From NCBI GenBank assembly GCA_002269645.1, contig NIVC01001879.1, positions 117,564-181,563 of the forward strand: a DNA stretch of 64,000 nucleotides. Reading direction: 5' to 3'. The translations under genes were made by a program, and so were the position numbers. The notes under the pieces are model-generated. The model did not search any database, was not told the origin of the DNA, and saw nothing but the letters and a program-made list of their open reading frames with translations. The number at the start of each line of letters is the position of its first letter. Positions within the stretch are counted from its first letter, which is position 1. Source of the DNA: Macrostomum lignano. Taxonomy: Eukaryota. This document shows positions 1 to 64,000 of this stretch, in pieces.

Positions 1-990
1 TGAAACCCCATCCTTCAGGTTCTTCAGTGTGAGTGAAACCCCATCCTTCAGTGTGAGTGACACCCTATCCTTCAGTGTGAGTGACACCCCATCCTTCAGT
101 GTAAGTGACACCCCATCCTTCAGTGTGAGTAACACCCCATCCTTCAGTGTGAGTGACACTTCATCCTTCAGTGAGAGTGACACTTCATCCTTTAGTGAGA
201 GTGACACTTCATACTTCAGTGAGAGTGACACCCCATCCTTCAGTGTGAGTGACACCCTATCCTTCAGTGTGAGTGACACCCCATCCTTCAGTGTGAGTGA
301 CACCTTATCCTCCAGGTTCTTCAGTGTGAGTGACACCCCAGCCTTCAGGTTCTTCAGTGTGAGTGAAACCCCATCCTTCAGGTTCTTCAGTGTGAGTGAA
401 ACCCCATCCTTCAGGTTCTTCAGTGTGAGTGAAACCCTATCCTTCAGTGTGAGTGACGCCCTATCCTTCAGTGAGAGTGACACTTCATACTTCAGTGAGA
501 GTGACACCCCATCCTTCAGTGAGGGTGACACCCCATCCTTCAGTGTGAGTGACACCCTATCCTTCAGTGAGAGTGACACTTCATCCTTTAGTGAGAGTGA
601 CACTTCATACTTCAGTGAGAGTGACACCCCATCCTTCAGTGTGAGTGACACCCTATCCTTCAGTGTGAGTGACACCCCATCCTTCAGTGTGAGTGACACC
701 TTATCCTCCAGGTTCTTCAGTGTGAGTGACACCCCAGCCTTCAGGTTCTTCAGTGTGAGTGAAACCCCATCCTTCAGGTTCTTCAGTGTGAGTGAAACCC
801 CATCCTTCAGGTTCTTCAGTGTGAGTGAAACCCTATCCTTCAGTGTGAGTGACGCCCTATCCTTCAGTGAGAGTGACACTTCATACTTCAGTGAGAGTGA
901 CACCCCATCCTTCAGTGAGGGTGACACCCCATCCTTCAGTGTGAGTGACACCCTATCCTTCAGTGAGAGTGACACCCCATCCTTCAGTGA
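1..990. repeat. 24-bp minisatellite (CAGTGTGAGTGACACCCCATCCTT) with CAGGTTCTT-insert variants, in an ARPC2 intron
   Basis: Tandem units visible directly. A higher-order duplication of 396 bp is marked by TTTAG at 191/587 and GAGGG at 521/917. Confidence 0.95.
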
Positions 991-1022
991 GAGGCACGGG
1001 ACTCCAACGCAGAATAACTCAC

Positions 1023-4000
1023 AGGGTCTCATCATCACGATAGTGAATCACAGCCCTCTGCTCGGCGTCTCCACCAGCGGCTTGCAGATTAAAATATTTT
1101 TCAAAAACGCAGGCAAAACAGTTGCGCTTAAGCATAGACGCCTGCATAACGAGTTCTTTGTAGTTGTCTGGCAGATCGGTTAGGCGATAGCAAAGCGTCA
1201 CATTGTAGCCTGGTTCGGTAGTGTCCAGCAGATAGTTGCCATATCTGGCTTTCAACAGATCGTGGGCACCATGGTCCTCCAGTTCCTTGAAGAATTTCAA
1301 GCTAATGCTCACCTGCATGTAGATTTTGTTTGATTTTACATACGATGAAAACGGGACTTTGACCAGAATCGTTGCAGGTAACACAGGTAAAATAGGAAAT
1401 AAGTGACTCTAGACGACTCTAAAACGACAAGATGTCTCGGCAAAAGTCACTAAAAACTCGCCTAAGCATACATGCGCAACAGTCGGCCGAGTCGGCCGAC
1501 CGATTTGGCGGCCAATCAAGGAAGTCGCAAAAATGCGACTTTTTTGGTAGTAAAAAGTACTAAGTAGTAGTACTAAGTAGCTGACGAGGCATTTTGACTT
1601 AATAAGACAGTCATAGTTACTCTTGCCGTTCACCCAAAGGGTTTTTTACATGTAAGTCGCATTTTGGCCAAAAACTACGTCGCATTTTTGTTAAAACTAA
1701 GTCGCATGGCCAACCGAATTTTGGAGGTTGCGCATGTATGCGCCTAAGAGTCAATTTGAGGCTTTTTGAATTAGAATTGCATTTTGCAATTTTAATGCCA
1801 ACTTTGATTCTTGTCATACTAACGCTTTCAACTGGAATCACAAGATAAAGCATTTCAACTCACCCAGATGACAAAACGATCCTGACCGGGATTGCTAATA
1901 TGATAGATGGCGCCATCAAAGTCGGCCACTTTGATGTCCACACTGTCGGGTTTGGAGCTGTTTGGAAGTAAAATTGAGTGACATAGAATTTTCTTATTTC
2001 AGGTTTTTGCTTTACCAGGATGCCAGATAACATTAGTCAATAAGTTCAACAGTACCCTTTACACTGCTGAGCCTGTCTGACCCAAAAAAAGTTTGCAGAA
2101 TTCATGTACTTACAGATTACTTTAAATTTGGCAATTGATAGAAGTCTTGAAATCCTAATAATTATAAAACTATTGGTAGTAAACTAATTATTAAATTGTG
2201 AAGAATTGAACTCTAAATCAAATAAAAAACTTAAATTAAATTTGATCTAGGTTAGAAAAAAACTAGGTACCATTTTGGCTTTTAGGATTTAATTGGCTTT
2301 TAGGATTTAAATTTAGGATACTAAATTAATGTTGATGTATCTTAACATTCTATAGCAAAAAATCTAGTTGGCAAGTCTAAAATAAACTAGTTATATATTT
2401 TATAGACTTACAATACCTAGGACTTTTAGAAGAGCTCAATATATACAATCTAGCCTATCTGGCTAAGTTAAGACTATATTCTAGCCATAGATCAAATCAG
2501 ATTTGGTCTAATTAGATTTTGAAATATATTTTAAAAATACAAATGACCTAAACAATTGTAATGTGTTAGTATAAGCTGCCACACCACTGGTACTATTTTG
2601 CTTCGATTGCTTAAACTGACACCCCATATTGCAAAAGGTATCCTGTTGGAAAAGTTATGCACTTGTGTAGGCATAAAAGGTGAGAGAGGTGCACAAAAGA
2701 GGCACTTTAGTGGCCTATTTTGTGTGTGTTTTGGAAATGCAACTGAGTGCACCTTTTATGCCTAAATGTTACCAATATTTTTTAAAAGAGGCATGAAAGA
2801 TGTACAATCAGTAAAGTGGTCAGGCATTAGGGGAATTATCATTTCGAAATTTTGGTTATATTTTAACAATTTAGACATTGATGATCATGCTACACAAGAA
2901 AGAAAATCTATAGGAAGTGAAAGGAAGTGCGGTTCAAAGACTCAGTGGGGAGGTGAGAATTGCCTTTTCTACAAGAAAAGATTGTGCGGGGCACACTGTT
3001 CCAGGCCTTGTGCTACACCCACCTCAACCTCCACAAGCCCACTGGCTGAACTCATCGGCGTGGATTTTAATTGGCTAAAGACTTAAAGCCTTAATGAAAT
3101 GGATATAGGCTACTTGCATCTAGATCTTCAGCTTAAACAGTGGTGAAGTATAATACAACTTCTACTATATTTCTATGTACAAGTGTATAATACATATAAT
3201 ACACCAGCATTTTCTATTTCGTATTTTTAAAGTAAATTAAATCTTAAGTATTCTGGTTTAAACATATCAAAGATACTTTTTATAAAACATGTAAGCTTAT
3301 ACATGCAGAGGCAAGGTGTTAACCTTTTTGCATGATTAGTGAAAAAGTAAAAATTTGTTAAGCTCAAAAATTTCGATTTTGATTCTAAGAAACCAAAAAT
3401 TTTGATTTCGATTTCGATTTGAAAAATAATTTCAATCCATCACTACATTAGTGAGGAAAAGTTTCAAATCTTTCCAAAGAATAGTGAGAAATAGTAGCAA
3501 AGCAATTTTGCAAGTTGGAACGCCCCTTGCATTGCTTCTATGCCTAAAATGCCCACTGTGCACCTTTTGTGCCTCCAATGCACACTATATACATTTTTAT
3601 GTACCTCTACTATAGTGCAACTTTTGTTTACCTTTCACTCTATTAATACCCCCAATTCCTACTTTGTTCACCTTTTGTGTCTCCAATGCATACTGTGCAC
3701 CTTTAATTCACCCAACTCCCCTATGACACCTGTGCCCCTACCACCTACTTTGTTACGTTCCAAAATCAAAATTGAAATTGAAATTTTATGAAATCAAAAT
3801 TCAGAAAAACAAAGTATAGCATGACAAACACTCACTTTTTACTATTTATTTACTGCTCATGCAAAACAAAATACACGTGTATATATAGTGGAAATTAGTT
3901 TATTTTCAGCCACTGAATAAGTAGAATCCCTCATTGCCACTTTGAATACAAAAACTTTTTTCAACGTGAAAACTATATACGACCATTGCTGCCCAGTTGT

Positions 4001-7000
4001 GTGTATATATAATGCAGTCTAGTATATACATATAGTACCCGTTGGATTTTGAGTTTTTAAAGTAGGCATGAAAGGTGAAGAGTTTTACACCTTCTGCCTC
4101 ACTTTCGCCTCTTTTATGCCTATTTTGTGCCACTTGTGCACCGCATGTTCACCTGAGTGGCTCTGCAGGGTCAGAAGGTGAATATAAGGCACAAAATAGG
4201 TGGTAGGGGCATAGGTGTCATAGGGGAGTTTGGTGTATTAAAGGTGCACAGTGTGCATTAGAGGCACAAAAGGTGAACAAAGTAGGAATTGGGGGCATTG
4301 GTGGAGTGAAAGGTGAAAAAAAGGTGCGCTGTGGTGGAGGTGCATAAAAAGTGTACCTGGTGTGCACTGGAGGTACGAAAGGTGAATAAAGGTGCACAGT
4401 GTGCATTGGAGGCACAAAAGGTAAACAAATGGTGCACAGTGGGCACTTTAAGTGTAGAGGCAATGCAAGGGGCGTTCCAACTTGCGAAAGTTCTTTGCTA
4501 CTTTTTCTTATTATTCTTTAAACAGATTCAAAGCTTTTCATCATTTTTCGGAACTTTTTTGAGTATTTGAAAGTTATTAAAACTTATCAGTATAGGAAAT
4601 GTTTACTTTTGTGGTTTGTCAGGATCAGGAAGGGGATAGCAGCGATTAGTATAGGTATAAATAAAGCTTTTCTATGTTCAATCTGTGTGTGCAATGTACG
4701 AGTATGTAACTCTCAGTTAATTTTTGTTACTGATTATTAATGCGTTAATTTGTGCATAGGCATGAAAGGTGAGCGAGGTGCACAGAAGAGGACTTTTGGG
4801 GTCTATTTCGAGCGTGTTTTGGAAATGCACCTGTATACATATTTACGCTGCAACATGTACACCTTATACACCTCTAATTCACCTTTTGTGCACTTTCTGC
4901 GCCCCTTCAGCACCTTTACTGCCCTTACCGCAGCCAATCAAAATTGAGAATTCACCTACTGCCTGACCACTTCACCAATTTTACACCTTTCATGCCTCTT
5001 TTCAAAAATATTGGTGACATTTAGGCATAAAAGGTGCACTCAGGTGCATTTCCAAAACACACACGAAATAGGCCACCAAAGTGCCTCTTTTGTGCACCTC
5101 GCTCACCTTTTGTGCCTCTGCAGGTGCATAACTTTTACAACGGGGTAGTGGTAACTGTATGAAAGGATAGATAACTGCATGAACTATATGGAGGTTGTGC
5201 ATGTATATCATAGAAGCAAGCAGTAATATATATGTATTGATTACCATATGACAACTAGCAATAATTGTGATAGTGTAAATCATACTCATGTTTAGGCGTA
5301 ACCTTGGGATTTACTCAGCCATTTCTATTGGCAACACACACATGTAAGTTGCTATTGGATGGAATAGTAGTCACATGATTGCTCTTAGCCAATAGTGACT
5401 TGAATGTGTATATTGTCAATAGAAACAGCCAGATGATTCCCAAAGTTACGCATGTATGACCATACTGCATGTATAGGCCCTATGTATATTTTGTATATAT
5501 TTCATGGCAGAATAGCCAACTCTCAGTTCAAATACACGCACTCTATACTTGTGGCAATCGGGTTGCCACTTCGATTTTTTGGCCGAGCCCCTGCCAGCCA
5601 TGGCTGCTATTGATGTGGAAAGTGCAAGGTTTTGCAGATTTTTTTGTAGGGCATCCCCACGCATGTGGCAGTTGCCACTTCGATTTTTTTAAATTACTTT
5701 AATAATTTTTGCATTCAATTTACTAAGTTTTTATGAATTTAATTGCGTGCCCCAACTCCCAGAAATTTTTGCATATTGTTTTCCAATAGTTGTTTATTTA
5801 GTCACTTTCCCGTATGTTGTCCTTTGTCCCAATTTTTGTTCCTCCAATTTGTCCCACCTATGAATCCATGTTTCCCCACTCTTGTTTGTTATTTTCTTTT
5901 CTTTAAATTTCTGTGTAAAACTGCCTTTGCTCAACCTTGTGCCCACTCCTTTGCCCAACCAGCTGCCTAGCTACCCGTCCAAGTTTTGCCCCTATAGTTG
6001 GAATTTATACTAACTATTTATATTGCATGTTTCAAGCGCTGCTAATTCAGACTTGCTCTTTGTCTTTCACACTCACTCTCTTTTTATTTTTGCATTTTTA
6101 GTTTGTTCATCTACCTTACTCCGGCTCTGCTTGTCAAATAATTTTGATTGCCTGCTAAATGTTATTTTAATACTCAGTTAATAATAATAATAATTAATAT
6201 TAAGCAATAATACTTTCATTAACTAATAGGAAGCCAATAGCCTATTTTGAGTCTTTTGCCCATGGGGCATAAAATAACCAAAGTCTCATCTCAAAGAAAG
6301 CTCTAAGACCATACATTCCATAATATGTAAATTACGGTGGTGGCAGCAACTACCCTATTGAAAGTAACAAGCTCGACAAGCCAACGCATTAGATTACAGT
6401 GTCAGAATCTCCGGTGTTTATCAATTGAATGACCGCACTACTATACAACCACTCTGCTACAATTGCAACTACCCTCCCCCCAGAACTTGAGGACCTGGCT
6501 GTCGGAGTAAAACAGGAGAAAGTAATTTGTTGTGATTCTTCTACGCAATTTTCTAGAACCATTTGTGCAAACTCAACGCCAGCAACAATTCAAACGTGGA
6601 ATCCACCTTACCTCACTAGTGTTAGCAACTAATTTTCAAATAAACCCATTCCAAAAAAACTTTCTCTGCCTCCACCTTATACTGTAATATGCAATATATT
6701 AGCAAATGCTTTTACAGCTATTTAAAGTTCTACAAAATTTATGAAAATTTACCATTTCAAAAACTGCATGTATGCAAGCTCAAAGAAATAGCTTATTAAA
6801 AATTGTTTTTTGACTAGGACCTAGGTTCAAAGCTAACCTATTGAAAAAGTTAGCTTTGAAACAATGAAAATTTTCTTTTAAGCTTATGCTGTATCTAGTA
6901 CAAAAGATTTGTTAAGAATTGAAAAAAGTATATTATATTATTATGTTTGCATATTAATGACTGGCAATCTTCAAGTTTCGTTTGTTAAATTATTTTTTCA

Positions 7001-9389
7001 ATGATTCCTGAACTATCTTGCTCTGAGATGATTATTTTCAAGCTCTCCAGTGTATCCAGCCCTTTCCTAGCTGAGAAAGTAGCAGCTTTGTTAATATTAA
7101 CCTCTAAGGTACCATAAAGCCAGAAATATAAGATGCAAACAAGCAAAGCTAACATGTAATGCTGAGTACAAACAAAGCGGTCACCTTGACAGAGCTGCAG
7201 CCTAAGTTGAGTGGCCAGACAATTGGCACACACTTGCTGGTTGGCAATTAGATGGTATTTGGCTATCCAATTCATGGTATCCCTTGTTGTTGCTGTAATC
7301 ACAGCCAGTTCCTGCATTGTCAAGGTGATGTCGCACAAAGCTGCAGCTAGTTGCACTTGTGCTATTGGTACAATAAAAGTGGGTGCCGCTGGTTGTCCTG
7401 CCATAGTGTATTAGTCGGCTATCCTGCATTTTCGTTCATTAAATTATTTTTTCATTTTTTTCAGCCACACTGCATATCCAAATGGCGGGTCGTCCAGCTG
7501 CTCCCACTACTATCATCACACCAGCTGAGATAAGACCTACTGCGGAACTATGCGACCTGCCACTCATAAGGATGCGGGACTTGGCTTTTTTGACCACTGA
7601 CACACTGTCTCTGATGCGCTGGCTGGCCAAATACCGGCTGCTGTGAAACAAGCGTCGGTGCCATTGCCCTGCTGCACCTCAAATGCGCCTTCAGCGTCGT
7701 CAGGGTGACCGGTATGTGGATGGCTGGGCTTGGGCTTGCAAGGAGTGTCACGGCCAGGAGTCCATAAGGAAGGGCTCCTTTTTCGAGAGAAGCCACCTAG
7801 CGCTTAACCAACTGGTGGACTTTGTGTACTGGTGGGCACTGAAGACACCACTGAAGGACATCATGCTGCAGTGTGACATCCAGCAGCCGCATACCAGTGT
7901 CGACTGGGCCAACTTCTGCCGCGATGTGTGTGCCCAGGTACTTATTGACCACCCAATGCAGCTTGGTGGCCCAAACATTGAAGTGGAGGTGGACGAGAGC
8001 AAATTCTTCCACCGCAAGTACCATGTTGGCAACTATCGTGAGGGCCACTGGGTGCTTGGAATGGTAGAGTGTGGCAGTAACAAATGCATGATGGTGGTGG
8101 TTGAGAATCGACGTGCCAAAACACTGCTGCCTATTCTGCAGCAGTACATCCTGCCCGGTTCCCGAGTCATCACTGACGGATGGCAGTCGTACAACGGCCT
8201 TGCTGCCATGGGCTTCAACCATGTGAGTGTCAACCATCAACTCAATTTCGTGGACCCACAGGACCCGACAGTGCACACCAACACAATCAAGGGCAGCTAG
8301 GCGCACTGCAAGGCCAAGCTGCGTCAGGGGCATGGTACCAGTGATGGGCTTTTCGAGTCGCACCTGCAGGAGTTCCTGTGGCGCCGGCTCTATCCAAATG
8401 AGCATCATTTCGGCAACTTTCTGTACTGGGTGACCCATTACTACCCACTGTAATCCGGAGACTAACGTTTAAACTGACTGGACTATAACAAACTTTCTTA
8501 AACTTTTCGGGTGTTCTGTATGTCCCATAATATTTTTTATTGCCTGTGCTGAACTCGTGAGATCATGTAAAATTAATTCTACGTGAAAAAATAATTTAAC
8601 AAACGAAAATGCAGGATAGCCTATTAGTCTTATAGTGTATTAGCTGCTTGTCTATTAACTGCTTATGATATTACTCCATGCCACTCCTAAAGCTGCGTAC
8701 ACATCAAATGCCACATCAGTGAAAGCCACATCATCATTACGTTACCGTAATATGGGCCATAGACATTCCTTTGCCTACCAACAGCTTTATGGTACATTAG
8801 ATATATAATATTAACAAAACTGCTACTTTCTCAACTAGGAAAGGGCTGGGTACACTGGAGAGCTCGAAAATAATCATCTCAGAGCAAGATAGTTCAGAAA
8901 TCAAAGAAAAATTAATTTAATGAACGAAACTTAAAGATTGCCTAATGACTTTGTCTTTAGTTTAATGCTAGTAATAATAGTATAGAAAAGTACTTGTTTT
9001 ATTTGTTTTAACAATATAAAAGCCTCTATTTTGTGAGAAAGGGCTTTTATAAGTCTTCTAGAAGTCTTTTTTATGAAAAATATTATATAGTTTGTTTTTG
9101 TTATTATCTTAAACTTGATTTTACATTAAATTAAATGAATAATTATTTGGGGCCAATATAAGCTCTAGTAACTTTATGATATTTGATTTAATAATAAAGA
9201 GCACTTAGTAACACAAGCCATAACTAGAAATACCAATAAAATAAGCAGCATTGACTTAGTCTAAGAGAAAAAGTATGAATGAAATAAATTAATTAATAAG
9301 ATTACTCACTTAGGGTCCTGTCTAACTGACTCGATTCTAGGGATCAAAGTTTCAACGACGCATTGGTTATTAACTTCTAGCAAAATCAT
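1023..9389 (-). CDS. ARPC2: Arp2/3 complex subunit 2 (p34-Arc), 5' part; the gene continues left of the window
   Basis: Exons 9310-9389 ([15 protein letters not shown]...), 1864-1957 ([24 protein letters not shown]...) and 1023-1312 ([11 protein letters not shown]...[15 protein letters not shown]...[10 protein letters not shown]). All junctions are GT-AG with compatible phases. The translation closely follows the known ARPC2 N-terminus. Confidence 0.96.
2640..5148. repeat. Nested imperfect inverted repeats (foldback/MITE-like) in ARPC2 intron 1
   Basis: About 2640-2830 is the reverse complement of about 4960-5148, and about 3470-3750 is the reverse complement of about 4190-4530. Further fragments of the same family lie at about 4060-4150 and 4750-4850. 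Confidence 0.7.
6985..7404 (-). pseudogene. Truncated N-terminus of a Merlin transposase (outer element)
   Basis: [13 protein letters not shown]...[16 protein letters not shown]...[11 protein letters not shown] aligns with the N-terminus of the inner transposase ([13 protein letters not shown]...[10 protein letters not shown]...[11 protein letters not shown]), then runs into the TIR. Confidence 0.8.
7417..8621 (+). mobile_element. Merlin DNA transposon, inner element
   Basis: TIRs of about 36 bp (GGCTATCCTGCATTTTCGTT... / ...AACGAAAATGCAGGATAGCC). 8-bp TSD TATTAGTC at 7409-7416 and 8622-8629. Confidence 0.93.
7482..8453 (+). pseudogene. Merlin/ISXO2-type DDE transposase, inactivated
   Basis: A single frame of 323 codons with motifs [40 protein letters not shown] and LQEFLWRR. 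In-frame stops at 7644-7646 (TGA) and 8298-8300 (TAG in place of W). The third catalytic E reads K. Confidence 0.92.
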
Positions 9390-11905
9390 TTTGAGCTGAA
9401 TGCTAAGCTATGCAGTTTCCTAAACTCCACAAAAAAGAAGTTCAGTTATCGGTATATAAGATTATATATTCGACCTTACTAAAATTGTTAGGAGTTCTTC
9501 TGCAGTTAAAAAACAGTGGTGGTAGTAGATTTTTATTAAAAATCACTAAATTTACAACAAAAAATAATATTTAAGGACAGTTCTACTGTCGCAATAAGAT
9601 TATTAAAATAAACATTGCACTTTTTTCTTATAGTTGCTTTAACAAAAAAATAATCTCTAATGGTTTTGTTAAAATGTGTTAAACTTCAAATTACTATGCC
9701 GAACAATGAGATTCCTCATTCTCAAGCGTTAATACTTTGTAAGATAGGCCGGTACATACTATACCAGCATACTTAAGTTTAAAAACGCATCCTGAAACTT
9801 TACTTGTATGCGATTTTGCACTTTGTTTTGTTTCCTGTCATTTGCCGAAAGACGAAGGACGAAGAAACCTCGTTTTCTTTAAAAATTTTAGGAGGCGGGT
9901 TTTCCTAAAAAAATACACTACGGAGATAGGAAGTTTTCATTTTTTCGGCACAAAAGTTGTTAATGATTTCGATAGGAGGCAGGACCTAGAATATTAATCT
10001 TTTGATTCGTCAGTGTATTTTGACGGAAAAACTGGCCTCCTACATGTAAAACTTTCTAAGAAACGAGGTTTCCCGTCCTACTTGATCGAGTAGTCCGATC
10101 ATATATGTCCTGTCCTGTCAAATCGCATCCTGCCATTCCCCCAGATCCCGGCCGTTGAATACAAATCATGTGCCGGACAATTTGTCGTGTCTGTCCTGCA
10201 TGGTTAAATGGCCCTGCAGTGGACTTTTCGAATAGCCACCTACTCATGCATAGCGATGCGCCTACTGCGAGTAAAAGTATGTGTTATTTACAAGTAAAGT
10301 TTATACTGACTTTTCTAAGACAAAGAAAAGGTTGTCTAAAAGTTTGTTTTTCGTAGACATCTTTAAGAATTACCCTACCAAAGTTGCCTTTTTTTATTAT
10401 TTTTGCCTAATAGACACATTAAGATCAAATCTCAAGGCAAATTCAAGATGACTTTTAGACCAAAATTTTTAGCAGGGTCGTCTGCCAGCCAGGTGCTAGT
10501 GAAGATATGCTTCGGTGACAATTGAGTTTTGACGACAGATTGCATGATAGGAGAGTTCTAGATTGAATTGTTGTTATGGCAGACTCTTTATGTAAATCTA
10601 TCCAGCGATAGATAGAAACACAACAAACAAAGCTTTGTTTCTTCAAAGTTTTTCTCGAAAGTTGTTTTAATTATGATCCTTGTGTCGATAGCTACAGTGT
10701 ATAGGCATTAGTTGACGAATGCACCTTAAATTATTTATATTACATGTAGTTCTTCCAGGAGTACAACAACGTACAAATGGACATCGTCAAGTACATTTAT
10801 AGTTGAGCAGCTACTTTTACGCATAATTCATAAATTAGGGGGAGCTCAAAACTAAATGATCAAATGGAAAAACCCTTACTACAGTCTAGCGCAAAAACCC
10901 GTCTCAAGACCTCATAATCGCACAATCTTAAATTCAATTAGCCCCCTCTTCATTTTATCACAAACCATTTATAACTTCACAATCACTCAAAATGTTATTC
11001 ATGCAAACAGAGAATTTTTTACATGTAAAGTTACATGCATTTATTGTGTATAATATAAATGTCAATTGAGTTTCATTAACGCGACTAAACCATCTTCTAT
11101 AGCATAATCATGCAGTAGCTAAAAATGCATTGATGATTAAATCAAACAAAATTAAATGTAATGCGTAATTCGTTCTACGTCTGGTTTTGTCGCGAGCTTA
11201 ACCATGCATGCAGAGCAAACAGCAGTGAGCAGGACCAAAATTTTGCCACGCCAATTTGAGTCAATATCTATCTATCAGTTACCTGTGTTTACCAGCTTAG
11301 CTAATAGACGTCAATGTTCACGCTTACACGTCGTACACTACTATATATCAATCAGCCAGCAACCAACTCTGCATCCAATATACTGTAAATTAATTACCTC
11401 GGGCACACGCAAAAGCAGTTTCGAAAATTTTGCTAATGAAAACTAAATTTACAGTATAAACATATATATGTACATGTAATATAATACATACAAATCAGCC
11501 GTTGCATTAGTTAGGTTAACAGGATGTTAGCTATTTGAGCGCGTCAATCAAGCAAAAAACCGCGTCAGCACTAATGATCACTATTTGTTCTGCAAAAAAC
11601 CCAGAAAACTTACCGTGTATTCCACACAGGGATATATTCGCCAATGCAAATAGTAGCTCGATCGTATATTGTGGGAAAAATCAAGCCAATGTATTTATCT
11701 CAGTATCATTTCTGAATCGACTGTCATGGGCAACTAAATTTGAAGGACGCTACATTCGATTTTGTTAGAAATGATCTGGGGGCCGTAGGGAACGTAAATA
11801 TTTGGTATACAGTATATAGTATAGCATTTAGTAAGTAGAACGTATATACGTGCAGTTAGCGGATTTAGCATGCTCTACAGCAGACATCGGCAAACTACCT
11901 CCAGG

Positions 11906-12301
11906 GCATGGATGAATGAATAGAATGGATTGCTATTCTGGCTCTGGCTATTTTCGTTTTTGACTCTTTTGCATCCGGTTCCCCCCCCCCGTGCCTTTTC
12001 ATTGGTTGATGATTGCCATAGACAATTTTCGGCCTTCGCCCCTTTCTTTCGATGCACAAGCGCTTTCGCTCGTGTTTTGAAATAAAGGGGGAAGACCTAC
12101 AAGCACGATTCGAGAGTCGATTCGTCTACAATAAAATCAGTTCTTTGCGCTTGTGCATCGAAAGAAAGGGGCGAAGGCCGAAAATTGTCTATGGCAATCA
12201 TCAACCAATGAAAAGGCACGGGGGGGAACCGGATGCAAAAGAGTCAAAAACGAAAATAGCCAGAGCCAGAATAGCAATCCATTCTATTCATTCATCCATG
12301 G
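11906..12301. mobile_element. MITE-like palindromic element
   Basis: Near-perfect arms 11907-12063 and 12147-12300 with an 83-bp spacer. Flanked by TCCAGG on both sides (putative 6-bp TSD). Absent at the paralogous site near 31800. Confidence 0.75.
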
Positions 12302-12692
12302 TCCAGGGTCAGATAGAGAACCTACACCTATAGCGCTTGACTGCGGACCAGAGGAGAGGAACGAAAAGAGAAGAGAGAGAAGATTAGAGAGAAGGGAAAT
12401 GAGAAAAGAAAATTTAATCTCAGATATCTCAGGGCCAGATTGCTATTGTGAAGTTTTAAAAACCCGAGTGATAGAAAGGCTTTGCGAGCCGTGGCCTACG
12501 GGCCGGGGTTTCCCGACCCCTGCTCTATAGAGGAATCGAAAATCTGTTCGGAAATTTTCCTGAGGCCTGTCGTGCGATTCGTGCGCCCTATCAGGGCCAG
12601 TGTCGCATGCCTGTGCGTTTGAGTTTAGCTCAGTTGAGTTTGCAGGTAGAATCGAGAAAGTAGAATTCTTTTGTAATAAAACTGTCATATTA

Positions 12693-13674
12693 CGAGGGGT
12701 GTCCGGAAAATAGTGTTACTTTTACTTGGAGCAGACGGTTGGTAAGTTGCATTGACACAAGTTTGGTGTCGTTTGAAAGCGGCAAGTTTCTTGTTTAAAA
12801 TGATTTACATGTAAGCTGCAATAGATTCGGATTGATATTTTAAGACATATGTGCACTTAAGTAGAGGGAGATTGGTCATAGACTTACAAAATCTAGACAC
12901 AAGCCTTCTGTACTGACGATCCAGTTTAATGTCCTCAGTGAGCCATCAGGGAACCCAACGGGCACTCAGCTTGACATGAATTATCTTCTGCAGACACTTC
13001 TAAACTGTGGACTTCGAGCAATCTGGTCTATCGTCTATTTCGCGGATGCATTGGTGGCAGTCTTCATCAATCAAGTCGAGAATGGATCCGAAACGAGGCC
13101 GCCGCTGGCATGGATCTCGGTCGTCCTGACCTTCAGTCGGTTCAGTTCCAGTTCATGTCAGTTCTTCCACCCCTGATCTCGTTCACCCAACTGTTCACTG
13201 TCATCGTGCCGACGGAATGGTCTCCATGCGCAGTTCAGAGTTGCCATGAATATCAGCTGCTTTGCACCCGGAGCTCCAAAGTGTAAAGATGGCATGTCGC
13301 TTCCCAGTCTGACTGCACGTCCATTTGCCGATTGATGGATCAAAATTTGAGCACAGTGAAGATTTTTCGACATAACTGGTTCAGCCGCAATCTTTTGAGA
13401 AAGCTTTTCACTGTGCCACATTTGACCATAAAACAACTCATACATTAAAAAATTATCGATTGCCATTGAGCAGAAGGCTAATTTTAGCAGATACGCTTGT
13501 ATTTGAGCTTCTGTAAGTCTATCACCAATCTCCCTCTACTTAAGTGCACTTATCTCTTAAAATATAAATCCAAATCGATCGCAGCTTAAGTCATTTTTAA
13601 GAAGAAACTTGCCACTTTCAAACAACACCAAACCTCCAAGTAAAAGTAACACTATTTTCCGGAAACCCCTCTCG
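12693..13674 (-). mobile_element. Tc1/mariner internal-deletion derivative
   Basis: TA-flanked TIRs CGAGGGGTGTCCGGAAAATAGTG... with long subterminal inverted similarity. Minus-strand remnants GRPRS and ...SKSTV*KCLQKIIHVKLSARWVP (WVP motif at about 12950-12958). Confidence 0.85.
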
Positions 13675-13727
13675 TATAATCAAGAACTTCGTACTAGCGA
13701 TGCCATGCATTTAATTCACTGATATTG

Positions 13728-15479
13728 TTAGACTTGCTCGAGCACCAAAGTGGCGTCGAATGTTTCAGCTTTGCAGCCGGAATTCGTATTGCCGCGCGTT
13801 CCACTTCTGGCCGGATCGTTCTTGTCCTCTTCGTCGTCGCCTGTCCGAGGCGCCACGGCTCCGGTCCAGACGGAACAGCAGCCGAGCAGGCAGTCGTGCA
13901 GCAGCTCGAGCACCTCCAGCACAGTCAGCAGAGAGCAGCCCATGTAGAGGCCCAGAATGCCGCCAGCATCCGACACGAGGTTAGCCAACTCGTAGCTGCG
14001 CTCGATTGTGACTGTCGGCCCCAAGGATTTTCCGGCTTTGACCTTGATTTGCATCAGCTGGTCCTGCATATAGTTGCTGGCGATCAGACTGCGTTATGTG
14101 GTCATGTTGTCTAGCATCTCCATAAGGATAGACTCCAATTCAACATATCCGGGATGCGTTTCGTTAGATAAACGACCTCTATTGACTGTCATTAGGATGC
14201 TCCATAATGATGCGACCTGATTAGAGGAAAAAATTCTAGGCCAGGTACCAGATGAATACGTGAGGGTGTAGCTCCATGTTTCGCAAGGACGTCTGTTTTT
14301 GCAGTATCTTTGAATTTTCCTCTGATCAAGCGATTCGTAAAAATAGTCATTTTCATTCAGAAATGTTTTATTTCTCTGATAGTTACTTTTGAATAGTGGT
14401 CCATTAGTGTTCAAGCATCCGAGGGCGCTTTCGAATCTTTTGCTCCTCGGAAGCAGGTGGTTCACGCAGCCGCTATGCTTCATCAACAACTCGTTTATTC
14501 TCTCAGAGCGGCAAAGGTACTGGCTGTACTGGTAAGCCGTCTCGGACCCGTTGTACGGACTTACAATCCTCATGGGCTCGGGATCAGAGAGGCACTGCAT
14601 CCCCTTGGAAAGTGTCAGCTTCTCCATCTCCAGGTTAATTGTGTACTCTTTTCCAGAGCTCAGCTGCAGAACAGAGTCAGGACTCGGGTAGTGACCTCGT
14701 TTAGCAAAGTACAAGTTGACTCCACTCCAACCCTTCAAATTGATACCCCAGGTAAGATCCCAGGTAAGAAAGTCGAAACCGGATTGCTTTTCCAAAGGCA
14801 CCGGAGCGATATCAATCTTCTTGGAAAACTTGATGAAGGTACCATCTACAAACAACATAATTTCCAGATAATTGTTCTCAATGCTCAGAGCTTCTCTCTG
14901 CTCATCTGTGGGCTCGAAGCGGACACAGTTAAGCTCGGACGGGCTGTAGAAGGTGCTGAAGTGAACCTTTTCTCGACCCATTCCATTGATTGCATTTCGC
15001 ATAACAAGCTGATCGGCTCTGTGACCCAATCTGTCACTGAGCAGCCGATATGGCAAGGTTGCCATCAGAGATTGGGCAAATTTACGAGAAGCATGTTGAT
15101 GAGATGGTATGCCAAAAAGTTCATTGGTTTTGTTCACATAGCTGTTGATTTCTGACACTTGTTGTGAGTCCTGCAGGTAGGGATAACTTCCTGACACAAT
15201 GTTCGTGCTGCAGATGACCAGGTCCGGGAACTCGAACTCTACCGAGTCCTCCTGCAGAGTGGTCGTCTGCGGCTTTTCATGGTACTTGTTCACAAAGACT
15301 TGCACCTGGATGACAAAGATCGTCATGAATGAGGCGAAAACCAGAAGCCAAATTAGTTTGATGTAGATTGGTCGCTGACCAGAGAGTCTGCTCAAACCGT
15401 GAGCAGATGTGCTCGACAGCCAAGCTTGAACAGGTAGCAGAATTGCTGCCTTGTGGACTGCGGTTGGTTTCTCTGTCAT
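13728..15479 (-). pseudogene. Intronless DEG/ENaC (amiloride-sensitive channel family) copy 1, with one in-frame nonsense codon before TM2
   Basis: STSAHGL (HG motif), TM1, FPDLVIC, Cys-rich ectodomain, then TAA at 14094-14096 where copies 2 and 3 have GAA. The same frame continues to SDAGGILGLYMGCSLLTVLE. Confidence 0.88.
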
Positions 15480-17539
15480 CTTTTTGGGTCAAGATTCAAA
15501 GCCGCATGTATAAGTACTGTATTGACAATAACTCAACAAGGAATACCGACCTTAGTCCCGTAGGTTCTCTCTTTTCTGACCGCAGTCGTCACCGAAATCT
15601 CAAGAGCGCAGTATGATGAATCTGTCAATCCAGAATTGAAAATGACGGACTTCCCTACATTTACATGTGTATGTAACCTAAATGTTCTGACTGGGCATTT
15701 AGCTAGAATGTCAGCCATTGGCTGATGTGGCTCTCAAAGTCAACTTGATCTGTGATTCAGTACAATGGCAGCATTTGTCCAGCAAATTCTACTAGTATAA
15801 CCATTCGGTAATATTCATACTACATGTACATAGTCATTTTCAACTGAAAGCAGTAGTATGTAGTGCGCATATTTACAAGCGTATTATTGATTTGTTAACT
15901 AGCAGTAATAGCCCCCCCCCCCTTCTTGCGGCGGCAACAGATGATGGAATAGAACTTTCCTTTGGCATCTCAGCATTCCTTTTTTCACCTTGGCAGCCTG
16001 GACAGGCCTGCAATGACATTATTTAGCTTAGCAATATGAACTTTATGAAGCTATAAACAGTCCAGAGTTGGTACTAAAGACTGTGCATCAGTTCCAGGGG
16101 GGTTGGTAGTCGCCCATTGCGCTTTAGATCTTTAGGCCCCAATCCTGCTGAACTCCTAAGAAGAGCCAAAGATGTTGTGGGTAAATTTGCGAATTTTACC
16201 TCGCGAAGAAACTATAACCACCCGAGTATCCTTCCAAATATACTTTTCTAGCATTCGTTAAGTTACCTAAAACTCGGAATTGGCAGCAGTTATAGTATAA
16301 ATCCGCCCATCTTATTTGACAGAGTAGCAGCCGTGTTAGAAACAAGGGAGCACGACAAGGGAGCTGGAGCTTCTTTATAAGAAGTCCATGGTCGGGTTGC
16401 AGTCCTTTGAAGCAGGGAGGCTGTCTTTGAGCAATCCATCCATCAAAACTGGTTGGGGTTTCCAGTGGACGTCAGGCTGACGTGGAAGCGCCGACGCAGA
16501 TTAGAGGCGCTGGGCTCGCAATCAGAGAGGATGTTAAGGCTAATAAAATCGGCTAAGACCTTGTCTCTGAAGTTGAGATAAATATACCAGCGTATGACAA
16601 AAGCTATCGTCAATCATGAGGTTTGTCAAGTTTAAAATGGACACCGGCTTCGAGTAGTCGACGAGTCGTCTTAAAAGCCTTGTAGCGTACTTTAATAACT
16701 TTCTCGAAATTTCGTTAGATTTCTAAAGTCAAAAAGATTTATATTTCCAGAAACTTATTCAAGTTAGCATCTTATCTATAACATACGCATATAAATAGTA
16801 AATAATTATTTATTACTTAACTGTTAATATTCTACTCGTATTTGCGTAACGTATATAATTAAGTGTTTAATCGCTTTGTTAAGATGCGCTCAATCTTTCT
16901 AGAAATTTCCGGAAGACAGTCCTATATACTAAAAATGTGATGTCTATATATATATATGTGATCGATTAGAGAAAAAATGGCTGGAACGATTTTGTTCGAA
17001 CTTGCACTGTTCGATCAGAAATTTTCCCGTGACGGTACATGCATCGTGGCTAAGAAATTGCTCGATGCTAAAGGCATTAAATATTCGAAAAACATGCTTT
17101 TTTGCAAAGGTCAAGCAAACTTTTTGACTTGAAATGCATTGTAAGAATGCTAGAGAAAAAACTGACTGGTTGAATTCTGACTCTGAAATAGATTGCATCA
17201 TAACTGAATTGTAACTCCGACTTGAATTGAAAATGCAGTGTGGAAGCGTAGCACCAGACTTGATTTAAATTGCGTAACCATATTGTTAACTGATACTGAC
17301 TGACTGAGAAACTGATTATGTCATAACTGCTTCGTGTGATTTACTCTATGCTTGGATTTAAAAGTGTTGAGTTATATAAGTGCAAAAGTTGATGTTATCA
17401 AAACGATGAGAGCTAGCCTAAAGGTGAACAAACTGAACTGCTAAATGCAGTGACGATGGTTTGAATTTTCGATGGTTTGAATTTGAGTATAATTTTTTTA
17501 ATTAAAGCTTTTCAACGTCAGGAAAACTAAAAGACTTTT

Positions 17540-20500
17540 TAAAAAGAAGCGTCATATAAAAATCGTAGAAGCGTCATGTAAACAATCATAAAAGCGTCAT
17601 GTAAAAAATCGTAGAAGCGTCATGTAAAAAATCTTAGAAGCGTCATGTAAACAATCATAGAAGCGTCATGTAAACAATCATAGAAGCGTCATGTAAAAAA
17701 TCGTAGAAGCGTCATGTAAAAAATCTTAGAAGCGTCATGTAAACAATCATAGAAGCGTCATGTAAACAATCATAGAAGCGCCATGTAAAAAATTGTAGAA
17801 GCGTCATGTAAACAATCATAGAAGCGTCATGTAAAAAATCATAGAAGCGTCATGTAAACAATCATAGAAGCATCATGCAAACAATCATAGAAGCGTCATG
17901 TAAACAATCATAGAAGCGTCATGTAAAAAGTCATAAAAGCGTCATAAAATCATAGAAGCGTCATGTAAAAAATCATAGAAGCGTCATGTAAAAAATCATA
18001 GAAGCGTCATGTAAACAATCATAGAAGCGTCATGTAAACAATCATAGAAGCGTCATGTAAAAAAATCATAGAAGCGTCATGTAAACAATCATAGAAGCGT
18101 TATGTAAAAAATCGTAGAAGCGTCATGTAAAAAATCATAGAAGCGTCATGTATAAAGCATAGAAGCGTTATGTAAAAAATCATAGAATCGTCATGAAAAA
18201 ATCATAGAAGCGTCATGTAAACAATCATAGAAGCGTCATGTAAAAATCATAGAAGCGTCATATAAAAATCGTAGAAGCGTCATGTAAACAATCATAAAAG
18301 CATCATGTAAAAAATCGTAGAAGCGTCATGTAAAAAATCTTAGAAGCGTCATGTAAAAAATCTTAGAAGCGTCATGTAAACAATCATAGAAGCGTCATGT
18401 AAACAATCATAGAAGCGTCATGTAAACAATCATAGAAGCGTCATGTTAACAATCATAGAAGCGTCATGTAAACAATCATAGAAGCGTCATGTAAACAATC
18501 ATAGAAGCGTCATGTAAAAAATCATAGAAGCGTCATATAAAAATCGTAGAAGCGTCATGTAAACAATCATAGAAGCGTCATGTAAACAATCATAGAAGCG
18601 TCATGTAAACAATCATAGAAGCGTCATGTAAACAATCATAGAAGCGTCATGTTAACAATCATAGAAGCGTCATGTAAACAATCATAGAAGCGTCATGTAA
18701 AAAATCATAGAAGCGTCATGTAAAAAATCATAGAAGCGTCATATAAAAATCGTAGAAGCGTCATGTAAAAAATCTTAGAAGCGTCATGTAAACAATCATA
18801 GAAGCGTTATGTAAACAATCATAGAAGCGTCATGTAAACAATCATAGAAGCGTCATGTTAACAATCATAGAAGCGTCATGTAAACAATCATAGAAGCGTC
18901 ATGTAAACAATCATAGAAGCGTCATGTAAAAAAATCATAGAAGCGTCATATAAAAATCGTAGAAGCGTCATGTAAACAATCATAAAAGCATCATGTAAAA
19001 AATCGTAGAAGCGTCATGTAAAAAATCTTAGAAGCGTCATGTAAAAAATCTTAGAAGCGTCATGTAAACAATCATAGAAGCGTCATGTAAACAATCATAG
19101 AAGCGTCATGTAAACAATCATAGAAGCGTCATGTTAACAATCATAGAAGCGTCATGTAAACAATCATAGAAGCGTCATGTAAAAAATCATAGAAGCGTCA
19201 TGTAAAAAATCATAGAAGCGTCATATAAAAATCGTAGAAGCGTCATGTAAACAATCATAGAAGCGTCATGTAAACAATCATAGAAGCGTCATGTAAACAA
19301 TCATAGAAGCGTCATGTAAACAATCATAGAAGCGTCATGTTAACAATCATAGAAGCGTCATGTAAACAATCATAGAAGCGTCATGTAAAAAATCATAGAA
19401 GCGTCATGTAAAAAATCATAGAAGCGTCATATAAAAATCGTAGAAGCGTCATGTAAACAATCATAAAAGCGTCATGTAAAAAATCGTAGAAGCGTCATGT
19501 AAAAAATCTTACAAGCGTCATGTAAACAATCATAGAAGCGTCATGTAAACAATCATAGAAGCGTCATGTAAACAATCATAGAAGCGCCATGTAAAAAATC
19601 ATAGAAGCGTCATGTAAAAAATCATAGAAGCGTCATGTAAAAAAACATAGAAGCGTCATATAAAAATCGTAGAAGCGTCATGTAAACAATCATAAAAGCG
19701 TCATGTAAAAAATCGTAGAAGCGTCATGTAAAAAATCTTAGAAGCGTCATGTAAACAATCATAGAAGCGTCATGAAAACAATCATAGAAGCGTCATGTAA
19801 AAAATCGTAGAAGCGTCATGTAAAAAATCTTAGAAGCGTCATGTAAACAATCATAGAAGCGTCATGTAAACAATCATAGAAGCGTCATGTAAACAATCAT
19901 ACAAGCGCCATGTAAAAAATCGTAGAAGCGTCATGTAAAAAATCGTAGAGGCGTCATGTAAACAATCATAGAAGCGTCATGTAAAAAATCTTAGAAGCGT
20001 CATGTAAAAAATCTTAGAAGCGTCATGTAAACAATCATAGAAGCGTTATGTAAACAATCATAGAAGCGTCATGTAAACAATCATAGAAGCGTCATGTTAA
20101 CAATCATAGAAGCGTCATGTAAACAATCATAGAAGCGTCATGTAAACAATCATAGAAGCGTCATGTAAACAATCATAGAAGCGTCATGTGAAAAATCATT
20201 GAAGCGTCATGTAAACAATCATGGAAGCGTACTGTAAAAAATCATAGAAGCGTCATGTAAACAATCATAGAAACGTCATGTAAACAATCATAGAAACGTC
20301 ATATAAAAATCATAGAAGCGTCATATAAAGAATCATAGAAGCGTCATGTAAAAAAATCATAGAAGCGTCATGTAAAAATCATAGAAGCGTCAAGAAAAAA
20401 TCATAGAAGCCTCATTTAAAAATTAATGAAAGTGTCATTTAAAAAATCATAGAAGCGTCATGTAAACAATCATAGAAGCGTCATGTAAACAATCATAGAA

Positions 20501-20940
20501 GCGTCATGTAAAAAATCATAGAAGTTTACTGTAAACAATCATAGAAGCGTCATGTAAACAATCATAGAAGCGTCATGTAAACAATCATAGAAACGTCATA
20601 TAAAAATCATAGAAGCGTCATGTAAGCAATCATAGAAGCGTCATGTAAAAAATCATAGAAGCGTCATGTAAAAAATCATAGAAGCGTCATGTAAACAATC
20701 ATAGAAGCGTACTGTAAAAAATCATAGAAGCGTCATGTAAACAATCATAGAAGCGTCATGTAAACAATCATAGAAGCGTCATATAAAAATCGTAGAAGCG
20801 TCATGTAAACAATCATAGAAGCGTCATGTAAACAATCATAGAAGCGTCATGTAAAAAATCATAGAAGCGTCAAGAAAAAATCATAGAAGCCTCATTTAAA
20901 AACTAATGAAAGTGTCATTTAAAAAATTAAGAAGCGTCAC
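17540..20940. repeat. 23-bp satellite (AGAAGCGTCATGTAAACAATCAT), about 3.4 kb
   Basis: Direct tandem units with few variants. Confidence 0.97.
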
Positions 20941-21796
20941 GGTAGAATAAAAGAAACGTCATGTCAGACATGAAGGGTTCATGTAAAAATTAAATGCAAC
21001 TATAATGCTGTGCTGGGGAGAAAAACTGAGACGTCAAGGCTCTCAGAGAATAACTGAGATTACGGGGGGGGGTTTCTGAGATGTCAAAGCAAAAGTCAGA
21101 AGCTACTTCAAAGTTCGTGTACTTTACTCCATTTTTTATTGCATTCTTTGTTGGCTCGTCACGGGGGGGGGGCGCTGATAGAAGAAAAGTCATGTAAAAA
21201 ATAAAAGTAGCACTATGTATACATAAAAGAAAAGTCATGTCGAAGTTAAAAGATTCATTTGGGAATTGCTACGATGTCAAAGCTTGGTGGAAATCGTTAT
21301 AGTGCTGTGATTCTTAAAGAAAGAATCACTAAAATGTTAAGGCTTAGGGGAGAAGAATTGCTGAGATTTCAAGGCTTTAGGTTGGGTTAAAGTTAGGTTT
21401 AGGTCAGGTATGGGTTGAGGGTTATATTTTATCGGGTTTCAAGGTTAACAGGGGATTTTTTAGATTTCAAGGTTTATGGGGGCCATTGCTGACATGTCAA
21501 GGCTTACGGGGGGAATAGCTGAGATGTCAAGGCTCACGGGGGTATAAATGAGATTTCAAGGCTAAAGTCAGAAGCTACATGTAGTTTATTGAAAACTTTT
21601 TATTACATTATTTGATGCCTCCTCAGGGGAGGGATCGCTGATAAAAAAGCGTAATGTAAAAAATAAAAGAAGCTTCATGTCGAAGTTAAGAGATTCATTT
21701 GGGAATCCCTACGATGTTGAGGCTTGCAAGGAATCGCTATAATGCTGTAGTAGTGCTATAATGACTCTTAGGGAGAATTACTGAAATTTCAATGCT

Positions 21797-21858
21797 TTAG
21801 GGTTAGGTTAGGGTTAGGGTTAGGGTTAGGGTTAGGGTTAGGCTAGGGTTAGGGTTAG
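21797..21858 (+). repeat. Interstitial telomeric repeat (TTAGGG)n, about 10 units
   Basis: TTAGGG tandem run. A degenerate copy lies at about 21375-21425. Confidence 0.9.
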
Positions 21859-22749
21859 AAGGTTGACAGATATTTTTAGATTTCCAAGGCTTATTGGGGG
21901 CATTGCTGAGATGTCAAGGGGGGAAGTTGATATGTTAAAGCTTGTGGGGGGATAACTGACATGTCAAGGCTTACAAGGTTTGACAGGAGATTTTTTAAGA
22001 TTTCAAGGATACATGTAGCTTATTAAAAAAACGTGTATTGCATTTCTTTGGCTCCCCAACGGGGGGCGTAGATTGCTAGTCCATATACTAAAAATGGTCT
22101 GTCGGTATGTGTGTGTGTGTATGTGTGTGTGTGTGATCGATTTTAGCAAAAACGGCTCAACCGATTTTCTTCGAACTTGCACTGTTCGATCAGAAATTTT
22201 CCCGTGACAGTACATGCATCGTGGCTAAGAAATTGCTCGATGCTAAAGGGATTAAATATTCGAAAAACATGCTTTTTTTGCAAAGGTCAAGCAGCTCTTT
22301 CGACTTGAAATGCATCGTAAGAATGCTAGCAGAAAAACTGACTGGTTGAATTCTGATTCTGAAATAGATTGCATCGTCTGTGTACTGGCTGAATTTGACA
22401 CTCAATTGAATTGCGTCACAGCTTTGAGTGTGAAAGCATAGCGCAGTACTGAATTTATATTACGTAACCATATTGTAAACTTTCATAGACACTGGTACTG
22501 ACTTGCCTAAGAAATTGATTATGTCATAACTGCTTCGTGAGACTTTTTACTCTACCTGACTTGGTGTGAGTGTTGAATTATATAAGTGGTACAACATCAC
22601 TGATAACTTCGATGAGAGCTAGCCTAGAGCTGAACAGACCAGACTGCTAATGCAGCGACCTAGGTTCGAATCTAAGTAGTTTAAAAGTAGTAGTGTAAAT
22701 TTTTTTATTAAAAGGTTTTATTAAAGGACTAAATAAAAACACTTAGATT

Positions 22750-25300
22750 ACTGCACTCGATAAGCCAAGGATTATTGCTATTAATAAACCAAGGACTACT
22801 GCACTCGATAATCCAAGGACTATTGCTCTTGGCAAACCAAGGATTACTGCACTCAAGAAGCCAAGGATTATTGCTATTAATAAACCAAGGATTACTGCAC
22901 TCGATAAACCAAGGACTATTGCTCTTGGCAAACCAAGGATTACTGCACTCAAGAAGCCAAGGATTATTGCTATTAATAAACCAAGGATTACTGCACTTGG
23001 AAAACCAAGGATTACTGCACTCGATAAACCAAGGACTATTGCTCTTGGCAAACCAAGGATTACTGCACTCAGGAAGCCAAGGATTATTGCACTTGGAAAA
23101 CCAAGGATTACTGCACTCGATAAACCAAGGACTATTGCTCTTGGCAAACCAAGGATTACTGCACTCATGAAGCCAAGGATTATTGCTATTAATAAACCAA
23201 GGATTACTGCACTTGGAAAACCAAGGATTACTGCACTCGATAAACCAAGGACTATTGCTCTTGGCAAACCAAGGATTACTGCACTCAAGAAGCCAAGGAT
23301 TATTGCACTTGGAAAACCAAGGATTACTGCACTCGATAAACCAAGGACTATTGCACTTGATAAACCAAGGAATATTGCACTTGATAGGCCAAGGATTACT
23401 GCACTTGATAAACCAAGGATTATTGCACTTAATAGGCCAAAGATTACTGCGCTTGATAAACCAAGGATTATTGCACTTGATAAACAAAGGATTATTGCAC
23501 TTGATAAGCCAAGGATTACTGCGCTTGATAAACCAATGATTATTGCACTTGATAAACAAAGGATTATTGCACTTGATAAACAAAGGATTATTGCACTTGA
23601 TAAACCAAGGATTATTGCACTTGATAAGCCAAGGATTATTGCACTTGATAAGCCATGGATTATTGCACTTGATAGTAAAGAATGTTGCACTTGATAAGCC
23701 AAGGATTAATGCACTGGATTATTCAAGGATTATTGATATTAATAAACCAAGGACTACTCCACTCGATAAACCAAGGATTATTGCTCTTAATAAACCAAGG
23801 ATTACTGCACTTGGAAAACTAAGGATTACTGCACTCGATAAACCAAAGACCATTGCACTTGATAAACCAAGGATTATTGCACTTGATAGGCCAAGGATTA
23901 CTGCACTTGATAAACCAAGGATTATTGCACTTGATAGGCCAAAAATTACTGCGCTTGATAAACCAAGGATTATTGCACTTGATAAACCAAGGATTATTGC
24001 ACTTGATAAGCCAAGGATTATTGCACTTGATAAACCAATGATTATTGCAGTTGATAAGCCAAGGATTATTGCATCTGATAAACCAAAGATTATTGCACTT
24101 GATAAACCAAGGATTATTGCACTTGATAAACAAAGGATTATTGCACTTGATAGGCCAAAGATTACTGCGCTTGATAAACCAAGGATTATTGCACTTGATA
24201 AACCAAGGATTATTGCACTTGATAAGCCAAGGATTATTGCACTTGATAAACCAAGGATTATTGCAGTTGATAAGCCAAGGATTATTGCATCTGATAAACC
24301 AAGGATTATTGCACTTGATAAACCAAGGATTATTGCACTTGATAAACCAAGGATTATTGCACTTGATAAACCAAGGATTATTGCTCTTGGCAAACCAAGG
24401 ATTACTGCACTCGATAAGCCAAGGATTATTGCTCTTAATAAACCAAGGATTACTGCACTTGGAAAACTAAGGATTACTGCACTCGATAAACTAAGGATTA
24501 TTGCTCTTGGCAAACCAAGGATTATTGCACTTGATAGGCCAAGGATTACTGCACTTGATAAACCAAGGATTATTGCACTTGATAAACCAAGGATTATTGC
24601 ACTTGATAAGCCAAGGATTATTGCACTTGATAGGCCAAGGATTACTGCGCTTGATAAACCAAGGATTATTGCACTTGATAAACCAAGGATTATTGCAGTT
24701 GATAAGCCAAGGATTATTGCACTTGATAAACCAAGGATTATTACACTTGATAAACCAAGGATTATTGCACTTGATAAACCAAGGATTATTGCACTTGATA
24801 GGCCAAGGATTACTGCACTTGATAAACCAAGGATTATTGCACTTGATAGGCCAAAGATTACTGCGCTTGATAAACCAAGGATTATTGCAGTTGATAAGCC
24901 AAGGATTATTGCACTTGATAAACCAAGGATTATTTCACTTGATAAACCAAGGATTATTGCACTTGATAAACAAATATTGCACTTGATAAACCAAGAATTA
25001 TTGCACCTGATAAGCCAAGGATTACTGCGCTAGATAAACCAAGGATTATTGCACTTAATAAACCAAGGATTATTGCACTTAATAAACCAAGGATTATTGC
25101 ACTTGATAAACCAAGGATTATTGCACTTGATAAACAAAGGATTATTGCACTTGATAAACCAAGGATTATTGCACTTTATAAGCCAAAGATTACTGCACTT
25201 GATAAACCAAGGATTATTGCACTTGATAAACCAAGGATTATTGCACTTGATTAATCAAGGATTATTGCTATTAATAAACCAAGGATTATTGCACTAGCTG
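22750..25300. repeat. 24-bp satellite (GCACTTGATAAACCAAGGATTATT), about 2.5 kb
   Basis: Direct tandem units. These are the source of the spurious LDKPRIIA ORFs. Confidence 0.97.
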
Positions 25301-25419
25301 AGAAGCTGATTACTGCGCTGTCTAAAAAAGAGATTATTGCGCTCGCTGAGACGTGGATTGTTGCACAACCTGAGAAAGCGATTATTGCATTAGCGGAAGT
25401 AACATTTGCACTAGCTACT

Positions 25420-25900
25420 TGCTGTCTCGTGGATGCTTGCTCTCGAGGGGGATACTTGCTATTTGGGAGAGGGGTACTGGCTACATGCATGGGATTCTTT
25501 CTATCCAGGGATGCTTGCTATTCAGGGATTCTTGCTATCTGCAGGATGCTTGCTATTTAGGGATTCTTGCTATCTGCAGGATGCTTGCTATCTGGGTGGA
25601 TGCTTCTATAATATCTGGGGGTGCTTGCTATCTGCAGAATGCTTCTATAATATCTGGGGGTGCTTGATATCTGCAGAATGCTTGCTATCTGGGTGGATGC
25701 TTCTATAATATCTGGGGGTGCTTGCTATCTGCAGAATGCTTCTATAATATCTGGGGGTGCTTGATATCTGCAGAATGCTTGCTATCTGGGTGGATGCTTC
25801 TATAATATCTGGGGGGTGCTTGCTAATCTGCAGATGCTTGCTATCTGTGGTGATTCTTGCTATGAGCATTAGAGGATGCTTGCTATCTGCGATTGTTCAC
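25420..25900. repeat. Degenerate tandem repeat (GGATGCTTGCTATCTG core)
   Basis: Recurring TGCTTGCTATCTGCAGAATGCTTCTATAATATCTGGGG units. Confidence 0.8.
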
Positions 25901-26959
25901 TTTTGGAGGGGGTTGCTTGCTGTCTTGGGAATATTTTCTATTTAGGGAAACGATATTTTGTTGACTGTTTGTTAATTTTAGAGAAAAAGTGATTTTTTAA
26001 TTTTGCAAACATCTTAGTCCGTGACAATTTTACACGAATAAGGTGATTTTTAAAATGTGAAGAAGGAATTAGTGTTTAAGAAAATGTGTTTTTTTATTGT
26101 TTTCCATGAACTATTTTTGCTCCTTTCTTATTGGGCGCCCCGAAGGGGGGCCGCACTAGATTGCTAGTTACAAATCTATAAATATACGGCGACGGCAGTG
26201 ACACGAATCACTCTCCCCTTGTTTTCTCTTCGATCTGATTTCCGTTGATAAACTACTAAATGAACCACCGCCTTGCTCTCATTCAATAACCAACAAAGAC
26301 ATCTACAGCCTCGCCGAGGACGAATTGATATCCTGTTTAAAATACCTTGAAGTAGGCCTTCATCTTAAGTCCTCAGCGGACACTGTCCGACCAAGGTCCC
26401 TCCTTCCGATAGTCCTAAGACTAGCAACAGGGCTGATACTCTCTATATTGAATGAGAGGGGTACTCTATATTGAATCTGCTCACTGTTTCCACTTCCGAG
26501 CTGTAAAGTGTTTTAAATAGGCCTGTAGTATTTTAAAAGGCCTAGTTTCTCGGCGAAATTCTTTTCAAGCAAAGATCTCGCATTGCAGTAAGGACCCTCG
26601 GACTTGCCTGTCTGGTCTCGCACCTTTTCTTCAAGTGGTCTAAAGCGCAATGGACGGCTCCCATCACCCCTGGAACTGATGCACAGTCTTTAGTACAAAC
26701 TCTGGACTGTTTATAGCTTCATAAAGTTCATATTGCTGAGCTAAATAATGTCATTGCAAGCCTGTCCAGGCTGCTAAGGTTCAAAGAGGAATGCTGAGAT
26801 GCCAAAAGAAAGTTCTATTCCTGGCATTCTTCTCGAATCGTTCGTTAAACTATTTTTTAATGTTTTTCGCACTTTCTCCACCTGAGAAGCTTATTTTAGC
26901 ATTTTTTGACATCCCCAAGCTACGAGTATTAAAACAGTAAAATTAACAACTTTGTTTTT

Positions 26960-27160
26960 TGCACTTCCAGTCCGGAACAACGACCATCATGCACTTTGTT
27001 GAACCACGCTCCGCCATGCCGAGCACCCACTGACCAGGTTGGAAGGCACCCTGATGAAACTTACAGTGCATGAAGTAGGACTTGTCGACCTCCACATCAA
27101 CATCAGGGCCACCAAGCTGGACCAAGGTGGTCCTCCAGCACCTGGGCACACACGTCGGGA
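26960..27160 (-). pseudogene. Merlin transposase fragment
   Basis: QLGGPDVDVEVDKSYF...WVLGMAERGSTKCMMVVV is homologous to the transposase at 7482-8453 at both DNA and protein level. Confidence 0.85.
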
Positions 27161-27849
27161 ATAAATTTGTGTAGTGAGTTCATACACAGACAATTTCACG
27201 AGTGGCGAAGCCACGAGTGACTAAAATTTATCATTGTCTATGACAAAACAATATACACAAACACATTGTCTCATGAATGTATTTTTAGAAGCCTAAAATA
27301 ATGATTCCTAAGCGTGGAATAATGAGCGTACAGCATGACACAATGCATTGTCTGTAGGATCGTCAAACAGAAAAACAATGCAAAGAATCAGCGGTCCAGT
27401 GCGTGACAACGATTGTCTGGCGAGCGCCGGTAGGACTGGGACCGCTGATTATTTATCCATTAACACTCAAAAATAGTGCAATAGAAACATTGCTATGCGC
27501 TTTCGTCTATGGCATTAGTTGGCGCCGGAAGAAGTCGAGGAGGGGGAGAGTGAGAATGGGGGTGTGGGGGCGAAGCCCCCACTTTCTAAAATGAAATATA
27601 AATAAATTTTAGTCCATGGCCCACATCGACATTAATATGCACTGTAGTTTTTTGATCCTATAAAGAGGGAGACAGAAGGTTTAAGAGAGCTGAGTAGAAA
27701 GACAGCAGATTTGATTGCTTGCATCTTTCAGTTACGCAAACAAAATCGCCATGGCTGACGCAGAGCCAACTACAGTGGCAGAAGTTCTGCCTCCTCTATT
27801 TAACTACCGAGCTATGCCGAATGGTGAGATTTCAGGAGTAACATCCGGC

Positions 27850-28353
27850 GAGTTCGACTTGATTTGCACGTCATTCGATCATGCCCAAGGTCATTAGACA
27901 GTACAGTCGAGATGCAGCGAACCGCTATAGATTCTCCGAGAAAAGCTGCAAGAGACTTTCGCTATCTTCTTGAGTTTATGAAGAACGTCAGTGAGAAAGC
28001 AGGCCTTACTAAGGTGTACACCGACCGCTGCATATGGTAGGTAGTTTGACCTGTACTTTTTCCCACCATATTCATGTGTCTCTGTGAACACATTTGAATC
28101 TAGACAAATCAGTTGCCAAATTTTCTTAAACTGCAGAGTAACTAGAGCGTGCCACCTAGATGCCTGTGGCCAGACTATCCAGGAGATCTTGCTCATCACT
28201 GGGCGAAAGTGTGAGCGAACTGTTAAGTGCTACTTATCGAGGCGTCGTGATCGCAGTTTGTATAGGGCATCTCTGGCTGTGGATCAGGCACTGGATCAGA
28301 CAGTTTCCGAAACTAATGTCATTAAGATTGTTAAGCTAGCTCGTCCAAAATAA
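27850..28353 (+). pseudogene. Decayed Crypton-type tyrosine recombinase with an intron
   Basis: MKNVSEKAGLTKVYTDRCI, then a GT-AG intron at 28037-28136, then VTRACHLDACGQTIQEILLITGRKCERTVKCY. This matches the Crypton/DUF3504 pattern AGL..YTNHxxRxT...G...I...TGH...Y with the His residues lost. The spliced R codon reads TGA. Confidence 0.65.
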
Positions 28354-29785
28354 AATCACAATAAGCGAGGCTACGATGGAGGAATGTGCGGATGTTTATC
28401 AAGAGCCTGTCCAGACCGACGGCGCACTACGTGTGCAGGCTGCTCCGTCAAAGAAGATGAAAGTGACCATTGGCGGCAGTCGCAATCTGATCGATATTAT
28501 TTTTGAGTGACGTTTCTGTGTAGGCCTGGTATTAACTGATTAACATACGATTTCTTTGTTGAACAGTTTTTGATGTTTTTCTAACATAAAAAAATAAAAA
28601 TTTTTCTTTGTTATTGTTTAAATTGCCGTTGCGTGTTAGTGTCCAAAATGACATTAACACGCATCCCACGCGCGTGTTATTGTCACCAAAAGTGCATAGC
28701 AATGTTCATACTCTAGAGTGCTCATACTTCCCCTCCATCTAACCAACTCATCCCTTTGGACCATAGACATTCTTATTTGATCCAGCGTGCAAGAATGCTT
28801 TGGAAGTCGACATATGCGTGCAGAAATGCAAGTTTCTATGGTAAAAGCACCTTGAATTTACATGTGCACTCCGTGCAGGAATGTCTATCGTGCAAGAATG
28901 TAACGCGCAATGTTTCTATATTTAGCATAACAGCCATAGACTACAAGCATAATCTTCTTTCCATCGTGCAAGAATGTTCAGACTAGCTCGCGCATATTTT
29001 GTCTATGGTTCAAGTCTAACTCCACACCCCCAGCTCCACCCTTGTCTACTTTAGCCACACATGTTGGATCAAATAAGAATGGGAATCAAGCACTTTGACT
29101 TGTGCGTCTATGGTAAAAACCCTCGTGCGCTACGCGCACTCGTGTTTCAGCCATTGACGCACTCGTCAGCGTGCTAGATTCCTCCAGTCCCAAGCATCAG
29201 TGCCACGTCAGACAACACGATTCCCGCGTTTTCGCACCAATCTGAAATAAAAAACTTCGAAACTTCAAATTGTTAGGAATCGTTAGGCATTGCTAGACGA
29301 AAAAAGTGTCATCATCCGTTGCCGCCGCAAGGAAGGGGGCTATTACTGCTAGTTAGCAAAGCAATAATAAATATGCGCACCACATACTACTGCTTTCAGC
29401 TGAATATGAATATGTCGTATGAATATGAATATGAATATGAATATTTCGTTATCGAATTGTTATAGAATTTGCCGGACAAATGATGCCATTGCACTGACTT
29501 GCTGAACAAATTGACTTTGAGAGCCACACCAGCCAATTGCTGACACTCTAGATGCCCAGCCAGAATATTTAGGTTCCATTCACACCTGAAATTTGGGAAG
29601 TCGGTAATTTTTCAATTCTGGATTGACAGACTCATCATACTGCGCTCTTTGGATATCGGTGACTTAAACTGCGGTCAGAAAAGCGAGTACCTAGCTACGG
29701 GACTAAGGTCGCTTTTCTTAGTTGCATTATTTTCGAAACGGTACATATATATACATGCATTCGCCCTGAATTCAGACACCCAAAC

Positions 29786-31513
29786 ATGCCTGACGAGAAA
29801 CCAACCGCAGTCCACAAGGCAGCAATTCTGCTACCTGTTCAAGCCTGGCTGTCAAGCACATCTGCTCACGGTTTGAGCAGACTCTCTGGTCAGCGACCAA
29901 TCTACATCAAACTAATTTGGCTTCTGGTTTTCGCCTCATTCATGACGATCTTTGTCATCCAGGTGCAAGTCTTTGTGAACAAGTACCATGAAAAGCCGCA
30001 GACGACTACCCTACAGGAGGACTCGGTGGAGTTCGAGTTCCCGGACCTGGTCATCTGCAGCACGAACATTGTGTCAGGAAGTTATCCCTACTTGCTGGAC
30101 TCACAACAAGTGTCAGAAATCAACAGCTATGTGAATAAAACCAATGAACTTTTTGACACACCCAGTCGCCCATTTGCTTCACGTAAATTTGCCCAATCTC
30201 TGATGGCGACCCTGCCTTATCGGCTGCTGAGTGACAATTTAGGCCACAGAGCCGATCAACTTGTTCTGCGAAACGCAATCAATGGAATGGGTCGAGAAAA
30301 GGTTCACTTCAGCACCTTTTACAGCCCGTCCGAGCTTAACTGTGTCCGCTTCGAGCCCACAGATGAGCAGAGAGCAGCTCTGAGCATTGAGAACAATTAT
30401 CTGGAAATTATGTTGTTCTTGGATGGTACCTTCATCAAGTTTTCCAAGAAGATTGATATCGCTCCGGTGCCTTTGGAAAAGCAATCCGGTTTCGACTTTC
30501 TTACCTGGGATCTTACCTGGGGTATCAATTTGAAGGGTTGGAGTGGAGTCAACTTGTACTTTGCTAAACGAGGTCACTACCCGAGTCCTGACTCAGTTCT
30601 GCAGCTGAGCTCTGGAAAAGAGTACACAATTAACCTGGAGATGGAGAAGCTGACACTGTCCAAGGGGATGCAGTGCCTCTCTGATCTCGAGCCCATGAGG
30701 ATTGTTAGTCCGTACAACGGGTCCGAGACGGCTTACCAGTACAGCCAGTACCTTTGCCGCTCTGAGAGAATAAACGAGTTGTTGATGAAGCATAGCGGCT
30801 GCGTGAACCACCTGCTTCCGAGAAGCAAAAGATTCGAAAGCGCCCTCGGATGCATGAACACTAATGGACCACTATTCAAAAGTAACTATCAGAAATATAA
30901 TGCTCTATTGAACAGAAATGACCACTTTTACGGATCGCTTGACCAAAAGAAAATTCAAAGATACTGCAAAAATCGACGTCCTTGCGAAACATTTAGCTAC
31001 ACCCTCACGCATTCGTCTAGCACCTGGCCCAGGTTTTACTCGTCTAATCAAGTCACGTTACTAAGGAACCTTTTAAGGATAGTCAGAAAAGGTTGTAAAC
31101 CTAAAGAAACGCATCCCGGATACGTTGACTTGGCGTCTATCCTTATGGAGATGCTAGACAACATGACCACAGAACGCAGTCTAATGGGCAGCAACTATAT
31201 GCAGGACCAGCTGATGCGAATCAAGGTCAAAGCCGGAAAATCCTTTGGACCGACAGTCACAATCCAGCGCAGCTACGAGTTGGCTAACCTCGTGTCGGAT
31301 GCTGGCGGCATTCTGGGCCTCTACATGGGCTGCTCTCTGCTGACTGTGCTGGAGGTGCTCGAGCTGCTGCACGACTGCCTGCTCGGCTGCTGTTCCGTCT
31401 GGACCGGAGCCGTGGCGCCTCGGACAGGCGACGACGAAGAGGACAAGAACGATGCGGCCGGAAGGGGGACGCGCGGCAATACGAATGCCACTTTGGTGGT
31501 CGAGCAAGTCTAA
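29786..31513 (+). CDS. Intronless DEG/ENaC channel subunit copy 2 (575 aa, intact)
   Basis: HG motif, TM1, FPxxxIC, Cys-rich ectodomain, and TM2 SDAGGILGLYMGCSLLTVLE with a GxS filter and Ser at the degenerin site. Confidence 0.93.
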   Translation: MPDEKPTAVHKAAILLPVQAWLSSTSAHGLSRLSGQRPIYIKLIWLLVFASFMTIFVIQVQVFVNKYHEKPQTTTLQEDSVEFEFPDLVICSTNIVSGSYPYLLDSQQVSEINSYVNKTNELFDTPSRPFASRKFAQSLMATLPYRLLSDNLGHRADQLVLRNAINGMGREKVHFSTFYSPSELNCVRFEPTDEQRAALSIENNYLEIMLFLDGTFIKFSKKIDIAPVPLEKQSGFDFLTWDLTWGINLKGWSGVNLYFAKRGHYPSPDSVLQLSSGKEYTINLEMEKLTLSKGMQCLSDLEPMRIVSPYNGSETAYQYSQYLCRSERINELLMKHSGCVNHLLPRSKRFESALGCMNTNGPLFKSNYQKYNALLNRNDHFYGSLDQKKIQRYCKNRRPCETFSYTLTHSSSTWPRFYSSNQVTLLRNLLRIVRKGCKPKETHPGYVDLASILMEMLDNMTTERSLMGSNYMQDQLMRIKVKAGKSFGPTVTIQRSYELANLVSDAGGILGLYMGCSLLTVLEVLELLHDCLLGCCSVWTGAVAPRTGDDEEDKNDAAGRGTRGNTNATLVVEQV

Positions 31514-34500
31514 CAAAATCAGTGAATTACATGCATGCCATCGCTATAGTCTTGACTATTTTGTCGATCAATACGACAGCTTATTTACTAAGAATTCTAT
31601 TTTCTCTATACTACAGTATATATTGTTTACAAACTCGCAAAGCATCTCTATCCGGCAATCTGGCCCGCTCAAGGTTTGTATCTCTTCTCAGCTCTCTTCT
31701 CTCTCTTCTCTTTTCTCTCCTCTTCTCTCCATCTTCTGCTCCGTTGTCTCTTCTCTTCTTCTCTGTGCCGCAGCCATGCGCTGGGTTCCCTATCTGACCT
31801 TTGAGGTATATTATATTTACATTGTCAAACGTATCCCTGAGGTGAATATATGGTTACTTTGTGTTTTAAGGACAAATATAGATTGATTGACGCGCTCAGA
31901 TAGCATCATGTTAACCCCTAAAACGCAAAAATGGAATACAATTAAGATGTGTGTGCACTGTAAATTGATTTTCCATTACCAACATTTACGAAATTGCTGT
32001 ATGTGTGCCTGTGTGTAATTCATTTATATTAGATGCTGAGTTAACTGCTGCATGCTAGCTGATCAATATCTGCGTGTACTGCAAATTTTACATTCATATG
32101 GCTACTGCAAATTAAATACAGTATGGTCTTTAACCGCATGTATGACATATATAAGTATCGTACGCGAACATGCTGAAGTATCCTAAGTATCGAATTTCGA
32201 GCTACTTGCAATGTTTGCATCAGACCAACGAGTGTGGCAAATTTTGGTCCTGCTTACATGTATTTCTGTTTGCCGATGCACGGTAGCTAGCTCACAACTT
32301 AATAGTATACTGTAGTAATTCAATCAATAGACATGGATAATAAAATTATGCATTCAATTTAACGTAATTTGTTTGGTCAATGAATGCATTATTAGAAATG
32401 GTAGTCGCTAAACAGTAATGTAAATGGCATTAAGTTATAACTAATCGTACAATGCAGAGCGTTTGTTAAGAGTGCCTGCTTTTGTCAGCGTCCTCACTCT
32501 ATGCTGTCTAGTATTAGTAGTAGGAAACAACCCTTAACGTTTTTTTTGAAATTAGCAATTTATTGATTATCATTAAATATTTGTTCTAAGCTAGTCCGTG
32601 CCCTGCTCGGCCACTAACAATTGGCTGATTGGTTGTCATGCCATTCGCATCACACGACGTTATTTGTAATGTTAGCTTATATTTGTTAGCTCGAATGGCA
32701 AAGTTATAAAGTTAAGTTATGAATTCTAATAGCGGTAGGGTTCTATAGAGAATATGTCAATGTCAAGAGCTGGTCCAAGTAAATTAAAGACTAAATAAAT
32801 CTTAGAAAAAATTAATCCGACGATAAAGGTCCTGTGTACGATCCTCCAAACTCTTACGCCTAGACCGCGAACAAGCACACAGATGGGGAACACGACTTTA
32901 ATCAACATTTAATTTGATCACCAAAAATCACGACACATAAGAAATCACATAGAAACTAAAAATAAGTACAAGTAACGACACTGTCACAAGGGCCTCCATC
33001 CTTACTCCATGGCAACCGTGTCTAGCGTCCTGAAATCTAAATTCTTTTGCTTTATCGTGCAGGTACCGGAGAGCGACCCAATTGACTCTACAACACTCGA
33101 CCAGTTCCTCCGAAGACAGCTTGCAATTGTCTTCTGCTATGGCCTAATATACGGCCTGATGTGGCCTAATGGGCGAGGCATCTTACCGCTACCTCCGTGC
33201 AGCAAAGTCAAGTACATGTAGATGTAAGTCAGCTTGCTGATGGTAACTCCAGACTCAACTGTCCTTGGCTCTGTAATCAGACAGGACTTTCTTAACGCAC
33301 CCCCCAACTTGCCAGATGTGGCAGCCAACGAACGGCTCATTCGCTGAAATTTCACGTCGCATCCTTCCACTCCTGTATTTCTATCGTACACAGCTACCCT
33401 ATAATGGCATGATCTGAAACTCAGTAAGCTTAATTGAGCACTCGTGTCACCCTGGCTGCCTCGACGAAAAGTCTACTAATCACCGCTAAGAAGTATAAAA
33501 TAAAGTAATAATTAGGAAATTACGCTTTAGTTTAATTGGACAAGCAAGAGGTAAAATAATTGCTCATTTCATCTAATCGATACCGTAGAGATCCGTCCTT
33601 GAAAATATTCGACAGTATTATTGCTTTATCTCCATGCTTTCTTCGAACTATCTCCTAACTCTTCAAATAAACGAAGTATTGTAAGTAAAATCACGGATAC
33701 CAATTGTGAAACATTGGTAATTTTATGTTTGCATTGTAAAAAAGTCGTTTGTACGCTTTGTCGATTTCAGTCAGTCAATCGGTAAGTCACCCACTCACTC
33801 AAATCAGTCGCAGTCTTTACCTTAGAACAGTTTAGAACACTCTAGAATTTGACTTTAGGTAGCTCCGGTTTGTTCTTAAAGATACAGATATCTTTAAGCT
33901 CAGCAGTCGATGAAGAGGTTGTACATGTACATGTAGATGCCAGATTTTGAGCTGTTCATGTTACGAGGGTTTTAGTGTGTGGCAGGCCGAGGGTGGAGTC
34001 AAAGCCCGCGGCTGAATCCGTCGCTTCATCGTTGTGAATACCCGAGTGTCCTGGGATACTGCATTTTTGGTGCACGTCCGGAGAGCAAACAAAGAGATTT
34101 CTTCCAGATATTGCATGTACTAGGTGACCTGGCCAATTTACCCGGAGGTCGTTGCTGGATTTATTAACGGCTATAGGGCCAATCCGAATCCCAATAAGGC
34201 ATACAGACCGCCGCTCCAGTGGGGCTAAGAGACACTCACGAAGGCGCTGTTGCGGCTGATGATGGCACCATTCTAGACAGACGCAGTCAATGTTTTTCAG
34301 CAAGTTTTTAACTCCAGTCAGTTTGGTTCAGAGCCTGGCTTTGGTTTCAGTTCCTCCTATTAGTTGTCAACCTTTTTACCGGCACGACAGCAACAACAAA
34401 ATACGCTGTCAGAGTCTTTAGAATGCAGCCTCACAGCGTCACGCTCGCCCCGATCTTGAAGGCAGTACACAGCAGTCATGCGCGCGCCGAGTCTACACTT

Positions 34501-34889
34501 TCTTCGGCAGCTACTTCTATTTGTCCGTACCTTCGATGCCTCACAAGAAAAGCATAATTTGCCAGCTGCCGAAAAAATCTATCGCCGAGATAAATGCTAA
34601 AGCAATTAGAGTCTTGCTGGAAAGAGCCAAGGAGACAGTAGTTTTCGAATTGTTATACGGTTGGCACATTTAATTTTAATTGCTATTTAGACACTTGTGT
34701 CGATTTCAAGCAAAGAAGTCACCCAACACTAGACCGATGTCGCAGGCCAATCTCGGGGCGGCGACCCATGAGTTTTTCTATTTAGGCAAGGACGCTACAG
34801 AACCCAGGTAACTTTCGACAACCACTGCAAAGCTGTGTCGCCGCAAACTTGTAGCTCAACTCTGACTTAAGAATTTGTTTTGCAGCAAT

Positions 34890-35304
34890 ATGCATCACCG
34901 GATCATGATTGTCGCTTTCGTCTGCTTGGCTGCAGTGGCCATTGGTGGGGCCAGTGGTCGGCCGATGCCGAACGCTGCCGTCGACCAGCTGACCAGTCGG
35001 CTGACCAACCATTTCATGAGGGTCTTTCTGGTGCCCCAGCTGAAGCAGAACTTGCCTGCTGGTGAAAAATCTGCTAGCGATGCATCCAACAAAATTGAAT
35101 CCGTCGGCCGAATCAAGAAAGGTATGTGCACCTTTTTTTACCGTTGGACTCTACGCTTTGAAACTGCATTCGAATCTAGTCATATTGTATAATTGTTTAT
35201 TCATTTTTCTGTCTCCCACAGGTATGGAACACTATATGCACCGGCACTCTTACATTCCAATGTTCAACTTTCTACGCGGCGCGCTTCGCATCGAGCTGCA
35301 GTAA
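34890..35304 (+). CDS. Small secreted peptide/prohormone-like protein (104 aa, 2 coding exons)
   Basis: Exons 34890-35121 and 35222-35304 joined by a 100-bp GT-AG intron in compatible phase. Hydrophobic signal peptide MHHRIMIVAFVCLAAVAIGGASG. KK site before a C-terminal peptide GMEHYMHRHSYIPMFNFLRGALRIELQ. Acceptor TTTTGCAG just upstream of the ATG. Confidence 0.72.
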
Positions 35305-35719
35305 TCAAGCAACCATTTTGATGCTTCAAAGGCGTAACTATTTTGGACTTTAATATTTCGAGTTTAACCCGGACTTGTTTTCTCGTAAGACTGTTTTATT
35401 TGTAAAAATATTAAAAGTCTAAGTCTTGACTTTGTTTTAGAAGTATACATAGCTATACATCCCTCAAAGAAAATTTAATTTCTAATGAATCCTCGTTCGT
35501 TGTGTTTCACCGTTTCACACCTTGCACACAAAGCTTCATAAAGGTTCAAACTTGTTTATTTGCTGTTTGATGCGATGTAAGTCCTGTAGATCGATGACCG
35601 CTTGTGTTGAAGTGCTAGTTGGCTCTAACTATAAATTTTGGTCGGTGTAGTTCATAATTTTATTGACTGTATTTGTTCTACTGATAATAAGTAAAATAAT
35701 TTCTTTTAATAAGTAAAAG

Positions 35720-35918
35720 ACTTGTTCACAAAGACTTGCACCTGGATGACAAAGATCGTCATGAATGAGGCGAAAGCCAGAAGCCAAATTAGTTTGATGT
35801 AGATTCGTCGCTGACCAAAGAGTCTGCTCAAAGCGTGAGCAGATGTGCTCAACAGCCAAGCTCGAGCAGGTAGAAGAATGGCTTCCTCATGGACTGCGGT
35901 GTGTTTCTCGTCAGACAT
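35720..35918 (-). pseudogene. 5' fragment of DEG/ENaC (copy 4; N-terminus and TM1 only)
   Basis: High similarity to codons 1-66 of copies 1-3. HG is changed to HA. Homology stops abruptly after VNK. Confidence 0.88.
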
Positions 35919-36610
35919 TTTTTGTCAAAATTCAAGGTAAACTTTGATATCTCTGGGATTGTGAATTAGAAGTCTAGTGCATGTATCCACTTTCCGACTG
36001 CAGTTTGAAGTTTATTTTGAAGTTTACTTTCAAGCCTTGGGTACAAGTCGACAGGACTGACTTCCCTCATTATTATACATGTACTGGGTCGCCATCATAA
36101 ACCCGAAAAATCACAAACCCGAAACATCACAAAACCGAAATATTATAACTCCAAAAACCAAAATAGTGTTGGACATTGCTAGAACTTTCGTAGTCATGAT
36201 ATTTCGGGTTTATGATATTGGCGGGCGATTCTCGCTGAGTTAAAAAGACATCAGTTGTAAACAGACTACTATCATTAGTAGCAAATGACGCCAAAATGAT
36301 TAAGCCTAAATATTAAACTATCTAGTGTGAACTCAAAATAAAATAATAAAAAATATATTTTATTGGGCAGCTACTAAAAATATAGTTGTGCATTCAGTTT
36401 TATTTAAAAATGTGTGTAGGCTTTGATTGATGTCAAGATCTTTCAGTTCTGAGTGAGCATCGGGCTGAATATTGCAAGCTACATATTAAATACACACCAT
36501 GAGTGATAAAACTAAAGCTAAGTATATTTAAACGTGTAAAATTTTCAAGCATAATCGTGAAAATTAGAAATGTCAACGCAAAAATCCAAACAATGCAATG
36601 CTACACACAG

Positions 36611-39600
36611 TCAAACGCTACTGCAGTCAAATCTGATATCACTGAGGTTTGCAGGAAACTCTGCATTGGTATAATGCGTCATTTCGGCCACTGTTGCAGT
36701 CTCGTTTAGACCCGTGCTCAACTCTGAGCAACAACTGCTGCGTCCTCCGTTTATTACTGGCGAATTTTTATTATCAAGCAGCTTGCTGCAACACCAGAAG
36801 CAGCAGTTGTATCGGCTACTGTCGCTCGATTCACCTGTCGATCTCGAACTGGATGGTAACCGATGTCTCCTAGGCTGATTGCGCCTCGGATGATGGTGGA
36901 ACCTTCTAATTGTAGACTGCCTGTGCAAATAAGGCCTTCTACGGTTGTCACCGGCGGCTGGCAGTACCAAAGACTGAGTCCTCTTGTCAAACAGACTCTC
37001 CCCAATATCGTGCTCAACTAGATCGGCGCCCAACTCTTCGTGCTCTCGCGAGACGCGCAATCCGATGGTGAGGTCGATCAGCTTCAGCAGGACAAGCGAT
37101 GTGACCGCCGACCAGGCCACAATTGCAGCGACTGCGGCCAACTGAATGCCGAGCAGACGGAATCCGCCTCCCTGATGAAAGGTGCAAGTAATGCAGGCTG
37201 TTGTTGTTTTTGGTAAATAACACTAGTTTTGAGCCAGATAAACAAATTCAACCGATTTTTATCAATTATATAATCCATCAAAACAATATTAGCCTCCATT
37301 ACACCAACATTAGCATCCATTGCACCAACATTAGCCTCCATTACACCAACATTAGCGTCTATTACGCCAACATTAGCATCCATTACACCAAGATTAGCAT
37401 CCATTACACCAACAGTAGCGTCTATTACGCCAACATTACCGTACATCACACCAACATTAGCGGTCATTGCACCAACATTAGCGGTCATTGCACCAACATT
37501 AGCGTCTATTACGCCAACATTAGCATCCATTACACCAACATTATTAGCATCCATTACACCAACATTAGCATCCATTTCACCAAGATTAGCATCCATGACA
37601 CCAAGATTAGCATCCATTACACCAACATTAGCATCCATTACACCAACATTAGCATCCATTTCACCAAGATTAGCATCCATTACACCAACATTAGCATCCA
37701 TTACACCAACATTAGCGTCCATTACACCAACATTAGCGTCCATTACACCAACATTAACATCCATTACACCAACATTAACATCCATTACACCAACATTAGC
37801 ATCCATTACAACAACATTAGCGTCCATTACACCAACATTAACATCCATTACACCAACATTAACATCCATTACACCAACATTAGCGGTCATTACACCAACA
37901 TTAACATCCATTACACCAACATTAACATCCATTACACCAACATTAGCGGTCATTACACCAATATTTCTAAAGTTATGAAGTTCATATGAACCTAATGAAA
38001 TAACTTCAATCTTGACCTCTTTGATAGATCTACATGTTGGTGTAAGAGTCATAATATTTTTTCACTTGAATTCATCCATCCATAAGAAAGTCCACAGTCA
38101 CCTTCAGACAGTCTGTGAAAAAATCTTGAAAGTCCTAAGATAAACAGCCAGTTTTCCAAAGAAAACGACGAAGTTTACCAGTTCAAAGCCGGAAATCTCT
38201 TTCTTAGAAAACTGCTACATTCTCTTTAAAACGCAACTTTGAAGTTGTTATTTTGTTCTATAAAGTTCACAAAGTGAAATAACTCTAAGGGTAAGATTTC
38301 TTAGCATCCAGGGGTATAATGAAACGATTCCCTGGCGACGGACAGACTATTATCAATTCATATTCTTCAAAAGCACTCTATGCAGAATATGAATTAGTTT
38401 GAATCAAGGTTAAAAAATCAAATAGAAGAAGAGTTCTGGAATTTAAATTAGCTGCTTCAGATAGAAATAAAATCATTATTAGCAGAAATACAATAAAAAG
38501 GATGGGTTTACGTTGCATGAAAGGGGGGCCAGTTAACATACAGTAAGGGAGAGAAGGGGAGAGAGGAGAGATAGGTTAAAGGGCAAGAGGGAGAGGCAGG
38601 GTGAGAGGGAGAGAGAGAAGTCAAGAGGAGGAAAGATTGGGAGAGAGAGGGTGAGAGGGAGAGAGAGAAGTTAAGAGGAGGAGAGAGAGGGAGAGAGAGG
38701 GAGAGAGGGAGAGAGAGAAGTTAAGAGGAGAGATTGGTAGGGAGAGTGAGGGGTAAAAAGGAGAGTGACAGAGGACGACAAAGAGAATGCAGATTTAAAC
38801 CATGTAAGCCCAGTTCTCAGAATTCGAATTAAAAATTAATAAAAGCAGCTGACCAACCAACGGCTCACATAGAACAGTCCGCTGTGATTGGTTGGCACGC
38901 CGAGTACATTCCAGTCTCTGTCTGGCAGAGCCATCAGACCCGGCGCCAGCAGGCCCCATATTGCTGCGGTGAAATGCACAGCAATCACGCCTGCGGTGAG
39001 GTGGAAAATCGCTTTTATGGTGCATTTTTTTCTGTAAAATAGGTCTGTAGATTCATCGGTACATAAGATTATAGTGTCTTTACTTGCCTCTGTAGATGAG
39101 TCTGTAAATGATTCTATAGATGAGTCTGTAAATGGTTCTGTAGATTTGTCTGTAAATGATTCTATAGATGTGTCTGTAAATGTTTCTGTAGATGAGTCTG
39201 TAAATGGTTCTGTAGATGAGTCTGTAAATGGTTCTGTAGATGAGTCTGTAAATGGTTCTGTAGATGTGTCTGTAAATGATTCTATAGATGTGTCTGTAAA
39301 TGGTTCTGTAGATTTGTCTGTAAATGGTTCTGTAGACGTCTCTGTAAATGGTTCTATAGATGTCGCTGTAAATAGTTCTATAGATGTGTCTGTAAATGGT
39401 TCTATAGACGTCTCTGTAAATGGTTCTATAGATGTGTCTGTAAATGGTTCTGTAGATGTGTCTGTAAATGGTTCTATAGACGTCTCTGTAAATGGTTATA
39501 TAGATGTGTCTGTAAATGGTTCTGTAGATGTGTCTGTAAATAGTTCTGTAATTATGATTGTAAATAGCTTTGTAGATGTGTCTGCAAATAGTTCTGTAGA

Positions 39601-42600
39601 TGAGTCGGTAAATGGTTCTGTAGAAGTGTCTACAAGATTTACAAATGGTACAGTGTTTTTACGTCACCAAATGAAATGAAAATTAGTGGTTAAAAATAAC
39701 CTCAACGCACGCACCAACTGGATCGTCGATCTGCAGCCTAGCAACGATATTTTCTGTCAGGCAGGCCAGCAGAGCTCCAAGGACGCCGATCACGAATCCT
39801 TGCCAAGGTTCGGCGAGGGCGCACATGGCTACGATGGCGAAATGCCGACATGTCGGGTGTAGAATGGTAGATTGGTGTAGTATGTTGGTAGATTGGTGTA
39901 GTATGTTGGTAGATTGGTATGGTATGTTGGTAGATTATGGTGTGGTATGTTGGTAGATTTGTGTAGTAAGTTGGTAGATTGGTGTAGTAAGTTGGTAGAT
40001 TGGTGTAGTAAGTTGGTAGATTGGTGTAGTAAGTTGGTAGATTGGTGTAGTAAGTTGGTAGATTGGTGTAGTAAGTTGGTAGATTGGTGTAGTAAGTTAG
40101 TAGATTGGTGTATAAGATCGATGTTAGTTATAGCTGTTGTAATTTTGAATTCAGTCTGTAGATCTTCACTGTGCTCAAAGTGAAGGTACTCACCGGTAAT
40201 GGAAACTAGACTAGCCAAAATGCTATTAGTGATGAGGCTGATGTGAAACTTCCTGCCCCTAGTCAGATAGCTGAACATCATGCCGACCATTCCGCCTCCC
40301 ATTGAGGCTATGATGGTTGACACTGCGGATCTGAAAGTATGAAAAAAATTATATTGCGTAATAAATTTTCTAAAACTCTTTTAATTAGTAGATAATAATG
40401 TAACTGGCTACTCACCTGGCAGCCAGTTTCCATTTATCTCCACTGATGCCGAAGGTCGAACCGCAGTTGAATCCGAGCCAACCCCACCTGCAAAAACCAC
40501 TCAGTCAGCTGTGTCTAACAGGTGTCAAGTGTGTCTAACAGATGTCACACGTGTCTAACAGGTGTCAACTGTGTCTAACAGGTGTCAACTGTGTCTAACA
40601 AGTGTCAACTGTGTCTAACAAGTGTCAACTGTGTCTAACAGGTGTCAACTGTGTCTAACAGGTGTCACACGTGTCTAACAGGTGTCAGCTGTGTCTAACA
40701 GGTGTCAAGTGTGTCTAACAGGTGTCAACTGTGTCTAACAGGTGTCAACTGTGTCTAACAGGGGTCTACTGTGTCTAACAGGTGTCAACTGTGTCTAATA
40801 AGTGTCAAGTGTGTCTAACAGGTGTCATACGTGTCGAACAGGTGTCAACTGTGTCTAATAAGTGTCAAGTGTGTCTAACAGGTGTCATACGTGTCGAACA
40901 GGTGGCCAACTGTGTCTAACAGGTGTCAAGTGTGTCTAACAGGCGTCAACTGTGTCTAACAGGTGTCATACGTGTCGAACAGGTGGCCAACTGTGTCTAA
41001 CATGTGTCAAGTGTCTCTAACATGTGTCAAGTGTGTCTAACAGGTGTCAACTGTGTCTAACAGCTGAGCCACACGTGTCTAACAGGTGTCAACTGTGTCT
41101 AACAGGTGTCAACTGTGTCTAACAGGTGTCACACGTGTCTAGCAGGTGTCAACTGTGTCTAACAGGTGTCAAGTATGTCTAACAGGTGTCAAGTGTGTCT
41201 AACAGGTGTCAACTGTGTCTAACAAGTGTCACACGTGTCTAACAGGTTTCATACGTGTTTAACAGGTGTCACACGTGTCTAACAGGTGGCCAACTGTGTC
41301 TAACAGGCGTCAACTGTGTCTAACAGGGGCCACACGTGTCTAACATGTGATAGAAGGCTCTCTCACCACAGCATGAACATGCCCAGCAGTGCATTAGTCG
41401 GGCTGCCCATCTGAGGCGGGTGACTCCCTGAGAACCTGTGCAACCTCGGCCTCAGCAACAGGGTAGCAACCATACCGGTGGTACCGCCAACCAGGTGAAC
41501 AGGTCCAGCACCAGCAATGTCCATGCAATTCAATTTGTACAGAAAACCATTTTCAGACCACATCCAATGCGCCGGGAAACAGAAGATGAAGGTATTCAAG
41601 AAGCTGAAGAGCATGTACGCCTCTAGTTTAGTCCGTTCAGCCATGGCCCCAGAAACTATAGTTGTTGCTGTTGTAGCAAAAGACGCTTGAAAGAAGAATT
41701 TCGAATAGACCCATCCCGTGTCGTTCCTCTCGGCTGCAACCAGGAAGTTGCCCCAGCCGCTGAAGTCGTTTGCTAAATCGCTGTTGCCGAAGGAGAAGGA
41801 GTAACCAACCAGCCAATAGGACAGTCCACCGAATACCACATCCGCCACGTTCTTAACCATGATGTTCACCTCGTTCTTGGCGGTGCATGAGCCCGATTCC
41901 AGTAGGCCGAATCCTGCAATAATGTGGCGAAACCCGTGCTTCTAAAGTATCTAACAGGTCTTGATTCTGTATCTAACAGGTCTTGATTCTGTATCTAACA
42001 GGTCTTGATTCTGTATCTAACAGGTTTTGATTCTATCTCTAACAGATCTTGATTCTGTATCTAACAGATCTTGATTCTGTATCTAACAGGTTTTGATTCT
42101 ATCTCTAACAGATCTTGATTCTGTATCTAACAGATCTTGATTCTGTATCTAACAGGTCTTGATTCTATCTCTAACAGATCTTGATTCTGTATCTAACAGT
42201 TCTTGATTCTGTATCTAACAGGTCTTGATTCTGTATCTAACAGGTCTTGATTCTGTATCTAACAGGTCTTGATTCTGTATCTAACAGGTCTTGATTCTGT
42301 ATCTAACAGGTCTTGATTCTGTATCTAATAGGTCTTGATTCTGTATCTAACAGGTCTTGATTCTGTATCTAACAGGTCTTGATTCTGTATCTAACAGGTC
42401 TTGATTCTGTATCTAACAGGTCTTGATTCTGTATCTAACAGGTCTTGATTCTGTATCTAACAGATCTTGATTCTGTATCTAAAAGGTCTTGATTCTGTAT
42501 CTAACAGATCTTGATTCTGTATCTAGCAGGTCTTGATTCTGTATCTAACAGGTCTTGATTCTGTTTGTAACAGGTCTTGACCCTGTCTCTAACAGTTGTG

Positions 42601-43243
42601 TATCTAACAGCTAGGTCTCAGTTCTGTATCTAACATGCCTCTGTTGATTATCTAACAGGTCTCAGTTCTGTATATAACATGCCTCTGTTGTCTATCTAAC
42701 CGGTCTCTGTTCTGTATCTAACAAGTGTCAGTTTTGTATCTAACAGGTCTTTGTTCTGTGTCTAACAAGCCTCAGTTCTGTATCTAACAAGCCTCAGTTC
42801 TGTATCTAACAAGCCTCAGTTCTGTATCTAACAACTCTCAGTTCTGTGTCTAGCATGCCTCAGTTCTGTATCTAACAAGCCTCAGTTCTGTATCTAACAA
42901 GTCTCAGTTCTGTGTCTAGCATGCCTCAGTTCTGTATCTAACAAGCCTCAGTTCTGTATCTAACAACTCTCAGTTCTGTGTCTAGCATGCCTCAGTTCTG
43001 TATCTAACAGTTTTCAGTTCTGCAGTCTCATATCAAATCTCATTCCAGTTGTCATAGCGGGCTCCTGTCCTCGGGCGTCATAAACAGGCCTCATTCTAGG
43101 CGCTGAACCTACCAAAGACGACACTCACCGCTCTGCATAGTAAAAATGATAAAAGTGGCCGACAAGATCCATATTGCATCGCTCTGCGGTTCTGGCGAAA
43201 ATGCCACGGCTCTACTAGCGACATCTGACCTCCTTGCTGACAT
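36611..43243 (-). CDS. amt: Ammonium transporter (Amt/Mep family), 555 aa with first exon 1b
   Basis: Exons 43129-43243, 41367-41913, 40416-40487, 40194-40330, 39715-39828, 38869-38990 and 36611-37171, all GT-AG and in phase. Motifs MQSGFGLLESG, FFQASFATTATTIVSGAMAER, DIAGAGPVHLVGG, WWGWLGFNCGS, IDDPVGVIAVH (twin His present). Confidence 0.95.
37270..37965. repeat. 21-bp minisatellite (CCATTACACCAACATTAGCAT), Amt intron 6
   Basis: Direct tandem units. Confidence 0.93.
38540..38790. repeat. GA-rich low-complexity tract, Amt intron 6
   Basis: Purine-rich degenerate repeats. Confidence 0.8.
39085..39640. repeat. 24-bp minisatellite (TCTGTAAATGGTTCTGTAGATGTG), Amt intron 5
   Basis: Direct tandem units. 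Confidence 0.93.
39865..40110. repeat. 21-bp minisatellite (GTAGATTGGTGTAGTAAGTTG), Amt intron 4
   Basis: Direct tandem units. Confidence 0.93.
40510..41345. repeat. 20-bp minisatellite (TCTAACAGGTGTCAACTGTG), Amt intron 2
   Basis: Direct tandem units. Confidence 0.95.
41950..43010. repeat. 22-bp minisatellite (TCTAACAGGTCTTGATTCTGTA) grading into a related variant, Amt intron 1
   Basis: Direct tandem units. Confidence 0.95.
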
Positions 43244-43899
43244 CTTTTCAGTTTACGTATAAACTGTTTATTTCACCTTATTTACAGTTAGGAAGCTCAA
43301 TTGATTTCCTTGGCAACTGTGCTATAATTATTGACTGAGCGTGAGGTTATATAAGCCAGCCAGCTCGTATGGGGTAGATATAGAAAAGAGGAAGTGCGCA
43401 TGCAGTTCAAATCCCACGAGAATTGAACTTTCCTAGAAAAGTTATTTCCGCATTGCCTCTTATTATTGGCCGAGAGAGAAAAGTTTTTTCTAAAAAAATT
43501 ATCGATTTAAAATAGTCGCAAATATACTACTATTTATTTTCCGGTGTTAAGTAGCTTAAATCTGGTTGGAAAATGAAAAACAAAATAATAATTCAAACTT
43601 TTGAAAAAGCGATTAAAATTGCTCCTTATCGATATGGGAGCTTCCGTTTAATTGGATGTTTTGATATAATTCAAAGTTTTTTCAATTCTATTTTTAAAAA
43701 TCAATGTGTGATATTAACAAAAGAAGTTTTTTGTTTAAAGATCCTTAGACAAGAGCCTAGCTGGATTATTGAACTGCGGTTGATTTGAGCATTGTAGAAG
43801 GCAAAGAAATTTTAATAACTCACCGAGCATTCTCCTGGTATTGACACGGGGTGAAGCTCTCTTATTATTTTGGCTGTTATAGTCATCACGTCTTATTCT

Positions 43900-44420
43900 T
43901 TTCTCTGATACCATCTCATCTCATCTTCTCACATCTCTCTTCCTATTTTGTCCCATCAGATCTCTTCTCACCATAATCACATTTCATATCCTACCATCGC
44001 ATCTCATCTCATCTCATACCATATCATCTCGACCCATGTTCAATATCTAGTTAGCATATCTTATCTTATCACATTCTATCTCATCGCATTCTACGCCCGT
44101 ATCTCATCGCAATCTATCTCATCTCATTCTATCTTATCTCATTCCATCGCATCTCATGCTATCTCATCGCATTCCATCTCATCGCATCCCTTCTAATCTC
44201 ATCTCATCTTGCCTCTTTTCGATCTATCTCTTCTCATCACATGACATTTTATCTCATCTCATCTAATCTCATTATAATTCATCTTATCGCATTTTTTTCA
44301 ATATGTCATGTGTCATCTTCATCATATTTCATCTTACCAAATATCATCCTAAGTCTTCTTGTCTCGTCAATTTTCATAAAACTGTACCTCATCTAATCTC
44401 ATCTCTGCTAATCACATCCC
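43900..44420. repeat. Degenerate (ATCTC)n low-complexity tract
   Basis: Pentamer-based degenerate repeat. Confidence 0.75.
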
Positions 44421-44483
44421 ATCTCACTCAGGACTCTCACCACCAGACCCGCAAGATAAAAGTACATTGTGCCCAGCACTCAC

Positions 44484-44592
44484 CGCTTTGCATGGTGAAT
44501 ATGATGAAGGCGGATGTTAAAATCCAGATCGCGTCAGCCTCACCGCTGATGCCTTCATTGTAGTGAGAATGCTGCTGCTGCTGCTGCTGCAT
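44484..44592 (-). CDS. amt: Alternative first coding exon (1a) of the ammonium transporter
   Basis: MQQQQQQHSHYNEGISGEADAIWILTSAFIIFTMQSG followed by a GTGAG donor in the same phase as exon 1b (...DAIWILSATFIIFTMQSG). Confidence 0.85.
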
Positions 44593-44969
44593 GCTGATTG
44601 CGACTCTTGGAGCAACAAGTCTGTCTGTTTTGCTTTCGTTCGAAATTTTCTGTTATATATTTGAGACAAAACTGACCCTACAGGATGCTCAAAGATTTGT
44701 GCACCACCACTGACAGTTCTGATTGGCTCGGGTTTTGCTGTGCCAAAATTATTATCTTGATTATTGTAACCTACACGAATTGCACCATGTCCGGTGTCCA
44801 GTCCCGGTGCAGAGTGGCAGTGAATTACAAATGCTGATCCAATTTTATTAATCAAATTAGGCGTCACAACTAAATAATTCGTTTCTTAAATAAGAGAATT
44901 TCATACAGTACACAGATGACCTCATGCTATAGTACACAAGGAATAGTGTCACACCTGATAGACAAAGTC

Positions 44970-45312
<343 letters not shown>

Positions 45313-45599
45313 TTATAGTCTTTTTCGTTTAATCTTTTTTCTAAAAAGTCTTTCATCTAGTCTAGAAATACCATTGTAGAATTGAATTTTACCCAAATAA
45401 ACGTTGCGAGTTGGCTTTTGCGCGTTTCATGCCAATGAAGGGACTAAAGTTACAGCATCTGCACTTCATTGCTGCATTCTACTCTCCTTGAAGCGCGATG
45501 CGTATAGATTGAAAACGCAGTTAAATCTAATTAGCTATATTTCTATGCCTTTTTTCTAAATTCATCCAGTGCTTTGGACTGCAGTTCTTCAGGTTTCCC

Positions 45600-45880
45600 T
45601 CCTGTCTAACAGGTGTGACATTATCCCCTGTCTAACAGGTGTGACACTATCCCCTGTCTAACAGGTGTGACACTATCTCCTGTCTAACAGGTGTGACACT
45701 ATCCCCTGTCTAACAGGTGTGACACTATCTCCTGTCTAACAGGTGTGACACTATCCCCTGTCTAACAGGTGTGACACTATCCCCTGTCTAACAGGTGTGA
45801 CACTATCCCCTGTCTAACAGGTGTGACACTATCTCCTGTCTAACAGGTGTGACACTATCCCCTGTCTAACAGGTGCCACT
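45600..45880. repeat. 26-bp minisatellite (TCTAACAGGTGTGACACTATCCCCTG)
   Basis: About 10 near-perfect units. Confidence 0.95.
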
Positions 45881-46714
45881 CGAGTCTAACAGATTTTGTC
45901 ATCAATGCAACAACGACTAAAATAATACTAATAAAATCTATTCAGTATCTGTCCAAATCTAAGCTATCAAATGCAGCAATATATTCATAGGAGTTATAAT
46001 TATTCGCCTGTCCACCTTGGACTTTTTAATTAAGCATCAATTTCATTATTTTGGGGCTACCTTGGTTTCCAAATTGAATACCTCAGTAGATGAAGCTGGG
46101 TCGAGGCTGCACATTTCCTACTACTGCTGCTGAAGTGGCAAGAGGCAGACAGACCCTGTTTACACTGGCGCTGAAATAGCACCATCTGATAGTGAGCTAT
46201 ATATCGAACGAACAGTTTATTCTGTTCATTTTCATTTCTCTCTCTCTATTGTCTTGGTCTACCTATCCATGCAGAAGCTTGTTTGTGCTGGGGTAGGCAC
46301 ATACACACGACTCTGCAGCCTCCTGCTCACTTCATCTCTGCCTCTCTCCCTCTCTCTCCTATCCATTTAACGATACCAACCTTAGAAGAGAAAGCTCTCC
46401 TTTTTAGCGAAGGTTTTTGCTATTTAAAAAAACGCAAATTTATTATAAGCTGCTAAAAAGCAATATTTAGAACACTGCAGAAGCGGCAAAGCTTGCAGTT
46501 CTGAAGACGAAAAACACAGATAAACATATTAGTTGATTTTTATCTACAAGTTGCCATTTGAAGTTCAGGTCCAAGGATTCATTGTCTGTTACGGAATATG
46601 CAAAAGTGAGTATTAAATTTGATTTTTTCTGCAAATGGGGCAGAAAATGCCAAATACGAACTTGAGATTGGGGTGTCTCGAAAGCTTCCTGTGGTTGTTT
46701 GTTTCTCCATTTTT

Positions 46715-47040
46715 CTCTTCCCTTTCTCTGTCTCCCTCCCTCTCTCCCTTCTCCGCTCTCCAGCCCTCTCCCTTCCTCTCTACCTTCCTCTCTTCCTTCC
46801 TCTCTCCCTTCCTCTCTCCCTTCCTCTCTCCCTTCCTCTCTCCCTCCCCTTCTCTCCCTCCCCTCTCTCCCTCCCCTCTCTCCCTTCCTCTCTCCCTCCT
46901 CTTCTCTCTCTCCCCTTCTCTCCCTCCCCCTCTCTCCCTTCTTCTCTCTCTTCCTCTCTCCCTTCCTCTCTCCCTTCCTCTCTCCCTTCGTCTCTCCCTC
47001 CCTCTCTCCCTTCCTCTCTCCCTCCCCCTCTCTCTTTTCC
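46715..47040. repeat. Polypyrimidine (CT-rich) tract
   Basis: Almost exclusively C/T over about 320 bp. Confidence 0.9.
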
Positions 47041-47896
47041 TAAAAGTGCTACATTGTTGAGCCTATCACTGTATGAGAATAATGAGGTAATGCTACGAGC
47101 GAACTATGCTTGACAATAAATGCCATAGACAAAATCAGAGGGCACATACTGATGACTTCTTCTTTCAAGAAGTGCAGCCCGCTAAATCGTGGGACAACAC
47201 TGTTTCCTTTCTCACTTTCCTCCGCTCTCTCTCTCTCTGTCTTCCCTGTTTGACTATTTACTCTCTTTACACACGCAATCCAGCCATTGTTATAGGAGCA
47301 GCTATAAGCTTCTGCAATGCTTGGCCATGCAGAAATATTCAATAATTAAAGCAATGAATTTTAAGCTGGCAGTATATAGCGTTGCTACCTAGCGGGATGG
47401 CTTGTATTGGGGAGCGCATTTTTCTGCTCCTAACTAGGAGAGAGAGAGAGGAGAGCAGTAGAGGAAGGCTGTCTATAGTGGAAGCAATTGTGGAGCTATA
47501 CAGCCAATTGTTTAGGCAGTCCGGAATCCCCGGTGCTACCTGCACCTCCGCTATGGAAACTGCAACCCACTTACCTGTTGCAGAACCCCGCTTGCTTCAA
47601 AGCATTTCCTTCTTTCCTCCTAAGCAGAAGTGCATGTTAGTTATAGAGCCTATATAAGTCCCCGGAAAGCAGATCTCTCAAATCTGATACAATTTCTCCT
47701 ATTCTTTACAATCATATATCATTCCCCATTTTTATTGTAAAAAATGACTGAGAAACTTGCATCAATTATTTAGTAAGTAGTTTCTATAGATGTACAACTA
47801 TCTTCCCTACTTTACCAATGTAGATCACTGCTAACGCAGCTTATATATAAGCTCCTATACTGACTTTTCCCACGTATTTCAGTTTCAACACTACAG

Positions 47897-47957
47897 TTGG
47901 TTTTCATCAGACTTCTGCGGCAGTTCCGAAGCAGCAGCCACAACAACAACAGCAACA

Positions 47958-47997
<40 letters not shown>

Positions 47998-49194
47998 CAA
48001 CGCTTCAATCAGAGGCGGCATTTCGGCGCAGCAAAGCAAGTCTACAGCGGCGGCGGCAGTGGCGGTAACCTTGGCAACGGGGCTCCAGTGACAAAGCTAG
48101 GAAGCCAACGAGCCAGCCTGTCAGAGACCCTGAGATTATTTGAAAGAAGTCAGCAACAGCAACAGCAGAAAAAGCAGCCTGTGGTATCCAAGGAAGTCAC
48201 TCAGCATCAGCAGGCGCTTAGCAACCGTCAGAGTCCCAAACTGGCACCCGGAGCGACACCTTCCACTGGCGTGCTTCCACCGCTGGGTCAGCAGGACGGC
48301 GCGGCCAGGCGGTCAAATCCTTCGTCCGGTGGTCTGCAGAGACTGCAGCCAGTTGAACCAACAACAGCAACAACGGCAACAAACAATAACAATAGTAATG
48401 GTAACAATTATTTGGACGCGAATCAAAATTATCTACCGATAATTACTACGAGCAGGTCTGATGGAGGTGGGAAGTTAACGGTCAGACAGCCGCAACAGCA
48501 GCAGCAGCAGCAACAGCAGCAACAGCAGCAACAGCAGTCCTTGACGGTCGCTGCCGCAGCAGCCACCGCTTCGTCGCCCCTGGCAACTGCCGCGACAACT
48601 GATGCCAAATCAGAGACCGGGGCCGAGCCGCCGACGGTGCGACCTGCAGCACCGAATAAAACTAACCACCACAAAACACAGCAGCAGCAGCAGCAGAAGC
48701 TACCGTCGCCTCAGCATCCACCACCTACATTGCTGCCATCTTCCCGAGCTGAGCAACAGCAACAGCAGCAGCAACAGCAACAGCCGCAGCAGCCAGCTGG
48801 AAAGCGGAGCGCCAATAACCGCCGCAGGCGCATCAAGGTCGCCGGAACCAAGAAAGGAGGCGGCGGCGCTGCGGGTGCAACCGCAGCAACTGCCAAGAAG
48901 AAGCAAATCCCTGTGGTGTACTTCAGCCCGGACAATGGCTCGGTGCGATCTGCCCGACTCGAGGACGTCGACTCGCGTAGCTGCGACATGCGCGATCCAA
49001 ACGACACGATCGCGTACGGTAATGTGCTTGAGTACATCAGGGACAATCAGCTGATGAGCAGCAGGAAGGCGAAGCTGATTTGGGCATGGATTCGGGATCA
49101 AGACGCTGCCAGCTCGTCGCGATTGTTCGTCTACGATCCGAATCTGCGATGGTACTCCCTGCCTGGCGAGCTTATCGGCGGCGGGGACGTCTAA
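47897..49194 (+). CDS. Large terminal exon of a Gln/Ala-rich protein with an ordered ~100-aa C-terminal domain of unknown family; 5' exons unresolved
   Basis: The frame is open from an acceptor-like CTACAG at about 47896 through the polyQ tracts to TAA at 49194. The C-terminal IPVVYFSPDNGSVR...AYGNVLEYIRDNQL...LIWAWIRD...FVYDPNLRWY looks globular. GC-rich codon usage. Confidence 0.7.
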
Positions 49195-49949
49195 GCGCAA
49201 GTAACAAGCCAGCTGGAACGTCAATTACGGTGCTACTGTATTTTTCTGATTTATAAAGCTTACTTTCGATACATATCGGCTAACGTAAAAACAAGATTTT
49301 GATACGTGAATCAACATTTTATAGCAGGTTTCTGCAATTTCTCGTTTCTAAGAACTCATGCGAGATTGAGGCTAAAAGTTTTGAAATATTTGAGCAGATA
49401 CAGAAAATTCGAACCAATGACCTACCGATCGAGAGACATTTCGAGTGATAAAATTCGGGTAAATATAAATGTCCTTATTGATTTTGCATTTCTATGGCAG
49501 GAATCATAGGCTTGTATCTATGATAGTTATTACCAAACTAACGTACAAATTGTGTACTTTTGTTTAATAAATGTATGTAGAAAGTTATTTTTTACTAACC
49601 TTTTCTCGCTGCAACCATTCTGCTTTAATTCATACATGCTTAACGTTGCTCTCTTGAAACCTATGTTTAAGAAAGTACAAAAATAATTGTGTAAGTAGAT
49701 TCTGTACCTTTTTAACTAATAAAAAAACTTGGCTCAATAAATAAGCGGAAAATTTATCTTTCGATTTATTTTACTTGAAAAAAATCAGACCAGCACTAAC
49801 TAAGAAATAAGTTGACAATCAAAAATATGAAATTGAGATTAAAAGCAAAAAGGACGCTCAACAGTTCAAAAATGTCTTTGCCGGAAAAGTATGCTGAATT
49901 ATTAAAGAAACACGGGGGGTTTCATATCGGTTATCAGGCAGCTAGCGTA

Positions 49950-52900
49950 TTAATCGATTCCGTGCATCAGCATCAGAATCCTCACTATGATGGCGCTCCA
50001 GCCGCCTTTATGCGCGGCGCCGTGGCCTCGGCCTGTGTCGCCATCGAAAGTTTCGTAGAATTGCAGGCCGCATCTGGCTTCCAAGCCCGTGCTGGGGATC
50101 ACGCCTGCGGCGGCATCGGTTAGGAGTCCAGGTGGGTGCGAGAGTACAGAGTCACGTGTAGCTGATCTCTTTTAAGCCTTGTTAAACCTCTGCCACCCTC
50201 ACCCCACTCCCTTCTCTGTCCCTCCCTCACCCCACTTCCCGTCTGTCCCTCCCTTACCCCACTCCCCGTCTGTCCCTCCCTTACCCACTCCCCGTCTGTC
50301 CCTCCCTTACCCCACTCCCCGTCTGTCCCTCCCTTACCCCACTCCCCGTCTGTCCCTCCCTTACCCCACTCCCCGTCTGTCCCTCCCTTACCCCACTCCC
50401 CGTCTGTCCCTCCCTTACCCCACTCCCCGTCTGTCCCTCCCTTACCCCACTCCCCGTCTGTCCCTCCCTTACCCCACTCCCCGTCTGTCCCTCCCTTACC
50501 CCACTCCCCGTCTGTCCCTCCCTTACCCCACTCCCCGTCTGTCCCTCCCTTACCCCACTCCCCGTCTGTCCCTCCCTTACCCCACTCCCCGTCTGTCCCT
50601 CCCTTACCCCACTCCCCGTCTGTCCCTCCCTTACCCCACTCCCCTCTCTGCCACAGCCTTGCCTCAGTAGTAAATTCTATTATTAAACAACATTTCTCAC
50701 CACTGGAATTCGGCAGAAACAACGCGGCATTCCTTGAGGCCAACTCTTGCACAATCTCGTTTATTAGTTTATAACGCCCAGAGTAGGATGGATATTCGAT
50801 TAGATCGAATTTCTTATCCAACACAGTGGACCAACGGTGCATGGCCTCCAGGAGCAGGTAGTTATAAGGGAGGTTAATCCCACCATACCAGTTGGTGTTG
50901 CCTCCGTACGAGCTGCTCACGGAAGCGCCTGGGCAGAATTCCTGACTCAAAGTGTAGCTAGCCAGCTTTTGCTGCTTAACTTCCGGTTCTGACAAAGAAG
51001 AATTTGTAGAAGATTCTCGCCGGCCCATAGACAGTCTGACGGAGGCCGTGTCGCAGGTATGAAGCATCGACATGGTGCGGATGCCGTATTGGGAGAGAAA
51101 CTGCACCTCACTTAGTACCTGAAAATAGGATGGGGACGTTAGGATAGGATATGAAGTTTACTTCCTCAAATCATTAAACAAAATCACTTAAACTTCCTCA
51201 GATCATTAAGCTTTCCCAAATCAATAACTTCCCCAAATCATTTAAATTCCTCCAATCAATTAAACTTTCCAAAATCACAAATTTTCTCCAAATCAATAAA
51301 GAACCTATTACCTGCTCCAGGAGCTCTGACAACTGTATCGAGTTAATAACGCTAACAAACAGCCTCGAATGACCGGCATCCGTGAAGACATACGGAGCCC
51401 TGGTCTCCCAGTCGCTCGAGCCATTATTAAACGCCCGAGCAAGCAGATCCTCAATCGTGTCACCTCCATCTAGCCGGACATTGGGCAGGCTGCAACAACA
51501 GATTATTGGCAAATAGCAATAGGCATGCAGCCAGGGACATCGATTGACAGTTTCCTCTCGACTGTCGCCGCTGTACACCGTCGAAGATGTCAGCAGACCG
51601 GACGACGAGCCTGTGAATCGTTCGACAACACCCGAGAAGCTGACACAACTGCCGTCAATAAAAGCGTTGCTCTCAATACTTTCCGATTGAATGCTACTAG
51701 GACGTCTTTGAGTCTCCTGCTGTTGCTGCTTGTTGTTGCGGCTCAAGTTGCTGCTGCTTCCACCTGAAACTTCGGACCAGAAGCCAACGTCCAGCCAGTA
51801 CGGATGGTAGAGTCCATTCTCTTGGACAACACAGCGCACAAACAAAGCGCAAAGTCTTCCTAGACTTTCAATCAGTTTTGGCAGGTTTATTTCTATTGTC
51901 GAGCGAAGGGCGGAGTCTCCGGGGCAAGTTGAGTAGATGGCCAAGGACAGCTCGAAAAACCTCTGGTTGGTTGAGTTGGAGTACATTTGTTTCTTTTCTA
52001 ATTCAACTTTATACTGAGCACTGAAATTGATCTAAATTTATCAAACTTGACACTAAACTCAATCAAACCTGAGACTACACTCAATCAAATTTGACACTAA
52101 ACTCAATCAAACCTGACACTTAACTCAATCAAATTTGACACTAAACTCAATCAAATCTGACACGACACTCAATCAACACTGACACTAAACTCAATCAAAC
52201 CTGACACTAAACTCAATCAAACCTGACACTACACTTAATCAAACCTGACACTAAACTCAATCAAATCTGACACTAAACTCAATTAAATCTGACACTAAAG
52301 TCAATCAAACCTGACACTAAACTCAATTAAATCTGACACTAAACTCAACCAAACCTGACACTAAACTCAATCAAACCTGACACTAAACTCAATCAAACCT
52401 GACACTAAACTCAATCAAATCTGACACCAAGCTCAATCAAATCTGACACTAAACTCAATCAAACCTGACACTAAACTCAATCAAACCTGACACTAAACTA
52501 AATCAAATCTGACACTAAACTCAATCCGATCTGACTCTAAACTCAATCAAACCTGACACTAAACTCAATCAAACCTGACACTAAATTCAATCCGATTTGA
52601 CACTAAACTTAATAAAAAATCTGACACTAAACTAAATCCGATTTGACACTAAACTCAATCAAATCTGACACTAAACTCAATCAAATTTGACACTAAACTC
52701 AATCAAACCTGACACTAAACTCAATAAAACCTGACACTAAACTCAATCAAACCTGACACTAAACTCAATCAAATCTGACACTAAACTCAATCAAATTTGA
52801 CACTAAACTCAATCAAACCTGACACTAAACTCAATCAAATCTGACACTAAACTCAATCAAATCTGACACTAAACCCAATCAAATCTGACACCAAGCTCAA

Positions 52901-55900
52901 TCAAACCTGACACTAAACTCAATCAAATCTGACACTATACTCAATCAAACCTGACACTAAACTCAATCAAACCTGACACTAAACTCAATCAAATCTGACA
53001 CTAAACTCAATCAAACCTGACACTAAATTCAATCCGATTTGACACTAAACTCAATAAAAAATCTGACACTAAACTAAATCCGATTTGACACTAAACTCAA
53101 TCAAACCTAACACTAAACTCAATCAAATCTGACACTAAACTCAATCAAATCTGACACTAAACTCAATCAAACCTGACACTAAACTGAATCAACTCCTACA
53201 CTAAACTCAATCAAACCTGACACTAAACTCAATCAAACCTGACACTAAACTCAATCAAACCTGACACTAAACTCAATCAAATCTGACACTAAACTCAATC
53301 AAATTTGACACTAAACTGAATCAACTCCGACACTAAACTCAATCAAACCTGACACTAAACTCAATCAAACCTGACACTAAACTCAATCAAACCTGACACT
53401 AAACTCAATCAAATCTGACACTAAACTAAATCAAACCTGACACTAAACTAAATCAAATCTGACACTAAACTCAATCCGATCTGACACTAAACTCAATCAA
53501 ACCTGACACTAAATTCAATCCGATTTGACACTAAACTCAATAAAAAGTCTGACACTAAACTAAATCCGATTTGACACTAAACTCAATCAAACCTGACACT
53601 AAACTCAACCAAACCTGACACTAAATTCAATCCGATTTGACACTAAACTCAAAAAAAATCTGACACTAAACTAAATCCGATTTGATACTAAACTCAATAA
53701 AACCTGACACTAAACTCAATCAAACCTAACACTAAACTCAATCAAATCTGACACTAAACTCAATCAAACCTGACACTAAACTCAATCAAACCTGACACTA
53801 AACTCAATCAAACCTGACACTAAACTCAATCAAACCTGACACTAAACTCAATCAAATCTGACACTATACTCAATCAAACCTGACACTAAACTCAATCAAA
53901 CCTGACACTAAACTCAATCAAATCTGACACTAAACTCAATCAAACCTGACACTAAATTCAATCCGATTTGACACTAAACTCAATAAAAAATCTGACACTA
54001 ATCTAAATCCGATTTGACACTAAACTCAATCAAACCTAACACTAAACTCAATAAAATCTGACACTAAACTCAATCAAATCTGACACTAAACTCAATCAAA
54101 CCTGACACTAAACTGAATCAACTCCGACACTAAACTCAATCAAACCTGACACTAAACTCAATCAAACCTGACACTAAACTCAATCAAACCTGACACTAAA
54201 CTCAATCAAACCTGACACTAAACTCAATCAAACCTGACACTACACTTAATCAAACCTGACACTAAACTCAATCAAATCTGACACTAAACTCAATCAAATT
54301 TGACACTTAACTGAATCAAATCTGACACTAAACTCAATCAAACCTGACACTAAACTCAATCAAACCTGACACTAAACTCAATCAAATCTGACACTAAACT
54401 CAATCAAATCTGACACCAAGCTCAATCAAATCTGACACTAAACTCAATCAAACCTGACACTAAACTAAATCAAACCTGACACTAAAAAAAAAAAAATCTG
54501 ACACTAAACTAAATCAAATCTGACACTAAACTCAATCCGATCTGACACTAAACTCAATCAAACCTGACACTAAATTCAATCCGATTTGACACTAAACTCA
54601 ATAAAAAATCTGACACTAAATTCAATCCGATTTGACACTAAACTCAATAAAAAATCTGACACTAAACTAAATCCGATTTGACACTAAACTCAATCAAACC
54701 TGACACTAAACTCAATCAAACCTGACACTAAACTCAATCAAATCTGACACTAAACTCAATCAAATCTGACACCAAGCTCAATCAAATCTGACACTAAACT
54801 CAATCAAACCTGACACTAAACTAAATCAAACCTGACACTAAAATAAATCAAATCTGACACTAAACTAAATCAAATCTGACACTAAACTCAATCCGATCTG
54901 ACACTAAACTCAATCAAACCTGACACTAAATTCAATCCGATTTGACACTAAACTCAATCAAACCTGACACTAAATTCAATCCGATTTGACACTAAACTCA
55001 ATAAAAAATCTGACACTAAACTAAATCCGATTTGACACTAAACTCAATCAAACCTAACACTAAACTCAATCAAATCTGACACTAAACTCAATCAAATCTG
55101 ACACTAAACTCAATCATACCTGACACTAAACTTAATCAAACCTGACACTAAACTCAATCAAACCTGACACTAAACTCAATCAAACCTGACACTAAATTCA
55201 ATCAAACCTGACACTAAACTCAATCAAATCTGACACTATACTCAATCAAACCTGACACTAAACTCAATCAAACCTGACACTAAACTCAATCAAATCTGAC
55301 ACTAAACTCAATCAAACCTGACACTAAATTCAATCCGATTTGACACTAAACTCAATAAAAAATCTGACACTAAACTAAATCCGATTTGACACTAAACTCA
55401 ATCGAACCTAACACTAAACTCAATCAAATCTGACACTAAACTCAATCAAATCTGACACTAAACTCAATCAAACCTGACACTAAACTTAATCAAACCTGAC
55501 ACTAAACTCAATCAAACCTGACACTAAACTCAATCAAATCTGACACTATACTCAATCAAACCTGACACTAAACTCAATCAAACCTGACACTAAAGTCAAT
55601 CAAACCTGACACTAAACTCAATCAAACCTGACACTAAACTCAATCAAACCTGACACTAAACTCAATCAAACCTGACACTAAACTCAATCAAACCTGACAC
55701 TAAACTCAATCAAACCTGACACTAAACTCAATCAAACCTGACACACACTTAATCAAACCTGACACTAAACTCAATCAAATCTGACACTAAACTCAATCAA
55801 ATTTGACACTTAACTGAATCAAATCTGACACTAAACTCAATCAAACCTGACACTAAACTCAATCAAACCTGACACTAAACTCAATCAAATCTGACACTAA

Positions 55901-58900
55901 ACTCAATCAAATCTGACACCAAGCTCAATCAAATCTGACACTAAACTCAATCAAACCTGACACTAAACTAAATCAAACCTGACACTAAAATAAATCAAAT
56001 CTGACACTAAACTAAATCAAATCTGACACTAAACTCAATCCGATCTGACACTAAACTCAATCAAACCTGACACTAAATTCAATCCGATTTGACACTAAAC
56101 TCAATAAAAAATCTGACACTAAACTAAATCCGATTTGACACTAAACTCAATCAAACCTGACACTAAATTCAATCCGATTTGACACTAAACTCAATAAAAA
56201 ATCTGACACTAAACTAAATCCGATTTGACACTAAACTCAATCAAACCTAACACTAAACTCAATCAAATCTGACACTAAACTCAATCAAATCTGACACTAA
56301 AGTCAATCAAACCTGACACTAAACTTAATCAAACCTGACACTAAACTCAATCAAACCTGACACTAAACTCAATCAAATCTGACACTATACTCAATCAAAC
56401 CTGACACTAAACTCAATCAAACCTGACACTAAACTCAATCAAACCTGACACTAAACTCAATCAAACCTGACACTAAACTCAATCAAATTTGACACTAAAC
56501 TCAATCAAATCTGACACTAAACTCAATCAAATTTGACACTAAACTAAATCAACTCCGACACTAAACTCAATCAAACCTGACACTAAACTCAATCAAACCT
56601 GACACTAAACTCAATCAAACCTGACACTAAACTCAATCAAACCTGACACTACACTTAATCAAACCTGACACTAAACTCAATCAAATCTGACACTAAACTC
56701 AATCAAATTTGACACTTAACTGAATCAAATCTGACACTAAACTCAATCAAACCTGCTACTAAACTCAATCAAACCTGACACTAAACTCAATCAAATCTGA
56801 CACTAAACTCAATCAAATCTGACACCAAGCTCAATCAAATCTGACACTAAACTCAATCAAACCTGACACTAAACTAAATCAAACCTGACACTAAAATAAA
56901 TCAAATCTGACACTAAACTAAATCAAATCTGACACTAAACTCAATCCGATCTGACACTAAACTCAATCAAACCTGACACTAAATTCAATCCGATTTGACA
57001 CTAAACTCAATAAAAAATCTGACACTAAACTAAATCCGATTTGACACTAAACTTAATCAAACCTGACACTAAACTCAATCAAACCTGACACTAAATTCAA
57101 TCCGATTTGACACTAAACTCAATAAAAAATCTGACACTAAACTAAATCCGATTTGACACTAAACTCAATCAAATCTGACACTAAACTCAATCAAACCTGA
57201 CACTAAACTTAATCAAACCTGACACTAAACTCAATCAAACCTGACACTAAACTCAATCAAATCTGACACTATACTCAATCAAACCTGACACTAAACTCAA
57301 TCAAACCTGACACTAAAGTCAATCAAACCTGACACTAAACTCAATCAAACCTGACACTAAACTCAATCAAACCTGACACTAAACTCAATCAAATCTGACA
57401 CTAAACTCAATCAAATTTGACACTAAACTCAATCAAACCTGACACTAAACTCAATCAAACCTGCTACTAAACTCAATCAAACCTGACACTAAACTTAATC
57501 AAACCTGACACTAAACTCAATCAAATTTGACACTAAACTGAATCAACTCCGACACTAAACTCAATTAAACCTGACACGAAACTCAATCAAATCTGACACT
57601 AAACTCAATCAAACCTGACAACTGCTTTGTCAAATTTAATTATCTATCTTACAAGACAAAAAATATCATTAAACTTGCCATAGCGAAGAACAGAGCCCAG
57701 ATCAGTCCTTCACCAGTTTCAACCAGTTCCCTAGGAAACAGTGACACGTAGTCAACACCGCAGATGCCGCCGTCGATCAGGGCGACACCGCGAGCATCTC
57801 GACGCTGCAGCCACCAGTCCAGATGGCGATGTAATCGATCATAGATCAGCGGTGCCATGCTTTCCTGCTCGTCTGGGTTGCACTTACTGATGAAAAGTTG
57901 TTTTTTAATGCTAAGATTATGACTGTTTTACATGCACCAGATCAGGGGGAGTTGTGGCAGGAATGGCCACTTATTCGAGAGGGGGGCTCTGGGCACTGCT
58001 GCAATTCAAAGCGGCAGTACGTACCAGCGAACCAGGCTCGATTCCAAGTGCAGCCACATTAATTCAGGGCTGAATTGGAATCTCGGCTTGGCTCTGCTCG
58101 TGCAATTAACGGCCTTGAGGGCCAACCCCCCAAGGCGCAGTGAAGTGTACATGCCTAACGATAAATAAAGTTAGGGCCGCTGTACACTCCTGTGTGTGTG
58201 TGTGCCTGTGCGTATGACTGCTCAGGGGGAGTCGGCAGAATGGGCATCAGTAATAATGCCTCTCGCCGGTTGTGACAATGTCACTTAAAGTGCGCCAGGG
58301 TGCACACAGCCGCCTTTGCCTAGTTAAAAGATGGTTACTAGGGATAATAATAATAATTTATTACACCTGCCTTAATAACCAGATGTGCAACCGACAGCTC
58401 AGCCGCAGCTATTGCGCGGCGCATCTGAAGGCTGCGTACGGCTGTTCAGTCCAAGGACTGGGGGGGGGGGGGGTCGCCACACACACCCTCAATTACCCAC
58501 AGCTAATGCTGGCACCCATTTTACAGCTGGGTGAACTTAAGCAATGCAGAGTTGAGTGTCTTGCTTAAGGACAAGATTTTTTTCCGAGTGAGTCGAGAAT
58601 CGAACTTCCGACCTTTAAGTCGTGAGTCCGACGCACTAGCCACAAGGCTACAACCCCTAAGAGCATTACTAGGGATGCTAGATGGAGAACTTCGAGATGC
58701 TGGAATAGGTATTAAGCATGCTATTAAAATCTCTCACCTGTACAAATCCACAGCGGCCAGTACAGACAGGGGAGGTGTCACACCCTCCGGTCGGTACTCG
58801 TCAGCGTACATGGATCCGTCCTCCCTAATCAATGCCATGAGCAGCATCATCTCATCAATTGCCTGCCTACGATCGAAACAGCTCAAACAGAGGCAATGCA

Positions 58901-60694
58901 CAGCCGTGTCCCACGCAGCTAAGTACGGCTGCTCCCATTTGTCGGGCACAGTCACTAAGCGATTTGGTAGGGTTCCAGCCCCAGAGGAGAGCACTCTCCA
59001 CAGGTGAGGCATCTGGTCCAGGGGATAGTACTGCCGATTCCACAGCAGATTAGTGTAGGCCGCATTAAGAATATCCTGCTCAGCCGGGACTAGGGAACCT
59101 GGCAGCGACTGATAGGTGTCGACATTGTTCTGCAGTCGAACCATTTCCATGCTACTTGTCAGGCCTTTCCAGTTCAGCATCGCCGACTCTCCAGATCGCT
59201 GGGACATTAGAAAGCATCGCAGCTTGATTTGTTGCTTCGGCGCCAGATTTAACCGATAACAAATGCCTGCCTTGCTGGCTGGCAGACTGCCAAGATTGGC
59301 TATCAACCCGCTACTGTCGCCTCGAGTAATGTAACGATGAAACGCGTCCTTCGACGGAGAATGCGCCGATGCGTCTTTGGAGGCCGAGGAATTGACATTG
59401 TCAGTCAGGAGAATTTCTGGCACGCCAGCTTCCGAATCGAAATAGTAGCCCAAGTGGAACTCTTTGTTGTCTGCGTTTTAAACAGGATTAACCAGGTGCA
59501 TAAGCGAAAATTCAAAGGGAAAAGTTCCCTCTGAGCACATACAACCGCGCTGGTACGTCCCGTACGCAGGCACGCACTTATATACACGCTAACACAGGGT
59601 CTACAGTGGCCCCCCATACTTTCTAATCGTCGGGTTTGTGTACGCTCTCTCTGCCTTGGAGGCTGGCCCTTATGGGTGTGAAGCGCACCAAAACCCCCAA
59701 GCCAATTTTCGTGTACACAAGCCCCAAACTAATGTAGTCACGCGCGCGAAATCGAATCAAGGATCGCGGCGTTAGAGTCAGAAGCTTTTACCGCTGAGCT
59801 GCTCTGGTAGACACTGAGACACGCTAAGACAAACGTCAAGAGACTAGGCGGCAGTTTTAACTAAGTTCTTGTGCTAAGAAACGACAAAAAGCACTCGTAG
59901 CTACATGTTAACTCACAACGATCCTTGAAGCAGACAATCAAACAGTTGTCTTTCGCTTGAATGACCTTCTCAACGTTAAAGTCGTCTCCGGTTTGGCCAG
60001 GCGACCAAGTGTTTCTGAGAAACAGCATCGGCATAGCAACCAGCCTGGCAGGCAGCGCTGAGCAGTTAGTGATGCTTAGCTGCAGGTAGAGCCGTTCAGG
60101 CGTCAGTTTGCACATTTCGAATTCCATTTCAAAGTAGCGCTGCTCCGAATACCAGTTGTTGAAGTCAGTCAGAGAGACAGCGGCACTGCGAACCGAGTTC
60201 ATTGCGGACACATCGGCTGCACCTTCCAGCCTCTCCATCTGATGCAAGTGCCTGTAGGGATACTCAGTCTGAGGATAAAGGAAATCGGCTCCGATGTACT
60301 TGTACTGCGGATCGGCCGCCTTGTACGAGTAAACCTCCTTGACGTCCTCTCCGTGAGCACCCTGCGAGTTAGTCAGCCCGTAGAATCGCTCCTTAAGATG
60401 ATCGTCCCTGTAGTTCCAGAAGGCGTAGGAGTGGCAGACTCGGCAGTCGCGATCGCACACGCCGAAAATGCCGTCCTCGCAGTAGCGGTACGGCACGCTG
60501 GCGGCTTGTTCGTAGGGAAACTCGGCCCAGTTCGAGCCGTCAAGACCGCCAGTCTCGCGTACCGTGCCCCACTCGCGCTGGCTCATGTAGGGTCCCCAGA
60601 GCTGCCAGCGCGGATCCGTGCTTGGGGGCAGCTCGGCAGAATCGAACTCGTTGCCCTCCAGTTTGTTGCTAGGAGATTTTTTATTATTAATCAT
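49950..60694 (-). CDS. GH63/MGH1-like glycoside hydrolase (bacterial/fungal glucosidase type), about 999 aa, 6 exons
   Basis: Exons 59917-60694, 58738-59470, 57679-57886, 51312-51962, 50701-51118 and 49950-50161. Motifs WGPYMSQREWGTVRE, KERFYGLTNSQGAHGEDVKE, FLRNTWS, PDKWEQPYLAAWD, GGICGVD, FLSQYGIRTMS, FYETFDGDTGRGHGAAHKGGW. Intron 3 needs a GC donor. Confidence 0.88.
50210..50650. repeat. 27-bp G/C-skewed minisatellite (CCCCACTCCCCGTCTGTCCCTCCCTTA), GH63 intron 5
   Basis: About 16 near-perfect units. Confidence 0.96.
52020..57620. repeat. 22-bp satellite (TGACACTAAACTCAATCAAACC), about 5.6 kb, filling GH63 intron 3
   Basis: Direct tandem units with recurring variant blocks. Confidence 0.98.
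58340..58657 (-). mobile_element. tRNA-derived CORE-SINE-like element in GH63 intron 2
   Basis: Minus strand shows an A-box-like TAGCCTTGTGGCTAG and a B-box GTTCGATTC. Plus strand shows CORE-like CCCATTTTACAG...GAGTGTCTTGCTTAAGGAC and a (TAA)n tail. Confidence 0.6.
59745..59807 (-). mobile_element. tRNA-like SINE head remnant in GH63 intron 1
   Basis: Minus strand AGCTCAGCGGTAAAAGC (A-box-like) ... GATTCGATTTC (degenerate B-box). Confidence 0.4.
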
Positions 60695-61377
60695 CTTGCT
60701 AGCTACGTTAATATAAGACCAATTCCAAACGTTCTTTAAATTGTTTTTTCCCTCTCATCAATTTTTGCCTAAAAAACGGGTTTGTCCACAGACAATAAAC
60801 GCAATCGAAACTAGTATACTTTGTAGAAGCCGAGGTTTAGCTCAATTTGAAATTTACAAGCAAGTTTTTCAGTCAAAGCATGTTGACGTTCAATAAGAAA
60901 GTTCTCTATAACATCAACAATATGCCAGAATCATCCTATCAACAACGTCGGTCAAAGATGATCTTGTCATTAATTTTCCGACCATCAACTACACTCAGCT
61001 TTCTGTGCGGCCAGAGCTAGTGTGCTGGACAGCATTGGCAAAGCTGTCAAATACTGTTTCTCCGTGTTTCTTCCGACGTCTCGATTGAACACCCTCGTCC
61101 CCTTTGATTCATAGTCACATAGACAATTGACTTGATCTATGGATCCAGTTCGTCAATGGCACCATCAGCCAATGAAATAGCACGTAGTGTGCGGACAAGC
61201 CATCAACGTTGTAACAATGTACGCATTAGTTTGAGGAATTCCAAGTAGGAAAAACACGAGCCAATGAAATTTATCCAATCAGACCAGCTAGTTTTAGTAG
61301 TATGCAGACAATACACAATCATAAAGATAAGCTACGTCGCTAAATAGTCCATTGATTCTATCCTCTAAATCACGAAC

Positions 61378-63153
61378 ATGTCAGACAAGAAACCAACCGC
61401 AGTCCACAAGGCAGCAATTCTGCTACCTGTTCAAGCTTGGCTGTCGAGCACATCTGCTCACGGATTGAGCCGACTCTCTGGTCAGCGACCAATCTACATC
61501 AAACTAATTTGGCTGCTGGCTTTCACCTCATTCATGACGATCTTTGTCATCCAGGTGCAAGTCTTTGTGAAAAAGTACCATGAAAAGCCGCAGACGACTA
61601 CCCTACAGGAGGACTCGGTGGAGTTCGAGTTCCCGGACCTGGTCATCTGCAGCACGAACATTGTGTCGGGAAGTTATCCCTACCTGCTGGACTCACAACA
61701 AGTGTTAGAAATCAACAGCTATGTGAATAAAACCAAGGAGATGCTCGGTGAACCTCATCGTGAAGACATGGCCCGCAGTTTTGCCCAATCCCTGACGGCG
61801 ACTCTGCCTTATCGATTGCTGAGTGACAGCTTCGGTCACAAAGCCGACCAGATGGTTATAATAAACTCAATCAACGGATTTGGCGGAGAAAGGGTTCACT
61901 TCAGCACCTTCCACAGCCCGTCAGAGCTTAACTGTGTCCGCTTCGAGCCCACAGATGAGCAGAGAGAAGCTCTGAGCATTGAGAACAACTTCTTGCACAT
62001 AATCTTATTTCTCGATGCCACATTTTACAAGTTTCCAAAGACCTCAAAAATCTCCCCGGTGCCTATGAAAGATCAACCTGGTTACGATTTTCTTTCCTGG
62101 GATCTTGATGGAGGTTTGAATTTTCAGGATTCGAATGCTATAAATTTGTACTTCGCTAAACGAGGTCACTACCCGAGTCCTGACTCTGTTCTGCAGCTGA
62201 GCTCTGGAAAAGTGTACACAATTAACCTGGAGATGGAGAAGCTGACACTGTCCAAGGGGATGCAGTGCCTCCCTGATCCTGAGCCCATGAGGATTGTAAG
62301 TCCGTACAACGGGTCCGAGACGGCTTACCAGTACAGCCAGTACCTTTGCCGCTCTGAGAGAATAAACGAGTTGTTGATGGAGCAAAGCGGCTGCGTGAAC
62401 CACCTGCTGCCGAGAAGCAAAAGATTCGAAAGCGCCCTCGGATGCATGAACGCTAGCTGGGTTCATGAAAGAAACTTGACGTTGGCCAAATATATTGCGC
62501 TTTTAAAGATCTTCGAATCCATCGATCAAAAGGATATCCAACAGTACTGCAATGAGCGACGCCCCTGCAAAACTTCGAGCTACACTTATGCATATTCTTT
62601 CGGTGCCTGGCCTAGAATTTATTCGACTAATCAAGCCTCAATACTGAATAAAATCTTAGAACTGGTTAATAAATCCAATAAAAAGCATCCCGGATACGTT
62701 GACTTGGCGTCTATCCTTATGGAGATGCTAGACAACATGACCACGGAACGCAGTCTGATCGCGAGCAACTATATGCAGGACCAGCTGATGCGAATCAAAG
62801 TCAAAGCCGGAAAATCCTTCGGGCCGACAGTCACAATCGAGCGCAGCTACGAGTTGGCTAACCTCGTGTCGGACACTGGTGGCATTCTGGGCCTCTACAT
62901 GGGCTGCTCTCTGCTGACTGTGCTGGAGGTGCTCGAGCTGCTGCACGACTGCCTGCTCGGCTGCTGTTCCGTCGGGACCGGAGCCGTGGCGCTCGGACAG
63001 GCGACGACGAAGAGGACAAGAACGATCCGGCCGGAAGGGGGACGCGCGTCAATGCGGATGCCAGCGGCAACACTGGATGCCTTAATACTACTTTGGTCGA
63101 GCCTTTCGGTTAGGACGCGTATCATAAAAGTTGTTGACCTACTTGGAACTTGA
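61378..63153 (+). CDS. Intronless DEG/ENaC channel subunit copy 3 (591 aa; 1-bp deletion after TM2 alters the C-tail)
   Basis: Same motifs as copy 2. GCGCTCGG here versus GCGCCTCGG in copies 1 and 2 at about 62992 shifts the frame. The ancestral frame would stop at 63111-63113. Confidence 0.9.
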   Translation: MSDKKPTAVHKAAILLPVQAWLSSTSAHGLSRLSGQRPIYIKLIWLLAFTSFMTIFVIQVQVFVKKYHEKPQTTTLQEDSVEFEFPDLVICSTNIVSGSYPYLLDSQQVLEINSYVNKTKEMLGEPHREDMARSFAQSLTATLPYRLLSDSFGHKADQMVIINSINGFGGERVHFSTFHSPSELNCVRFEPTDEQREALSIENNFLHIILFLDATFYKFPKTSKISPVPMKDQPGYDFLSWDLDGGLNFQDSNAINLYFAKRGHYPSPDSVLQLSSGKVYTINLEMEKLTLSKGMQCLPDPEPMRIVSPYNGSETAYQYSQYLCRSERINELLMEQSGCVNHLLPRSKRFESALGCMNASWVHERNLTLAKYIALLKIFESIDQKDIQQYCNERRPCKTSSYTYAYSFGAWPRIYSTNQASILNKILELVNKSNKKHPGYVDLASILMEMLDNMTTERSLIASNYMQDQLMRIKVKAGKSFGPTVTIERSYELANLVSDTGGILGLYMGCSLLTVLEVLELLHDCLLGCCSVGTGAVALGQATTKRTRTIRPEGGRASMRMPAATLDALILLWSSLSVRTRIIKVVDLLGT

Positions 63154-64000
63154 ATATAAACGATAAATACTGACTCTTTACTTAATATAAGCTGTTAGCT
63201 ACTGAACTAAAAAGGAGTCCCGTGGGTGTTTTGGGCCTGTTGAAGATTAAAGCGACAATCGCACGATGATGACCTTTGACAAGAATGTGCGCACGAGCCT
63301 CAATACGAGCTATAGATACTAGTTGGATGCGTTACCGATGCTACACACCTTGTTATTCCTTTTATTCTATCTATTAGTAACGAAAAAATCTCAGTTTAAA
63401 ACTTTATAATCTGGCACATTTTACAGTTTTATTCTAAATCTTGCTGATATATTTCACTCGCTGTGTCGCGCACTCTTGAATACGCAGGTAAATTAACTCA
63501 CGGGGTATCATTAACAATCAATATTTTAGTTATGTACTCGTAGAAAAAGCAAAACTGTTTGTTTTAATGGCTAATCTAATTTTCAAATCCCAAGTCTTTT
63601 CAAGTCTGACTCAGGAAATTTCCTGTGCAGAAAACAAGAAGTCAAAAGGAAATCTCAAGGATCTTTTTTAGGACGCTGAAATGCGCAATTTTATCAGCTA
63701 TCAGCACTGGCAGCACGACTCCGAAAAATTTCAAAGATCAGACAGTCATTCGGTTGTTAGGCGAATTTCGCGAATTCAGCCTCAGATAAAACATGTTATA
63801 ATCTACTTGCAACTGCTAATTTTCCATTAGGAAAAATTTGCATAGGCCACAAGTATTTACTGATTCCAAATAATGGTTAAATGAACCGGCCAAGGTAGAT
63901 GGCTAAATGACGGATATAATTGATTCAAATTTTGCATCAATGCGTGTCAGTCACTTCAGCTGGGTGCTGCATCCAATGTTTGCATCAGACTGACCTGCTC

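Follow-up and report, generated by a model that had tools for sequence, protein, structure and literature searches.

Alternating constant and variable blocks in three intronless DEG/ENaC genes: probable partial concerted evolution by GC-biased gene conversion

Gene content of the window

The stretch of DNA analysed in this work, hereafter called the window, has a length of 64 kb and contains three full-length intronless DEG/ENaC genes (c1, c2 and c3), together with the stub of a fourth copy (Table 1). The c2 gene displays the HG motif, the FPDLVIC motif, the GCS filter and both TM helices. The Pfam profile PF00858 (ASC) is matched by c2 (E 9e-48) and c3 (E 4e-44), both of which span profile positions 2-455 of 455. 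The SAHG (aa 26-29), FPDLVIC (85-91) and GCS (515-517) sequences were found in all three copies, and the conserved cysteines 186, 297, 324, 339, 356 and 400 are present. By full-length profile, fold and motifs, c2 and c3 belong to the DEG/ENaC family and their activity as channels is predicted.

A preliminary description of the locus took the three copies for part of a diversified channel family, but their condition does not support a working family of three. In c1, codon 462 is an in-frame TAA (window positions 14096-14094) located upstream of β11, β12 and TM2, and this copy probably represents a pseudogene or null allele. Five amino-acid changes of block C4 are also specific to it. In c3, the loss of one base near position 62991 (GCGCC to GCGC), 3' of TM2, shifts the frame of the cytoplasmic tail; when the base is put back, the product measures 578 aa and ends in TTLVEPFG*, with a tail homologous to those of c1 and c2. 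The fourth copy, reduced to a 66-codon stub, is 89% identical to c2, carries HA in place of the HG motif and loses its homology sharply past GTGAACAAGT. The same description located all three copies between 29786 and 63153, which is correct for c2 and c3, but c1 lies outside this interval.

No further DEG/ENaC pieces or stray cassettes were detected in the 64-kb window by a six-frame HMM search, and scanning it for Rfam families and tRNAs gave no matches. The region is rich in repeats. A neighbouring Amt gene possesses introns and has an exon 85% identical to M. lignano.

Table 1. Position and content of the gene copies, common flank and blocks in the 64-kb window
Feature	Position	Strand	Content	c2-c3 difference	c2-c3 dS	Identity	GC3
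c2 (copy 2)	29786-31513	+	intact intronless DEG/ENaC ORF, 575 aa				
c3 (copy 3)	61378-63153	+	DEG/ENaC gene, tail frameshifted				
c1 (copy 1)	13731-15479	-	DEG/ENaC copy with in-frame TAA				
Fourth-copy stub	35709-35937	-	about 20 nt pre-ATG and 66 codons (TM1)				
5' flank common to c1 and c2 only	c2 29310-29785; c1 15946-15480						
C1 block	c2 29786-30144	+	N-terminus, TM1, β1, β2, α1	3.9%		96% in every pair	0.60-0.62
V1	c2 30145-30293; c3 61737-61885; c1 15123-14975		finger α1 tip, α2, α3, short helix, β3	34%	1.0		
C2 block	c2 30294-30396	+	β4-β5 region	4.9%		95%	0.67-0.70
V2	c2 30397-30553; c3 61989-62145; c1 14871-14715		β6 and long β6-β7 loop	35%	1.4		
C3 block	c2 30554-30859	+	β7-β9, thumb α4, conserved cysteines	3.3%		97%	0.69-0.70
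V3	c2 30860-31110; c3 62452-62684; c1 14408-14158		thumb α5, β10, knuckle α6	46%	2.2		
C4 block	c2 31111-31416	+	two extra knuckle-region helices, β11, β12, TM2	4.2%		96%	0.74-0.77

Block structure and silent-site divergence

The borders of the blocks were obtained from an unsupervised two-state HMM run on the c2-c3 differences, to which the coordinates of the earlier reader were not supplied. The borders previously reported for V2 and V3 were recovered exactly, whereas V1 was found to end at 30293 and not at 30300. The variance of the c2-c3 differences counted per 30-nt bin is 30.6, whereas none of 5000 permutations exceeded 7.2, and clustering exceeds chance at third codon positions alone as well. 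The segmentation and the permutation test thus establish that the mosaic of four alike and three diverged blocks noticed earlier in these two genes is real. The constant blocks, which had been described as almost identical, are indeed alike, but at about 96% and not at full identity, with copy-specific differences scattered throughout (95-97% identity). Likeness runs on beyond C4 to about 31490 in c2 and 63063 in c3.

For c2 against c3, NG86 yields a dS of 0.106 (0.066-0.152) over the constant blocks, whereas the variable blocks reach 1.45 (0.94-3.96); the bootstrap confidence intervals do not overlap. Instead of being uniform along the gene, dS is therefore 14-fold higher in the variable blocks. 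Where both copies encode the same amino acid, 21/322 codons differ in the constant blocks (6.5%) and 39/89 in the variable blocks (44%; Fisher 1.5e-15), in agreement with the strong silent divergence first attributed to the latter. The dN/dS ratio (ω) is about 0.25 in constant and variable blocks, with upper confidence limits of 0.42 and 0.40 respectively, which indicates that the variable blocks are constrained.

Base composition at third positions also differs between the two kinds of blocks. In each copy, GC3 is 0.67-0.69 in constant blocks versus 0.41-0.47 in variable blocks (P 1e-7 to 1e-9), the value for comparison in the flanks being 0.37-0.45, and GC12 is similar in both. Within V1, GC3 reaches 0.55 in c3 versus 0.34-0.40 in c1 and c2. 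Such a GC3 contrast is the mark expected from long-term biased conversion; translational-accuracy selection at conserved residues could be part of its source.

Relations among the copies

Upstream of the coding sequence, c1 and c2 share about 480 nt at 84% identity (444 aligned nt, JC distance K 0.18). Their constant blocks are closer to each other (dS 0.075, 97-98% identity) than this flank, and the flanks of c3 are unalignable; both relations are those expected of converted tracts. The c3 gene resembles c1 and c2 from about 3 nt 5' of the ATG to about 63063, the sequences beyond being unrelated, which indicates that the c3 locus is old and that the likeness of its constant blocks is secondary.

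The c1 and c2 genes had been said to share V2 and to differ in V3. V2 is common to them (dS 0.066), while V3 is distinct only moderately (dS 0.53, 0.30-0.93) and V1 has a dS of 0.36. With 78-86% identity, the V1 and V3 segments of c1 and c2 belong to one lineage and do not constitute distinct cassettes comparable to those of c3. The diverged V3 tract of the c1-c2 pair occupies 30894-31134 and is offset from that of the c2-c3 pair at 30860-31110; differing borders of this sort fit independent conversion tracts. Differences specific to c1 flank V3 on both sides, at 30823 and 30854 and then at 31123, 31129 and 31134.

All three copies lie at nearly equal distances from one another over the constant blocks, with site patterns of 29, 14 and 14, and a runs test for clustered site patterns within these blocks was not significant (P = 0.14). 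All variable blocks group the copies as ((c1,c2),c3), with counts of 36/6/8 for V1, 52/0/1 for V2 and 67/19/17 for V3, three copies giving such a comparison little power. No shared or repeated recombination-signal motifs were found at the block borders.

Predicted fold and position of the variable blocks

Structure models were produced with AF2 for c2 (pLDDT 84.7, pTM 0.81) and c3 (pLDDT 88.4). TM1, β1-β12, α1-α6 and TM2 appear in these models in the canonical DEG/ENaC order, and the assignment of the variable blocks to the finger, the β6-β7 region and the thumb/knuckle, formerly made by eye, is upheld. The best Foldseek matches of c2 are FaNaC1 and Aplysia FaNaC, narrowly followed by ASICs, with ENaC matched too and E values down to 1e-24. 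The FaNaC structures align to c2 with a TM of 0.64-0.69 at only 18-19% identity, and the profile match to FaNaC reflects the alignment as a whole. In FaNaC1, the peptide pocket is formed by α1-α3a, the β6-β7 loop and α6 of the adjacent subunit (PMC11026163). According to the models, counterparts of all three pocket elements are held by the variable blocks, where their role as a pocket is putative.

Across 65 distant homologues, mean conservation is slightly lower and gaps are more frequent in the variable blocks. Some constant stretches are nevertheless variable family-wide and V3 holds the conserved β10, so that the mosaic does not follow the family-wide constraint.

Origin of the mosaic

The explanation that we favor, with a probability of about 0.75, is partial concerted evolution of the three copies in this one window by GC-biased interlocus gene conversion. 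The genes c1-c3 would be dispersed, intronless paralogues from a lineage-specific DEG/ENaC clade of a Macrostomum-like flatworm. The c3 locus would have diverged long ago from the c1/c2 lineage, as deduced from a dS of 1-2 in the variable blocks and from the unalignable flanks, and the separation of c1 and c2 would have come later. Recurrent non-reciprocal copying between loci would since have produced the four blocks that are about 96% alike across the three copies, homogenising the N-terminus to α1, β4-β5, β7-α4 and the distal knuckle helices to TM2. Three islands (α2-α3/β3; β6 with the β6-β7 loop; α5-β10-α6) would have left the exchange early and evolved thereafter as separate variants under purifying selection. 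Their persistence may have two reasons: conversion would wipe out functionally distinct sensing surfaces, and a stretch diverged by about 40% would no longer sustain heteroduplex extension. One nonsense-bearing copy, one tail-frameshifted copy and one 5' stub suggest that turnover of the cluster is ongoing. Segmental conversion with retention of old segments had already been put forward in the preliminary description, and this part of it is supported by the 14-fold dS contrast, the unrelated flanks of c3 and the raised GC3 of the constant blocks alone.

One observation is not predicted by plain duplication followed by homogenisation: the dS of 0.53 between the V3 segments of c1 and c2 exceeds the divergence of 0.18 in their flank. 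V3 may have been imported, or the flank may have been partly converted. In the fuller model of the preliminary description, cassette exchange, the genome would contain many paralogues with a common scaffold, and short tracts of conversion, with their anchors in the constant blocks, would move V1-V3 among them and give rise to new V combinations, with broken copies as possible donors. We consider this process unlikely, even though the lower confidence limit of the V3 dS (0.30) is still above the flank value, the c1-specific differences bracket V3 in a way that recalls the insertion of a tract a little longer than V3 itself, the GC3 of V1 is higher in c3, and the constant blocks would supply the homology required for the transfers. 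Against it, V1, V2 and V3 all show the same grouping of the copies, stray cassettes and other copies are lacking in the 64 kb, common border motifs are absent, and the unrelated flanks of c3 are easier to reconcile with an old locus than with a recent copy into which cassettes were swapped. The notion of reshuffled, combinatorial cassettes advanced earlier is not supported by the window, as a single grouping is common to the V blocks, donors and border motifs are missing from the window and the borders are specific to each gene pair. We consider even more doubtful its extension to a much larger genome-wide family, with a homogenised pore and scaffold, exchangeable cassettes for the finger, the β6-β7 loop and the thumb/knuckle, c1 and the stub as donors, and a combinatorial ligand-gated repertoire multiplied by heterotrimer assembly.

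An artefact of assembly or polishing, in which paralogous or haplotypic reads were merged into chimeric copies, is very improbable. The lesion of c3 is the loss of one base from a CC run, a frequent long-read error, and a repeat-rich region favors such accidents; however, the three copies occupy distinct sites with distinct flanks, one of them being inverted, their constant blocks are 95-97% identical and not identical, with dispersed copy-specific differences, and the V blocks retain open frames and fold confidently.

Even less credit can be given to retrocopying of alternatively spliced mRNAs, where the variable blocks would be mutually exclusive exons and the constant blocks the shared exons of a multi-exon parent. 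The copies are intronless next to the intron-bearing Amt gene, and the likeness of c2 and c3 is confined to the coding sequence. Intron 1 of the M. lignano gene P0002 corresponds to c2 codon 355/356 (nt 30851), within resolution of the 5' border of V3. The intron kept in P0002 and P0004, however, corresponds to c2 codon ~457, 45 nt past the end of V3, and no introns occur at the V1 and V2 borders in the three relatives examined. Taken over these relatives, one border of six agrees with an intron position, another clearly deviates and the remaining four have no intron, and retrocopying of alternative exons was rejected as the main explanation. P0003 is intronless as well, which makes a low intron number a trait of the clade. 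A downstream poly(A) tract or common 3'UTR is absent, the block borders vary by gene pair, and the upstream 480 nt of c1 and c2 are just 84% identical as compared to 97-98% in the constant blocks.

Finally, it is very improbable that all blocks are equally young, the V blocks being mutation hot-spots or relaxed loops or the constant blocks being constrained at silent sites, since the slightly lower conservation and additional gaps of the V blocks in distant homologues are outweighed by their ω of about 0.25, by the conserved β10 of V3 and the family-wide variability of some constant blocks, by a c1-c2 pair nearly identical in V2 and not in V1 or V3, where a fixed hot-spot would act otherwise, by the unalignable flanks of an old c3 locus, and by the improbability of silent-site constraint across about 1070 nt.

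Partial concerted evolution being retained, the mosaic of c1-c3 is a clean instance of a known evolutionary process and does not reveal a new mechanism. It constitutes an unusually clean natural case of divergence islands, with a 14-fold silent contrast and a GC bias confined to the converted blocks. The islands probably mark surfaces that bind peptides in FaNaC and ASIC/HyNaC, and the copies can thus be viewed as natural chimeras which combine nearly the same pore and scaffold with differing putative sensing modules. They offer a direct route to the gating stimulus of an orphan flatworm DEG/ENaC clade and to the modules that set specificity.

Comparison with known systems

The closest sequences among 1.84 billion representatives are M. 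lignano DEG/ENaC paralogues, including PAA81733.1, PAA90405.1 and PAA58710.1. They resemble the present genes in length (566-572 aa) and in having zero or few introns, but are only 26-33% identical to them, despite the 85% identity of the neighbouring Amt exon. Near-identical DEG/ENaC duplicates of M. lignano differ by scattered changes and lack a mosaic. No homologues of c2 were found in a set of 5.8 billion proteins, exact sequence look-ups with c2 and c3 retrieved no public contig, a metagenome scan with a 38-mer of block C4 returned no match, and our literature searches retrieved no earlier account of DEG/ENaC genes undergoing gene conversion or concerted evolution.

With the FaNaC structures (Malacoceros FaNaC1, 8ON7-8ONA; Aplysia FaNaC, 7YVB), the copies share the DEG/ENaC fold, and the islands include counterparts of α2-α3, the β6-β7 loop and α6 of the FMRFamide pocket. 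In addition to their low identity, they differ in that α1 lies in a constant block and that the islands also carry β3, β6, α5 and β10, none of which belongs to the pocket. The only Macrostomum DEG/ENaCs tested are members of a different clade near the FaNaC branch, and no currents were elicited from them by peptides (PMC9234716). In the ASIC/HyNaC acidic pocket (PMC11474038), a peptide-binding pocket is bordered by thumb α5 and finger helices, which correspond to V3 and V1 by general DEG/ENaC topology only, so that the islands may also touch a second known ligand site.

It is well established that paralogues under interlocus gene conversion can retain peaks or islands of divergence, as is known from the primate red/green opsins, RHD/RHCE, the clustered protocadherins, Tigriopus GOT1 and Arabidopsis halleri HMA4 (PMC3924837, PMC3728101, bioRxiv 10.1101/2025.10.29.685298). 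As in those systems, nearby copies are homogenised by conversion over most of their length with a signature of GC bias, and are interrupted by sharp-edged, strongly diverged stretches; in the known systems, such stretches coincide with sites that determine function. The present locus differs in that its ion-channel genes are intronless and contain three distinct islands, each 150-250 nt long, in having one partner inverted and one 30 kb off beyond another gene, in a very large contrast (dS of about 0.1 versus 1-2), and in that selection for distinct function on its islands is putative.

Gene copies and their lesions

Three full-length, intronless DEG/ENaC genes, designated c1, c2 and c3, are found in the window together with a stub of a fourth copy. 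The Pfam profile PF00858 is matched end to end by c2 (E 9e-48) and c3 (E 4e-44), and all full-length copies have the HG and FPDLVIC motifs as well as the GCS filter in TM2. A six-frame HMM search of the 64 kb revealed no further DEG/ENaC pieces. The cluster does not consist of three working genes. In c1, an in-frame TAA at codon 462 (14096-14094, minus strand) is located ahead of β11, β12 and TM2, at a position occupied by GAA (Glu) in c2 and c3, and five amino-acid changes in block C4 are private to this copy, which is probably a pseudogene or a null allele. In c3, one C is missing from a GCGCC run at ~62991, after TM2, and the frame of the tail is shifted. With the C restored, c3 encodes 578 aa and its tail, ending in TTLVEPFG*, is homologous to those of c1 and c2; because of this match the lesion is taken to be either recent or a (homopolymer) sequencing error. 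The stub displays 89% identity to c2, with HA replacing HG and many replacements, and its similarity breaks off sharply after GTGAACAAGT. A 27-nt stretch of the C-terminal tail is absent in c2 (31486/31487) and present in c1 (~13781-13755) and c3 (~63060-63086), whose versions are only ~68% alike.

Coordinates of the gene copies, of the constant (C) and variable (V) blocks on c2, and of the other features of the window
Feature	Position	Strand	c2-c3 differences	Content
c1	15479-13731	minus		DEG/ENaC, full-length, intronless
c2	29786-31513	plus		DEG/ENaC, full-length, intronless
c3	61378-63153	plus		DEG/ENaC, full-length, intronless
Stub	35937-35709	minus		5' end of fourth copy, ATG and 66 codons
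C1	29786-30144		3.9%
V1	30145-30293		34%	c2 residues 120-170: final α1 turn, α2, α3, short helix, β3
C2	30294-30396		4.9%
V2	30397-30553		35%	c2 residues 204-256: β6 and long low-confidence β6-β7 loop
C3	30554-30859		3.3%
V3	30860-31110		46%	c2 residues 359-442: thumb α5, β10, knuckle α6
C4	31111-31416		4.2%
Amt gene	exons 44556 to 39713	minus		ammonium transporter, multi-exon, between c2 and c3
Minisatellites in Amt introns	40504-41349, 41947-43010			20-22 bp units
Minisatellite arrays	17545-20939, 22746-25295, 37273-37965, 39089-39631, 52040-57620, others
Higher-order tandem repeat	1-993			24-nt unit inside 396-nt period
Transposase ORF	7683-8297			IS1595/ISXO2-like (Merlin-type) DDE domain

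Block structure and silent-site divergence

In the three-way alignment, stretches where c2 and c3 are ~96% identical alternate with stretches at ~60% identity. The block borders were determined using a two-state HMM on the c2-c3 differences from which the coordinates of the preliminary description were withheld, and its map of near-identical blocks separated by three variable cassettes was essentially recovered. The clustering of differences exceeded that of all 5000 permutations, also when third codon positions were considered alone. The divergence of the variable blocks at silent sites, already noted from the sequence, could be quantified as well: NG86 dS is 0.106 [0.066-0.152] in constant versus 1.45 [0.94-3.96] in variable blocks, and codons for the same amino acid differ between c2 and c3 in 6.5% and 44% of cases, respectively (Fisher 1.5e-15). 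The dN/dS ratio is ~0.25 in both block types and, given the high silent divergence, the variable blocks are therefore old and constrained; by these substitution measures they are neither relaxed nor positively selected. Copies c1 and c2 are alike in constant blocks (dS 0.075) and V2 (0.066) and moderately diverged in V1 (0.36) and V3 (0.53, CI 0.30-0.93). Their diverged tracts (30156-30274 and 30894-31134) have HMM borders unlike those obtained between c2 and c3.

Probable gene conversion and alternative explanations

This mosaic is best explained by gene conversion acting on the constant blocks. The similarity of c3 to c1 and c2 is confined to coding sequence, from ~3 nt before the ATG to near 63063; as no flank is shared, c3 is an old locus whose 96% identity to the other copies arose secondarily. 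Copies c1 and c2 have ~480 nt of upstream sequence in common (29310-29785 versus 15946-15480), which is more diverged (JC distance 0.18) than their constant blocks. Across the constant blocks, c1, c2 and c3 lie at nearly equal distances from one another (site patterns 12|3, 29; 23|1, 14; 13|2, 14), and each of V1, V2 and V3 displays the grouping ((1,2),3). GC3 reaches 0.67-0.69 in constant versus 0.41-0.47 in variable blocks of each copy (P 1e-7 to 1e-9), GC at codon positions 1 and 2 is similar in both, and the flanks are at 0.37-0.45. Codon bias tied to expression would affect the whole transcript, and long-term GC-biased conversion predicts a GC3 excess block by block. Across 65 distant homologues, the constant segments aa 106-120, 301-315 and 451-465 are as variable as the V blocks, and V3 includes the well-conserved β10 strand; on this comparison the mosaic pattern is not simply a readout of protein constraint. 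Conversion is not expected between sequences only ~60% identical; the pattern would therefore require a more or less unbroken exchange of the constant blocks, which the islands probably left early.

The preliminary description went further and proposed that the variable cassettes themselves are reshuffled into a combinatorially diversified receptor family. This proposal was not borne out: all V blocks share one grouping, the six-frame HMM search found no donor cassettes in the 64-kb window, and no repeated motifs occur at the block borders. Two hints nevertheless keep the idea alive, namely that V3 of c1 and c2 is older than their common 5' flank and that c1-specific differences flank V3 on either side. 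Either the flank was partly converted too, or one V3 originates from another paralogue. In V1, GC3 is 0.55 in c3 (61737-61885) versus 0.34-0.40 in c1 and c2, and the order is reversed in V2 (0.42 versus 0.53-0.57); these differences may reflect exchange with partners beyond the window.

An assembly artefact is unlikely in view of the distinct flanks, the inversion of one copy and the copy-specific differences scattered across the constant blocks. Descent of the copies from retrocopied, alternatively spliced isoforms was rejected as the main explanation. The M. lignano DEG/ENaC relatives examined have zero, one or two introns. Intron 1 of the relative P0002 (L001 11104-11172, M. lignano NIVC01000514.1) corresponds to c2 codon 355/356 and lies inside the interval to which the V3 5' border can be placed (30817-30860); it is absent from the relatives P0003 and P0004. 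The intron conserved in two relatives maps 45 nt past the V3 end, the V1 and V2 borders are without introns in the relatives examined, and the copies display neither a poly(A) tract nor a shared UTR. Mutational hot-spots or relaxed loops were rejected on ω, the c1-c2 identity in V2 and the unrelated flanks.

Structural position of the variable blocks

The AlphaFold models of c2 (pLDDT 84.7, pTM 0.81) and c3 (88.4, 0.85) display the canonical order of elements. Foldseek ranked Malacoceros FaNaC1 and Aplysia FaNaC highest (TM 0.64-0.69, 18-19% identity), followed by ASICs. In FaNaC1, α1-α3a and the β6-β7 loop together with α6 from the neighbouring subunit make up the FMRFamide pocket (PMC11026163), and in the sequence alignment these pocket segments fall inside V1, V2 and V3. 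As judged from the models and this alignment, the earlier by-eye assignment of the cassettes to domains holds as far as secondary-structure elements are concerned. The FaNaC1 pocket is far smaller than the islands, and α1 sits in a constant block. The acidic pocket, which binds peptides in HyNaC and ASIC, is also bordered by α5 and the finger (PMC11474038). The c2 and c3 islands contain an identical set of helices and strands, the main differences being found in the β6-β7 loop and the length of α5.

Genomic surroundings

One exon of the Amt gene is 85% identical to an M. lignano protein (next best match, 67%), and its introns are filled by minisatellites. Long arrays of 20-27 bp units, in up to 253 copies, crowd the window and give rise to many spurious long ORFs; in some arrays the strand skew is extreme, with a GC skew of -0.68 at 52-56 kb. 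The higher-order repeat at the window start is 97% identical and forms an open frame of SVSDTPSF-like repeats extending past that start. The transposase ORF (E 7e-16) is probably a transposon remnant.

Comparison with known systems

A comparison with 1.84 billion representative proteins gave M. lignano sequences as all of the seven best-matching DEG/ENaC relatives, at only 26-33% identity; on such matches this channel clade is lineage-specific or fast-evolving. Beyond these, the searches yielded no additional paralogues or orthologues. The value of the copies is practical, as natural chimeras isolating candidate sensing modules in an orphan flatworm channel clade. No description of divergence peaks of this sort in DEG/ENaC genes was found in the literature. 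Divergence peaks between sequence-exchanging paralogues are a described signature, with examples in opsins, RHD/RHCE, protocadherins, Tigriopus GOT1 and HMA4 (PMC3924837). The process is already known from other paralogues, and the DEG/ENaC copies would be a further case.
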